A stretch of DNA of 55,387 nucleotides from Candidatus Eiseniibacteriota bacterium (GCA_043809585.1 JBDROZ010000018.1:1-55387), one strand, 5' to 3'; shown: positions 1-55,387, numbered from the stretch's first letter. Program-made: numbers and translations. Notes: a model not told the origin generated them from the letters alone.

Positions 1-27
1 CCCACCGGAGCCGTAGGCGGAGGTGGG
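1..27 (+). repeat. 27-nt hairpin element (family G), second copy at 27596-27622
   Basis: cccacc-gga-gcc-gta-ggc-gga-ggtggg vs tccgcc-gaa-gcc-gca-ggc-gaa-ggcgga; same architecture, covarying outer stem. Confidence 0.6.
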
Positions 28-213
28 TGGGCGAGGAAGCATCCGGAGCGCGGTAGCGCGGAGGATGATGCCTACAGCCCTCCGGGCGCGCGCAATCTGC
101 GGTGCGCAGATCTTCCATGAGCTGCCCGGTTATGCCCCGGCCCCTCCCGATGCCGGCCCGCCGACCCGCCGTAAGCGAAAGACCGGTGGATGTCCCTGGT
201 TTCCACTCGCAAT

Positions 214-248
214 TTCGGGGGACACGAAACAAGTTCATGTCCCCCGAA
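214..248. repeat. GGGGACA/TGTCCCC palindromic REP-like element (family E)
   Basis: ttcgggggaca...tgtcccccgaa inverted repeat; related to 36708-36805. Confidence 0.7.
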
Positions 249-249
249 T

Positions 250-360
250 ACGCTCGTCGTGCTGCGGACGCAAGCCCTCCCATTCTCCGGGCTCGCGGAG
301 GTTGCGTTGCGCAGGCCATTGACGGCTCCCCGTCTATGCCCCGGTCCCTCCCGATGCCGG
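250..360 (-). repeat. Dispersed ~110-bp repeat (family A); partial copy at 118-156
   Basis: Reverse complement aligns with 27380-27490 and 26687-26744 (shared gagcccggagaatgggaggg and gggagg...ggggca...ggggagc blocks). Confidence 0.8.
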
Positions 361-364
361 TCCG

Positions 365-640
365 CCCCCCGCCGCGCGCAGAAGATCATGGCTGTCCTGG
401 TTACCTTCCCCCCTGTTCATCCTTCGATACGATCCTCCCTCCGGTCGGATCACTCAGGACGAACGGGGGGGGGGGAACTACGGAATTGGGTTTCCTGGAT
501 CCTCGCCCCCCCGTCGCGCACAGAAGATTGTGGCTGTCCCTGGTACTTCCCCCGATTCATCCTTCGATACACCGCGGCCTCCGGCCGCGGCACTCAGGAC
601 GAACGGGGGAGGAACTACGGAATTGGGTTCCCTGGATCCC
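365..640 (+). repeat. Imperfect ~140-bp tandem duplication containing family C hairpins (421-466, 561-606)
   Basis: gaagat..tggctgtcc...ttcatccttcgatac...cactcaggacgaacggggg...ggaactacggaattgggtt.cctggatcc occurs twice in tandem. Confidence 0.85.
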
Positions 641-696
641 CTGCGCGGGGATGACAATTGGATCCTGCGCGGGGGCAGGCTACGCGGGGATGACAA
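633..696. repeat. Two TGGATCC...GCGGGGATGACAA REP-like units (family H)
   Basis: tggatcccctgcgcggggatgacaa, then tggatcctgcgc...cgcggggatgacaa. Confidence 0.6.
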
Positions 697-750
697 TGAC
701 GAGGCCCCGTACGCCCTCTCCCCTCGGCAGTCCTTGTTGAACACTCGGCA

Positions 751-929
751 CCACGGGCGGGTGGCCGGGGCAGGGGCGTCAGGCGAGGAGCGCAGGCACC
801 AAGCGCCAGATCCCGACATTCAGTTTATCAGCGAGAACAGAAGGTGCGGTTCATGTCCGACGGAGGGAGGATATCGGGTGCGCGACTGCCGAGCACTGCA
901 GCGGACAGCCCCGGACAGGACCTGCCCGT
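751..929 (+). repeat. ~179-bp rod-like structured element (family D, copy 1)
   Basis: Homologous to 41143-41320; terminal inverted repeats and several compensatory base-pair changes. Confidence 0.85.
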
Positions 930-937
930 GCGAGGGT

Positions 938-983
938 CTTTTCGGTACCAGATATCCCGTCGCTTCGCTCCGGGAGAATCAGG
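938..983. repeat. Hairpin with 12-bp arms downstream of gph; possible terminator or REP
   Basis: cttttcggtacc ... ggtaccgaaaag. Confidence 0.6.
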
Positions 984-1002
984 TACCGAAAAGGGCGGTC
1001 GT

Positions 1003-1659
1003 TTACTCGAACCTCTTCGTGAGCTCGTACAGACTCTCGACCAGCAGATCCGGCCCTGCCTCTTCGATCATCTCCCTCGACCCGAATCCCCCGAGCACGG
1101 CGACGGTGAAGACGCCGGCCGCGCGGCCGGTCTCGACATCCACCGGCATGTCGCCGATCAGGATCCCCTCATCCGGAGCGAGGTTCATCCTCTTCAAGGC
1201 CATCCGGACCATGAGGGGGGAGGGCTTCCTCTCCTCCACCGTGTCCCCGCCGAAGACCACCGAGAACCGGTCCGCGATCCCGAGGCCATCGAGAATCCGA
1301 CGGACGTATAATTCCGGTTTGTTGGATACCACGCCGAGCCCCCGGTCCCGGAAAAAGTCGAGGCACTCCATCGCCCCCGGCAGAAGGGAGGAGTTGTCGA
1401 GACAGTGCCCGTCGTAATGGGCCCGGAAGAGATCGAGGACCGCCTCCCCGAGATCCCGATGGTCCTCTCCCGCCGCCCGCTCCACCAGCACCTCCACCCC
1501 CCGGCCGACGAAAGTGCGCACTTCTTCGAGCGAGTGGGGGGGAAGCCCGAGGGCGATGAGCGCGTGGTTCACGGAGCAGGCAATGTCCGTCAACGTCTCC
1601 ACGAGGGTGCCGTCCAGATCGAAGAGGAGGAAGCGGGGCTTCTTCGGCATGGCCATCAC
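1003..1659 (-). CDS. gph: HAD-family phosphoglycolate phosphatase-like hydrolase
   Basis: LFDLDGTL motif I, VVSNKP, KPSP, IGDMPVD; start may be 1656 or 1650. Confidence 0.85.
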   Translation of the reverse strand: MMAMPKKPRFLLFDLDGTLVETLTDIACSVNHALIALGLPPHSLEEVRTFVGRGVEVLVERAAGEDHRDLGEAVLDLFRAHYDGHCLDNSSLLPGAMECLDFFRDRGLGVVSNKPELYVRRILDGLGIADRFSVVFGGDTVEERKPSPLMVRMALKRMNLAPDEGILIGDMPVDVETGRAAGVFTVAVLGGFGSREMIEEAGPDLLVESLYELTKRFE

Positions 1660-1766
1660 GAGTTCAGTCCTTCTCGTCCGGACGGTAAGGCCCGGAGACG
1701 GTCCATGAATCGAGTGCCGTCCAGATCGAAGAGGAGGAAGCGGGGCTCCTTCGGCATCGGCGTCAC
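1656..1766 (-). pseudogene. 36-aa chimeric remnant (gph N-terminus + mutT-like C-terminus)
   Basis: 61-bp direct repeat 1607-1667/1714-1774 with 4 mismatches; peptide (V)TPMPKEPRFLLFDLDGT-RFMDRLRALPSGREGLNS. Confidence 0.7.
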
Positions 1767-2191
1767 GAGTTCAGATCTCCCCTCGGAGGCGAGGCGCGGA
1801 GCCCCTCCAGGAACTTCCGGTCCCCCTCGAGAAAGGGCATCGACCCCGTCTCGACCGGACCGACCCATCGGATCTCCGCCACGCCGATCGCCGACGGCTC
1901 CCCCCCGAGATCCACGATCTCCAGGAAGTGCAGTTCCACGATCTTCTCCGGGTACTCGTGCGTGTACGACGCGATCTCGCTCCCCACCGCGGCCTCCACG
2001 CCGAGCTCCTCCCGGAACTCCCGCCGGAGCGCCTCGGCGTCCGACTCCCCCTCCTCCACCTTGCCGCCGGGGAACTCCCAGAAGCCCGGGTACGGCTTCC
2101 CCTCCGGCCGGAGGGCGGCGAGCACGCGCCGTCCCCGCCGAGCCACGCCGGCGACCACACGGATCGATGGTTTCCGGATTCTAGGTCGCAT
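1763..2191 (-). CDS. mutT: NUDIX (d)NTP pyrophosphohydrolase, MutT/NudG family
   Basis: WEFPGGKVEEGESDAEALRREFREELG Nudix box. Confidence 0.88.
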   Translation of the reverse strand: MRPRIRKPSIRVVAGVARRGRRVLAALRPEGKPYPGFWEFPGGKVEEGESDAEALRREFREELGVEAAVGSEIASYTHEYPEKIVELHFLEIVDLGGEPSAIGVAEIRWVGPVETGSMPFLEGDRKFLEGLRASPPRGDLNS

Positions 2192-2362
2192 TTCTCACAC
2201 GCTTTCGTCGCGAGGGCTCGGAGGTCGTGGCGAGACGCCGCCTTGGACGAGGAGCCGCCGGAGGCGCAGCCCTGGCTGCGGTGAGTCGGCGATGACGGAA
2301 AGGCGGTGTCGCAGCCCGAGATGCGGGCACACAGCAGGAAGGGGGTGAGAAATGCGGCCTAG
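2181..2362 (+). mobile_element. ~180-bp MITE/REP-like rod element (family F, copy 1) flanked by CTAG direct repeats
   Basis: CTAG at 2181-2184 and 2359-2362; terminal IR gtcgcatttctcac/gtgagaaatgcggc; loop motifs shared with 36336-36517 and 36870-37050. Confidence 0.75.
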
Positions 2363-2371
2363 AATCCGAGG

Positions 2372-3882
2372 TCATCCGGTGAAGAGGGCGCGGGAGGCGG
2401 CGGTGAGGGCGTCCAGAATCCCGAAGCGGAACCCGAAGAGCGTGGTCGGGATCACCAGGAGGGCGATGATCAAGAGGTGCAGAAGCGAGAAGTTCGGGAG
2501 CGGCCGCGGATCCGACTCGTCCGGCGTGTCGATGAACATGGTCTTCATGATGCGGGCGTAGTAATAGAGCGAGACCACGCTGTTCAGCGCGCCGACGATG
2601 GCGAGCCAGTAGATCTGCTTCTCGATCACCGCCTTGAAGATGTACAACTTGCCCACGAAGCCCGCCGTCGGCGGGATCCCCGTGAGAGAGAGGAGGAAGA
2701 CCACCATGGCCGCGCCGAGGAAGGGCGCCTTCCAGCCGAGGCCCCGGATGTCCGCGAAGGTCTCCCGCCGCCCGTCGACGGAGAGGGCGATCACCACCAG
2801 GAACGCCCCGAGATTCATGATCGCGTAGACCGCGAGGTAGAAGAGGATCGCCTGGTTGCCCGATTCGTTCATCACCACGGCGCCCATCAGCATGTAGCCG
2901 GCGTGGGCGATAGACGAGTAGGCGAAGAGCCTCTTCAAGTTATCCTGCCAGATGGCGGCCAGATTCCCGAGGGTCATGGTCACCGCCGACAAGATGCCGA
3001 GGAGGAAGGGCCAATCCATCGGCCCGACGGAGACGAACCCGGACCCGACCCTTTCGGAGAGGGCGGACTGGAAGAAGCGGATCAGCACGGCGAGCCCCGC
3101 CGCCTTCGGCGCCACCGAGAAGAAGGCGGTCACCGGCGTCGCGCTCCCCTCGTAGACGTCGGGCGCCCACATGTGGAACGGAACGGCGGCGATCTTGTAG
3201 CCGAAGCCGGCGACCACGAAGACCACCGGCACGAGAAGATGGACCTTCGAAAGCTCCAAGGTGAGAAGCGTCTCCCGGATCACCGAGAGGTCGATGGAGC
3301 CGGTCATGCCGTAGAGGAACGAGAACCCGTAGAGCATCGCCCCCGACGCCGCGGCGCCGTACACCGCGTATTTCAAAGCCGCCTCGCTCGCCATCCGGTC
3401 CCGCCGGAGGAATCCGGCCAGGAGGTACGAGGGGAGGGAGACCATCTCGAGGGCGAGGTAGATCATGATCAGGTTCGACGCCGAGGCGAGGAGGATCATG
3501 CCGAGCGCCGTGGTCAGGACGAGGGTGACGAACTCGGCGTATCGGGGGCCCCGGAGTTCCCTGTATGGATGGGCGACGAGAAGAACCGCCGCCGTCACGA
3601 CCAGGAAGAACCAGCGGAAGAAGACCGAGAACGGGTCCCACGCGATGGCGCCCCGAAGAGGAGGAGCCTGTATCCGCCGCTGCCGATGGCCACGAGGACG
3701 AGGAGCGCCGCGCCGAGACCGGCGAGCGCCGTGATCAGCGTGCCGAGAGAGGCCCCGCCCCCCTCTTCCCCCTTACCCCGCCTGCCGGCGATCAGGTCGA
3801 AGAGGATCACGAGCAGGATCGTGCCGATCAGCACGATCTCGGGCAGAAAGTACAGGATGCTTCTGCCGTTCCCGAGGATCAC
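2372..3882 (-). CDS. nuoN: NADH-quinone oxidoreductase subunit N, split by 1-nt frameshift at 3651-3654
   Basis: FLPEIVL N-terminus in ORF 3595..3882; YKIAAVPFHMWAPDVYEG and KRLFAYSSIAHAG in ORF 2372..3598; one added G gives LFGGAIAWDPFSVFF. Confidence 0.92.
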
Positions 3883-3894
3883 GTCCGTCCCCTC

Positions 3895-5397
3895 CTAGCC
3901 CCAGACCACCTTGACGAGGTAGTTCATCGAAGTTTGCATCATTCCCAGGATCGGGTGCGGGTAGAAACCGAGGATCAGCACGATCACGCCGAGGGGAGCG
4001 AGGGTGAAGATCTCCCGGCCGCTGATCTCCGGAAGGGCGGCGTACTTCTCGTTCAGGGGACCGAGGAAGATCCGCTGGAACGTCCAGAGCATGTAGGCCG
4101 CGCCGAGGACGATTCCCGTGGAGCAGAGAATGGTGATCGTCTGGAACGTCTTGAATCCGCCGATCAGCACCAGCGCCTCCGAGATGAACCCGGAGAGGCC
4201 GGGTAGGCCGATGGCGGCGAAGAAGGCCAGCGACGTGATCGTCCCGTAGATCGGCATGCGGGAGAGGAGGCCGCCGAAGCCCTCGATCTCCCGGTGGTGG
4301 GCCCGGTCGTAGAGGACCCCCACGAGGAGGAAGAGCATGGCCGTGATCGTCCCGTGGTTGAACATCTGGAGGACCGCGCCGTTCATCCCCTGCTCCGTGC
4401 CGGACGCCATGCCGAGCAGGACGAATCCCATGTGGCTGATCGACGAGTAGGCGATCAGCTTCTTGAGGTCCTTCTGGGCCATCGCGCAGAGCGCGCCGTA
4501 GACGATGTTGATGAGAGCGAACACGGCCAGCGCCGGGGCGAACCAGTGGGACGCCTCGGGCAGGATCGGATAGCTGATGCGGAGAATGCCGTAGGTCCCC
4601 ATCTTCAATAGGATGCCGGCCAGGATCACCGAGATCGGCGTCGGCGCCTCCACGTGCGCGTCGGGGAGCCACGTGTGGAACGGGAAGATCGGCACCTTGA
4701 TGGCGAAGCCGATGAAGAGGCCGATGAAGATCACCTTCCCGAAGTCGAGGGCGGAGCCGAAGAGGCCGATCGTGCCGCCGTCCACCCCCGAGTTCATGAG
4801 CTGCACCATGTTGAACGTGTGCCCCCCCTTGAAGTAGAGGGCCAGGATGCAGAGCAGCATCAGCACCGAGCCGAACAGCGTGTAGAGGAAGAACTTGATC
4901 GCCGCGTACACCTTCCGGGGGCCGCCCCAGACCCCGATGAGGAAGTACATCGGCAGGAGCATGATCTCCCAGAACAGATAGAAGAGGAAGAAGTCGAGGG
5001 AGAGGAAGACCCCCATCATGCCCACCTGGAGGAGGAGGAACATGGAGAAGTATCCCCGGAGCCCCTTGTCGATGCCGAAGGAGGCGAACATGCAGAGGAA
5101 CCCGAGGAGCGCCGTCAGGAGCACCATGGTGACCGACAGCCCGTCGACCCCCATGTAGTACTGGATGTGGAACGACGGGATCCACGCCTTCATGACGACG
5201 AACTGGAACGACTCGGGGTCGTTGATTCCCGCCATCCCTCGGTCGAACGCGCCGAACAGGTAGACCGACAGGGCGAGAGGGATGATGGTTCCCGCTACCG
5301 CCGTCCACCGGATCGCGTTTTTGCGATCCCCGGGGATCAGCAGGATCACGGGAATGAACAACAGGGGCGAAAAGGTGATCCAGGTGAGCAGGTCCAT
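3895..5397 (-). CDS. nuoM: NADH-quinone oxidoreductase subunit M
   Basis: AIKVPIFPFHTWLPDAHVEAP, LLKMGTYG, KKLIAYSSISHMG. Confidence 0.97.
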   Translation of the reverse strand: MDLLTWITFSPLLFIPVILLIPGDRKNAIRWTAVAGTIIPLALSVYLFGAFDRGMAGINDPESFQFVVMKAWIPSFHIQYYMGVDGLSVTMVLLTALLGFLCMFASFGIDKGLRGYFSMFLLLQVGMMGVFLSLDFFLFYLFWEIMLLPMYFLIGVWGGPRKVYAAIKFFLYTLFGSVLMLLCILALYFKGGHTFNMVQLMNSGVDGGTIGLFGSALDFGKVIFIGLFIGFAIKVPIFPFHTWLPDAHVEAPTPISVILAGILLKMGTYGILRISYPILPEASHWFAPALAVFALINIVYGALCAMAQKDLKKLIAYSSISHMGFVLLGMASGTEQGMNGAVLQMFNHGTITAMLFLLVGVLYDRAHHREIEGFGGLLSRMPIYGTITSLAFFAAIGLPGLSGFISEALVLIGGFKTFQTITILCSTGIVLGAAYMLWTFQRIFLGPLNEKYAALPEISGREIFTLAPLGVIVLILGFYPHPILGMMQTSMNYLVKVVWG

Positions 5398-5462
5398 CGG
5401 TTTACGATCCTTCCCGATCCGGTCTTGCGGGTCCCCTGCGGCTCGCCGCCGCGACTATTTCC

Positions 5463-7673
5463 TTAGAACCGCCACGCGAGGAAGATCAGGATGATAATCC
5501 CCCCGAAAGCGGCCATGACGTAACTCTGGATGGTTCCGGTCTGAACGCGCCGGACCCGATCGCCCAGCTCGGTCGTGGCGTCGGCCATGAGATTGACCAG
5601 GCCGTCCACGAACAGGTTGTCGAACCATCCGCTGATCCTCGAAACCAGCCGGGCGGCCCAGCCGGTCAGATTCACGAAACCGTCGATGACGACATTGTCG
5701 AAACCCCCGAGGAACCGGGAGAGCTTCATGAGCCCTCCGATCACCGTGGCCCCGTAGATCTCGTCCACGAAGTACTTGTTCTCCACCGTCCGGTGCAGGC
5801 CCCGAATCCCGCCGCGAATCCTCTCCGGAAGCTCGGGGCGCCGCATGTAGAAGTGGTGGGCGAGGCCGATGCCGCCGAGGGCGACCGCCACGGAGAGGAT
5901 CATGAGGAGGTACTCGGTCGCCGCCGAGTGGCCGCCGTGGGCCGACGGGGCGCCATGAGAGGAAACCGCGGCTCCGTGGGCGTCGTGGACCGGGGCCTCG
6001 CCGTGGGCTTCGGCGGCGACTTTGCCTTCGCCGGTCGTCGCGTGCGCCCGGGCACCGAGCTCTTCGGAGAGATCCCAGTCGAGCAGGGTCTTCCCGTGGG
6101 CGTTCCCGGGGTCGACGACGGGGGCGAGGTAGTGGTGGAATTGGTTCCCCCCCTTCAGGGCCTCGGGGATGCCGACCCACCCCCCCCCGATCGAGAGGGC
6201 GGCGAGAATCACGAGGGGGATCGTCATGGTCTTCGGCGACTCGTGGAGATGGTGCTTCGTCTTTTCGTCCGCCCGGCACTCGCCGAAAAAGGTCATGAAG
6301 ATCAGGCGGAACATGTAAAAGGCGGTGATCCCCGCGGCGAGGAAGCCGACGATCCAGAGGCCGATGTTGCCCCGGTCGCTCGAGAACGCCTTCCAGAGGA
6401 TCTCGTCCTTCGAGAAGAAGCCCGAGAGCCCCGGGATCCCGGAGATGGCGAGGGTCGCGATGAACATGGTCGCGAACGTGACCGGCATGTGCTTCCGGAG
6501 CCCGCCCATCTTCCGCATGTCCTGCTCGCCCCCCATGGCGTGGATCACCGAGCCGGAGCAGAGGAAGAGGCACGCCTTGAAGAAGGCGTGGGTCATGAGA
6601 TGGAAGATGCCCGCCGCGTAGGCGCCGACGCCGACGCCGAGCACCATGTAGCCGAGCTGGCTCACCGTCGAGTAGGCGAGGACCTTCTTGATATCCGTCT
6701 GGGCGATGCCGATGGTCGCCGCGAAGAGAGCCGTCGCGGCGCCGACCACGGCGACGACTCCGAGGGCCGCCGGCGCGAGTGTATAGAGGAAGTTCATCCG
6801 GGCGATCATGTAGACGCCCGCGGTCACCATGGTCGCCGCGTGGATGAGGGCGGAGACCGGCGTCGGGCCCGCCATGGCGTCGGGAAGCCAGACGTACAGC
6901 GGGATCTGGGCCGACTTGCCCGCGGCCCCCACGAAGAGGGCGATCCCGACGAACGTGAGCAGGCCGACCCCGAAGATCGTGTCCCCCTGGAGCAGGTGGA
7001 CCGACTGGGCCATGGCGTAGAAGTTGACCGAGTGGACGCCGTGGCCGGCGAAATACCACCAGAGGGCGAAGACGCCGACGATGAAGCCGAGGTCGCCGAT
7101 CCGGTTCGTGATGAACGCCTTCATCCCCGCGATCGCCTTGTCCATGTCCGTGAACCAGAAGCCGATCAGGAGGTACGAGCAGAGCCCGACCCCCTCCCAG
7201 CCGACGAAGAGGAGAAGGAGGTTGTCCCCCGTGACCAGGGTGAGCATCGCGAAGGTGAAGAGGTTCAGGAAGGCGAAGTAGCGGTAGTAGCCCCTGTCGC
7301 CGTGCATGTAGCCGACCGAGTAAAGGTGGATCAGCCCGCCCACGCCGGTCACGACGAGGATCATCACCGCCGAGAGATGGTCGAGGAGGAAGTTGACCGA
7401 GATCCGCATGTCGCCGACGGAGAACCAGGTGTAGACCCGGTCCGTGACGACCCCGCCCTCGACGCCGCGGAGCGACAGGACCGAGACGAGGGCCATGACG
7501 AAGGAGGCCGCCACGGTCCCGACGGCGACGAAGGCGATCGCCTTCTCGCCGAGCTTCTCCTGGATCTTCTTGCCGAAGAACCCGTTCCACGCCGCCCCGA
7601 TCAGGGGGAGCAGCACGATCCACTTGAGCAGGTCGTACTCGGGAATGAGTGTGGCCCCGAATGCTCCGTGCAC
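5463..7673 (-). CDS. nuoL: NADH-quinone oxidoreductase subunit L
   Basis: GKSAQIPLYVWLPDAMAGPTPVSALIHAATMVTAG, THAFFKA, QTGTIQSY. Confidence 0.97.
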   Translation of the reverse strand: MHGAFGATLIPEYDLLKWIVLLPLIGAAWNGFFGKKIQEKLGEKAIAFVAVGTVAASFVMALVSVLSLRGVEGGVVTDRVYTWFSVGDMRISVNFLLDHLSAVMILVVTGVGGLIHLYSVGYMHGDRGYYRYFAFLNLFTFAMLTLVTGDNLLLLFVGWEGVGLCSYLLIGFWFTDMDKAIAGMKAFITNRIGDLGFIVGVFALWWYFAGHGVHSVNFYAMAQSVHLLQGDTIFGVGLLTFVGIALFVGAAGKSAQIPLYVWLPDAMAGPTPVSALIHAATMVTAGVYMIARMNFLYTLAPAALGVVAVVGAATALFAATIGIAQTDIKKVLAYSTVSQLGYMVLGVGVGAYAAGIFHLMTHAFFKACLFLCSGSVIHAMGGEQDMRKMGGLRKHMPVTFATMFIATLAISGIPGLSGFFSKDEILWKAFSSDRGNIGLWIVGFLAAGITAFYMFRLIFMTFFGECRADEKTKHHLHESPKTMTIPLVILAALSIGGGWVGIPEALKGGNQFHHYLAPVVDPGNAHGKTLLDWDLSEELGARAHATTGEGKVAAEAHGEAPVHDAHGAAVSSHGAPSAHGGHSAATEYLLMILSVAVALGGIGLAHHFYMRRPELPERIRGGIRGLHRTVENKYFVDEIYGATVIGGLMKLSRFLGGFDNVVIDGFVNLTGWAARLVSRISGWFDNLFVDGLVNLMADATTELGDRVRRVQTGTIQSYVMAAFGGIIILIFLAWRF

Positions 7674-7676
7674 GGT

Positions 7677-7997
7677 CTACCCCCGAAGCTGTCTCAGCCG
7701 GTCGGCGTCGATCGACTCGACCTGCCGGTAAATGGCGATGATCACGGCCAGGATGATGACCGCCTCGGCGGCGGCCAGCACGATGATGAAGATCGCGAAG
7801 ACCTGCCCGTCCAGGAGGGAGGCCCCCGCGGCGCTCTTCACGAACCGTCCGAAGGCGACGAAGTTGAGCGCCGCCGCGTTCAGCAGGAGCTCGATGCCCA
7901 TCAGGATCGCCACGGCGTTCCTCCGCGTGGCGATGGTGATCACGCCGAGGGCGGCGAGGATCGAACTGATCAGCAGGTACGACTCCAGCCGGTTCAT
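7677..7997 (-). CDS. nuoK: NADH-quinone oxidoreductase subunit K
   Basis: RRNAVAILMGIELLLNAAALNF, LAAAEA; ATG at 7997 overlaps nuoJ stop. Confidence 0.95.
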   Translation of the reverse strand: MNRLESYLLISSILAALGVITIATRRNAVAILMGIELLLNAAALNFVAFGRFVKSAAGASLLDGQVFAIFIIVLAAAEAVIILAVIIAIYRQVESIDADRLRQLRG

Positions 7998-8494
7998 TCC
8001 AGCTCCTTCCGCGCGAGGGCCACGGCGCCGATGAGAACCGCCAGGAGAAGCACCGACGCCGCCTCGAAGGGGAGGAGGTGCCGGCTGAGCAGGAGGTCGC
8101 CGAGCCCCTGAATCGTCGGTTCCGCGGCCCGCCCGCCGGCGAGGTTCCACCCGAAGCCGATGCCGAGGGGGAGGAAGAGAATCAGGAAGACGAGGGCGCC
8201 GATGAGCGTCGCCGCCGGGACCCGGGCGCTCCCCGATTCGATCGAGCCGCCCTGGATCCGCTGGGTGAAGACCACCCCGAAGAGGATGAGCACCAGAATC
8301 CCGCCGACGTAGACGAGGACCTGGAGGACGGCGATGAAATCGGCGGCCAGGAAGCCGTAGAGGCCCGCCGCCCCTCCGAGGGTGAACAGGAGGGCGAAGG
8401 CGGAGTACACCAGGTTCCGCGAGAAGGCGACGATGAACGCGGGGGCCACCGTCACGATCGCCAGAAAAACGAAAAGGACGTCCGAGAGGGTCAC
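7994..8494 (-). CDS. nuoJ: NADH-quinone oxidoreductase subunit J
   Basis: ADFIAVLQVLVYVGGILVLILF, LLPFEAASVLLL. Confidence 0.95.
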   Translation of the reverse strand: MTLSDVLFVFLAIVTVAPAFIVAFSRNLVYSAFALLFTLGGAAGLYGFLAADFIAVLQVLVYVGGILVLILFGVVFTQRIQGGSIESGSARVPAATLIGALVFLILFLPLGIGFGWNLAGGRAAEPTIQGLGDLLLSRHLLPFEAASVLLLAVLIGAVALARKELE

Positions 8495-9171
8495 GCTTGT
8501 TCCTCGGTCTTTCCCTCCCCGGGGTCATCGGGGGGATTCGCTCCGGTCTTCGGTTCCTCGGCCGGGGGGGGCGCCTCTTCGGCCTTCGCTTCCGGGGGCC
8601 CCTTCGCTTCTTCGTCGGCCTTCTTCTTCGCCGCGGCGGCCTCCGCCTTCAGCCGCGCCTTCTCCTCCTGCTCCTTCTCGTAGAGCGCGTTCTTCTCCAT
8701 CACCTTCGCCTTCCGGTCCTCCGAGACGAAGCGGAGGTGGAGCTTGGAGAGGTCGCTCGTGGCCCCTTCGAACTCCTTGGTGAAGCGGATCGCGCCGGTC
8801 GGGCACGGCTCCACGCAGAGGCCGCAGTACATGCACTTGTAGAGGACGATGTCGAAACGGGTCGCTTCCTTGACCCGGGGCGACTCCTTGCCGGAGACGC
8901 CCATCACCGTGTCCTTCGGGATCTTCACGTCGTCGATGACGATGCACTCGATCGGGCAGTCCCGCTCGCAGGCGCGGCAGCTGATGCAGATGTCCATGTC
9001 CACTTCGAGGTGGCCCCGGTAACGCTCGGGCAGGGTCTTCACGACCGGCTCCGGCGTTTTGTCCGGGTACTGCACCGTGATCGGCGTTCGGAAGAGGTGG
9101 GAGAACGTCACCGCCATGCCGTCGAAGATCGTGGTGCAGGCGTCCTTGATGTTCTCGATGTATCCGATCAC
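8491..9171 (-). CDS. nuoI: NADH-quinone oxidoreductase subunit I (2x[4Fe-4S])
   Basis: TVQYP, RYRG, CISCRACERDCP, CMYCGLCVEPCP. Confidence 0.95.
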   Translation of the reverse strand: MIGYIENIKDACTTIFDGMAVTFSHLFRTPITVQYPDKTPEPVVKTLPERYRGHLEVDMDICISCRACERDCPIECIVIDDVKIPKDTVMGVSGKESPRVKEATRFDIVLYKCMYCGLCVEPCPTGAIRFTKEFEGATSDLSKLHLRFVSEDRKAKVMEKNALYEKEQEEKARLKAEAAAAKKKADEEAKGPPEAKAEEAPPPAEEPKTGANPPDDPGEGKTEEQA

Positions 9172-9181
9172 GGCTCTTTCC

Positions 9182-10381
9182 CTATATGAACGGGTTGAGG
9201 TCCAGTTTCTCGATGCCCGCGTCCTTCAGGTTCTTCCGCACCCGGAGCCCGAACAGCAGGAGCAGCCCGAGGCCGAGGAGGAAGAGTGCCCACGAGACGA
9301 GGCGCGCGAGGGCGTTTCCGTCGGGGAGCGCCATGAGCCAAACGGCCGTCCCGAACATGTTCAGGAACGAGAGCGGCACGAGGTACTTCCAGCAGACGGT
9401 CATCATCTGGTCGACCCGCACCCGCGGCACGGTCCAGCGGACCCAGATGATGACGAAGACCAGGACCCACGACTTCGCCGTGAAGACGGCGACCTGGAAG
9501 AGGGTCTGGAGAAGGCCGGAGAAGACCGCCGGCACGTTCCACCCGCCGAGAAAGAGCACGTTCACGAGGGAGGCGATCACCCACAGGTTGGCCCATTCGG
9601 CCAGCATGAAGAGGGCGAAGCGGATCCCCGAATACTCGGTCGTGTATCCGGCGACGAGCTCCGACTCCGCCTCGGGCAGGTCGAAGGGCGTCCGGTTCCC
9701 CTCCGCCAGGGAGGAGACGAAGAAGAGGAAGAACGCGGCGAAGAGGAAGGGGTTCCGGAAGACGTACCAGTCCACCGGGCTCCACCCCTGGCTCTTGATG
9801 ATCCCCTGAAGGCTGAGCGTCCCCGCGGCGAGAAGCACGGTGAGGAGGCCGAGACCCGAGGGGATTTCATACGAGACGATCTGGGCCGCCGAGCGCATCC
9901 CCCCGAGGAGGGACCATTTGTTGTTCGACGCCCACCCGGCCATGATGATCCCCACCGGGACGAGGGAGGTGATCGCCATGACGTAAAAAACGCCGAGATT
10001 CAGGTCGGCGATGACGAGGTGCTCCGAGAAGGGGATGACGGCGAAGGCGCCGAACATGCCGCAGAAGACGAGGTACGGGGCCATCCGGAAGAGGATCCGG
10101 TCCGCGCCGTCCGGGATCAGGTCCTCCTTGAGGATGCACTTCACGCCGTCGGCGACCCACTGGAGGAGGCCCTGGGGGCCGACCCGGTTCGGGCCGACCC
10201 GCGACTGCATGCGGGCCGCCACGCGCCGCTCCACCCACGTCACTACTCCTGAGAAGGGGGCGACGAAAAGGAAGAGGAGGAGGACCGAGAAGAAGAGCAT
10301 GCCGGCGAAGTAGACGAGGGAGACGGTCCCCTCGCCGCCCCAGCCCTGGCTCCGGATGATCCGATCGAGCAGTTCCTGCAC
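9182..10381 (-). CDS. nuoH: NADH-quinone oxidoreductase subunit H
   Basis: [41 protein letters not shown]. Confidence 0.97.
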
Positions 10382-10393
10382 CGTCCGTCTCTC

Positions 10394-11518
10394 CTACCGG
10401 TCGATTTCGGGGGCCACCACGTCGATGCTGGCGATGAGCGCCACCAGGTCGGCCAACATCAGTCCGGGCGCGACCTTCTCCACCACGGACATGGCGGAGA
10501 AGCTGCCGGTCCGGATGCGCATCCGCTCCGCCTTGTCGGTCCCGTTGGAGACGATGAAGTAGCCCATCTCCCCCCGGGGGGCCTCGGAGGCGACGTAGAC
10601 GCTCGCCCCCTTCTCGGGCTTCACCTTCTTCAGTTTCGCCCGGACCTCCTCCTCCCCGTGGGGGAAGCGGTCGAGGCACTGGCGGACGATCTTCACCGAC
10701 TCTTCCATCTCTTTCACGCGGACCACGAAGCGGTCGAGGCCGTCGCCGGTCACGCCGATCTTGTCCGAGCCGAGGGGCACGTCGAACTCCAGCTCCGGGT
10801 AGAGGCCGTACGGCTCGTCCCGCCGGATGTCCCGCTTCACCCCCGAGGCGCGGAGGTTCGGACCGGCGAGCCCGTAGTCGACGGCCGTCTCCCGGGGGAT
10901 CACGGCGACGCCCGCGAGGCGCTCCACGAAGATTTTGTTCCCGGTGATGAGGCGGTCGAACTCGGGGATCAACTTCTCGAAGGAGTCGATGAACTTGCGG
11001 ACCTTGTCGAGCCAGCCGGCGGGCGCGTCGAAGGAGACGCCGCCGATCCAGATGTAATTGTGGGTGAGCCGCGCCCCGCAGATCTCTTCGAAGAGATCGT
11101 TGACGCGCTCCCGCTCCCGGAGGGTCCAGGGGAAGGGGGTGATGGCGCCGAGGTCCATCGCCATGCAACCCACGGCGATCAAGTGGCTCGAGATCCGGTT
11201 CAGCTCGCCCACGATCGTCCGGAGGTACTCCGCCCGGATCGGGACCTCGATGCCGGCGAGTTTCTCCACGGCGAGGCAGTACGCCCAGTTGGCGTTCATG
11301 GCGCAGACGTAGTCGACCCGGTCCGTGTACGGCGTGAAGCCGACGTAAGTCATCTTCTCGCCGATCTTCTCGATCGAGCGGTGCAGGAAGCCGACGTCCG
11401 GCCTGCAGGTGTGCACCACTTCGCCGTCGGAGGTGAGAATGAACCGGAGGACCCCGTGGGTGGAGGGGTGATGGGGCCCCATGTTCAGCGTCATCTCTTC
11501 GGTCTTGAAAATCGTCAT
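10394..11518 (-). CDS. nuoD: NADH-quinone oxidoreductase subunit D
   Basis: [26 protein letters not shown]-terminal EIDR; start 11518 or GTG 11521. Confidence 0.96.
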
Positions 11519-12012
11519 CACTCGAGTCCGATGCCGTAGTCGCGGGTGTTGTCGATCTCGCCGTACCGCATGGGATCCACGTAGTCCTTCCGGAGAGGGT
11601 GGCCTTCCCAGTCGTCGGGGAGCATGATCCGCCGGAGATCGGGGTGCCCTAAGAATCGGATGCCGAAGAGATCGAAGGCCTCTCGTTCGAACCATCCCGC
11701 CCCTTCCCACACCGGGAAGAGCGATTCGATCTCCGGGTTCTCCCGGGGGACCGAAGCCCGGAGGGCGAGTTTGCCGCCGTGATGGGTGGAGCGGAGGTGA
11801 AGGGCGACGGTGAGGCTCTCCCCCTCGTCCAGGCCGCCGAGATTGGTCAGGTAGTCGAAGCGGAAAGCCCCGTCCTCCTTGAGAAAGCGCCCGACCTCGC
11901 GGATCCGCGCGGCATCCACGACGAGATAAGGCTCGCCGATCGCCTCGGGCGTTTCCAAGAGCGCCCCCGGAAGGGCTTCCCGGATTCTCGCTTCCCCTTC
12001 TCCGAATTCCAT
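11518..12012 (-). CDS. nuoC: NADH-quinone oxidoreductase subunit C
   Basis: [38 protein letters not shown]. Confidence 0.96.
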
Positions 12013-12014
12013 GG

Positions 12015-12524
12015 CTAGTTCGCCTTCGAGTTCTTCTCGCCCGCCAGGTACTTGTCCGTGCGGATCTTCTTCTGAATCTCGATGAGCGCCTCGGTGAGCG
12101 CCTCCGGCCGGGGGGGACAACCGGGGATGTAAATGTCCACGGGGATCATCTTGTCGATGCCCCGGAGGACCGAGTAACCGTAGTCGAAGAGGCCGCCCGA
12201 GTTCGAGCAGCTTCCCATGGAAATGACGTATTTCGGGTCCGGCATCTGGTCGTAGAGCCGCTTGACCCGGGACGCCATCTTCAGGGTCACCGTGCCGGCG
12301 ACGATGATGAGGTCCGCCTGCCTCGGCGTGGCCCGAGGGACCGCGCCGAACCGGTCCAGATCCGCCCGGGGACCGCCGGTCTGCATCAGCTCGATGGCGC
12401 AGCAGGCGAGCCCGAACAGGAGGTACCAGAGGGAAGAGAGACGGGTCCAGTTGAGCAGTTTGTCGACGCTCGTCACGAGGATCCCGTCACCGAGGGACTG
12501 GTTGAACCCGAATTCCTCTTTCAT
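12015..12524 (-). CDS. nuoB: NADH-quinone oxidoreductase subunit B
   Basis: [31 protein letters not shown] 12524 overlaps nuoA stop. Confidence 0.96.
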
Positions 12525-12928
12525 GCCTCGGCCGAACCTTCCTCGGGGGGAATCTCTTTCTTCCAATCGATGTCCCCCTTCCGCCAGACATAGACCAGCC
12601 CGAGGAAGAGGATGCCCACGAAGACGAAGATCTCCCCGAAGGCGATCATGCCCCGGCCTTCCTGGGTCCAGCGGCGGAAGACCGCGGCCACGGGAAAGAC
12701 GAAGGCGATCTCCACGTCGAAAATCAGGAAGATCAGGGCGACCAGATAGAAACGAAAATTGAAGCGGATGCGGCCGCCCCCGAGGGGGACCTCGGCGCAT
12801 TCGTAGACTTGGTCTTTTTCGGGGGTCGGGTGCCGCGGCTGGATCAGACGGCTCGCGAACAACATCGCCCACGTGAAGAGGACGCCGACGATCAGGAAGA
12901 TGATGATGTTGGCCAGGTTGAAGTACAT
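12521..12928 (-). CDS. nuoA: NADH-quinone oxidoreductase subunit A
   Basis: [27 protein letters not shown]. Confidence 0.96.
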
Positions 12929-13152
12929 GGGACCCAGTAGATTTGGAAACGCGTTCTCCGCCTACGATGATTGATTAACCGGGCTCACGATCCGAAGTGT
13001 GATCCCGATGGGAATCCAGTTCAAGGGGAAAAAGGCACTTGCTGCGGCCCACCGGCATTAAGAGTCGTGAAGGTAGTATGAGCGGCCTTGAACGGGAGGG
13101 GCCGGGTGGTCGCGGGGCCCTCCCCCCGGGAGGAGAGGAGGGTCCCCGCGGT

Positions 13153-14079
13153 CTACTCCCCGGATTCGAGCCAGCGCTCCGCGTCGAGGGCGGCTGCGCA
13201 GCCGCTTCCGGCGGCGGTCACGGCCTGGCGGTAGACGTGGTCCTGCACGTCCCCCGCGGCGAAAACCCCTTCCACGCTCGTGCGGGTGCCGTCGTGGACC
13301 AGGATGTAGCCGTTCTCGTCGGTGTCGACCTTCCCCTCGAAGATCTTCGTGTTCGGCGTGTGGCCGATGCCGAGGAAGAAGCCGTCCAGCGGGAGGTCGC
13401 GCACCTCGCCGGTCTTCGCGTTTTTCAGGCGGGCGCCCGTGACGGTCTTGTCGCCGACGACCTCCTCGACCAGCGTGTCCCAGAGGATCTCGATCTTGGC
13501 GTTCTCCGTGGCCCGCTTCTGCATGATCTTCGACGCCCGGAGCTCGTCCCGGCGGTGAATCAGGTAGACCTTGGAGGCGAACTTGGTGAGGAACGTCGCC
13601 TCCTCCACGGCCGAGTCGCCGCCGCCGACCACGCAGACCACCTTGTCCCGGTAAAAGAAGCCGTCGCAGGTGGCGCAGGCCGAGACGCCGTGCCCGATGA
13701 GCCGGAGCTCCGATTCGAGGCCGAGGTAGCGGGCGCTCGCGCCGGTGGAGATGATCACCGCGTCGACGAGCACCGTCTCCTTCTCCTCCACGACGACCTG
13801 GAAGGGCCGCTCCGAGAAGTCGACGGCCGTCACCTCCTTGGCCACGCACTCGGCGCCGAACCGAGCCGCCTGCTTCCGGAAGATGTCCATCATCTCGGGC
13901 CCCATGATGCCGTCCGGGAAACCGGGATAATTCTCCACGTCCGTGGTTGTCGTCAGCTGCCCGCCGGGCTGCATTCCCTCGAGCACGAGGGGGGCGAGAT
14001 CCGCCCGGGCGGCGTAGATCGCCGCGGTGAGGCCTGCCGGGCCGGAGCCGATGATCACCACGGGGTACCGGTCTTTCAT
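13153..14079 (-). CDS. trxB: Thioredoxin-disulfide reductase
   Basis: [37 protein letters not shown]. Confidence 0.97.
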
Positions 14080-14144
14080 CGTCCTGTCCTCTCTTCCTTT
14101 CGACGGGGGGCCGCGGGGCGGCCCGGCCCGGTGGTTTCCTGCTT

Positions 14145-15641
14145 CTAGGAGCCGGCCCGGTCGATCAGGTAGGCGAGGAGGATCGCCGCGCCGAATCCGG
14201 TGGGCCCCCCCGGGCCGAGATCGTGATCCGACGGCGACCACGCCACCCCGGCGATGTCGATATGAGCCCACTTCGTGCGGTCCACGAAGCGCTCGAGGAA
14301 TTTGGCCGCCACCACCGCGCCCCCGCCCACGGCGGAGGAGCGGGCGATGTTCCTCATGTCCGCCAAGTCGCTCTTCAGCTCCTTATCATAGGCCGGCCAT
14401 AGGGGCATGCGCCACACCCGCTGGCCCGACGCGTCCCCCGCGTCGGCGAGGGCACCGGCGAGCCCGTCGTCGTTCGAGAAGAGGCCGGCCCCGTGGCGGC
14501 CGAGGGCGATCTTGCACGCGCCGGTCAGGGTCGCCACGTCGATCATCGCCTCCGGTTTTATGTTCTTCTCGGTCCAGGCGAGGCCGTCCGCGAGGATCAG
14601 CCGCCCCTCGGCGTCCGTGTTGTCCACCTCCACGGTGAGGCCCTTGTACGTGTCGATCACGTCCCCCGGCCGGTAGGAGCGGGGCCCGGGGAGGTTTTCG
14701 GCGGTGGGGACCACCGTCACGAGCCGGATCGGGAGCCGGAGGGCGAGGGCGGCCCGTGTCGCGGCGAGGACCGCCGCGGCACCGCTCATGTCGTACTTCA
14801 TCTGCATCATCCGGTCCGGCGCCTTGAGGGAGAGACCGCCCGAGTCGAAGACGATCCCTTTCCCGACGAGGGCGACTACGGGGCCCTTGCCGCCGGTCCC
14901 GTCGTATTCGATCCGGATGAACCGGGGAGGCCGATCGCTCCCCCTGCCGACGGCGAGAAGGGAGTGGAGGCCTTCTCCTTCGATCTTCTTCTCATCCCAG
15001 ATCGTGACGGACGCGCCCCCTTCCAGGGCGAGCCGCTCCGCCTCGGCGGCCAGTTCCGAAGGACCGAGCCGGTTCGCCGGCTCCATGGCGAGCCGTCGGG
15101 CGAAGAGAACCGCCGCCGCGAGGGCGGCGCCGGTCTCCGCCGCTCTCGCCCCCTCCGATTCGGGGGCGTCGCCGAAGAGGACGATCTCCTCCACCGGGGG
15201 CGCGTCCTCTTCCTTCCAGGGGAAGCGGGAGCCGAGAACCGCCCCCACCGCGCACGCCCGGATCCGGTCGGCGCCGGTCCCGGTCCCTTCCGGCACCAGG
15301 ACAGCGAACCGGATCACCCGGACCCGGCGGGCCTCCCGGGCGACGCGGGCCGACCACCGGCGGAGCAGATCCGGGTCCACGCGGTCCCCGTCGCCGAGGC
15401 CGGCGGCGAGCAGGCGGCCCGGACCATCGCCCTCCCGGTCGGAATACAGGAGAGCCGTTTCGAACGGATCGCCGCGAAAGTCGCCGCTCTCCCGGAGAGG
15501 TCCGAGCGACGCGAGAGCGGGATCCGGGGCGCCGCCGTTTCGAGTAACCCCCGCCGCGACGAGATCGTACTCCGCCGTGCCCGGGCGTCCCCGCCGGTAG
15601 GTCAGTTTCGGGATCGGTCCGAGTTTGATCAACGTGTTCAC
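14145..15641 (-). CDS. pepA: Leucyl aminopeptidase (M17)
   Basis: [41 protein letters not shown]. Confidence 0.95.
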
Positions 15642-15743
15642 TCCGGGTCTTTCGCCCCGAGGGGCGGATGGACGGTCGACTCAATCCAAGACCCGTAGTC
15701 TAGCAGACCGGTGCGCCCGGCGGAAAGGGGAGAGGGGGGCGCG

Positions 15744-15772
15744 TTGACACGCCGCGGCCCCGGTGGTAGTTT
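15744..15772 (+). promoter_or_regulatory. sigma70-type promoter for the DHH gene
   Basis: TTGACA-17 bp-TAGTTT with TGn extension. Confidence 0.65.
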
Positions 15773-15815
15773 GGGCCATTCGGCGCCCGGTGTACGGGCC
15801 CGGCGGAGGAATCTC

Positions 15816-16814
15816 ATGGCCCTTCCCATAATCGACTGGGGACCGGTGCGCCGTCCCCTGGAAGAGAACCGGAGCTTCCTCGTCACGAGTCACGTGAACC
15901 CCGAGGCGGACGCGATCGGTTCCGAGATGGCCCTCGCCCGGTTCCTCCGGGAGCGGGGGGCCGCGGTGCGCATCGTGAATCCCACTCCGACTCCGGTGAA
16001 CTGCCGGTTCCTCGACCCGGAAGGGGAGATCATCATCTTCGACAAGGGGCGGGCGAACGCCGTGCTGGACGACGTTTGCGCCGTCGTCATCCTGGACCTC
16101 TCGAGCTGGGTCCAGCTCGGGGCTTTCGGCGACGCCATCCGGGAGCGGGATCCCTTCCGGATCTGTATCGACCACCACCTCGAGCCGGACCCGGGGATCG
16201 CCCCCGTCTCGGTGATCGACCCGACCGCCGCCGCCACCGGGATCCTGATCCACGAGCTGATCGGGGAGATGGGAGGAACCTCGACGCCCGCGATCGCCGA
16301 GGCCCTCTACGCGGCGCTCATCGTCGATACGGGTTGTTTCCGATTCTCCAACACCGACGAGCGCGCCCTCCGGACCGCGGCCGAGCTCGTCCGGGCAGGC
16401 GTCCGGCCGGAGCGGGCCTACCGGGAGGCGTTCGAGAACCGCCGTCTCGCTTCGGTCAAACTGCTCCCTCTCGTCTTCGCGGCTCTCGAGCGGGGGAGCG
16501 GCGGCAAGGTCCTGGCGGTCCGAGTCACCAAGGAGATGCTCTCCGAAGCCGGTGCGCGGCATGAAGATACGGAAGGATTCATCGAACTGCTCCGGGCCGT
16601 GAAGGGTGTCGAAGTGTGTGCCGTCTTCAAGGAGCAGAAGCCGGAGCGAATCCGGGTCTCCCTCCGTTCGACGGGGGATGTAGACGTGAGCCGTTTCGCC
16701 CGGTCCTTTGGAGGGGGGGGGCACGCGAAGGCGGCCGGCCTCACCGTGGAAAAATCGATGGAAGAAGCGGTGGGCCTGGTTCTCTCGGGGCTCGACGCCC
16801 TCCTGGCGGGCTGA
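15816..16814 (+). CDS. nrnA: DHH/DHHA1 phosphoesterase (NrnA-like oligoribonuclease/pAp phosphatase)
   Basis: HVNPEADAIGS, IDHH, DTGCF, GGGGHAKAAG; GGAGG RBS before ATG 15816. Confidence 0.88.
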   Translation: MALPIIDWGPVRRPLEENRSFLVTSHVNPEADAIGSEMALARFLRERGAAVRIVNPTPTPVNCRFLDPEGEIIIFDKGRANAVLDDVCAVVILDLSSWVQLGAFGDAIRERDPFRICIDHHLEPDPGIAPVSVIDPTAAATGILIHELIGEMGGTSTPAIAEALYAALIVDTGCFRFSNTDERALRTAAELVRAGVRPERAYREAFENRRLASVKLLPLVFAALERGSGGKVLAVRVTKEMLSEAGARHEDTEGFIELLRAVKGVEVCAVFKEQKPERIRVSLRSTGDVDVSRFARSFGGGGHAKAAGLTVEKSMEEAVGLVLSGLDALLAG

Positions 16815-16899
16815 GGGCTGGTCTTCTTCCCCCGTATTTGCGACCTTTCCCCCCCCAAGTTGGTATATACTGATTAACGGATCGAAACGGAGTGAGACC

Positions 16900-17328
16900 A
16901 TGAGCAAGAGAAAGCACGGTAAGTTCTTGATCGGCATCGCCTTGGTTCTCGGTACCGTGGCTTGGCTCGCCTTCACGGGATTCGAGGAGAGCAAGGCGTA
17001 CTACCGCACCGTCGAGGAGGTCCAGGAACTGGGCGAAGCGGTGGCGGACCAGCGCCTGAAGGTGGGGGGGGATGTCCAGGACGGCAGCATCGAGTGGAAG
17101 GGGAAGGAACTGCACTTCCGGCTCGCCCAGGAGGAGCACGTGATCCCCGTGATCTACGTCGGCACGGACCCGGTTCCCGACACGTTCAAGGACGGGTCCC
17201 AGGCGGTCGTCGAGGGGAAGATGCGGCCGGACGGCACCCTCGAAGCGGTGAAGATCCAGGCGAAGTGCGCCTCCAAGTACGAGGCGGACTACAGTGAATA
17301 CGGCGAAGATGAGAACGCGGGAGCGTGA
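16900..17328 (+). CDS. ccmE: Heme chaperone CcmE, CxxxY variant
   Basis: N-terminal TM, YYRTVEE, PDTFKDG, VVEG, AKCASKY. Confidence 0.93.
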   Translation: MSKRKHGKFLIGIALVLGTVAWLAFTGFEESKAYYRTVEEVQELGEAVADQRLKVGGDVQDGSIEWKGKELHFRLAQEEHVIPVIYVGTDPVPDTFKDGSQAVVEGKMRPDGTLEAVKIQAKCASKYEADYSEYGEDENAGA

Positions 17329-17360
17329 GTCCCCCGCGATTTCCATAGGATGCCCGGACA

Positions 17361-19331
<1,971 letters not shown>

Positions 19332-19414
19332 CGACATTTTCCCTTGGGCGAATCGGCGGCGAATTGTAGTGTAAGGGGCTGCGGGTTCCGTCGCTTTCCG
19401 GGGAGGTTCGATTC

Positions 19415-19696
19415 GTGACCTGGCTCATCGTCGTCATGCCCTTGATCGCGGTGGCCCTGCTGCTGCCGCCCCTCTTCCGCCCCGGCCGGGACAAGGCCGC
19501 GGACCGGGAGAGCGAGCTCGACATGCTCCTCTTGAAGAAGCGCGCCCTCATCGCCGCCATCCGGGAACTCGATTTCGACCGCGAGATGGGCAAGCTGTCC
19601 GCCGAGGACCACGAGACGCAGCGGCGAATCATGAAGGGGGAGGCGGCGAAGACGATCCGGCAGATCGAGAGCCGGGGGGGGAAGAAGCGTGTCTAG
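19415..19696 (+). CDS. Small membrane protein resembling the CcmI N-terminal segment
   Basis: TM helix then AIRELDFDREMGKLSAED; lies inside ccm cluster. Confidence 0.6.
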   Translation: MTWLIVVMPLIAVALLLPPLFRPGRDKAADRESELDMLLLKKRALIAAIRELDFDREMGKLSAEDHETQRRIMKGEAAKTIRQIESRGGKKRV

Positions 19697-20708
19697 TGAG
19701 CGCCTCGTCCTCTCGGTCCTGGCCATGCTTCTCCCCGCCTCGGCATCCGTGTCGACGGCCGCGACCCTGCGGGGCGAGATCGTCAACGGCACCGGGACCG
19801 GGTTCTCGGCGGCCGTGGAAGTGCATCTCGTCGGATTCGGAGAGGCCGGGGGCGAATGGAAAACCGAGGACGCCCGGGGTGGTTTTCTCTTCGAAGACGT
19901 GCCCGGCGGTCCCGACAATCCGCTCCTCCTCCAGACCTCCTACCTGGGCGTAAGCTACAACGAGCAGTTCACCGTGGGGATCGCGGTGGACACGCTCCTC
20001 ACGGTCCGCGTCTACGAGACGACCACAGGGCCCGTCGCCCTGGAGGTGGAGGAGATGGAGATCGATCTCCGCCGCACCGGCCCCGACCGCCTCCGGGTCG
20101 ACCAGGTTCACCGGGTGATGAACGTGTCCGACCCGCCGCGCACGCTTCTGGACGGCGGTTCGGGCACCTTCCGGACCCGGCTGCCCCTTCCCGCGTCCGA
20201 GCTGGAGGGGCTCGGCATCGCCGTCTCCCGGGGCATCGTCCCGGTGCGCCGCGACCCGATTCCGACGGGAGACCCGCGGGAGGTCGCCATCGACTATCCG
20301 ATCCGCCCCGGCTTCACGGCGGTGGCCGTGAGCTACGACATCCCCTACGCAGGCGCCGTCGACTTTCGCCTGGCCACGCCCCTCGAGGTGCCCCAGGTGA
20401 TTCTCATCGCCCCATCGGACATGACCATCGAAGGCCCGAACGTGACGGCCGCCCACACGGGGGGGGGCGGGGGGGGCGTCTACACGATCAGCGGGACGCC
20501 CGCGGGCGGCGAGATCGCGTTCCGCGCCTCTGGAGGCTCCGTCGCCGCGCCCTCCCCTCCGCCGGAGACGGAGCGTCCCCGGGGGCGGGTCTTTTCCGGG
20601 CCGGCCCCCTTCGAGGACGTACGGACCATGGTCATCGTCCTCGTCCTCGCCGTCCTCTTCGCCGGGCTCCTGATCGCCGGCCGCTTCTTCACCGGGGGCA
20701 CCCGTTGA
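19689..20708 (+). CDS. Exported, C-terminally anchored beta-rich protein of unknown function
   Basis: Signal peptide, TLRGEIVNGT beta-sandwich-like start, C-terminal TM; overlaps both neighbours. Confidence 0.75.
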   Translation: MSSERLVLSVLAMLLPASASVSTAATLRGEIVNGTGTGFSAAVEVHLVGFGEAGGEWKTEDARGGFLFEDVPGGPDNPLLLQTSYLGVSYNEQFTVGIAVDTLLTVRVYETTTGPVALEVEEMEIDLRRTGPDRLRVDQVHRVMNVSDPPRTLLDGGSGTFRTRLPLPASELEGLGIAVSRGIVPVRRDPIPTGDPREVAIDYPIRPGFTAVAVSYDIPYAGAVDFRLATPLEVPQVILIAPSDMTIEGPNVTAAHTGGGGGGVYTISGTPAGGEIAFRASGGSVAAPSPPPETERPRGRVFSGPAPFEDVRTMVIVLVLAVLFAGLLIAGRFFTGGTR

Positions 20709-21427
20709 GCGGGGAAGCCGCCGTCCGCGCTTCCGGGCTCGTCCGCCGATTCGGCTACTTCTACGCCCTGAAGGGGCTCGACTTCGAAGCCCGGGCCGGG
20801 GAGATCGTCCTCGTCCTCGGCCCGAACGGCGCCGGGAAGACGACGCTTCTCCGCATCGCCGGCGGGCTCCTCCTCCCGAGCGAAGGGGAGATCACCGTGC
20901 TCGGCGAGGCGCCCCGCGCCGCCGGCGGCGCCGCCCGCGCCCGCATCGGGTTCCTCTCCCACAATCTCGCGCTCTACCCGGATCTGACGGCGGCCGAGAA
21001 CCTCCGCTTTTTCGCGCGGCTCTACCGGCGCCCCTCCGACCGGAAGAGCATCGACGAGGGTCTCGCCGAGGTGGACCTCGCCGCCTGGGGGGACGAGTCG
21101 GTGCGGAACTTCTCCCGGGGCATGAAACAGCGTCTCGCCCTCGCCCGGGTCTTTCTCCACGAGCCGGACGTCTTTCTCCTCGACGAGCCGTTCACGGGGC
21201 TCGACCTGACGTCCTCCCTCTCCCTCGCCGCCCGTCTCGAGGCCCGCCGGGCCGCGGGGGCGGCGATTCTGCTCGCGAGCCACCGCCTCGAATCGGCGGC
21301 GCCCCTCGGGAGTAGGGCCGTTGTCATCAAGAGGGGGAAGATCGCCGAGACCTCCGACTTCACCGGTCTCTCCACGCCGGACCGGATCGAGACGATGGGG
21401 CGGCTCTTGCGGGAGGCGGCGTCGTGA
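20705..21427 (+). CDS. ccmA: Heme exporter ABC ATPase CcmA
   Basis: GPNGAGKTT, FSRGMKQR, LLDEPFTGLD; TTG at 20705 overlaps upstream stop. Confidence 0.9.
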   Translation: MSGEAAVRASGLVRRFGYFYALKGLDFEARAGEIVLVLGPNGAGKTTLLRIAGGLLLPSEGEITVLGEAPRAAGGAARARIGFLSHNLALYPDLTAAENLRFFARLYRRPSDRKSIDEGLAEVDLAAWGDESVRNFSRGMKQRLALARVFLHEPDVFLLDEPFTGLDLTSSLSLAARLEARRAAGAAILLASHRLESAAPLGSRAVVIKRGKIAETSDFTGLSTPDRIETMGRLLREAAS

Positions 21428-22095
21428 TCGATTCTCTCTCCCGCATCGGCGCCATTCTGGCAAAGGACCTGCTCGTCGAGCTCAGGACCCGGCAGGGCAT
21501 CTTCACCATGACCCTCTTCTCGGTCCTCTCCGTGCTGCTTCTCGCCTTCGCCTTCGAGCCGACCCGGGAGGAGACGATGTTCATCGGGCCCGGCCTCCTC
21601 TGGATCGCCTTCGCCTTCTCCGGCACGATCGGTCTCGAACACACCCTCGCCCTGGAACGGGACATGGGCGGCATGGAGGGGCTCCTCCTCGCGCCGATGG
21701 ACCGGGGCGTGATCTACATCGCCAAGCTCGCGGCGAACGTGCTGTTCATGTACATCGCCGAGATCCTGACGCTCCCCTTCTTCGTGCTCTTCTTCAACGT
21801 GGACATCCTCCCGCTCCTCCCGTCCATGCTCCTCCTGAACCTGCTCGGGACGGTGGGGTTCTGCTCCGTGGGGACGCTGCTCGTGGCGGTGACCGCTCAG
21901 ACCCGCCTCAAGGGGGTGATCCTCCCGGTGCTCCTCTTCCCCGTCATCGTGCCGGTGCTGCTCGCGGCGGTGGAGGGGACGGGGGCGATCTTCCGGGGGG
22001 ACCCGGCGGGGACGCCGATCAAGATCCTGATCGCTTTCGACATCATTTTCGTGACCACGTCGTTCCTGACGTTCGGTTACGCCCTGGAGGACTAG
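21424..22095 (+). CDS. ccmB: Heme exporter permease CcmB
   Basis: KDLLVELR, PGLLW, LPVLLFP. Confidence 0.93.
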   Translation: MIDSLSRIGAILAKDLLVELRTRQGIFTMTLFSVLSVLLLAFAFEPTREETMFIGPGLLWIAFAFSGTIGLEHTLALERDMGGMEGLLLAPMDRGVIYIAKLAANVLFMYIAEILTLPFFVLFFNVDILPLLPSMLLLNLLGTVGFCSVGTLLVAVTAQTRLKGVILPVLLFPVIVPVLLAAVEGTGAIFRGDPAGTPIKILIAFDIIFVTTSFLTFGYALED

Positions 22096-22098
22096 ACC

Positions 22099-22794
22099 AT
22101 GCGGAACGAACGGGGTGGGGTCGACCTCCTGATGATCCTGATCCTCGGCGCGGCGATGACGGTCAATCTCTTCTTGATCTTCTTCTACGCTCCGGTGGAA
22201 CGGACCATGGGGCCGATCCAAAAGGTCTTCTACTTCCACGTGCCGTCGGCGTGGGTGGCGTTCTTCGCCTTCTTCGTCGTCTTCGTCTCGTCCATCGGCT
22301 ACCTGGCCTCGAGGAAGGACTCGTGGGACCGTCTCGCCGAGGCGTCGGCGGTGGTGGGCGTGCTCTTCTGCACGCTCGTGCTGATCACCGGGCCGATCTG
22401 GGCGAAGCCGGTCTGGGGGGTGTGGTGGACGTGGGACTCGCGGCTCACGTCGACCCTCGTCCTCTGGTTTCTCTACGTCGGGTACATGCTCCTCCGCTCC
22501 TACGTGCCGGACTCGTCCCGGCGGGCGACCATGTCCGCGATCCTCGGCATCGTCGGTTTCCTCGACGTGCCGGTGGTCTACTTCTCCATCCGGTGGTGGC
22601 GGAACCAGCATCCGTCGCCCGTCTTCCAGGGGAGCGAAGGCTCCGGGCTCGACCCGAAGATGCGGCTCGCCTTCTTCTTCTCCCTGGCCGTCTTCACGCT
22701 GCTCTTCTACGTGCTTCTCCGCCTTCGTCTTCGCTACTCGTCCATGACGAAGCGGGCGGAAGTGATCTTCGACGAAAGGAGGCGATCCGTATGA
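22099..22794 (+). CDS. ccmC: Heme exporter CcmC
   Basis: FYFHVPSAW, TGPIWAKPVWGVWWTWD, WWRNQHP. Confidence 0.95.
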   Translation: MRNERGGVDLLMILILGAAMTVNLFLIFFYAPVERTMGPIQKVFYFHVPSAWVAFFAFFVVFVSSIGYLASRKDSWDRLAEASAVVGVLFCTLVLITGPIWAKPVWGVWWTWDSRLTSTLVLWFLYVGYMLLRSYVPDSSRRATMSAILGIVGFLDVPVVYFSIRWWRNQHPSPVFQGSEGSGLDPKMRLAFFFSLAVFTLLFYVLLRLRLRYSSMTKRAEVIFDERRRSV

Positions 22795-23054
22795 TTCGCC
22801 GCGCGGGCGCGATCCTGATTCTCCTCGGCGCGCTCTCCCTCGCCGGCCCCGTACCGAACGCGGCCGCCCAGAACTATCCGAACCGCCCCCCGTCGGAGGA
22901 GCGCCGTTCCGAGCGGAGGCCGGCGAACGTGTCCTTTCTCTTCGCCGCGTTCCTGATCACCTGGGTGGCGATCTGGGGCTATCTGATCGCGATCCACCGG
23001 GGCCAGAGGCGGCTCGAGAAGACCCTGGAGCGGATGGAAAAAAGCCGGGAGTAG
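22791..23054 (+). CDS. ccmD: CcmD-family protein with N-terminal signal-peptide-like extension
   Basis: FLFAAFLITWVAIWGYL then basic tail; AGGAGG RBS; ATGA overlap with ccmC. Confidence 0.75.
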   Translation: MIRRAGAILILLGALSLAGPVPNAAAQNYPNRPPSEERRSERRPANVSFLFAAFLITWVAIWGYLIAIHRGQRRLEKTLERMEKSRE

Positions 23055-23065
23055 GGGATTCGACG

Positions 23066-24382
23066 ATGAGCCCTAACCGGGACCGGCCGACCCGAGGAGA
23101 TCCTCCGCGAGGGGGACCCCTCCGTACGCCGGTCCTTTTCGTTCTCGCCTGTCTGGTCCTCTCCCTCGCCCTCCCCCCGTCGAGCGTGAACTGCCAGTGG
23201 CCCCCGTGGCTCGCGAAGGACGCCCCCGAGCCGGTCTACCCGGAGATTCTGATCGATGCGCCGCTCTTCGAGGAGACGGCCTTCCGGGAGGACGACCCTC
23301 GGCCCCTGGTCGTCGACGCGAGAGAAGCGGGAGCGTACCGAGCGGGACATCTTCGAGGTGCGGTTTCCCTCCCCGCCGATTCGATCGACTTCGGCCCCGG
23401 TCTCCTCCCGTTCCTCCATCGACACGGTTTCCCTGTTGGGCGCCCCCTCTTTCTCTACGGAGGGAGCGATCCGCGGGAGGCGGCAACGGTGTGGTGGGGT
23501 CTCGTGATCGGCGGGCAGGGATTGCCGCTCCTTCTCGACGGGGGGCTCCCCGCATGGCTGCGTGAATTCGGAGAGTCCCGTTTGCAGAAGATAGGGTCTG
23601 CCGCGGAGCAGCCGAGAGGCGGGTCGTCGGCGTCTTTCGATACGACAACCGTGGCGAACGCCCCGTGGGTGCGGGAGCACTTCGGAACCGAGGGCGTCGA
23701 GATCCTGGACGTTCGCGATTCGACGGCGTGGGAGGCGGGCCACGTTCCCCATGCCCTCCCCTTCGATCCGCGAATCGTCACCGGCTCGGACGGGACCTTC
23801 ATGGAGGGGGAGGAGATCAGGGCGATCCTGGCCCGGCTCGGCCCCAGGCCTTCGACGACGGTCGATCTCGGAGCGGAGTTCGTGGTCTACGATGAAGGGA
23901 CCGGGCGGGAGGCCGCCCTCGCGGCGCTCGTCCTCCGGCTCGGGGGGATCGAGAAGGTCCGCGTTTTCCCGGGCGGGTGGGGCGAGTGGAGCGCGGACTC
24001 GACCGCGCCGGTCGTGAGAATCGCCACCGCCGACGAGGTGGACGATCGGGTCGGAGGGACCGACGAGGAGAACCGGCGGCGAAACGTGCTTCTCGTCGAC
24101 GTGCGGAACCGTCGGGACCACGAGATCCGCTACATCCCCGGATCCGTCTGCATCCGGTCCGATCAGTTCGTCGACTCCCTCGGCGCCGTCGTCGAGAGGG
24201 CGTGTCCGGGAGTCGATCCGGGGGCCCTGACCCTCGTCCTCTACTGCTACGGTCCGGACTGCATCCGCTCCCGCCAGTGCGCCACGTGGGCCGCCCGGCA
24301 GGGATTCCGGGACCTCTGGTGGTTCCTCGGAGGGCTCCCGGAGTGGTGGGGGGCGGGAAAGGAGACCCGGACCGCCCGGTAG
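23066..24382 (+). CDS. Exported three-domain rhodanese/sulfurtransferase-like protein
   Basis: VVDAR..GHLRGA, ILDVR..GHVPHA, FPGGWGEW, LVDVR..YIPGS, LYCYGPDC, GGLPEW; hydrophobic N-terminus. Confidence 0.8.
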   Translation: MSPNRDRPTRGDPPRGGPLRTPVLFVLACLVLSLALPPSSVNCQWPPWLAKDAPEPVYPEILIDAPLFEETAFREDDPRPLVVDAREAGAYRAGHLRGAVSLPADSIDFGPGLLPFLHRHGFPVGRPLFLYGGSDPREAATVWWGLVIGGQGLPLLLDGGLPAWLREFGESRLQKIGSAAEQPRGGSSASFDTTTVANAPWVREHFGTEGVEILDVRDSTAWEAGHVPHALPFDPRIVTGSDGTFMEGEEIRAILARLGPRPSTTVDLGAEFVVYDEGTGREAALAALVLRLGGIEKVRVFPGGWGEWSADSTAPVVRIATADEVDDRVGGTDEENRRRNVLLVDVRNRRDHEIRYIPGSVCIRSDQFVDSLGAVVERACPGVDPGALTLVLYCYGPDCIRSRQCATWAARQGFRDLWWFLGGLPEWWGAGKETRTAR

Positions 24383-24397
24383 GCGTCGGAAAGGGAA

Positions 24398-24426
24398 CCG
24401 CCCGGCCTCCCCAGGAGACCGGGCGG
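24398..24426 (-). terminator. Probable intrinsic terminator between convergent genes
   Basis: ccgcccgg/ccgggcgg plus ctcc/ggag stem, followed by ttccctttcc on the minus strand. Confidence 0.55.
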
Positions 24427-24456
24427 AGCGAAATCCTGGCGTTACCGTTCGTCGAA

Positions 24457-25089
24457 TCAGTCGGTCAGTTTGCGGAACCGGGCCTTCACGTCGCCCCAGC
24501 TCGTTTCATCGGTGGAGGTCGAGCCGCCCGGCTCCACGATGATATTGAGTCCGATGTCCACGATGTGACACCAGACCCCGCCGATCATGACCAGATCGCA
24601 GACGCTAACGACGCCGTCGCCGTTGTCCTGCCACCCTTCGACGGGCGAGCTGGCGCAGAAGTTCGGGTACACCTCGTGCCAGATCTCCCCCGTCGGGTCA
24701 CCGCCGGTGCCGGGTTCGGTCGGTTCGTATCCGAACGGCGGTTCGCCGGGGAAGCACTCGATCCAGTAGGTGGGACCGACCCAGACGACGTGCCATTCCT
24801 CTCCCGTGTCGAGGGTGATCACGTCGCAGGGGGAGATCAGGCTGTCGCCGTTGTCCTCGTAACCCGCCTGGTGGTGGTTGAGGCAGTAGGCCGGCCAGAT
24901 CTCGTGCCAGGTCGAGCAGTTGCCGGGGATCCCGCCATTCAAGGTCTTCCCCGGCTCCGGGACGAGTTCGAGATGCTTCTGGATCGGTGGTTGGGCCTTC
25001 GTCTGTCCGCCGCCCACGACGAAGAAGAGCACGAGGGCGATGACGGAGACGACAACGAGAGTGATGTTCCGATAGCCCATGCGAAACAT
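24457..25089 (-). CDS. Secreted two-repeat Cys/Trp-rich protein with C-terminal SWGxxK motif
   Basis: GGAGGT RBS, signal peptide, two WHE.xP.xC...DNGD...CD repeats, tail TSWGDVKARFR. Confidence 0.85.
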   Translation of the reverse strand: MFRMGYRNITLVVVSVIALVLFFVVGGGQTKAQPPIQKHLELVPEPGKTLNGGIPGNCSTWHEIWPAYCLNHHQAGYEDNGDSLISPCDVITLDTGEEWHVVWVGPTYWIECFPGEPPFGYEPTEPGTGGDPTGEIWHEVYPNFCASSPVEGWQDNGDGVVSVCDLVMIGGVWCHIVDIGLNIIVEPGGSTSTDETSWGDVKARFRKLTD

Positions 25090-25807
25090 AGCTACCTCCC
25101 CGCAGGGCTCGGCTCCCCGCGCGCGGGATCTCTTGGTTTACGGGCCCTTCCGCGGGAAGACGGACGAGATGCGGAAAGGCGACCCTGCCGGGGGATTCGG
25201 AGACCTTCCGGTGCCCGCCCGAGCCGGGTTTCGCCTCTCACGGGCGTCGGGGGCATTCGGAAGATCTCTCGGCCCTTGGATCACCGGAGAGAATCAACCC
25301 GGTCGGTCATCCCCTTGACGGACCGCCCCGGCTTCTTCAAGAGGCCCGAGAGGCCTACCGTGGGGAGGGAGTCCCACGGCGGGATCGGGCTCGAGAGAAA
25401 GCCACGGGTCTCTCTGGGAACCCATAACGACAACTCACTTCAAATGAAGCAGTTATCTGACTAGGACCCAACGGGAGTTCCCCGAGGAACACATTGCCGC
25501 ATGGCAACTGTTGCATATAGTAAAACAATATTACCGCCGGGTCAAGTGGAACCGGCTCGCCCTTCTGGGGGATCGGGGAGCGATCGACGGAGATAACGGG
25601 ATAGGGAGATGGGAGGGAAGAGATCCTCCGCCCTTTTCAAGTCTCTCGAGCGGTCGCCCCGAGCGACGCAAGTTCATGATGGGAATGTCGTCCATCGCGA
25701 ATCCGGCCCCCGCCACCCCGTCCGGCGGACCGCACGATGTCCCGCTTGCGCCGCAGCTCTCTTTTTGACAAGTTCATGGAGAATATGGATCGGATGAGGA
25801 GAACTAC

Positions 25808-26659
25808 ATGAACCTCGGCGCCCACATGTCGATCGCCGGCGGGGTCGACACCGCCCTGGAACGGGCGAAGTCGATCGGGTGCCGGGCGGCGCAGCTCTTC
25901 ACCAAGAACAACAACCGGTGGACGGGGAAGGCGATCGCCCCGGAGGAGGCGGACCGCTTTCACGACCTCGCGAAGGAGTTCCGCCCCGAGTTCCTCATCT
26001 CCCACACGGCCTACCTGATCAATCTCGCCTCGCCCGGAGGGGATGTCCGGAAGAAGTCCCTGGACGCCATGAGGGACGAGCTCGAGCGGGCGGAGCTTCT
26101 CCGCCTCGCCGGGGTCGTCATCCACCCCGGAAGCCACGTCGGCCAGGGGGAGGAGGAGGGGATCGGGAAGATCGTCGAAGCCCTCGACCTGGTCCACAAA
26201 GAGACGAATGGCTTTCGGACCTTCACCCTCCTCGAGACCACCGCCGGCCAGGGGAGCAATCTCGGCTACCGGTTCGAGCAGCTCGCCGCGATCCGGGAGG
26301 GCGCGAAGGAGCCGGAGCGGATCGGCGTCTGCCTCGACACCTGCCATGTCTTCGCCGCCGGCTACCCGGTCCACGAGCGGAAGGGGTTCTTGAAGACCTT
26401 CCGCGACTTCGACCGGATCCTCGGCCTCGATACGCTGAAGGCGATTCACTTGAACGACTCTATGAGACCCTTCGAGAGCCGCCGGGACCGGCACGAGCAC
26501 ATAGGAAAGGGGGAGATCGGTCTCGAGTGTTTCTCGTTCTTCGTCAACGACCGTCGCTTCCGAAAGATCCCGATGATCCTCGAAACGCCCAAGTCCGAAG
26601 ACCTCCACGAGGATGTGGAGAATCTGGCGGTGCTGCGGGGGCTCCGGAAGAAAAAGTAG
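25808..26659 (+). CDS. nfo: Endonuclease IV
   Basis: GAHMSIAGG, YLINLAS, HPGS, LETTAGQG, CLDTCH, HLNDS, DRHEHIG, ILETP. Confidence 0.97.
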   Translation: MNLGAHMSIAGGVDTALERAKSIGCRAAQLFTKNNNRWTGKAIAPEEADRFHDLAKEFRPEFLISHTAYLINLASPGGDVRKKSLDAMRDELERAELLRLAGVVIHPGSHVGQGEEEGIGKIVEALDLVHKETNGFRTFTLLETTAGQGSNLGYRFEQLAAIREGAKEPERIGVCLDTCHVFAAGYPVHERKGFLKTFRDFDRILGLDTLKAIHLNDSMRPFESRRDRHEHIGKGEIGLECFSFFVNDRRFRKIPMILETPKSEDLHEDVENLAVLRGLRKKK

Positions 26660-26686
26660 GAGAGGAGGTCTGGCGGGGCGAGGGGA

Positions 26687-26744
26687 CCGGCCTCGGGAGG
26701 GAGGGGGGCATCACCGGGGAGCTGTTGCCGCTTTCCGCGCCGCC
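26687..26744 (+). repeat. Family A partial copy
   Basis: Aligns with 27380-27437. Confidence 0.7.
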
Positions 26745-26839
26745 GCCCGTCCCTCGCGAGCGCTTGGCCAGCGGAAGCGGCCTTCCTCAGCGAGCGACGG
26801 GACGGGCAAGCCCCGTCGCCGGATCCGAGCATCCGGCGA
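26741..26839 (+). repeat. 99-bp structured direct repeat (family B, copy 1)
   Basis: About 7 mismatches vs 27886-27984 by eye; stems cccgtc/gacggg and tcgccgga/tccggcga. Confidence 0.9.
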
Positions 26840-26894
26840 TGATTCAATGATGAGCGCCGCCCCTTGCCTAACCTGAGGCCCGGCCGATCGCCGG

Positions 26895-27263
26895 CTACAC
26901 CCCCGCCGGCATCTCCCCATGCTCGGCGACGACCGTGGTGCCGATGCCGCCCCGGACGTTGAACTCCCCCACGACCCGCATCCACCGCGGCTCCGCCGCC
27001 CTCACCAGATCCTCCAGAATCCGGTTCGTCGCCGTCTCGTGGAAGATCCCCTCGTCCCGGTACGACCAGAGGTAGAGCTTCAGCGATTTCAGCTCCAGGC
27101 ACTTCTCCGCGGGCACGTACTCGATCCGAAGTTCCCCGAAGTCGGGCTGCCCCGTCATGGGGCAGAGGCAGGTGAACTCCGGACAGTCGTGGACGATCCG
27201 GTAGATCCGGTCCGGGTACTCGTTCTTCCAGGTCGCGATCTCTTTGCTCGGTTTCGTCGACAT
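26895..27263 (-). CDS. queF: preQ0 reductase (preQ1 synthase), short type
   Basis: [34 protein letters not shown]. Confidence 0.96.
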
Positions 27264-27379
27264 TGCGGTTTCCTCCGGGGGGATTGTATTTCATCGGGGC
27301 CGCCCGTGCATCCCGATCGTAATCCCATGGAAGACGTGGACGCGGTAAGGCCGGTGAGGAGCAGCGGCGGGACGGTGGT

Positions 27380-27490
27380 CCGGCTTCGGGAGGGATGGGG
27401 GCATTACCGGGGAGCTGTCACCGCCTTCCGCACCGCCTCCTCTACGAGCCCGGAGAATGGGAGGGCTCCTTCCCGCCGTGCGACGAGCGT
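27380..27490 (+). repeat. Family A full copy
   Basis: Aligns with reverse complement of 250-360. Confidence 0.8.
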
Positions 27491-27655
27491 TCAAGCCTGC
27501 CCCTTCATCCCTCCCTCGGCCGGTCCGCCGCCCCGCCGCTGATCGGAGCCGGGCGGAGGAGAGAGCGGCACGAATCGAACGCGCGACCGGGCTTGTCCGC
27601 CGAAGCCGCAGGCGAAGGCGGATGGGCGGACGCCTCTCTTCCCCCTCCTCACGGC

Positions 27656-27697
27656 CCTTCGATATGCCGCTCACTTCGTTCGCGAGCTACTCAGGAC
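27656..27697 (+). repeat. Family C hairpin
   Basis: ccttcgatat-[gctc..gagc stem]-tactcaggac. Confidence 0.65.
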
Positions 27698-27885
27698 ACA
27701 CGGTGTTATTCCATTCTGAATCGGAGTCCTTGCTGATCTCCGGTTCGGCCTTCGGTACACCGCCCGGAGGCCTGTCCCGAGTAGAACCGAAGGTCCGTTT
27801 CGAAGGGATCTCGCGGCACTGAGGGGGAACTGGGGAGGAATAGCGGTGCTTCCGAAACTCCGTCGCCGGTGCTTGGTGGCAGGGG

Positions 27886-27984
27886 CGCCGCCCGTCTCTC
27901 GCGAGCGCTTGGCCAGCGGAGGCGGCCTTCCCTCGCGAGCGACGGGACGGGCAAGCCCCGTTGCCGGACCCGAGCATCCGGCGA
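27886..27984 (+). repeat. Family B copy 2
   Basis: Direct repeat of 26741-26839. Confidence 0.9.
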
Positions 27985-28010
27985 CTCTATGACAGAACGC
28001 GCCGGCTCGC

Positions 28011-28056
28011 CCTTCGATACACCGCGGCCTCCGGCCGCGGCACTCAGGGCGACCGG
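28011..28056 (+). repeat. Family C hairpin
   Basis: 28011-28048 is identical to 561-598 (38 bp). Confidence 0.9.
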
Positions 28057-28105
28057 CTTAGCAGAGACCCGCTCGTACTCCCACTCCCACTCACAGTCTC
28101 CGTCG

Positions 28106-28746
28106 CTATTTTGTGCCGTGCTCTTTCTTGTACTGTAGCCAGTTCTTCTTGAGGTTCACGAACGATGCGAAATCCGGCTGGACGAGGAACGGGTTCGTTT
28201 TCCGTTCCTCGCCGATCGTCGAAGAGGGCCTCACGCCGTAGTCGTGGCCCGGCCAAACCGCGACGTGGTCGGGCAGCCTCATCAGCTTGTCATGCAGGCT
28301 GTCGAACTCCTCTTTCGCGTCCGTCCCGTAGCCCGTGCCCCCCACCTTCCCCACGAAGAGCGTGTCCCCCGAGACCAGATGGTCCCCCACCAGATAGCAG
28401 ACCGAGTCGGGCGTGTGCCCGGGCGTGTGGATCACCTTCACCGCGAGGCTGCCGACGTCGATCGTCTCCCCGTCCTTCACCGCCCGGTCCCCGTTCCCCG
28501 CCGCCCTCGCGTGCAGCCACACCTCCGCCCCGGTCAGTTCGACGAGTTCCTGGTTTCCGTTCGTGTGGTCCGGGTGGTCGTGGGTGATCGCGATCGCCCG
28601 GATCGTGAGCCCCATCTCGTCCGCGAGCGAAAAGACCGCCCGGGGGTTGTACGAAGGATCGAAACGACGGCCGCCCCCCCCGCCTTGTCGCCGGCGAGGT
28701 ACGCGAAGTTCCGGTCGCCGCCGACGAGAATCTGCTCGAATATCAT
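28106..28746 (-). CDS. Metallo-beta-lactamase-fold hydrolase (glyoxalase II-like), 1-nt frameshift near 28662-28681
   Basis: MIFEQILVGGDRNFAYL in one frame; DP, THDHPDH, HTPGHT, SGDTLF, PGHDY in another. Confidence 0.88.
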
Positions 28747-29762
28747 GATCTCTCCCGCTCCGGTCGATCGAGTTCAAAGCGGCCCGCGTGGGCATGGAGC
28801 TTCTTCTTCGCGATCCACTTGACCACGTGGCCCGCGTTCTTTTTCATGTCCGACCGGGCCGTGCAGACCATCCAGCATTTCAATTGGCACGCCCGCACCT
28901 CGTCCCGGATCGTGTCGGCGGCCGCCCCGTTCCAGATCTCGTCCCACGGCTTCTCCCGCACGTTGCCGAGGACCCGCTCCATCACGTTGCACGGGTAGAT
29001 GTCCCCGTTCGGCGCGACGAAGAAGAAATCCTGCGCCGCGTTGCAGACGAATGGCCGCCCCGCGCCGGCGGCGTAGCGGAAGATCCCGTGGGCGAAGAAC
29101 GCCCGGAGCCAGTTCTTCGGGTGGCTCGACCGGAGGAGGTCCTCCACCAGGGGGCCGAGATTCTCCCGCAGCTTCTCGACCAGGCTGAAGTGGTTCTCCT
29201 CGGTCATGAAATAGTGGGACGAGTTCTGGGCCACCGCCATCGTGAACTGGATGCCCATCTCCTTGGTCAGCCGGTACACCTCGGGCAGGTCGTCCACGTT
29301 TTCGTCCACCACCGTGAAGGCGAGGCGGAGATTCGTCATGCCGAGCCCCTTCAGCCTCCCCACCGTGTCCATGCACTTGTCGAATCCCTTCGGGATCCCG
29401 CGCACGTGATCGTGGAGCGCCCCGGCGCCGTCGATCGAGATGCCGACGCCGACGGCCGGGTCGATCTTCAGCACCTCCCGCATCGAGTCCTCGACCTTCT
29501 CCGGCATGAAGCCGTTGCTCGAGATGATGATCTCTGAATCGGGCGCCCGCTCCTTCACGACCGCCACGATCTCGGGGATGTCGCTTCGGAGGAATGGTTC
29601 ACCGCCGGAGATGTTGACGTAACGGATCGACTCGGGCAGGAACCGGTACTCCTCCGGTTCGAGGTCGTTCTTGGACGGGTTCTTCCAGATATTGCACATG
29701 ATGCAGCGGGCATTGCATCGGTACGTGGTGGCGAGGACGACATCGATGGGGCGATAGGTCAC
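28743..29762 (-). CDS. Radical SAM protein with SPASM/twitch domain
   Basis: CNARCIMC, SGGEP, SSNG, ISIDG, C..GDIYPC..CQLKCWMVC; GTG start with AAGGA RBS. Confidence 0.9.
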   Translation of the reverse strand: MTYRPIDVVLATTYRCNARCIMCNIWKNPSKNDLEPEEYRFLPESIRYVNISGGEPFLRSDIPEIVAVVKERAPDSEIIISSNGFMPEKVEDSMREVLKIDPAVGVGISIDGAGALHDHVRGIPKGFDKCMDTVGRLKGLGMTNLRLAFTVVDENVDDLPEVYRLTKEMGIQFTMAVAQNSSHYFMTEENHFSLVEKLRENLGPLVEDLLRSSHPKNWLRAFFAHGIFRYAAGAGRPFVCNAAQDFFFVAPNGDIYPCNVMERVLGNVREKPWDEIWNGAAADTIRDEVRACQLKCWMVCTARSDMKKNAGHVVKWIAKKKLHAHAGRFELDRPERERS

Positions 29763-29920
29763 GGCTTCGTCCTTCCGCGCGCTTTTCAGGGTCGGCCCCG
29801 ATCCAGGGCCGGGCGATTCACGGTACGTCACGGGGGGGCGATTCGTCAACCGACGCCGTTCCGGGGGGTTCGATCGGTTCCGCCTCGGGAACCGGGCGGG
29901 CGGGAAAGGGCCGCGGCGCG

Positions 29921-29950
29921 TTGACTTCGGCCCCCCCCGCGGACTAAGAT
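29921..29950 (+). promoter_or_regulatory. sigma70-type promoter for the radical SAM pair
   Basis: TTGACT-18 bp-TAAGAT. Confidence 0.6.
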
Positions 29951-30090
29951 ATAACAACAAGCAACTGACGGCGCTATTAGCGTTTCCCCCGATTCCGGCC
30001 CTCCGGGCGCTTCGCCATGAACTTCGTGACGGTCACTGGGGCCACCGGTGACGGTCGCCGTTCCGAGGATCGACGAGAAAGCGGGTTCCC

Positions 30091-31704
30091 ATGAGAGAAG
30101 GCTCGTCCAGGGGTTACGACGGGGAGGGGCTCCTCCGGGCCGAGAGGACCTACTCGGGGACGGGGCGCCGGTCCGGCGAGCTCTCGGTGGCCCTCGCCTT
30201 TCCGAACCGCTACTCCCTCGGCATGGCGAACCTCGGCTTCCAGGAGATCCTCGAGAGGTCCCGGCGGGTCCCGTCGGTCGACGCGGAACGGGTCTTCCTC
30301 CCCGAGGGCGAAGAGGGCCCGCTCCGCACTTTCGAGAGCGGCCGCCCCGCCGGCGGCGCGGACGTCATCGCCTTCTCGATCTCCTTCGAGAACGACTACG
30401 TGAACTTCCTCCGGATGCTCGCCGCGGCGAAGGTCCCCCTTCGCCGGGAGGAGCGGGAGGACCGGCATCCGATCGTGCTCGCCGGCGGCGCTTCGACCTT
30501 TCTCAATCCGGAGCCGCTCCGGCCGTTCGTCGACGTCTTCCTCCTCGGCGAGGGGGAGGAGGTGATCGGCGAATACCTCGAGCTCCGCCTCGCCGATCTC
30601 GGACGGCCCCGGGAGGAGCACCTCGCCCGCGCCGCCCGCCTCGACGGGGCGTACGTGCCCGCCTGTCACGGAAGCGCCTCCGGCATCGCCCGGCGGCGTT
30701 ACGACGGGATGAGAGAGGCTCCGGCGATCGGCCGTCTCGTGACGCCCCACGCCGAGTTCGCCGACACGCTGCTCGTCGAGATCTCGAGAGGGTGCCCCCG
30801 GCGCTGCCGGTTCTGCACCGTAGGCACCGTCTTCCCCAAGTTCCGCATGGTCCCCTCGGAGACCGTGATCGAAACGGCCCTCCGCTGCCGTGCCGAGGAC
30901 GAGCGCCTCGGCCGGCCGCCGCTCCGCAAGGTCGGCCTCGTCACGGCCGCCTTCTTCGATCACGTGGAGGCGGAGGAGATCGCGGGGGGCCTCTTCCGCC
31001 GGGGCTTCGAGATCGGCGCCTCGTCGGTGCGGGTCGACCAGTTGACGGACTCGGTGCTCCACTATCTCCGGGAGAGCGGGCTCCGCACCCTCACCATCGC
31101 CCCGGAGGCGGGTACGGCCTCCCTCAGGGAGCGCATCCGCAAGAAGGCGTCGGACGGGAAGATCCTCGAGGGCGTGGAGCGGGCGGCGAAGGCGGGGTTC
31201 CCGTCGCTCCGCATCTACTACATGGTCGGGCTCCCCTTCGAGACCGACGAGGACCGGGCGGGGATCGTCCGCCTCTCCGAGGAGATCCGCGGGCGATTCC
31301 GGGGCGCCGGAGGCCGGAGGGGGAAGGTGACCGTCTCGCTCCATCCCTTCGTGCCGAAGCCGCGAACGCCCTTCCAATGGGCCGCCATGACGAGACCCGC
31401 GGAAATGCGCCGCGTACTGACCGGGCTCCGGGCGAAACTCCGGGGTTTCACGGTGAAGGCGACCGACCTTCGGGAAGCGTACACCGAGGCCGTGCTCGCC
31501 CAGGGGGGCGAGGAACTCGCCCCTTTCCTCGAGCGCATCGCCGGGGGGGAGCGTTGGGACAGGGCGGCGAAGGAGTCAGGCCTCGATCTCGACCGGCTCC
31601 TCTTCGAGGACCGGGTCCCCGGGGAGTCCCCGTGGGAGTCGGGGGAGAAGGACCACGTGGACGAAGTGAACCGGCGCGAATGGAAACGCGCCATCGCGAT
31701 ATAG
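30091..31704 (+). CDS. Uncharacterised radical SAM protein (TIGR03960-like architecture)
   Basis: FPNRYSLGMANLG, LNPEP, GEGE, RGCPRRCRFC, TIAPEAG, FVPKPRTPFQW. Confidence 0.88.
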   Translation: MREGSSRGYDGEGLLRAERTYSGTGRRSGELSVALAFPNRYSLGMANLGFQEILERSRRVPSVDAERVFLPEGEEGPLRTFESGRPAGGADVIAFSISFENDYVNFLRMLAAAKVPLRREEREDRHPIVLAGGASTFLNPEPLRPFVDVFLLGEGEEVIGEYLELRLADLGRPREEHLARAARLDGAYVPACHGSASGIARRRYDGMREAPAIGRLVTPHAEFADTLLVEISRGCPRRCRFCTVGTVFPKFRMVPSETVIETALRCRAEDERLGRPPLRKVGLVTAAFFDHVEAEEIAGGLFRRGFEIGASSVRVDQLTDSVLHYLRESGLRTLTIAPEAGTASLRERIRKKASDGKILEGVERAAKAGFPSLRIYYMVGLPFETDEDRAGIVRLSEEIRGRFRGAGGRRGKVTVSLHPFVPKPRTPFQWAAMTRPAEMRRVLTGLRAKLRGFTVKATDLREAYTEAVLAQGGEELAPFLERIAGGERWDRAAKESGLDLDRLLFEDRVPGESPWESGEKDHVDEVNRREWKRAIAI

Positions 31705-31717
31705 AACGGAGGAGATC

Positions 31718-34270
31718 TTGAGCGCTTGGAAAGACGTCATCTTCGATCTGCTTCCTCACGTCTCGAAGCCGAGCCGCTACCTTCCCCCCGTGAAAAACGG
31801 GCGGGGGGGGGCGCCGGCCGGCGCGGAGGTCCGGTGGGCCCTCCTCTTTCCCGACGTCGCCGAGTCCGGCTATTCTCATCACGGTCTCGAGATCCTCTAC
31901 CACCTCGTTCACGGCCTCGAGGGGGCGGCCGCGGAGCGGGCCTTCTTCCCCTGGACCGACATGGAAGAGCGCATGAGGGAGCGGGGCGTGCCCCTCTTCT
32001 CCTCCGAATCGTACCGGCCGCTCAGGGAGTTTGACCTCCTCGGAATCACGCTGCAATTCGAACTCTCCTGCACGAACGTGGTCGCCTCTCTCGATCTCGC
32101 CGGTCTCCCGCGCCGCGCCGCCGCGCGGAAAGACCCGTTCCCCCTCGTCGCCGGAGGGGGGCCGTGCGCCATGAACCCCGAACCCCTCGCCCCCTTCTTC
32201 GATCTCTTCCTGCTCGGCGACGGAGAGGAGGGGGTGATCGCCATCACCTCCGCCGTGGGCCTGTGGAAACGGGAGGGGGACGGCAAGAAGGAGAGCCTCC
32301 TCGCGGCGCTCGCCGGGGTGCCGGGCGTCTACGTCCCCTCCCTCTACAAGATGAAGTACGGGCCCGACGGAAGACTCGCCGGGGCCGAGGGCCCTCCGGT
32401 CCGGCGGCTCGCCCTGGCGGACGTGACCCGCTTCCCCGCGCCCGAGGCGCCCGTGGTCCCCGCGGTTCAGCCGATCCACGACCGGGTGTACGCGGAGATC
32501 GCTCGGGGATGCGGCGTCGGATGCCGATTCTGCCAGGCGGGGATGATCTACCGACCCCTTCGGGAGCGGCCGAAGGAGGAAGTGGTGGCCGCCGCGGCGG
32601 CGGCGGTTCGGAGCACGGGGCACGAAGACGTCTCCCTCGCCTCTCTCTCCACGGGGGACCACGCCGAGATCCTGCCGATGATGCGTCTCCTGAACGACGA
32701 GCTTAAAGGAGAACGGGTCGGCATCTCGCTCCCTTCGCTCCGGGCCTCGACGCTGACCGATCCGATGATCGCCGAGGTGGCGCGGCACCGGAAGACGGGG
32801 TTCACCATCGCCCCCGAGGCGGGCTCGGAGCGGATGCTCCGTCTCATCAACAAAGGGATCGCACGGGAAGACGTGATCCGCACGGCCGAGCGGGCGGCCG
32901 CTCGGGGGTGGGACATATTGAAGCTCTACTTCCTGATCGGTTTGCCGACGGAGGAGGACGAAGACCTCGAAGGGATCGCCTCGCTCTCCGAAGAGGTGTG
33001 GCGCGCCGGGAAGCGGGCGGGGAGGCGGGGGCTCCGGCTGAACGTCAGTGTGTCGAGCCTCGTGCCGAAGCCCCACACCCCGTTCCAGTGGGAGCGGCAG
33101 GACGGCATCGCGGAGATCGAGAGGAAGCAGCGGGTGATCCGGGAGCGGATGCCCCGCACCCGCGATATCGCCCTGAAGTGTCACAACCCGTACCAGACCC
33201 ACATCGAGGGGGTGCTCTCCCGGGGGGACCGGAAGGTGGCGGACGCGATCGAGGCGGCGGTCGATCTCGGCGCCCGCTTCGACGAGTGGAGCGAGATGTT
33301 CTCCCACGACCGCTGGATGCAGGCGTTCGAGCGTGCCGGGGTCGACCCGGAGGAGTATCTCAGGGAGCGCCACGACTACGAGGTTCTTCCCTGGGACCAC
33401 ATCGACAGCGGGATCGCGAAGCGGTTTCTGCTCCGGGAGCGGGGCCGGGCGCGTACGGGGCGATTCACCCCGTTCTGCCGGGAGGAGTGCCGCGTCTGCC
33501 GGACCTGCGGCGACGACCTCTTCGTGATCCGCGGGAAGGACGCCGGCGGGAACGGAGCCGGCGGCGGAGGGGAAGAGACCGCGGCGCCGGAGCCCGAGCC
33601 CCCCCGGGAGGCGAAGCTCCGGCTCCGGTTCCGCTACGCGAAGGAGGGGGACTTCCGCTTTCTCTCCCACCTGGAACTCGGGAGGCTCTTCCGCATGGCC
33701 CTCCGGCGCACGGGCCTCCCGATCGCCTACAGCCGCGGTTTCCACCCCCACGTTCGCGTCGCCTTCGGTCCGGCCCTTCCCGTCGGGTATGCCGGCGCCG
33801 AAGAACCGATCGAGTTCCTCTTCCACGCCCCGGTCCTGCCGGAGGAGGCGGAGCGCAGCCTGAACGAAGAGCTCCCGCCGCCGGTCCGCGTGTTCGGCGG
33901 GGAGGCGGTCCCCCTCCGCGGTACGGCCCTCGACGCCCTTCCGATGGAGATGGAGTACGAGGTGATCGCGCCGGAGGCGCTCGACTACGACCGGATCGCC
34001 GCGGAGGCGGAGCGTTTCGCCGACGCGACCGAAGTGTGGGGCGAGAAGACGTCGAAGAAGGGGAAGACCCGGCGCATCAACCTCCGGGAAGCGGTCGTCG
34101 ATCTCCGTGCGGACCGTGCGCACCGCCGGATCTCGATCACCATGGGGAGCGGCGGGCGCGTCACCGACGTGCTCCGCATTCTCGCGGGAGGCGGAGAGGA
34201 GGCGAGGAGCCTCCGGGTCCGGCGCGCACGAGCCGCGATCCTCGAGGAGGCGCCGGCCCAAAAGGATTGA
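31718..34270 (+). CDS. TIGR03960-type radical SAM fused to TIGR03936/DUF2344-type C-terminal domain
   Basis: KPSRY, RGCGVGCRFC, VPKPHTPFQW, GARFDEW, LPWDHID, RFLSHLE, YSRGFHPH, GPALPVG. Confidence 0.9.
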   Translation: MSAWKDVIFDLLPHVSKPSRYLPPVKNGRGGAPAGAEVRWALLFPDVAESGYSHHGLEILYHLVHGLEGAAAERAFFPWTDMEERMRERGVPLFSSESYRPLREFDLLGITLQFELSCTNVVASLDLAGLPRRAAARKDPFPLVAGGGPCAMNPEPLAPFFDLFLLGDGEEGVIAITSAVGLWKREGDGKKESLLAALAGVPGVYVPSLYKMKYGPDGRLAGAEGPPVRRLALADVTRFPAPEAPVVPAVQPIHDRVYAEIARGCGVGCRFCQAGMIYRPLRERPKEEVVAAAAAAVRSTGHEDVSLASLSTGDHAEILPMMRLLNDELKGERVGISLPSLRASTLTDPMIAEVARHRKTGFTIAPEAGSERMLRLINKGIAREDVIRTAERAAARGWDILKLYFLIGLPTEEDEDLEGIASLSEEVWRAGKRAGRRGLRLNVSVSSLVPKPHTPFQWERQDGIAEIERKQRVIRERMPRTRDIALKCHNPYQTHIEGVLSRGDRKVADAIEAAVDLGARFDEWSEMFSHDRWMQAFERAGVDPEEYLRERHDYEVLPWDHIDSGIAKRFLLRERGRARTGRFTPFCREECRVCRTCGDDLFVIRGKDAGGNGAGGGGEETAAPEPEPPREAKLRLRFRYAKEGDFRFLSHLELGRLFRMALRRTGLPIAYSRGFHPHVRVAFGPALPVGYAGAEEPIEFLFHAPVLPEEAERSLNEELPPPVRVFGGEAVPLRGTALDALPMEMEYEVIAPEALDYDRIAAEAERFADATEVWGEKTSKKGKTRRINLREAVVDLRADRAHRRISITMGSGGRVTDVLRILAGGGEEARSLRVRRARAAILEEAPAQKD

Positions 34271-34332
34271 TCCGGGAGCGGTTCTGGGGTAGTCTCGCGG
34301 TCGATAATTCCGCATGCCGAAGGAGTTTCCTC

Positions 34333-35058
34333 TTGATCGTCGCGTTCATCTCCGACATCCACGGCAACCTCGAGGCGCTCGAGACGGCGGTCCGCCACAT
34401 CGACACGGCCGGGGTGGACGAGGTCATCTGTCTCGGCGACGTGGTCGGTTACGGCGCGAGCCCGAACGAGTGCGTCGACCTGGTTCGCTCCCGGTGTTCC
34501 CACGCGCTTCTCGGCAATCACGACGCGGCCGCCGTCGGCATGACGTCGGTGGAGTACTTCAACGCCCACGCCCGGAAGGCGGCGAATTGGACGCGGGAGA
34601 AGCTGACCGACGAGAACACGGCGTACATCGAGTCCCTTCCCATGGACTACCGGGCGGACGACTTCTACGCCGTGCACGCCTCGCCCCACGAACTGGAGGA
34701 GTGGCACTACGTCACCAACCAGGGGGTGGCGGACGAGGCCTTCGCCCACTTCAACGACACGATCTGCTTCCTCGGCCACTCCCACGTGCCCGTCCTCTTC
34801 GAGGAGAACGGCGACCGGGGGGAACGGCTGAAGGAAGGCGTGATCGCGTTCGAGAAGGGACGGCGGTTCATCGTGAACGTCGGTTCCGTGGGGCAGCCGA
34901 GGGACAACGATCCGCGGCTCTCCTTCGGAATCTACGACACGGAGAAGCGGGAACTCACGCTCCGCCGGGAGGAGTACGACGTGGCGATGGCGTCGGACAA
35001 GATCCTGAAGGCCGGGCTGCCGGAGATGCTGGCCAGCCGCCTTCATATGGGTGTCTGA
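34333..35058 (+). CDS. Calcineurin-like metallophosphoesterase
   Basis: SDIHGN, LGDVVGYG, GNHD, GHSH, NVGSVGQPRD; TTG start with AGGAG RBS. Confidence 0.92.
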   Translation: MIVAFISDIHGNLEALETAVRHIDTAGVDEVICLGDVVGYGASPNECVDLVRSRCSHALLGNHDAAAVGMTSVEYFNAHARKAANWTREKLTDENTAYIESLPMDYRADDFYAVHASPHELEEWHYVTNQGVADEAFAHFNDTICFLGHSHVPVLFEENGDRGERLKEGVIAFEKGRRFIVNVGSVGQPRDNDPRLSFGIYDTEKRELTLRREEYDVAMASDKILKAGLPEMLASRLHMGV

Positions 35059-35181
35059 CCCGCCGCGCCTCTCCCGGCAGAGGAGCGACGGAACGAGAGA
35101 ATCGGTTTCAACGGACCTTGCGGTCCGGTCCCCGGCGTCCATCATCGACGACGAACCATGCGTAGGGAGAGGCGGGATCTC

Positions 35182-36333
35182 ATGGACCTGACCCAAGAAC
35201 AACTGTCGATCCAGAAGATGGTCCGGGACTTCGCCCGAAAGGAGATCGCGCCGCGCTCGGCGGAGTACGATCAAAAGGGCGAATTCCCTTACGACCTGAT
35301 TCGCAAGGCGGCCGACCTCGGGCTTCTCGGCGTCCCCTTCCCGGAGGAGTACGACGGAGCGGGACTGGACTACATGAGCTATGCCCTGGTGATCGAGGAG
35401 ATTTCCAAGGTGGACTCCTCCGTGGGGATCACGATCCTCACCCACACATCGAACAGCATGAACCCGATATGGGAGTTCGGCACGGAGGAGCAGAGGAAGA
35501 AGTACATCCCCCCCCTCGCCCGGGGGGAGAAGATCGCCGCCTACTGCCTGACCGAGCCGAACGCCGGCTCCGACGCCCGCGCCCTCGAGACGACGGCGAT
35601 TGAAGAGGGCGACCACTTCGTCATGAACGGATCGAAGGTCTTCATCACGAACGGATCCGTGGCGGAAACTTACGTGGTGGTGGCCCGCACCGATCCCGAG
35701 CTCGGCACGAAGGGGATCAGCATGTTCATCCTCGAGAAGGGGATGGAGGGTCTCCGCCCCGGCAAGAAAGAGGACAAGATGGGGTGGCGCGCCTCGGACA
35801 CGACCGAGGTGATCTTCGAGAACGTGAAGGTGCCGAAGGAGAACCTCTTGGGCGCGAGGGGCAGAGGCTTCTACCAGGCGATGAAGCAGCTCGCCGCGGG
35901 CCGTTTCTCCGTGGCCGCCCTCTCCCTCGGGATCGCCGAGGGAGCCTTCGAGGAGGCGCTCAAGTACTCGAAGCAGCGGGAGCAGTTCGGGAAGCCGATC
36001 TGCGAGTTCCAGGCGGTGCAGGCGAAACTGGCGGACATGGCGGTCGGTATCGCATGCGGGAAGCACCTGACCTACCGGGCGGCGAGGCTCCGGGACCGGG
36101 GGGAGGACGTCACCACCGCCGCCGCGATGGCGAAGCTCTACTGCAGCGAACTCGCCATGGAGAACACGACCGAAGCGGTGCAGATTCACGGCGCCTACGG
36201 CATCACGAAGGATTACCCCGTGGAGCGTTTCATGCGGGACGCGAAGGCGTGCACCATCGGCGAGGGAACGAGCGAGATCCAGCGCATCATCATCGCCAAG
36301 CAGATGGTGAAGGGCGCCTTCGACTGGACCTAA
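35182..36333 (+). CDS. Acyl-CoA dehydrogenase (short/branched-chain type)
   Basis: CLTEPNAGSD, NGSKVFITN, REQFGKPI, QIHGAYG, IGEGTSEIQR. Confidence 0.95.
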   Translation: MDLTQEQLSIQKMVRDFARKEIAPRSAEYDQKGEFPYDLIRKAADLGLLGVPFPEEYDGAGLDYMSYALVIEEISKVDSSVGITILTHTSNSMNPIWEFGTEEQRKKYIPPLARGEKIAAYCLTEPNAGSDARALETTAIEEGDHFVMNGSKVFITNGSVAETYVVVARTDPELGTKGISMFILEKGMEGLRPGKKEDKMGWRASDTTEVIFENVKVPKENLLGARGRGFYQAMKQLAAGRFSVAALSLGIAEGAFEEALKYSKQREQFGKPICEFQAVQAKLADMAVGIACGKHLTYRAARLRDRGEDVTTAAAMAKLYCSELAMENTTEAVQIHGAYGITKDYPVERFMRDAKACTIGEGTSEIQRIIIAKQMVKGAFDWT

Positions 36334-36335
36334 CC

Positions 36336-36517
36336 CGGCCCGCGGTTCGGAGTCGGTTCCTACTGCGTGTGAGAATCGCGGCCTGCGACTGTGTTTCTCC
36401 GTCGCCCGCATCCTCGACATAGCTAGGGCTATGCCTCCGGGTGCGGGCTCGTCCGAAACACGTCTCGGCGGCGCGATTCTGACCCTCGCTACGGAACCGA
36501 CTCCGAACCGCGGGCCG
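36336..36517 (-). mobile_element. Family F rod element, copy 2; truncated duplicate of one end at ~36586-36626
   Basis: Perfect 25-bp terminal IR cggcccgcggttcggagtcggttcc; nested stems; conserved loop motifs on the minus strand. Confidence 0.75.
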
Positions 36518-36707
36518 AAGGGCAGTCTCGTTACGAGCTCCTTCGTGATCCGTGAGCCACGCCCACGATCTCGAATCTTCGGGGCCTCGCTACGAATCCG
36601 GTTCCGAACCGCGGGCCGAAGGGCACCCGAATTTCTCAGGGTGCAGAAGAGGAGTCCGAGAAGAATGGTCACTTTGGAGTGAGTGGGGGACTGGTTCCGC
36701 CCGAGCC

Positions 36708-36805
36708 TCCGGAAATCCGGGGACATGATACTTATTACAGGCAACGGAAGAACAATCCCGGGAACCGAACACCGGTAATAAGTATCATGTCCCCGGATTT
36801 CCGGA
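36708..36805. repeat. Perfect 31-bp inverted repeat with 36-nt spacer (family E)
   Basis: tccggaaatccggggacatgatacttattac / gtaataagtatcatgtccccggatttccgga. Confidence 0.92.
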
Positions 36806-36869
36806 TTTCTCGAACCTGTCCCACCATACTGTTTGGCCTGCATTCCGTCTCTTTTCGAGCAAGTTCTGA

Positions 36870-37050
36870 TCAGCCAGGGTTCCGCGATCGGTTCGTCGCG
36901 AGGGGGCGGGATGTGGTGCGAGAGGACGTTCTGGACGAGTCCCCTCCCGGAGGCATGGCCGAAGCCATGTCGAGGAAGGGGACGACGGAAGAACCCCTCG
37001 TAGCCCGCAGACCGCCTCCGCAGCAGAACCGATCGCGGAATCCGGGCTAG
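36870..37050 (+). mobile_element. Family F rod element, copy 3
   Basis: IR ttccgcgatcggttc/gaaccgatcgcggaa; ends TCAG...CTAG; same loop motifs. Confidence 0.75.
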
Positions 37051-37051
37051 G

Positions 37052-37807
37052 CTACAGCATTCCTCTCGCCTTCATTCTCTCCAGTGTCATCGCCGCCCGT
37101 TCTTGGAGGAACGGACCCGGCTCGCCGGGGTTCATCTTCAGGGGGCTCGGAATCGCCGAGGCGAGGAGGGCGGCCTGGCGGGGGGTGAGGTCGCCCGCGC
37201 CGACGCCGAAATAGCGGTGGGAGGCCGCGTCGGCGCCGTAAACGCCGGGCCCCCACTCGATCACGTTCAAGTAGATCTCGAGAATCCGCTTCTTCGAGAG
37301 GTTTCGCTCGATCCGCCACGCCGTGAACGCCTCGAGGAACTTCCGCCGGAGACTCCTCTCGGCGCCGAAGTAGAGGTTCTTCGCGAGTTGCTGGGTGATG
37401 GTCGACGCCCCCCGGGCGTAGCGGCGCTCTTTCCAGTTCTTGTTGATCGATTCCCGGATTTCGTGAAAATCGAAGCCCGAGTGGGTCCAGAACGTGGCGT
37501 CCTCGCTGACGATCACGGCATTGACCAGGTGGGGGCTGATCCGTTCATAGGGGACCCACTGCTGCTCCTTCCGGAACGGCCTCCCCGACTCGATCGCCGC
37601 CTCGGACCGCTCCCTCTGGAGCGCGGTGAGGAGCGGGATCCCATCCCGGAGCCCCCGGACGTCCGGGCCGAAGAGGGTGACGTAGCCGATGGGGGAGAGG
37701 AAGGTCGCCGCCACGGCGAGGCCCACGGCGGCGAGAAAGACCCTTCGCCGGGACCGGCGCTCCTCGCCGCGGGCGCCCCGTTTCTTCCTCCTCTTCGGTC
37801 GGCTCAC
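37052..37807 (-). CDS. mtgA: Monofunctional peptidoglycan transglycosylase
   Basis: SEDATFWTHSGFD, RGASTITQQLAKNL, RKFLEA, KKRILEIYLNVIEWG. Confidence 0.94.
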   Translation of the reverse strand: MSRPKRRKKRGARGEERRSRRRVFLAAVGLAVAATFLSPIGYVTLFGPDVRGLRDGIPLLTALQRERSEAAIESGRPFRKEQQWVPYERISPHLVNAVIVSEDATFWTHSGFDFHEIRESINKNWKERRYARGASTITQQLAKNLYFGAERSLRRKFLEAFTAWRIERNLSKKRILEIYLNVIEWGPGVYGADAASHRYFGVGAGDLTPRQAALLASAIPSPLKMNPGEPGPFLQERAAMTLERMKARGML

Positions 37808-38439
37808 CGCCGTGCTCCTTCGAAAGCGGCGAGAATCCCGCGGGCTCCTTCTTCCGGGTCCTTCGCCGAAGCGATCGCCCTGATCGAGGCAACGCCGTCG
37901 AAACCGGCGGCGGCCGCCTCCCCGGCGTTCGACGAATCCACGCCCCCGACGGCGATGACGGGGATCGATAGCCCCTCCCGGATGGCGGCCGCCTTCGCGG
38001 GACCGAGAGCGCGGTGCTCCTTGCCCGGCGTCCGGAAGAGCGGTCCGAGCAGGAGGTAGTCCGCGCCGCCCCTCTCCGCCTCGATGGCCCCCTCGCGGTC
38101 GTGCACGCTCTTGCCCACGATCCGGCCGGGGGGGAGGAGGCCCCGTGCCTCTTCCGGCGAGAACGAGCGCTCCGGAAGGTGGACGCCGTCCGCGTCCGCC
38201 GCGATCGCCACGTCGATCCGGTCCGACACCAGCAGAAGGGCTCCCGCATGCCGGGTCCGCCTCCGCGCCTCCGCCGCCCACCGGAGGAGGGGCGCGCCGC
38301 CGAGGTCCTTCTCCCGGAGGAGGAATGCCGCGGCCCCCCCCCGGAGCGCGCCGTCCAGGGCGTCGAGGAACCGTTCCTCGCCGCTCACGGCGCGGCTTCC
38401 GATGAAGAGAAGGGGCAGGGGAAGTCGGATCTCGCTCAC
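37804..38439 (-). CDS. thiE: Thiamine-phosphate synthase/TenI family protein
   Basis: LREKD, DGVHL, KSVH, GADY, GPLFRTPGK, AVGGV; GTG start with GGAGG RBS. Confidence 0.78.
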   Translation of the reverse strand: MSEIRLPLPLLFIGSRAVSGEERFLDALDGALRGGAAAFLLREKDLGGAPLLRWAAEARRRTRHAGALLLVSDRIDVAIAADADGVHLPERSFSPEEARGLLPPGRIVGKSVHDREGAIEAERGGADYLLLGPLFRTPGKEHRALGPAKAAAIREGLSIPVIAVGGVDSSNAGEAAAAGFDGVASIRAIASAKDPEEGARGILAAFEGARR

Positions 38440-38535
38440 GTCGTCCTCCAGGCCGGGCGTCCCGATCATAGCGCCCGCCCCCGGGAAAAGACAAAGTCGA
38501 TTGCCATCGGCGCGGAGCCCGCTAGAATGGTCGGC

Positions 38536-38817
38536 ATGGAAGATCGCTGGTCCGTCTACATCGTCGAATGCGCCGACGCGACACTCTACACGGGCGTCGC
38601 CCGGTCGGTCCGGGCTCGTCTCATCGCCCACAACCGGGGCAAGGGGGCGCGGTACACGAAGGGCCGTCTCCCCGTGGAGCTGCGTTACCGGGAGGACGAC
38701 CTGACGCGCACCGAGGCCCAGCGCCGGGAGGCGGCGATCAAACGGCTCCCCCGAGGGGAGAAGCTCAGGCTCATCGGGCGCGCGGGGCGCGGGCGGCCGC
38801 CGTACTGTCTTGCCTAG
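38536..38817 (+). CDS. Small GIY-YIG nuclease (UPF0213/YhbQ-like)
   Basis: VYIVECAD.TLYTG, HNRGKGARYT, REAAIKRL. Confidence 0.92.
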   Translation: MEDRWSVYIVECADATLYTGVARSVRARLIAHNRGKGARYTKGRLPVELRYREDDLTRTEAQRREAAIKRLPRGEKLRLIGRAGRGRPPYCLA

Positions 38818-38879
38818 CCTTGATCTTTCATGCGAGCGTCAGCGTTTTGAGCCGAGATTTTATGAAGGATCAAGGCTAA
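38814..38879 (+). repeat. 66-bp hairpin bounded by CTAG/CTAA, supplying the GIY-YIG stop codon
   Basis: 17-bp stem tagccttgatctttcat/atgaaggatcaaggcta with one T.G pair. Confidence 0.75.
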
Positions 38880-38907
38880 CGTCACGGACTCGAAAAGGTT
38901 CCACCGT

Positions 38908-38937
38908 TTGACACCCCCCCGGACCGGTACCTATACT
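38908..38937 (+). promoter_or_regulatory. sigma70-type promoter of thiGHS
   Basis: TTGACA-18 bp-TATACT. Confidence 0.75.
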
Positions 38938-39017
38938 CGGAAGAGGAGACCGGTCGATCGGCGGCACCCTCTCCCCCTCCCCGTGGGCACGGAATCGTAC
39001 ATGGAAAGGAATCGCAC

Positions 39018-39803
39018 GTGACCGAACGGCACGATCCTCTCGTGATCGCGGGCCGGGAGTTCCGTTCCCGGCTCCTCATCGGCACCGGGAAGTTCGCTTC
39101 CCTCGAGATCATGGCGGCGGCGATCCTCGCGGGCGGTTCGGAGATCGTGACCGTCTCTCTCCGGCGGGCGGAGAAGGGGGCGAAGACCGGGAACATCATG
39201 GATCATCTCGACCCGGACCGGTACCTGATCCTCCCGAACACTTCCGGCGCCCGGGACGCGGAGGAGGCGGTTCGTCTCGCCCGGCTTGCGAGGGCCGGGG
39301 GCATCTCGGACTGGATCAAGCTCGAGGTGACACCCCATCCGATGCATCTTCTTCCCGATCCGGTGGAGACCCTGAAAGCGGCGGTGATCCTCGTGAAGGA
39401 GGGTTTCCGCGTGCTCCCCTACATCAACGCCGATCCGGTGCTCGCCCGGCGTCTCGCGGAAGCGGGGACGGTGACGGTCATGCCCCTCGGCGCTCCGATC
39501 GGAACGAACCGGGGACTGAGAACCGCCGACGCCCTCCGCCTCATCATCGACGAAGCGACGGTGCCGGTGGTGGTCGACGCGGGGCTCGGCGCCCCGTCCC
39601 ACGCGGCGGAGGCCCTCGAGATGGGCGCCGACGCGGTGCTCGTGAACACGGCGATCGCCACCGCCGAGGACCCGGCGGCGATGGCGGACGCCTTCCGGCT
39701 CGGCGTCCTGGCGGGCCGTCTCGCCTTTCTCGCCGGCGCCCCCGCTGCGCGGACGGAGGCGGATGCTTCCTCGCCCCTCACGGGATTTCTGGGAGAGTCA
39801 TGA
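39018..39803 (+). CDS. thiG: Thiazole synthase
   Basis: [43 protein letters not shown]. Confidence 0.97.
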
Positions 39804-40915
39804 GCGACCTCGTCTCCGTGATCGACCGGTTGCCGGTGAAAGACCTCCTCACCCGGGGGGACCGGGCGACGGCGGCCGACGTGCGGGCCGTCTTGAGGAA
39901 GGATCACCGGGAGATCCGGGACCTGGCGGTGCTGCTCTCTCCCGCGGGGGACCGCCTTCTCGAGGAGATCGCCCGGGCTTCGTCCCTGCTGACGGCCAAG
40001 CGATTCGGGCGAACCATCCTTCTCTACGCGCCCCTCTATCTCTCGAACGAGTGTGTCAACGTCTGCACCTACTGCGGATTCCGCCGGGACCTCGATGTGA
40101 GGCGGACCACCCTCGGCGCGGAGGAGATCGACCGGGAACTCCGCTTCCTCGCGGGGGAGGGATTCCGGCACGTCCTGCTCGTGACGGGGGAGCACCCGAA
40201 GGAGATCCCCCTCTCCTATGTGGAGGGGGCCGTGCGGGCGGCGCGGAAGTACTTCCCGTCCGTCTCGGTGGAGATCGATCCGCTCCACACGGTCCAGTAC
40301 CGGCGTCTCGTGGATGCGGGGGTGGACGGCGTGACGCTTTACCAGGAGACGTACGACCGGAAGCGGTACGGCGAGTATCACATCGCGGGGCCGAAGAAGA
40401 TCTACGACTTTCGTCTCGAAGCCCTCTCCCACGCGGCGGAGGCGGGGGTGCGGCGGGTGAATCTCGGCGCCCTCCTCGGGTTGGCCGATTGGCGGGAGGA
40501 GGCGCTCCGGGCGACGGCGCACGCACGGTGGCTGATAAGGCAGTTCTGGAAGGCCCACGTCTCGATCAGCTTCCCGCGGATTCGGGACGCGGCGGCCCAC
40601 TTCGTCCCTCCATTCCCGGTTTCCGACCGGGAGCTGACGCGGATGCTGACGGCCCTCCGTCTCGTCCTGCCCGACGCCGGGATGGTCATGTCGACCCGGG
40701 AGTGCGCGAAGCTCCGGGACGGTCTCGCCCGGCTCGGCGTGACGCAGATGAGCGCGGGCTCCCGCACCGAACCGGGCGGCTATCACGATCCGGACGACGC
40801 GGAGAAGCAGTTCGAGGTGGAGGACTCGCGCTCACCGGCGGAGGTGGCGGCGCGGCTCGTGGAGCTCGGTCTCGATCCGGTCTGGAAGGACTGGGAGGAG
40901 GCGCTTCATGGGTGA
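39800..40915 (+). CDS. thiH: 2-iminoacetate synthase (tyrosine lyase)
   Basis: [49 protein letters not shown]. Confidence 0.96.
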
Positions 40916-41111
40916 GATCGTCGTGAACGGAGAGGCGCGCGAACTCGACGGACCGGCGCCGCTGCTGGAGGTCCTCCAGTTTCTCGGCTTTCCGACGAAG
41001 TGGATCGTGGTCGAGAGGAACGGGGAGCCGGTGCCGCGGGAAGCGCTCGGCGATACGACGGTCGGGCCGGGGGACCGGCTGGAAATCGCCACCCCGATGG
41101 CCGGGGGGTGA
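40908..41111 (+). CDS. thiS: Sulfur carrier protein
   Basis: IVVNGE, VERNG, GDRLEI, C-terminal GG. Confidence 0.95.
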   Translation: MGEIVVNGEARELDGPAPLLEVLQFLGFPTKWIVVERNGEPVPREALGDTTVGPGDRLEIATPMAGG

Positions 41112-41142
41112 GGGCCCGGGAGTCCTCGCTGATCATTCAATT

Positions 41143-41320
41143 CCACGGGTGGGTGGCTGCGGCAGGGGCGTCAGGCGAGGAGCGCAGCCACCAAGCGCCG
41201 GATCCCGAAAGCCATTACATCATAGAGGCCGAAAGGTGCGGGGCACCCGAGGCGGACCGACGAAGCCACGGCGCGACTGGCGAGCACTGCAGCGGACAGC
41301 CGCAGACAGGACCCACCCGT
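41143..41320 (+). repeat. Family D rod element, copy 2
   Basis: Perfect acgggtgggt/acccacccgt ends; homologous to 751-929. Confidence 0.85.
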
Positions 41321-41321
41321 A

Positions 41322-42245
41322 CTACGACTCCGACTTCGTATCCTGCCCCCTCCCCCGATCCTTCCTCTTTCTCTCCGCGATGATCACCCCCGCCAAGACC
41401 AGTGCGCCGCCGATCGCGGTCCAACCCCCGAACGGGTCGCCGAGATAGGGAACGGCGATGGCGGTGGTGGCGAGGGGGAGGAGATAGAGGAAGTACCCCG
41501 CCCGCGCGGCGCCGAGCCGCGCCACCCCTTCCTGCCAGAACCAGAGGGCGAGGAACGTGCTTCCGATCGCGAGGAAGAGGAGGGCGGCGTACCCCTCGCC
41601 GGTGAGCCGGAGGAGGACGCCGGCGCGGCCGGTGGCGATCATGTAGACCGCCGGCGGGGTCCCGCAGAGGGCGAGGATGATCGCCGTGACGCCGATCGGC
41701 GGGTGCCGGCGCGAGACATCCCGGGCGAGGGCCGTGTAGACCCCCCAAAGCACGATCGACGCGAGCACGAACCAGTCCCCCCGGTTCGAGAGCCAGTCGA
41801 GGTTGCCGAGGGCCCCGTGGGAGACGAGCAGCACGAGACCGCCCGTCGCGACCGCCATGCCCGCCATCTGAATCCCCGTGATCCGCTCCCGGAGAAAGAG
41901 CCCCGCGAAGAACGAGATCGAGAGAGGGGCCGCCGCCACGATCCAACCCGAGTTGGTCGCCGTGGTCCACTGGATCCCGGTGAACTGGACGGTCCAGTGG
42001 ACGAGAAGCACCAGGGAGGCGGGAAGGATCGCGTGAAGGTCGGCGGCGGCGAGTTTTCGGGGCCAGCCCCTCGTGAACTGGGCGGTGAGGGCCATGGGAA
42101 TGACGCCGAGGATGATGCGCCACGCCACGATCGACGAGACCGGCATCTGATCCACGAGGATCTTGGTCGCCACGAACGACCCGCCCCAGAAGACCACGGG
42201 GAAGAGGAGGAGAATGTAGGCGGTCCGGTTTCCGGCGGGCGTCAT
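41322..42245 (-). CDS. DMT/EamA family transporter
   Basis: FWGGSFVATK, ~10 TM helices, two EamA repeats. Confidence 0.92.
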   Translation of the reverse strand: MTPAGNRTAYILLLFPVVFWGGSFVATKILVDQMPVSSIVAWRIILGVIPMALTAQFTRGWPRKLAAADLHAILPASLVLLVHWTVQFTGIQWTTATNSGWIVAAAPLSISFFAGLFLRERITGIQMAGMAVATGGLVLLVSHGALGNLDWLSNRGDWFVLASIVLWGVYTALARDVSRRHPPIGVTAIILALCGTPPAVYMIATGRAGVLLRLTGEGYAALLFLAIGSTFLALWFWQEGVARLGAARAGYFLYLLPLATTAIAVPYLGDPFGGWTAIGGALVLAGVIIAERKRKDRGRGQDTKSES

Positions 42246-42376
42246 GGTCGCTCTCCCTCGCGGAAAGAGTACCCCGTCCGTGAACGGCGGGACACCGCAA
42301 AGAGGAGAATCCCCCGTCCCTCGGGCCCTGCGATTTGTTATGCTCCAATCCCGATCGACATCGCGGAGGATCGTTC

Positions 42377-45300
42377 ATGCGTCCCCGGCCCCCGGTCATC
42401 GCTTCCCTGCTCTTCCTCTCCGGCGCCTCGGCCCTTGTCTATCAGACGGTCTGGTTCCGGGAGCTGCGCCTCGTCTTCGGCACCTCCACGCCCGCCTCGT
42501 CGACGGTGCTCGCCATCTTCATGGCGGGGCTCGGATTCGGCGGGCTCGTTCTCGGCGGGCGGGTCGATCGATCACGGAACCCCCTGAAGTTCTACGGTCG
42601 TCTCGAGGCGGGCATCGCGATCCTCGCCGTTCTCACCCCGCTTCTTCTCTGGGCCGTGTCGTGGGTCTACTGGCGGGCCGGCGGATCCGCCCTCCTCGGG
42701 GCGCCCGCGGCCACGTCGATCCGCGTGGTCCTCTCGTTCCTGGTTCTCGGCCTCCCGACCTTCCTCATGGGGGGAACCCTGCCGGCCGCCGCCCGGTCCG
42801 TGGAGGTGAGGGAGGACCGGCGAAGGCGACGGACGGCCCTCCTGTACGGCGCCAACACCCTCGGCGGCGTCGCGGGCGTCCTGCTCCCGACCTTCTGGCT
42901 CTTCGAGTGGATCGGCATCCGCGGGACGCTCTGGTCGGCGGGACTCCTGAACGGTCTCGTCGCGCTCGCCGCCCTCCGCTACGCCTCTCTCATGGCCCCG
43001 GCCCCCGCCGGAGAGAAAGTCGTGGAGGAAGGATGTCCCGCCGCGGTGGAAGGGGAGGGGGAGGACGTTCTCCCGCCGGCCGGGCTCGTCCTCATCGCGG
43101 CGGCCGTGGTGGGGTTCGCTTTCCTGTCGATGGAACTCGTCTGGTACCGCATGCTCGTTCCCCTGCTCGGCGGCACGACATACACCTTCGGCCTCGTCCT
43201 CGCGGTGGTCCTCCTCGGAATCGGCGCCGGAGGGGCGTCGTATTCCCTTGCCGGACGCCGCCGGCCGGCCACGCTGGCGGCCCTCGCCGTCACCGCCGGT
43301 CTCGAAGCGCTCTGCGTATCGATCCCCTTCGCCCTCGGCGACCGGACGGCGATCGTGGCCGCCCTTTTCGGGACCTCCGGCGAGGCCGGATTCGGTCTCC
43401 GGGTCGTCCTGTGGGGCGCGATCGCGTCGTGGGTCATCCTCCCCGCCGCCCTCGTGTCGGGCTTCCAGTTTCCCCTTCTCATCGGGCTCCTCGGCCGCGG
43501 CCGCGAACGGGTCGGCCGCCACGTCGGCCTGGGTTACGCGTGGAACACGATGGGCGCCATCGCCGGCGCCCTCGGGACGGGCTTCCTTCTCCTCCCGCGG
43601 CTCACGGCGCCGGGGGTATGGCGCATGGTAGTGCTCCTGCTCGCCCTTCTCGCCTTCGGTGCGGCGTGGGCAAGCCTCCGCGGGCGCCGCCGCCCGGTCA
43701 TCCCCGTCCTCATCGCCGTCCTCTTCGCGGCAACGGCCCTGGCCGGGATCGCCCGGACCGGACCGACCGCCGCCTGGCGCCAAGCCCCGATCGGCGCGGG
43801 CCGGGCGTCCATCTCGGATCCCTCGCCGAACGGCGTCGAGCGCTGGGTCCGGGCGCACCGTCGGGGGGTGATCTGGGAGGCCGAAGGGAGGGAGAGCAAC
43901 GTGGCGATGGAGTCGTCCAACGGCCTCGCGTTTCTATTGAACGGGAAGACGGACGGAAACGCCCGGCTCGACGCGGCGACCCAGGTGATGTACGGCATGG
44001 TCGGCGCCATCCTGCATCCGGAACCGAGGCGGGCCCTCGTCATCGGGCTCGGCACGGGGAGCACCGCGGGGTGGCTCGCCTCGATCCCCTCCATGGAACG
44101 GGTGGATGTGGCGGAGATCGAACCGGCCATCCTGGAGGTGGCCCGGGCGTGCGGGCCGGTCAACCGGAACGCCATGGACAACCCGAGAGTCCGGATCTTC
44201 ACCGGCGACGCCCGGGAAATGGTGCTCGTTTCCCGGGAGCGGTACGACCTGATCGCCTCGGAGCCGTCCAATCCGTACCGGGCGGGGATCGCGAGCCTCT
44301 TCACACGGGAGTTCTACAGGGCCGCGGCGGACCGGCTGGATGAGGACGGGCTCTTTCTCCAGTGGGTCCAGGCGTACGAGGTGGACGCCGCGACGATCCG
44401 CACCATCATGGCCACCCTCTCCTCGGCTTTTCCCCACGTGGAGACCTGGCGCACGAATGTGACCGACCTCCTCTTCGTCTGCGGGAAGAAGCCCGTCGAA
44501 TACGATACGGCCGCCCTCCGCCGCCGGGTCGCCGCGGACCCCTTCGCCTCCGCCCTCGCCGCCGCCTGGCGGGTCGACGATCTGGAGGGGTTCCTGGCCC
44601 GGTTCGTCGCATCCTCGGACCTCACCCGCACCGTGGCGCACTGGGAGGGAGGGCGGGTCAACACCGACGACCGGCCCCTCGTCGAGTTCGGGTTCGCGCG
44701 CACCGTCGGCCGGAGCGGCCTCTTCCGGATCGACGAGCTCCGGGAGACGGCGGTCCGGCGCCGCAACGACCGCCCCGAGAGGCTGGCGGGGACCGTGCGC
44801 TGGGACCGGATGGAGGACGAGAGGGCGGCCCTCTACACGCAGCAGGATTTCTATCCGCCCATGCCCCCTTCTCCCGACGAGGAGCGGCGCCGGAGAATCT
44901 CCGCGGAGACTTCCTATCTCTCGGGGGACGGGGGCGCGGCCCTCGCCGCCTGGCCCTTCGGCGGAAGGCCTCCGGAAGGGATGACGGAAATCGCGGTGGT
45001 GGCCGATCTTCTCGCGGAGGCGGGTTCGGAAGAGGCTCTCCCCCTGATCGGCCGGGTCGGAACCTGGAGCGCCGCCGAGGCCGAGCTGATCCGGGCGCGC
45101 CTTCTCCTGGCCCGCGGGGACGCGGCGCGGGCGGCCGCGGCTCTGGAAGGGGCGTTCCGGGAGTGCCGGAAGGACCCGTGGCCGTGGCCCCGGCTCGTGC
45201 GCGGCGGTCTCGATCTCGTGGCGGAGATCGCCGCCCGGGATCCCCGGGGAGGGGTGCGCCTCTATGAGGCTCTGAGCGAGCCCTTCGCGGTTTATCTGCT

Positions 45301-45625
45301 CGACGAGGCGAGACTCGCCGCCCTGGTCGCCGCGGGGAGGGTCCTGGGAGGAGAGCCTCACGCCCGGGCGATCGAGCGGTGGGAGCCCGATGTTCCTTGG
45401 GACGGTCCCTTCCTTGTCGAACGGGCCGAAGCGTACGGGCGGGTCGGTCACCGGCTCGCCTCGCGGGCGGCGCGGGAGCGGGACGAGTACTACCGGCGGG
45501 AACCGCTCCCCTTCGATACGGAAGTCGGGGGGCAGGGGGCCGGGGTCAGGGGCGCTCTCCGCTCCGGAAGTCCTCCTTCCGAAGGCCGAGAGCGCGCATC
45601 TTCGCGTGGAGCGCGCGGGGGGTGA
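42377..45625 (+). CDS. Fused multi-TM/spermidine-synthase-like protein with helical C-terminal region
   Basis: LSGASALVYQTVW, LYGANTLG, NGKTDG, VIGLGTGST, AEIEP, DLIASEPSNP; GGAGG RBS before ATG 42377. Confidence 0.88.
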   Translation: MRPRPPVIASLLFLSGASALVYQTVWFRELRLVFGTSTPASSTVLAIFMAGLGFGGLVLGGRVDRSRNPLKFYGRLEAGIAILAVLTPLLLWAVSWVYWRAGGSALLGAPAATSIRVVLSFLVLGLPTFLMGGTLPAAARSVEVREDRRRRRTALLYGANTLGGVAGVLLPTFWLFEWIGIRGTLWSAGLLNGLVALAALRYASLMAPAPAGEKVVEEGCPAAVEGEGEDVLPPAGLVLIAAAVVGFAFLSMELVWYRMLVPLLGGTTYTFGLVLAVVLLGIGAGGASYSLAGRRRPATLAALAVTAGLEALCVSIPFALGDRTAIVAALFGTSGEAGFGLRVVLWGAIASWVILPAALVSGFQFPLLIGLLGRGRERVGRHVGLGYAWNTMGAIAGALGTGFLLLPRLTAPGVWRMVVLLLALLAFGAAWASLRGRRRPVIPVLIAVLFAATALAGIARTGPTAAWRQAPIGAGRASISDPSPNGVERWVRAHRRGVIWEAEGRESNVAMESSNGLAFLLNGKTDGNARLDAATQVMYGMVGAILHPEPRRALVIGLGTGSTAGWLASIPSMERVDVAEIEPAILEVARACGPVNRNAMDNPRVRIFTGDAREMVLVSRERYDLIASEPSNPYRAGIASLFTREFYRAAADRLDEDGLFLQWVQAYEVDAATIRTIMATLSSAFPHVETWRTNVTDLLFVCGKKPVEYDTAALRRRVAADPFASALAAAWRVDDLEGFLARFVASSDLTRTVAHWEGGRVNTDDRPLVEFGFARTVGRSGLFRIDELRETAVRRRNDRPERLAGTVRWDRMEDERAALYTQQDFYPPMPPSPDEERRRRISAETSYLSGDGGAALAAWPFGGRPPEGMTEIAVVADLLAEAGSEEALPLIGRVGTWSAAEAELIRARLLLARGDAARAAAALEGAFRECRKDPWPWPRLVRGGLDLVAEIAARDPRGGVRLYEALSEPFAVYLLDEARLAALVAAGRVLGGEPHARAIERWEPDVPWDGPFLVERAEAYGRVGHRLASRAARERDEYYRREPLPFDTEVGGQGAGVRGALRSGSPPSEGRERASSRGARGG

Positions 45626-46994
45626 TGCCCGCCCGCTTCGCCGTGAGCCCGATCCGCCCCTCGGCGCGCCGGAGGAGATCGGTCAGGTACGCCCTCTCGA
45701 ACTCGACGGTCACTTCCCGCTTGGCATCCCGAAGCGTGTGCCCCTCCCAATCGACGCTCCCCGCGGCCGGGCCCGGCGGCGCGTGGGCCGGCCGTCCGGT
45801 GGACCCGCCCGGCGGGGAAGGGCCGGCGATCGCTTCGGGTAGATCGGAAAGAGCGATCCGGTCGGCCGGGCAGAGAAGCACGGCCCGCTCGATCACGTTG
45901 ATCAGCTCTCGAACGTTGCCCGGCCAGTCGTAGGCGACGAGCGCGTCCATCGCCTCCGCGGCGATGCCGCTGATCTCCCGTCCCAGCTTGATTTCGTAGA
46001 TGTCCATGTAGCCCCGGACGAGGTCCGGGATGTCCTCGCGCCGCTGCCGGAGGGGAGGGAGGGTGAGGGTGACCACGCCGAGGCGATAGAAGAGGTCCTT
46101 CCGGAACCGTTCCGCTTCGATCTCCTCGTCGATGTTCCGGTTCGTCGCCGCCATGACCCGCACGTCGATGCCGATCTCCCTCTCGCTGCCGATCCGCTGG
46201 ATCCTCTTCTCCTGCAGCACCCGGAGGAGTTTGACCTGCACGTGGGAGGGCATCTCACCGATCTCGTCGAGGAAGAGCGTCCCCTCGTGGGCCATCTCGA
46301 AGTGGCCCCGGCGCGCCTTGTGGGCTCCCGTGAACGCCCCCTCCTCGTGGCCGAAGAGTTCGCTCTCGAGCAGGGTCTCCGGTATGGCGCCGCAGTTGAC
46401 CGCCACGAAAGGACCCATCGCCCGGGGACCTTCCTCGTGGATCGCCCGGGCCAGCCACTCCTTGCCGACGCCCGTCTCGCCGAGGAGGAGGAGCGACGTG
46501 TCCGTGGAGGAGACGCGGCGGGCGATCTCCATCAGTCTCAGCATGGCGGGGCTGGCGCTGACGAAGTCGGTCAGCCGGTTGCGGCGGGGGAGGGGAGAGT
46601 CGGCGCCGAAGCGCCGGTGCCCCTCTTCCCGGCGCCGCCTCACGATGGACGTGATCACCTCCCGGAGGGCGGAATCGGGCAGGGAGGGGGAGAGGACGGC
46701 GAGGCTGCCGGCGCCGAGCAGGTGGGCCGTCTCTTCCGCGTCCCGCTCTTCGCCGACGATCACGACCTCCGGCCGCTCCGGCAGCTCCCGGATCGCCGCC
46801 ACCGATTCGGTCTCGGGATCGGGGAGGAGTTCCCGTTCGATCACCACCAGGTCGTACGGCTCCGCCGCCAGGTGATCCCAGATCGGCTTGGTCGTCGGCG
46901 GGACGGAGACGAGCGCTTCCGCGCGGCGGGCGATCCGGGAGAACCGGCGCCGCTCCTCTTGGTCCCGAATCGCGAGCATGAGTCGAATCAACAT
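45546..46994 (-). CDS. sigma54-dependent enhancer-binding protein with atypical receiver domain
   Basis: [38 protein letters not shown], Fis-type HTH. Confidence 0.95.
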
Positions 46995-47007
46995 CGGAAC
47001 ATGTACC

Positions 47008-47061
47008 TCCGATCTGATCAGAATTATATCCTCCGATTCTGTCGGAAGTCAAGATTCCGAT
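47008..47061. promoter_or_regulatory. Candidate enhancer (UAS): TCCGAT repeated at 24-bp intervals
   Basis: TCCGA-N5-TCAGA (47008), TCCGA-N5-TCGGA (47032), half-site (47056). Confidence 0.6.
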
Positions 47062-47100
47062 TGTGGGGTCCCTTGATGGCCGGCGTGAAGATCTAGATCA

Positions 47101-47113
47101 TAACCTATTGTTT
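47101..47113 (-). promoter_or_regulatory. IHF-like site
   Basis: AAACAATAGGTTA, one mismatch to WATCAANNNNTTR, in an AT-rich patch between UAS and promoter. Confidence 0.5.
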
Positions 47114-47151
47114 ATAAGTATGTTGCCTCCTTCCATTTTTTGAGAATGTTG

Positions 47152-47168
47152 TGGCACGGCGGGTGCTA
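47152..47168 (+). promoter_or_regulatory. sigma54 -24/-12 promoter
   Basis: TGGCACggcggGTGCTA; GG-N10-GC spacing is exact. Confidence 0.75.
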
Positions 47169-47250
47169 ATGATCGGATCGCCAGGAATCGCGGTGATCAC
47201 CATACCGGAAAGTCCGCGCCCGTTCGGCGCGGACCCGGGGGAGAAAGAGG

Positions 47251-47463
47251 ATGGAAGATCGGTACGAGGAGTGGCAGGACGTAGGCACGAAGCCGGGGAA
47301 GAGCCGCCGGCGTAAGGGGCGGGTCCCGGCGCCAGCGCGAAAACCACGGGAGTCCGGCATCGAGTGGCTTCCGGAAGACGTTTTGGACTCCTACGTGGGG
47401 GACGACCTCGATCTCGACGAAGATTGGGACAAGTACTTCCAGGGGGAGGACGACTCCGAATGA
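47251..47463 (+). CDS. 70-aa bipolar (basic then very acidic) small protein
   Basis: Purine-rich RBS; first ORF after the sigma54 promoter; KSRRRK then DDLDLDEDWDKYFQGEDDSE. Confidence 0.65.
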   Translation: MEDRYEEWQDVGTKPGKSRRRKGRVPAPARKPRESGIEWLPEDVLDSYVGDDLDLDEDWDKYFQGEDDSE

Positions 47464-47603
47464 AACCGAAGGGGGAAACGCCGGCCGGGCCCAAGCGGAA
47501 TCCCGAACCCCCTCCGCCCCCGCGGAAGCCGGCCGAGGAGACCCCCGAGAAGGCGGTTTCCGAGGGACGCGCGGTGAGGCGGATGCCCTCGCCCCGTCGC
47601 TAG
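47460..47603 (+). CDS. Possible 47-aa Pro/charged peptide
   Basis: ATGA overlap with the upstream stop; low complexity. Confidence 0.3.
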   Translation: MKPKGETPAGPKRNPEPPPPPRKPAEETPEKAVSEGRAVRRMPSPRR

Positions 47604-47777
47604 GCGAGGATCGGATCGAATCGGATTGCGAGTGCGGGACCCGGTCCCTCCCGATCATCCACCGGAATGCCGAGCCCGTGGAATGCGGTTCGCGGCGTGG
47701 TGGAACTCGGCCTCGGGGGAGGGCCGGGCCCCTTTCGTGGAAATGTAGGAACGAAACCCCTTGCGGGGGGGAAACCC

Positions 47778-48224
47778 ATGGTCGCGGCGAGACTCTTCGG
47801 AATCTGGATCGACGAGCGCCAGGCGGTCCTGGTCGGCTTCCACGGCGACGGACCGGTGACGCTCCGCCTCATCGATTCCGGCATCGACGAGGTGTCGCCT
47901 CCCGCCGGCCTCGAACCGGGCCGATCCCCGAAAGCGGAAGACCCGGACGCGGAGTATCGCCGGAGCCGGGCGTTCCTCCGCTATTACCGCCGCGTGATCG
48001 GCGCCGTAGCCGAGGCGGACCGGATCGCGATCTTCGGTCCCGGCGAGGCGCGCCGATCCCTCGATCGGGAGATGCGGCGGGTCCCCGGGTTCCTCTCCCG
48101 CATCGTCGGCGTGGAGGCGGCGGACGCCATGCCCCGGAAGCGGTTCATCGCCAAGGTCCGCGCATTCTATCACCTTCCCGCGGAAGGCGCCGGCGTCTCT
48201 CACCGGGAGCCGACCGCCGCCTGA
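47778..48224 (+). CDS. eRF1-domain-2-like/host-attachment-like protein
   Basis: GIWIDERQAVLV, IAIFGPGEA, VGVEAAD, AKVRAFY pattern. Confidence 0.65.
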   Translation: MVAARLFGIWIDERQAVLVGFHGDGPVTLRLIDSGIDEVSPPAGLEPGRSPKAEDPDAEYRRSRAFLRYYRRVIGAVAEADRIAIFGPGEARRSLDREMRRVPGFLSRIVGVEAADAMPRKRFIAKVRAFYHLPAEGAGVSHREPTAA

Positions 48225-48392
48225 CCGGCCCCCCCTTCTTTCACTCTTCTCTTCTTCGCGGTCTCCGTTCCCTTTCGGTCGTTCCTCCCTTTCTCCGCCC
48301 GGCCCGCCGGGTCGGTCCTCTTTGTTCCGGAAGGGAAACCACGATGGCCACGAAGGAACTGGGAGAGGACCGGCGGCGGGAAGCGATCCCGA

Positions 48393-50726
48393 CTACTTCA
48401 AGGGGAAGAAGAGGGGGACGAGGAGGACGATGGCGGCGAGGAGAATGATCGTCAGCGGCGTGCCGACCCTGAGGTAGTCGGTCACCTTGTATCCGCCGGC
48501 GCCCATGACGAGGAGGTTCGCCTTGTGGCTGAAGGGGGTCATGAATGCCGCCGACGCCGCGAGGCTGACGCCCATCATCATCGCGTAGGGGGAGAGGCCG
48601 AGTAGGTCCGCCGCCTGGAGCACCACCGGCGTCAACAGGACCACGGCCGGCGCGCCGTCGAGGCATTGACTGAGCAGGCTCGCCAGGAAGACGAGACCGG
48701 CGAGCACCGCGTAGGGCCCCAATGGCCCCGCCACGCTCGTGACCGACGTCGAGAGAACCATGGCGGCGCCGGTCCGCTCCATGGCGATGCCCACGGGGAG
48801 AATGGCGGCGACCAGGAAGACGGCCCGCCATTCCACGGCCCGGTACGCCTCCTCCATCGTGATCGCCCGGGTGAGGACCACGAAGATCGCCGCCGCGAAG
48901 GCGGCCACGTGGATCGGCTGGTAGCCGGTCACGACGAAACCGATGAGAAGGAGGAGGGCCGCGAACGCGAGGGGGGCCTTGTGGGTTCGCTTCGGTTCCT
49001 GGGCGCGGGTCGAGAGGGTGACGAAGTCCGGATCGGTGCCGAATAGACGGATCTTCCGCCACGGCCCCTGGATGAGGAGGGCGTCGCCGAACCGGAGGGG
49101 CATCTTCGCGAGGTTGGTGTGAATCGCCTTCCCCTCCCGCCAGAGGGCGAGCACCTGGAGGCCGTACTTCTCCCGGAAGCGCATCTTCGCGAGCGTGTTC
49201 CCCGCCGCCCGGGACCGGGGGGCGACGGTCGCCTCCACGACCCCCACGTCCTCCGACTCGAGGCCGGCGCCCTGGACGTTCTGGCTGAGCTGCACGTCGC
49301 CGAGGGAGAGGATGCTCCGGATGCGGCCCGACTCGCCCGCCACGAGCAGTTCGTCCTCCGCCTCCAGCACCAGGTCGGGGCTCGCGGCGAGGAACGTCTC
49401 CCGGCCCCGGCAGATCCCGGCCACAGTGATCCCCACCAACTCCCCGATCCGGCTCCCGCCGATGGAGGCGCCGATCAGCGCGGACCCTTCGTGCACGCGG
49501 AGAACGAACATGTGTCCCTGCATGTCCTGGAAGAGCGCCTCCCCGACCCGGGAGATCTCCATCCCCCGCTGCTGGGCGAGGAGCTCGAGCTGGGACTGGG
49601 TGCCGAGGGCGAGGATCTCGTCATCCTCTCGGAGCCGCTCGAGGCCGAGGTCCCGGTCGAGGATCTCCCCCTCCCGCCGGATGCCGACGGCGATGACCCC
49701 GTAATGCTCCCGGAAACGCACCCCCCGCAGGGTTCGCCCGAGGAGCGGAGACCCCGTCACGATGCGGGCGTTGATCCCCGTCATCCGCCCCGACGCCTTC
49801 GCGAAATCGCCCGGCCGGGCCTCGCCGATCTCGACCCCCTGGATGCGGAAAAGCTCCTGCAGGTCGTCGAAGCGTCCTTTGACGAGGAGCACGTCGCCGC
49901 CGAGAAGCACCGTGTTCGCCTCGGGCGCGAGCTGCTTCCGCCCCTCGCTCAAGATGCCGACGACCTGCACGCCGAGGGCGGTGCCGAGCTTCGTCTGCTG
50001 CAGCGTGAGGCCGTCGAGGCGGGATCCGTAGGGGATCTTGATGGAGAAGAGCGATTCGTGAAGCTGGTATACCTCCGCCAGGTCCCGGGCGCCGGCCGAC
50101 CCGTCGGCGAGGGTCGTTTCCGGAAGCAGGCGGCGCCCGACGGTGGCCATGAAGAGGATGCCCCCGAGGAGAAGGACGGCGCCGATCGGCGTGAAGTCGA
50201 AGAGGGAGAACGGCTCGTAGCCCCTCTGCCGGAGCATGTCGGAGGCGAGGATGTTCGGCGGGGTGCCGACCAGGGTCGTGGTTCCTCCGAGGATCGCTCC
50301 GAAGGCGAGGGGCATGAAGAAACGGGAGGGGGAGACGCCGGTCTTCCGGGCGATGCTCGCCACCGCGGGCATGAGGACCGCCGTGGCGGCGATGTTGTTC
50401 ATGAACGCCGAGAGCACGCCCCCCACGAGCATGATGGCGATGAGCAGGGGGATCTCCCGGGGGCCGATCAGCTTGGTCACCCGGGCGCCGACCAGATCGG
50501 CGAGGCCCGTGTGGAGCATGGCGGCGCTCACGAAGAAGATCGAGAGCATGGTGATGACCGCGGGCGAGGAGAAGCCGGTGAACGCCTCGGCGGGCGTGAC
50601 GAAGCCGCCGAGGGTGAAGACGAGCAGCCCGAGAAAGGCGGTGAGATCGACGGGCAGCTTCTCGGTGAAGAAGAAGTACGCCATCGCGAGAAGAATGGCG
50701 AAGAGGATTCCGATTTCCACCGTCAT
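48393..50726 (-). CDS. SLC13/CitMHS-type permease with four TrkA-C (RCK-C) domains
   Basis: LSAFMNN, LGGTTTLVGTPPN, repeated S.L.G.TL motifs, FMTPFSH, GAGGYK. Confidence 0.92.
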   Translation of the reverse strand: MTVEIGILFAILLAMAYFFFTEKLPVDLTAFLGLLVFTLGGFVTPAEAFTGFSSPAVITMLSIFFVSAAMLHTGLADLVGARVTKLIGPREIPLLIAIMLVGGVLSAFMNNIAATAVLMPAVASIARKTGVSPSRFFMPLAFGAILGGTTTLVGTPPNILASDMLRQRGYEPFSLFDFTPIGAVLLLGGILFMATVGRRLLPETTLADGSAGARDLAEVYQLHESLFSIKIPYGSRLDGLTLQQTKLGTALGVQVVGILSEGRKQLAPEANTVLLGGDVLLVKGRFDDLQELFRIQGVEIGEARPGDFAKASGRMTGINARIVTGSPLLGRTLRGVRFREHYGVIAVGIRREGEILDRDLGLERLREDDEILALGTQSQLELLAQQRGMEISRVGEALFQDMQGHMFVLRVHEGSALIGASIGGSRIGELVGITVAGICRGRETFLAASPDLVLEAEDELLVAGESGRIRSILSLGDVQLSQNVQGAGLESEDVGVVEATVAPRSRAAGNTLAKMRFREKYGLQVLALWREGKAIHTNLAKMPLRFGDALLIQGPWRKIRLFGTDPDFVTLSTRAQEPKRTHKAPLAFAALLLLIGFVVTGYQPIHVAAFAAAIFVVLTRAITMEEAYRAVEWRAVFLVAAILPVGIAMERTGAAMVLSTSVTSVAGPLGPYAVLAGLVFLASLLSQCLDGAPAVVLLTPVVLQAADLLGLSPYAMMMGVSLAASAAFMTPFSHKANLLVMGAGGYKVTDYLRVGTPLTIILLAAIVLLVPLFFPLK

Positions 50727-50784
50727 GGGCGGATTGTAGCCGTCCGGGGCCCGATTCTCACGCCTCTTTTTTGCATAATCCAGG

Positions 50785-53472
50785 CTAGCGGACGAGGACC
50801 ATGCGGGCGGTGCGGGTTTCTCCGCCCGCCCGGAGGAGAGCGAAATAGACGCCCGACGGGGCGGCGCGGCCCCCGTCGGACGTTCCGTTCCAGACCACCC
50901 GTTGTTCCCCCGCCCCGAAGGGGCGATCGGCGAGGGTGCGGACCCGCCGGCCGCCGGCGTCGAAGACGGCGAGCCGGACTCCGGCGGGCCCGTCGAGGTG
51001 GAAGAGGATCGTGGCGGCGGGATTGAAGGGATTCGGCATGCTGGTGATCCGCATTCCGGTCGGGGGGGGGGCGGGTCCCGGTGACGCGACGCCGGTCGTC
51101 CAACTCCGGTTCATCATGAGGGTGACCCCGCCGCCGGGGACATTCAGGTAGTACCCGGGGCCGACCAGGGCGATGTCGGGGGCGCCCGCCCCGTCGAAGT
51201 TCCCGAGCGCCGCGCCGCATACCCAGTCCTCCGCCGCGTACCGCAACGGATCGGAGAAGGTCCCGTCCCCCGAGCCTTCGTATCCGTTGCCGAGGAGGAT
51301 CGCGGCCGCTCCGGAGAGAGAATCGACCGCGACCAGATCGAGGATGCCGTCGCCGTTCATGTCGGCCGACAGCAGGCGGACCGGGCATCCGCCGGTCTTC
51401 GCGAATCCGGCGGGGGTGAACGTGCCGTCGCCCGAGCCGTCCTCCCCGTTTCCGAAGAAGAGAGTGGCGCCGCTGTCCAGTGCCGCGGCGACGGCGAGGT
51501 CCGAGATGCCGTCGTCGTTCCAGTCCCCGACGACCACGTCCCGGGGTCTACGTCCCGTCGCGTACGTGACGGGCGCCGCGAATCCGCCGCTGCCGTCTCC
51601 GAGGAGTATCGCCACTTCGTTTTCACCCCACAAAGCCACGGCCCCGTCCGCGGTCCCGTCGTCGTCGAAATCGCCGATCGCCGCCCCGGCGGGGTCCAGC
51701 CCCACGGCGAACGGGGAGGGGGGTCCGAAGGTGCCGTCGCCGACCCCGGATGTCCCGTTCCCGAGAAGGACCTCCACCCGGTCGCCGGCCCGTTCGGAAA
51801 CGAGCATGTCGAGGATGCCGTCGCCGTCGAGATCGGCGATCTCCACCGCCGAGGGGGCGTCGGTGAGAGAACAGGCCGAGAAGTTCTCGAACGTTCCATC
51901 CCCCGTTCCCCCGGTGCCGCCGCCTCGGAGGATCGAAAGCGTGGCGTCCGTCCGGTTCGCCGTGACCAAATCGAGGATGCCGTCCTCGTCAAAATCGGCG
52001 GACGCCGCGTCGATCGGCCCGGCCCCGATGGAGCATACCGAGGCGGCGGTGAACCCCTCCCCTTCCTCTCCGAGGAGGATCCGCACGATCCAGCCGGTCG
52101 AATCGGTCCGGCAGGGGACGGCGAGATCGAGGGCGCCGTCCTCGTTCCAGTCGCCGGGGACGAGCGTGCGGGACGAGTCCCCCACCTCCGCCCGGAGGGA
52201 AACCCGGACGGTTCCGTCCCCGTTCCCCCGGTGAAGACCGACCCCGCCCGTGTGGGGACTCGCGACGAGAAGGTCGGGCCGGTCGTCCCCGTCGAAGTCT
52301 CCCGCCACCAGGGACCACGCGGCGCCGCCGGCCGGGTAGCTCCGGGCCTGGGAGAACCGCCCGTTCCCGACGCCGCCCGTTCCGTTCCCGGTCAAGATCG
52401 ACAGGCTCCGTCCGTAATACTCGCAGGTCGCGAGATCGAGAATGCCGTCGCCGTCGAAATCCGCCGACACCAGCCTCCTCGGCGCGTCCCCCACCAGGTA
52501 GTTGCGGAGATCCCCGAAGGTGCCGTCCCCCACGCCGGCGGAACCGTTCCCGATCAGAACGGAGACGTTGTCCGAATTCCAGCCGCACGAGGCCAGGTCG
52601 GCGATCCCGTCCTCGTTGAAGTCCTCCACCACCAGCGCGTGGGTACCGCTCCCCACGGTGTAGTCGACCCGGGGCTCGAACGTGCCGTCCCCCACCCCGC
52701 CCGTCCCCCGGCCGATCATCACCGACACGCTGTAGCCGTGGGCGTTGCAGACGACCAGGTCGAGGATTCCGTCCTCGTTGAAGTCGTGGGCGAGGATCAT
52801 CTGGGGGGTGTGCCCCACATCGTAGCCGACCGGGTCCGCGTAGCCCCCGTCCCAAACGCCGTTCGCGCCGGTCCCGAAGAGCACCGAGACGCTGTCTCCC
52901 GAATTGGTGCCCAGGCAGTCGTTGGCCACGGCCAGATCGACGATGCCGTCCTCGTCGAAGTCCCCCGCCGCGGCGCCGTAGGCCCCGTAGCCCGAGTAGA
53001 AGAAGGAGGCGGCGGAAAAGGTGCTGTCCCAGACTCCGCCCGCTCCGCCGCCCACCGCCACGTCCACTCCGTCCTGCAGGCGCAGTCCGGTGACGACATC
53101 GAGAATGCCGTCCCCGTTCAGGTCGGCGGTCGTGCAGAGATACGGATAGTGGTGGGTCGGGATCGACACGATTTCCGTGAACGTGCCGTCCGGGACGCCG
53201 CCGTCGCCCCCGCCGAGAAGGACCCGGAGGCGGCAACCGAGCCAGTCCGAAACCAGGAGGTCGGGGAGGGCGTCCCCGTTGAAGTCCGCGGTCTCCAGAA
53301 AGTGCGGGTAGCGGCCCGCATTCATGTAGACGGGCGCCTCGAGATCGACCGGCTTCGCCGCGGTCACCGAGAAGGCGGAAGCCGCCGTGAGAAGCGGGAC
53401 CAGGCGCCGCGCCCACGCGAAGCCGCCCGGGCGCCTCGCCCGCCTCGGAGCGGATCCGGTCGGCTGGCACAC
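50785..53472 (-). CDS. Secreted FG-GAP/VCBS-repeat protein with C-terminal FlgD-Ig-like domain
   Basis: About 13 DFN.DG..DL repeats with GGVGDGTF loops; PNPFNP...VWNG...SGVYF tail. Confidence 0.9.
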   Translation of the reverse strand: MCQPTGSAPRRARRPGGFAWARRLVPLLTAASAFSVTAAKPVDLEAPVYMNAGRYPHFLETADFNGDALPDLLVSDWLGCRLRVLLGGGDGGVPDGTFTEIVSIPTHHYPYLCTTADLNGDGILDVVTGLRLQDGVDVAVGGGAGGVWDSTFSAASFFYSGYGAYGAAAGDFDEDGIVDLAVANDCLGTNSGDSVSVLFGTGANGVWDGGYADPVGYDVGHTPQMILAHDFNEDGILDLVVCNAHGYSVSVMIGRGTGGVGDGTFEPRVDYTVGSGTHALVVEDFNEDGIADLASCGWNSDNVSVLIGNGSAGVGDGTFGDLRNYLVGDAPRRLVSADFDGDGILDLATCEYYGRSLSILTGNGTGGVGNGRFSQARSYPAGGAAWSLVAGDFDGDDRPDLLVASPHTGGVGLHRGNGDGTVRVSLRAEVGDSSRTLVPGDWNEDGALDLAVPCRTDSTGWIVRILLGEEGEGFTAASVCSIGAGPIDAASADFDEDGILDLVTANRTDATLSILRGGGTGGTGDGTFENFSACSLTDAPSAVEIADLDGDGILDMLVSERAGDRVEVLLGNGTSGVGDGTFGPPSPFAVGLDPAGAAIGDFDDDGTADGAVALWGENEVAILLGDGSGGFAAPVTYATGRRPRDVVVGDWNDDGISDLAVAAALDSGATLFFGNGEDGSGDGTFTPAGFAKTGGCPVRLLSADMNGDGILDLVAVDSLSGAAAILLGNGYEGSGDGTFSDPLRYAAEDWVCGAALGNFDGAGAPDIALVGPGYYLNVPGGGVTLMMNRSWTTGVASPGPAPPPTGMRITSMPNPFNPAATILFHLDGPAGVRLAVFDAGGRRVRTLADRPFGAGEQRVVWNGTSDGGRAAPSGVYFALLRAGGETRTARMVLVR

Positions 53473-53707
53473 CTTTCACCTCCTCCCCCGACCGCGGCGC
53501 GAGGAGGGGGCCCGGTCGACGGGAGAGCATAGGGAATTCGCACGCGGGGGGGGATGCCCGCGCTCGGGCCGCCCTGCGGAAAAACCCGGGCGGGTCCCGC
53601 GAATCGAACACTCATGATCCGGTTAAATCATGACATATCTGAGGCTTGCGGTCAAGGAGCAGATCCCGCGGCGCTCTCGATGGCCGGGGCACGCGCCGGC
53701 GCTCCGC

Positions 53708-55099
53708 CTACACGTGCTTCGGGGGCTCGATCTTGGGCGCCTCCCCCTTCGCGGCGAGGGCGAGGTACTCCTTCCACGTCACCCGGGGAAGCCCCGAGTC
53801 CCGCTCCACCATGGTGATGCAGCCGGAGACGGGACAGACGAGAGAGCAGAGGTTGCAGCCGACGCAGGTCTCCTGGTTCACTTCGACCACGTTGACGTAG
53901 CCCCCGCCGAGACCGGCCATGAACGGGACGCCGCCGGAGATACCGGAGCGCTCCATCACTTTGCCCGTGTAGCGGGCGCCGAACTCCTCGAAGCCCACCT
54001 TCGTGATCTCGATCGACTGGTGGGCGCCGTCCTCGCAGGCGATGTAGCAGAGCCCGCAGTGGACGCACTCCTCCTGGTCGATCTCGGCGACCACTTTGTA
54101 ACCGATGTCGAGCTCCTCCCAGTTTCCGACGGCGGGGGCGCAGCGCCCGACCACGTCGCCGAGGGAGGAAAAGCCGTGTTCCATCATCCACATTTCGAGA
54201 CCCGACCGGAGGTGCTCCACCAGGCGGAAGCCGTAGTGCATCGCCGCCGTGCAGACCTGGACGCCGCTCGCCCCGAGGAGGAGGAACTCCGCCGCGTCCT
54301 GCCACTCCTGAATGCCGCCGATCCCCGACACGGGAATGCCGATCTCCGGGTCCGACGCGATCTGGTGCACCATGTGGAGGGCGATCGGTTTCACCGCGGG
54401 CCCGCAGTAGCCGCCGTGGGAGCCGCGCCCCGCGACGTGAGGCTTCGGCCGGAGTGTGTGGAGATCGACGCCCATGATCGAGTTGATCGTGTTGATGAGC
54501 GAGATGCCGTCGGCCCCCCCCCTCTTCGCCGCCCGGCCGACGGCGCGAACGCTCGTCACGTTCGGCGTCAGCTTCACGATCACCGGCGTCCGGGCCGCCT
54601 CCTTCACCCACGCCGTGATCCGCTCCGTGTACTCCGGCACCTGGCCGACCGCCGATCCCATCCCCCGCTCGCTCATGCCATGGGGGCAGCCGAAGTTCAG
54701 TTCCAGTCCGTCGCAGCCGGTCTCCTCCACCTTCTTCACGATGTCGTGCCACGCCTCGCGGCTGCTCTCCACCATGAGGGAGACCACCACGGCGCGGTCC
54801 GGCCACCGCTTCTTCACCTCCCGGATCTCCCGGAGGTTGTCCTCGAGGGTCCGGTCGGTGATGAGCTCGATATTGTTGAATCCCATGATTTTGCGGCCGT
54901 CGTAATCCACCGCCCCGTACCGGGACGAGACGTTCACGATCGGCTCGTGGCTGAGGGTCTTCCAGACGACGCCCCCCCAGCCCGCCTCGAAGGCGCGATC
55001 CACTTGGTAGGCGGAATTGGTGGGGGGACCGCTCGCGAGCCAGAAGGGGTTCGGGGAGCGGACGCCGCAGATCGTCGATTCCAGGTTCGGCTTCTTCAT
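53708..55099 (-). CDS. preA: NAD-dependent dihydropyrimidine dehydrogenase subunit PreA
   Basis: PNPFWLASGPPT, NNIELI, ELNFGCPHGM, KLTPN, CVHCGLC, CVGCNLC. Confidence 0.96.
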   Translation of the reverse strand: MKKPNLESTICGVRSPNPFWLASGPPTNSAYQVDRAFEAGWGGVVWKTLSHEPIVNVSSRYGAVDYDGRKIMGFNNIELITDRTLEDNLREIREVKKRWPDRAVVVSLMVESSREAWHDIVKKVEETGCDGLELNFGCPHGMSERGMGSAVGQVPEYTERITAWVKEAARTPVIVKLTPNVTSVRAVGRAAKRGGADGISLINTINSIMGVDLHTLRPKPHVAGRGSHGGYCGPAVKPIALHMVHQIASDPEIGIPVSGIGGIQEWQDAAEFLLLGASGVQVCTAAMHYGFRLVEHLRSGLEMWMMEHGFSSLGDVVGRCAPAVGNWEELDIGYKVVAEIDQEECVHCGLCYIACEDGAHQSIEITKVGFEEFGARYTGKVMERSGISGGVPFMAGLGGGYVNVVEVNQETCVGCNLCSLVCPVSGCITMVERDSGLPRVTWKEYLALAAKGEAPKIEPPKHV

Positions 55100-55387
55100 G
55101 ACGGGCGCCCCCTCCATCCCCGGTCCATAGCGCGGGCGGCGACCTTCCCCTCCTGGACCGCGTTCACGATTTCCGCCCCCTTGCTGACGCAATCCCCGCC
55201 GGCGAAGAGCCCGGGAAGACCGGTTCCCCCCGTTTTCGGGTCGACGAGGATACGTCCCTTCTCGATGCGGACGCCCCGCACGCCCGACAGGAGATCGAGC
55301 GCGGAACTCTGGCCGAGGGCTTTCACCGCCATGTCGCAGGGGATCGTGAAGTCCCCCCCCGGGACCGGAACGAGCTCGGCGGTGCGG
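55096..55387 (-). CDS. preT: Dihydropyrimidine dehydrogenase subunit PreT, C-terminal part (runs off the window)
   Basis: CDMAVKALGQ, FAGGDC, NAVQEGKVAA; ATGA overlap with preA. Confidence 0.85.
   Translation of the reverse strand, partial: RTAELVPVPGGDFTIPCDMAVKALGQSSALDLLSGVRGVRIEKGRILVDPKTGGTGLPGLFAGGDCVSKGAEIVNAVQEGKVAARAMDRGWRGRPS

Follow-up and report, generated by a model that had tools for sequence, protein, structure and literature searches.

Rod-shaped repeats of Eisenbacteria: a probable TA-duplicating, MITE-like family with a single-stranded shape under selection

What kind of element keeps its fold while its stems lose all resemblance from copy to copy? The question is raised by a stretch of 55,387 nucleotides from Candidatus Eiseniibacteriota bacterium (JBDROZ010000018.1, the window in what follows), in which a sequence-only reading had picked out three elements with little stem identity. 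The covariance model R1 gives exactly three matches in the window, at the positions noted there: copy 1 at 2181..2362 on the + strand (150.7 bits; match 2177-2366), copy 2 at 36334..36517 on the - strand (173.3 bits; match 36331-36522) and copy 3 at 36870..37050 on the + strand (169.3 bits; match 36865-37055), the strand being that which carries the GAG loops, hereafter the GAG strand. The single long hairpin attributed to each copy is recovered, with RNA minimum free energies of -120.5, -135.9 and -123.9 kcal/mol (copies 1, 2 and 3; z = -8.0, -12.2 and -10.1), and a fold this stable was reached by 0 of 200 shuffles. The four loop pairs, and stems that differ yet pair, are likewise seen in both the sequence and the alignment, including GGTGAG in copy 1. 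Copy 1, with CTAG at 2181-2184 and again at 2359-2362, lies between the start of a NUDIX gene (-) and the stop codon (2372-2374), 9 nt away, of a Mrp/NADH-quinone antiporter-like gene (2372..3598, -; Pfam Proton_antipo_M). Copy 2 follows without a gap on an acyl-CoA dehydrogenase gene (35158..36333, +; Pfam Acyl-CoA_dh_N/M/1), whose TAA stop occupies 36331-36333 and falls within CTAA. Copy 3 has a degenerate left end, TCAG, and its right end, CTAG at 37047-37050, is 1 nt off the abutting TAG stop (37052-37054) of a transglycosylase gene (37052..37726, -; Pfam Transgly, 186 bits). With the genes defined by Pfam in this way, the GAG strand is antisense to the neighbour in three copies out of three, as had been claimed. 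An ORF on the + strand (1405-2184) was discarded as the neighbour gene of copy 1, since it is without a Pfam match and the real neighbours are both on the - strand.

At the scale of the genome, the element is a single long imperfect palindrome of ~185-190 bp whose ends pair with each other. The tip is short and loosely conserved, reading G[C/G]CCGCGG, replaced by GCCTGGATTATGCA in the subfamily that is now active. It is followed by an outer stem that is hypervariable yet base-paired, and unique in 57 of 58 copies. The inner rod has five or six small, purine-rich internal loops of conserved sequence, separated by helices that vary with compensation; the apical helices occur in a few variants shared among copies. 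The loops are tandem G.A-type purine motifs (C-GA-G opposite C-GYA-G, twice; N-GGA-N opposite N-GA-N, twice; GUC opposite A), and the conserved motifs of one arm bear no relation to those of the other, as with GGACGAG opposite CGACGGA. No conserved hairpin was found inside a single arm. The rods are probably non-coding, since 1-nt indels lie between the motifs. The covariation that had been proposed for the stems was evaluated on 58 distinct genomic copies with a mean identity of 63%, and it is strong: 91.1% of the cells are paired, a value attained by 0 of 500 shuffles; the corresponding figures are 67.0% after shuffling and 35-43% when the partners are moved by 1-3 columns. Compensatory double changes occur in 56 of the 60 pairs, with 855 vs 240 double-change cells. 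The result is replicated in 67 copies from five other genomes, with 93.7% paired vs 82.2%, and 35-40% in the slid controls.

The proposed selection for a strand-specific, single-stranded shape is corroborated by the asymmetry of the imperfect pairs. Read on the GAG strand, they comprise 193 G.U vs 49 A.C, with an excess of G.U in 50 copies and the reverse in none, and purine-purine mismatches outnumber pyrimidine-pyrimidine ones (210 vs 48). The other genomes behave alike (G.U 191 vs A.C 56; 57 copies vs 2, with 8 ties). Folding energies favour the GAG strand over its complement in all 58 copies when RNA parameters are used (-118.6 vs -105.0 kcal/mol), and in 57 of the 58 under DNA parameters. 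Only on the GAG strand are pairing and G.U wobbles maintained. It could be supposed that pairing is kept without any selection, the arms being homogenised by hairpin-templated repair or gene conversion with exchange of nested blocks, and the loops alone being selected as double-stranded transposase sites. Such a process would be in keeping with outer stems that are unique yet paired, with the few shared variants of the apical helices and with the mosaic composition of orthologous copies. However, conversion between arms leaves unexplained the tolerance of G.U and purine-purine mismatches on only one of the strands, and also why the two arms bear unrelated motifs; a transposon bound as duplex DNA usually presents the same site at both ends. 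We regard this explanation as quite improbable.

The family amounts to about 125 copies in the genome, dispersed singly over most contigs. A search with nhmmer yielded 82 full-length matches, 18 copies interrupted by an insertion at the apex or side and many halves at contig ends, and R1 matched 109 of the 150 candidates scored. A 56-nt core is present in 26 identical occurrences, of which 23 lie at contig ends, showing that one subfamily is recent and uniform enough to break the assembly, and has burst recently. The TA flanks, the ~125 copies and this identical young subfamily at 23 contig ends bear out the earlier suggestion of a non-autonomous mobile element. Six of ten Eisenbacteria genomes carry the family; its presence is patchy among close relatives, related genomes within the host's own family being without copies, and diverged copies with the same conserved loops are found in one distant AT-rich genome (~42% GC). 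A scan of genome contigs returned 25 loci, of which R1 confirmed five, all in one other Eisenbacteria MAG, and none of the single matches in other phyla. At the locus of the acyl-CoA dehydrogenase and transglycosylase genes, genome G000 has two rods, G008 has one elsewhere in the locus, and G004 and G007 have none; these differences are independent insertions. The family had not been matched to any named one, and the window indeed gives 0 Rfam matches at the gathering score; with E up to 10, only miRNA and snoRNA models appear, at chance level and far under their gathering scores. Full-text literature searches found no description of the rod family and nothing on repeats in Eisenbacteria. A ~185-nt rod with conserved internal loops and strong covariation could also be expected of a trans-acting structured non-coding RNA gene family. 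This proposition is extremely unlikely because of the copy number (~125) and the variable ends, to which are added the TA flanks, the lack of a conserved promoter or terminator, the breaking of the assembly by copies, the absence of an Rfam match and the patchy presence among close relatives.

The ends of the element read TA-G...C-TA, usually within CTAG, a tetranucleotide that is scarce in this genome (1011 observed vs 13177 expected). Members of the young subfamily always have CTAG on both sides, with unrelated sequence beyond, and older copies read TTAG...CTAG, ATAG...CTAG or TTAG...CTAA, the left and right 4-mers often differing. Such differing 4-mers would fit a 2-bp TA duplication around an element that begins with G and ends with C. 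As no clean empty site was found, contig pairs 90-93% identical sharing only the first arm or a few bases before they diverge, the case for duplication is drawn from the flank asymmetry only. By a crude codon-usage caller, from which all genome-wide gene counts derive (the Pfam check covering window ORFs only), a predicted stop codon adjoins 57 of the 100 complete copies, and this stop is TAG in 46 of 61 abutments vs 39% genome-wide. A very frequent site of the copies is a stop codon's TA, where TA and the G of the element make a TAG stop. We consider it probable that the family is an abundant, non-autonomous, TA-duplicating, MITE-like family of Eisenbacteria whose single-stranded shape is under selection. 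We propose that the rods may be moved by a DDE transposase supplied in trans, the tip serving as terminal inverted repeat, and we suspect an IS630/Tc1-mariner type, because that family duplicates TA in CTAG; IS630 elements duplicate TA and prefer CTAG. The conserved loops would be read by a protein on the folded single strand of GAG polarity, as ssDNA or RNA. The architecture, with an outer stem unique to each copy and conserved interior loops, is unusual for DDE transposons, which normally have conserved terminal repeats and free interiors.

The orientation of the rods relative to the abutting gene changes with their age. Overall, the GAG strand is antisense in 50 cases vs 11 sense (p = 5e-7), and the split is 40 vs 2 in old copies and 10 vs 9 in young ones. 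Insertion is therefore neutral in orientation and the bias arises after it. In the other genus the bias is weaker and not significant (20 vs 11). Replication strand was discarded as the cause of orientation, the link with GC skew being weak (38 vs 27). We hypothesise that, after insertion, selection either purges copies whose GAG strand would enter the mRNA of the neighbour, or retains the antisense ones. The second alternative leads to the idea of a gene-end module retained by the host, compatible with a transposon origin, in which the folded GAG strand would be useful at the 3' end of a gene. Its action could be exerted as antisense RNA or on the template strand of the DNA; it might halt or insulate antisense or convergent transcription, for instance, or offer a docking site to a protein. 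Several observations beyond the 40 to 2 ratio are consistent with this idea: old copies are ~90% paired despite outer stems that are all unique, loop conservation extends to the distant ~42% GC genome, and some old copies are flanked by T-run/A-run pairs resembling two-way terminators. Furthermore, in an orthologous trio beside a tRNA gene every stem difference is compensated, and the rod interiors of G004 and G007 are much more alike than their flank (85.5% identical). Nevertheless, this trio is mosaic, G007 having the outer stem of G008 and the interior of G004, which points to recombination between copies and not to steady constraint. The same bias would be produced, with no benefit involved, by the purging of harmful sense copies, the rods are without a conserved promoter or U-tract, and related genomes of the same family apparently manage without copies. 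One metatranscriptome run, of which contigs only were searched, gave one exact 151-nt piece within the acyl-CoA dehydrogenase gene and no rod cover. Retention by the host as a useful module is a possibility that we entertain tentatively.

If the rods are a TA-duplicating family moved in trans, an enzyme with matching ends may be sought. The window holds no cognate enzyme, as the sequence-only reading had stated. Several copies of IS630-family transposase genes are present in the genome, and full IS630 copies occur in three of five rod-rich genomes and in none of four rod-less ones; no full IS630 was found in rod-rich G003 and G007, which is weak evidence against this type, as the genomes are MAGs. 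No transposase with ends matching the rods was found in these fragmented MAGs, the IS630 ends reading TA followed by TTGACAATCGCATAAG (G000, G004) or by GAGAGTCTCGCACAAATA (G008). Nor was a longer, gene-carrying rod found in the genome, where matching 5' halves to 3' halves over distances of up to 6 kb yielded only apical or side insertions of 68-180 nt, or in a metagenome scan, whose 43 loci contained eight real rods, all short. Three candidates were rejected: a 1.3-kb stretch bounded by similar tips, which holds what looks like a PpiC/SurA-like gene and no transposase; an IS1634-family IS of 2012 bp (C55), lying in CTAG/CTAA with ends reading TA followed by GCCCGACTT..., whose resemblance to the rod tips is too weak; and an IS1380-family IS (C96) with a similar tip, GCCCAGATCC, which has TTA on both flanks and was not found in rod-rich G003, G004 and G007.

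Mobilisation as a single strand by an HUH/Y1 enzyme, in the manner of REPINs or IS200/IS605, must also be weighed. In this scheme, folded ssDNA of the GAG strand would be what is excised and inserted, and the flanking TA would be target and cleavage site of the element itself, with no duplication. This would be consistent with a structure selected on one strand only, with asymmetric, conserved interior features separated by variable paired spacers, and with the two Y1_Tnp genes of the genome (at C51 and C96). However, an HUH/RAYT gene flanked by rods, which had been suggested as something to look for, was not found in the genome: both Y1 genes adjoin another family of REPs (GGGGACACGATACC...), and no rod lies beside them according to R1, whose best score there is 21 bits, on a different small MITE. 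In addition, neither arm contains a separate subterminal hairpin, TA stands on both flanks whatever the outer base, and young insertions are without orientation bias, with a weak replication-skew link; a strand bias at insertion is expected of ssDNA transposons. Single-strand mobilisation accordingly appears improbable. IS200/IS605-derived elements have distinct subterminal hairpins, insert without duplication on the 3' side of a fixed tetra- or pentanucleotide and show a replication strand bias. A palindrome-associated element of this derivation was rejected on the single-rod fold, the TA on both flanks, the weak skew link and the unbiased young copies.

The TA-duplicating, MITE-like family that we favour can be set against other known repeats. 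RUP of pneumococcus, Nezha of cyanobacteria and Correia/NEMIS of Neisseria are TA-duplicating MITEs attributed to IS630 and, as is usual for bacterial MITEs, defined by conserved terminal inverted repeats. The rods resemble them in being small (100-200 bp), non-coding and of high copy number, with a whole-length hairpin, TA insertion and a location at gene ends, but differ in that their termini are mostly unique per copy, their asymmetric internal loops are conserved, their structure is selected on one strand and no IS was found whose ends match. ERIC (IRU) elements of Enterobacteria are imperfect palindromes in transcribed intergenic DNA, with reported orientation-dependent effects on mRNA; they share with the rods a whole-length imperfect palindrome, a similar size and conservation across genera, but belong to another phylum, have no sequence similarity, and are alike in sequence from copy to copy, in contrast to the hypervariable rod stems. 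Integron attC sites, which are read in the form of a folded single strand, recombine at GTT, in cassette arrays next to the integrase. Their stem sequence is also unique per copy yet paired, with conserved unpaired features setting the strand, but the rods are dispersed singly at TA/CTAG and not in arrays. REPs are described as sequences of 20-40 bp with a GTAG or CGTC tag, lying downstream of genes, between convergent or tandem ORFs, and REPINs as REP doublets; with RAYT, these have short conserved motifs, variable compensating hairpin stems and a proposed folded single-stranded form (PMC3116915, PMC3733652). The rods are similar in their conserved motifs, compensating stems, proposed single-stranded form and positions downstream of genes, but each consists of a lone 185-bp hairpin that has five to six loops and is flanked by TA, and the RAYT genes adjoin another repeat.

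A bolder proposition, which we hold to be rather doubtful, is that of a structure-defined mobile element, in which the folded GAG strand and its ladder of tandem G.A loops, not terminal repeats, would be recognised; a dedicated protein would read the ladder in phyla as distant as Eisenbacteria and the AT-rich lineage, and old stop-codon copies would be kept by hosts as antisense-strand gene-end modules. If true, an attC-like or REPIN-like principle of recognition would operate in a TA-inserting element. For the transposon field, the family poses the question of what recognises an element with conserved loops and a one-strand fold but drifting stems, and whether it does so on RNA or ssDNA. The contrast between unbiased young copies and the 40 to 2 ratio of old ones constitutes a natural experiment on how hosts filter or co-opt gene-end insertions. 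The family accounts for many contig breaks in Eisenbacteria MAGs and for many TAG stop codons, and the covariance model is ready for use in annotation. It is also observed that the tip of the young rods is common to a second, unrelated rod MITE of 195 bp and to the dominant subfamily in another genus, a sign of modularity.

The best-supported reading of the rods, hairpin elements of about 185 nt, is that they form a family of non-autonomous transposons inserting at TA. We propose that the folded strand bearing the GAG-type purine loops (the GAG strand), with its ladder of G.A loops, would be under selection, and that sense-oriented insertions at gene ends would be lost over time. The three stretches of the window that the sequence-only reading had grouped together, 2181..2362 (+), 36334..36517 (-) and 36870..37050 (+), are indeed alike, each folding into a single hairpin of ~185 nt with minimum free energies of -120.5, -135.9 and -123.9 kcal/mol and z-scores of -8.0, -12.2 and -10.1, respectively (0/200 shuffles folding equally well). 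The purine-rich loop motifs that it had described recur in the same order in the three copies, the stems differing with their pairing kept, and R1, a covariance model of the rod built later, matches the window at exactly these three places. The covariation that it had expected is borne out by a structure alignment of 58 copies from the source genome, mutually less than 88% identical and with a mean pairwise identity of 63%, for which RNAalifold predicts a single rod with 60 pairs, 56 of them changed on both sides. Standard pairs fill 91.1% of the pair cells, against 67.0% when the 3' partners are shuffled (0/500 reaching the observed value) and 35-43% when partners are slid by 1-3 columns; double-change cells number 855 against 240 expected. 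The 67 copies of five other genomes, in an alignment fitted to the covariance model, which favours structure, are 93.7% paired against 82.2%, with slid controls at 35-40%. A separate conserved hairpin was found within neither single arm. The outer stem of ~24 bp is distinct in 57 of the 58 copies and still ~90% paired; the apical helices exist in a few versions, each common to several copies. Small, asymmetric purine loops make up the unpaired sequence that is conserved, namely C-GA-G opposite C-GYA-G and N-GGA-N opposite N-GA-N, each twice per rod, and GUC opposite A, once per rod. Every loop places GA opposite GA, which would be the arrangement of sheared G.A pairs in tandem.

The two strands of the rod are not equivalent. 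Within the stems of the 58 copies, read on the GAG strand and excluding one conserved G.U position, G.U/U.G pairs outnumber A.C/C.A mismatches by 193 to 49, with 50 copies richer in G.U and none in A.C; purine-purine mismatches are likewise more frequent than pyrimidine-pyrimidine ones (210 vs 48). The rods of the other genomes give 191 G.U against 56 A.C, with 57 copies richer in G.U, 2 the reverse and 8 ties. Deamination of the non-template or leading strand would have the opposite effect, and the G.U excess is read here as the trace of a selection that would act on the folded GAG strand. With RNA parameters the GAG strand is stabler than its complement in 58/58 rods (-118.6 vs -105.0 kcal/mol), and with DNA parameters it is so in 57/58. 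An ncRNA gene is a very improbable rival account of such a fold. A comparison of the window with Rfam gave no match at the gathering score, and the hits admitted up to E = 10 were miRNA and snoRNA noise. Neutral conversion between arms is an improbable rival account of the kept pairing. An orthologous trio of rods next to a tRNA gene is a mosaic in which the copy of the Eisenbacteria genome G007 has the outer stem of that of G008 and the interior of that of G004, all differences being compensated; this mosaic points to a probable exchange of nested blocks between copies and also to pairing being maintained.

With regard to insertion, young rods, a subfamily of recently spread and near-identical copies, always have CTAG on both sides, with unrelated sequence outside. 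The 4-mers flanking older rods are unequal, e.g. TTAG...CTAG, ATAG...CTAG or TTAG...CTAA, as is predicted by a 2-bp TA duplication around an element with the ends G...C and not by a 4-bp duplication. CTAG is rare in the source genome (1011 observed vs 13177 expected). HUH-type movement as a single strand would be an improbable rival mode. At the window locus between an acyl-CoA dehydrogenase gene (35158..36333, +) and a transglycosylase gene (37052..37726, -), the source genome has two rods, G008 has a single, differently placed one, and neither G004 nor G007 has any; the insertions are therefore independent. No clean empty site was found. In two contig pairs of 90-93% identity the common sequence includes only the first arm of a rod or a few bases of it before diverging, both pairs ending inside a rod. 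Such pairs (C12/C56, C77/C104, C76/C99 and C17/C61 among others) share stretches of 0.4-2.5 kb at 90-93% identity, often contig-terminal; their appearance suggests that the bin contains a second strain or regions that are paralogous.

Genes of the source genome were called with our own codon-usage caller (2954 genes, 87% of the genome), with a Pfam check on the window ORFs. A stop codon lies within ~15 nt of 57 of 100 complete rods, and of 61 abutments 46 involve a TAG stop, compared with 39% across the called genes as a whole, which fits TA followed by the G of the element. Relative to the gene it abuts, the GAG strand runs antisense 50 times and sense 11 times (p = 5e-7), with a split of 34 to 6 in tandem gene pairs; orientation is weakly linked to GC skew (38 to 27). 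Retention of the rods by the host as a module is a less likely rival account of this arrangement. The bias depends on age, the young subfamily being divided into 10 antisense and 9 sense and all other copies into 40 and 2; insertion is thus orientation-neutral, and the bias arises later. Another genus, in which one young-type subfamily is dominant, gives 20 to 11, which is not significant. The sole rod of a 4.9-Mb relative (G005:C2:744694-744883) obeys this orientation rule as well, its 3' end overlapping the stop codon of an ORF on the opposite strand.

The source assembly comprises 4.24 Mb in 123 contigs at 66% GC, the window being contig C18. An nhmmer profile gives 199 matches at E up to 1e-3, 82 of them full length; beside these, 18 rods are interrupted at the apex or within one arm by inserts of 68-180 nt, and many contig ends carry half copies. 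R1 matches 109 of 150 candidates scored. We estimate a total of ~125 copies. The young subfamily spread so recently that it breaks the assembly, its identical 56-nt core occurring at 26 places of which 23 are contig ends; its longer variants bear additional hairpin modules at the apex or as a side branch. Among ten Eisenbacteria genomes, R1 has 105 matches in the source genome, 62 in G007, 43 in G008, 29 in G003, 26 in G004 and 1 in G005, and none in G001, G002, G006 and G009. Rods were found in 1 of 31 unrelated genomes sampled (G016, ~42% GC), as four diverged copies with the loop motifs kept, and one more diverged rod lies on a metagenome contig of 47% GC. A full-text literature search did not find a description of the family. 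REPINs have conserved motifs with compensating stems (PMC3116915), a principle that the rods share; TA-inserting MITEs resemble the rods in their likely mode of movement. Neither was found described with the combination seen in the rods, in which TA flanks and paired but hypervariable ends occur together with asymmetric loops that are conserved, selection on one strand and an orientation that depends on age.

No rod transposase was identified among the IS630, IS1380, IS1634 and Y1 genes examined. IS630-family transposases duplicate TA; the source genome has several genes of this family, copies on C38 and C122 among them, and full copies occur in 3/5 rod-rich and 0/4 rod-less genomes. Their termini differ from the short terminal tips of the rods. 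The young tip, GCCTGGATTATGCA, is common to an unrelated 195-bp rod MITE of the source genome and to the dominant subfamily of genus g5, and this sharing suggests that the tip may be the part that a transposase uses. The 195-bp MITE represents a second family of whole-length hairpins (~195 bp; C112:14717-14909, C111:65178-65371, C16:21289-21482 and many contig ends), which has TA flanks and a tip, GCCTTGATCTTTCATAAAATCTCG, close to that of young rods; its interiors are unrelated to rods and variable among themselves. Two insertion sequences were considered as rod sources and set aside, their tips being vaguely similar without further support. One is an IS1634-family element of 2012 bp (C55:5672-7683; 587-aa transposase; flanks CTAG and CTAA; ends GCCCGACTTCGCGGATTCG), one copy of which has inserted on C104 into a long rod variant, at the CTAG inside it. 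The other is an IS1380-family element on C96 (locus L090:1116-2732; 444-aa transposase), bounded by inverted repeats of 22 bp that match perfectly, GCCCAGATCCACGGGTAAGGGC, and flanked by TTA at either end; the end of a second copy, on C38, is directly followed by TA and an IS630 end. Two Y1 (RAYT-like) genes were likewise discarded as rod enzymes, their flanking repeat being different from rods. Between rod copies 2 and 3 lies a near-perfect palindrome (36684-36826, arms ...CCGGAAATCCGGGGACATGATACTTATTAC...), whose GGGGACA.GATAC repeat type also flanks the Y1/RAYT gene on C51. A solo fragment at 36560-36625, without an R1 match, resembles by eye the last ~45 nt of rod copy 2 (cf. 36484-36525). 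Finally, an ORF at 38014-38814 (+), to which Pfam assigns a GIY-YIG nuclease domain at 41.5 bits, overlaps the stretch upstream of the transglycosylase gene.
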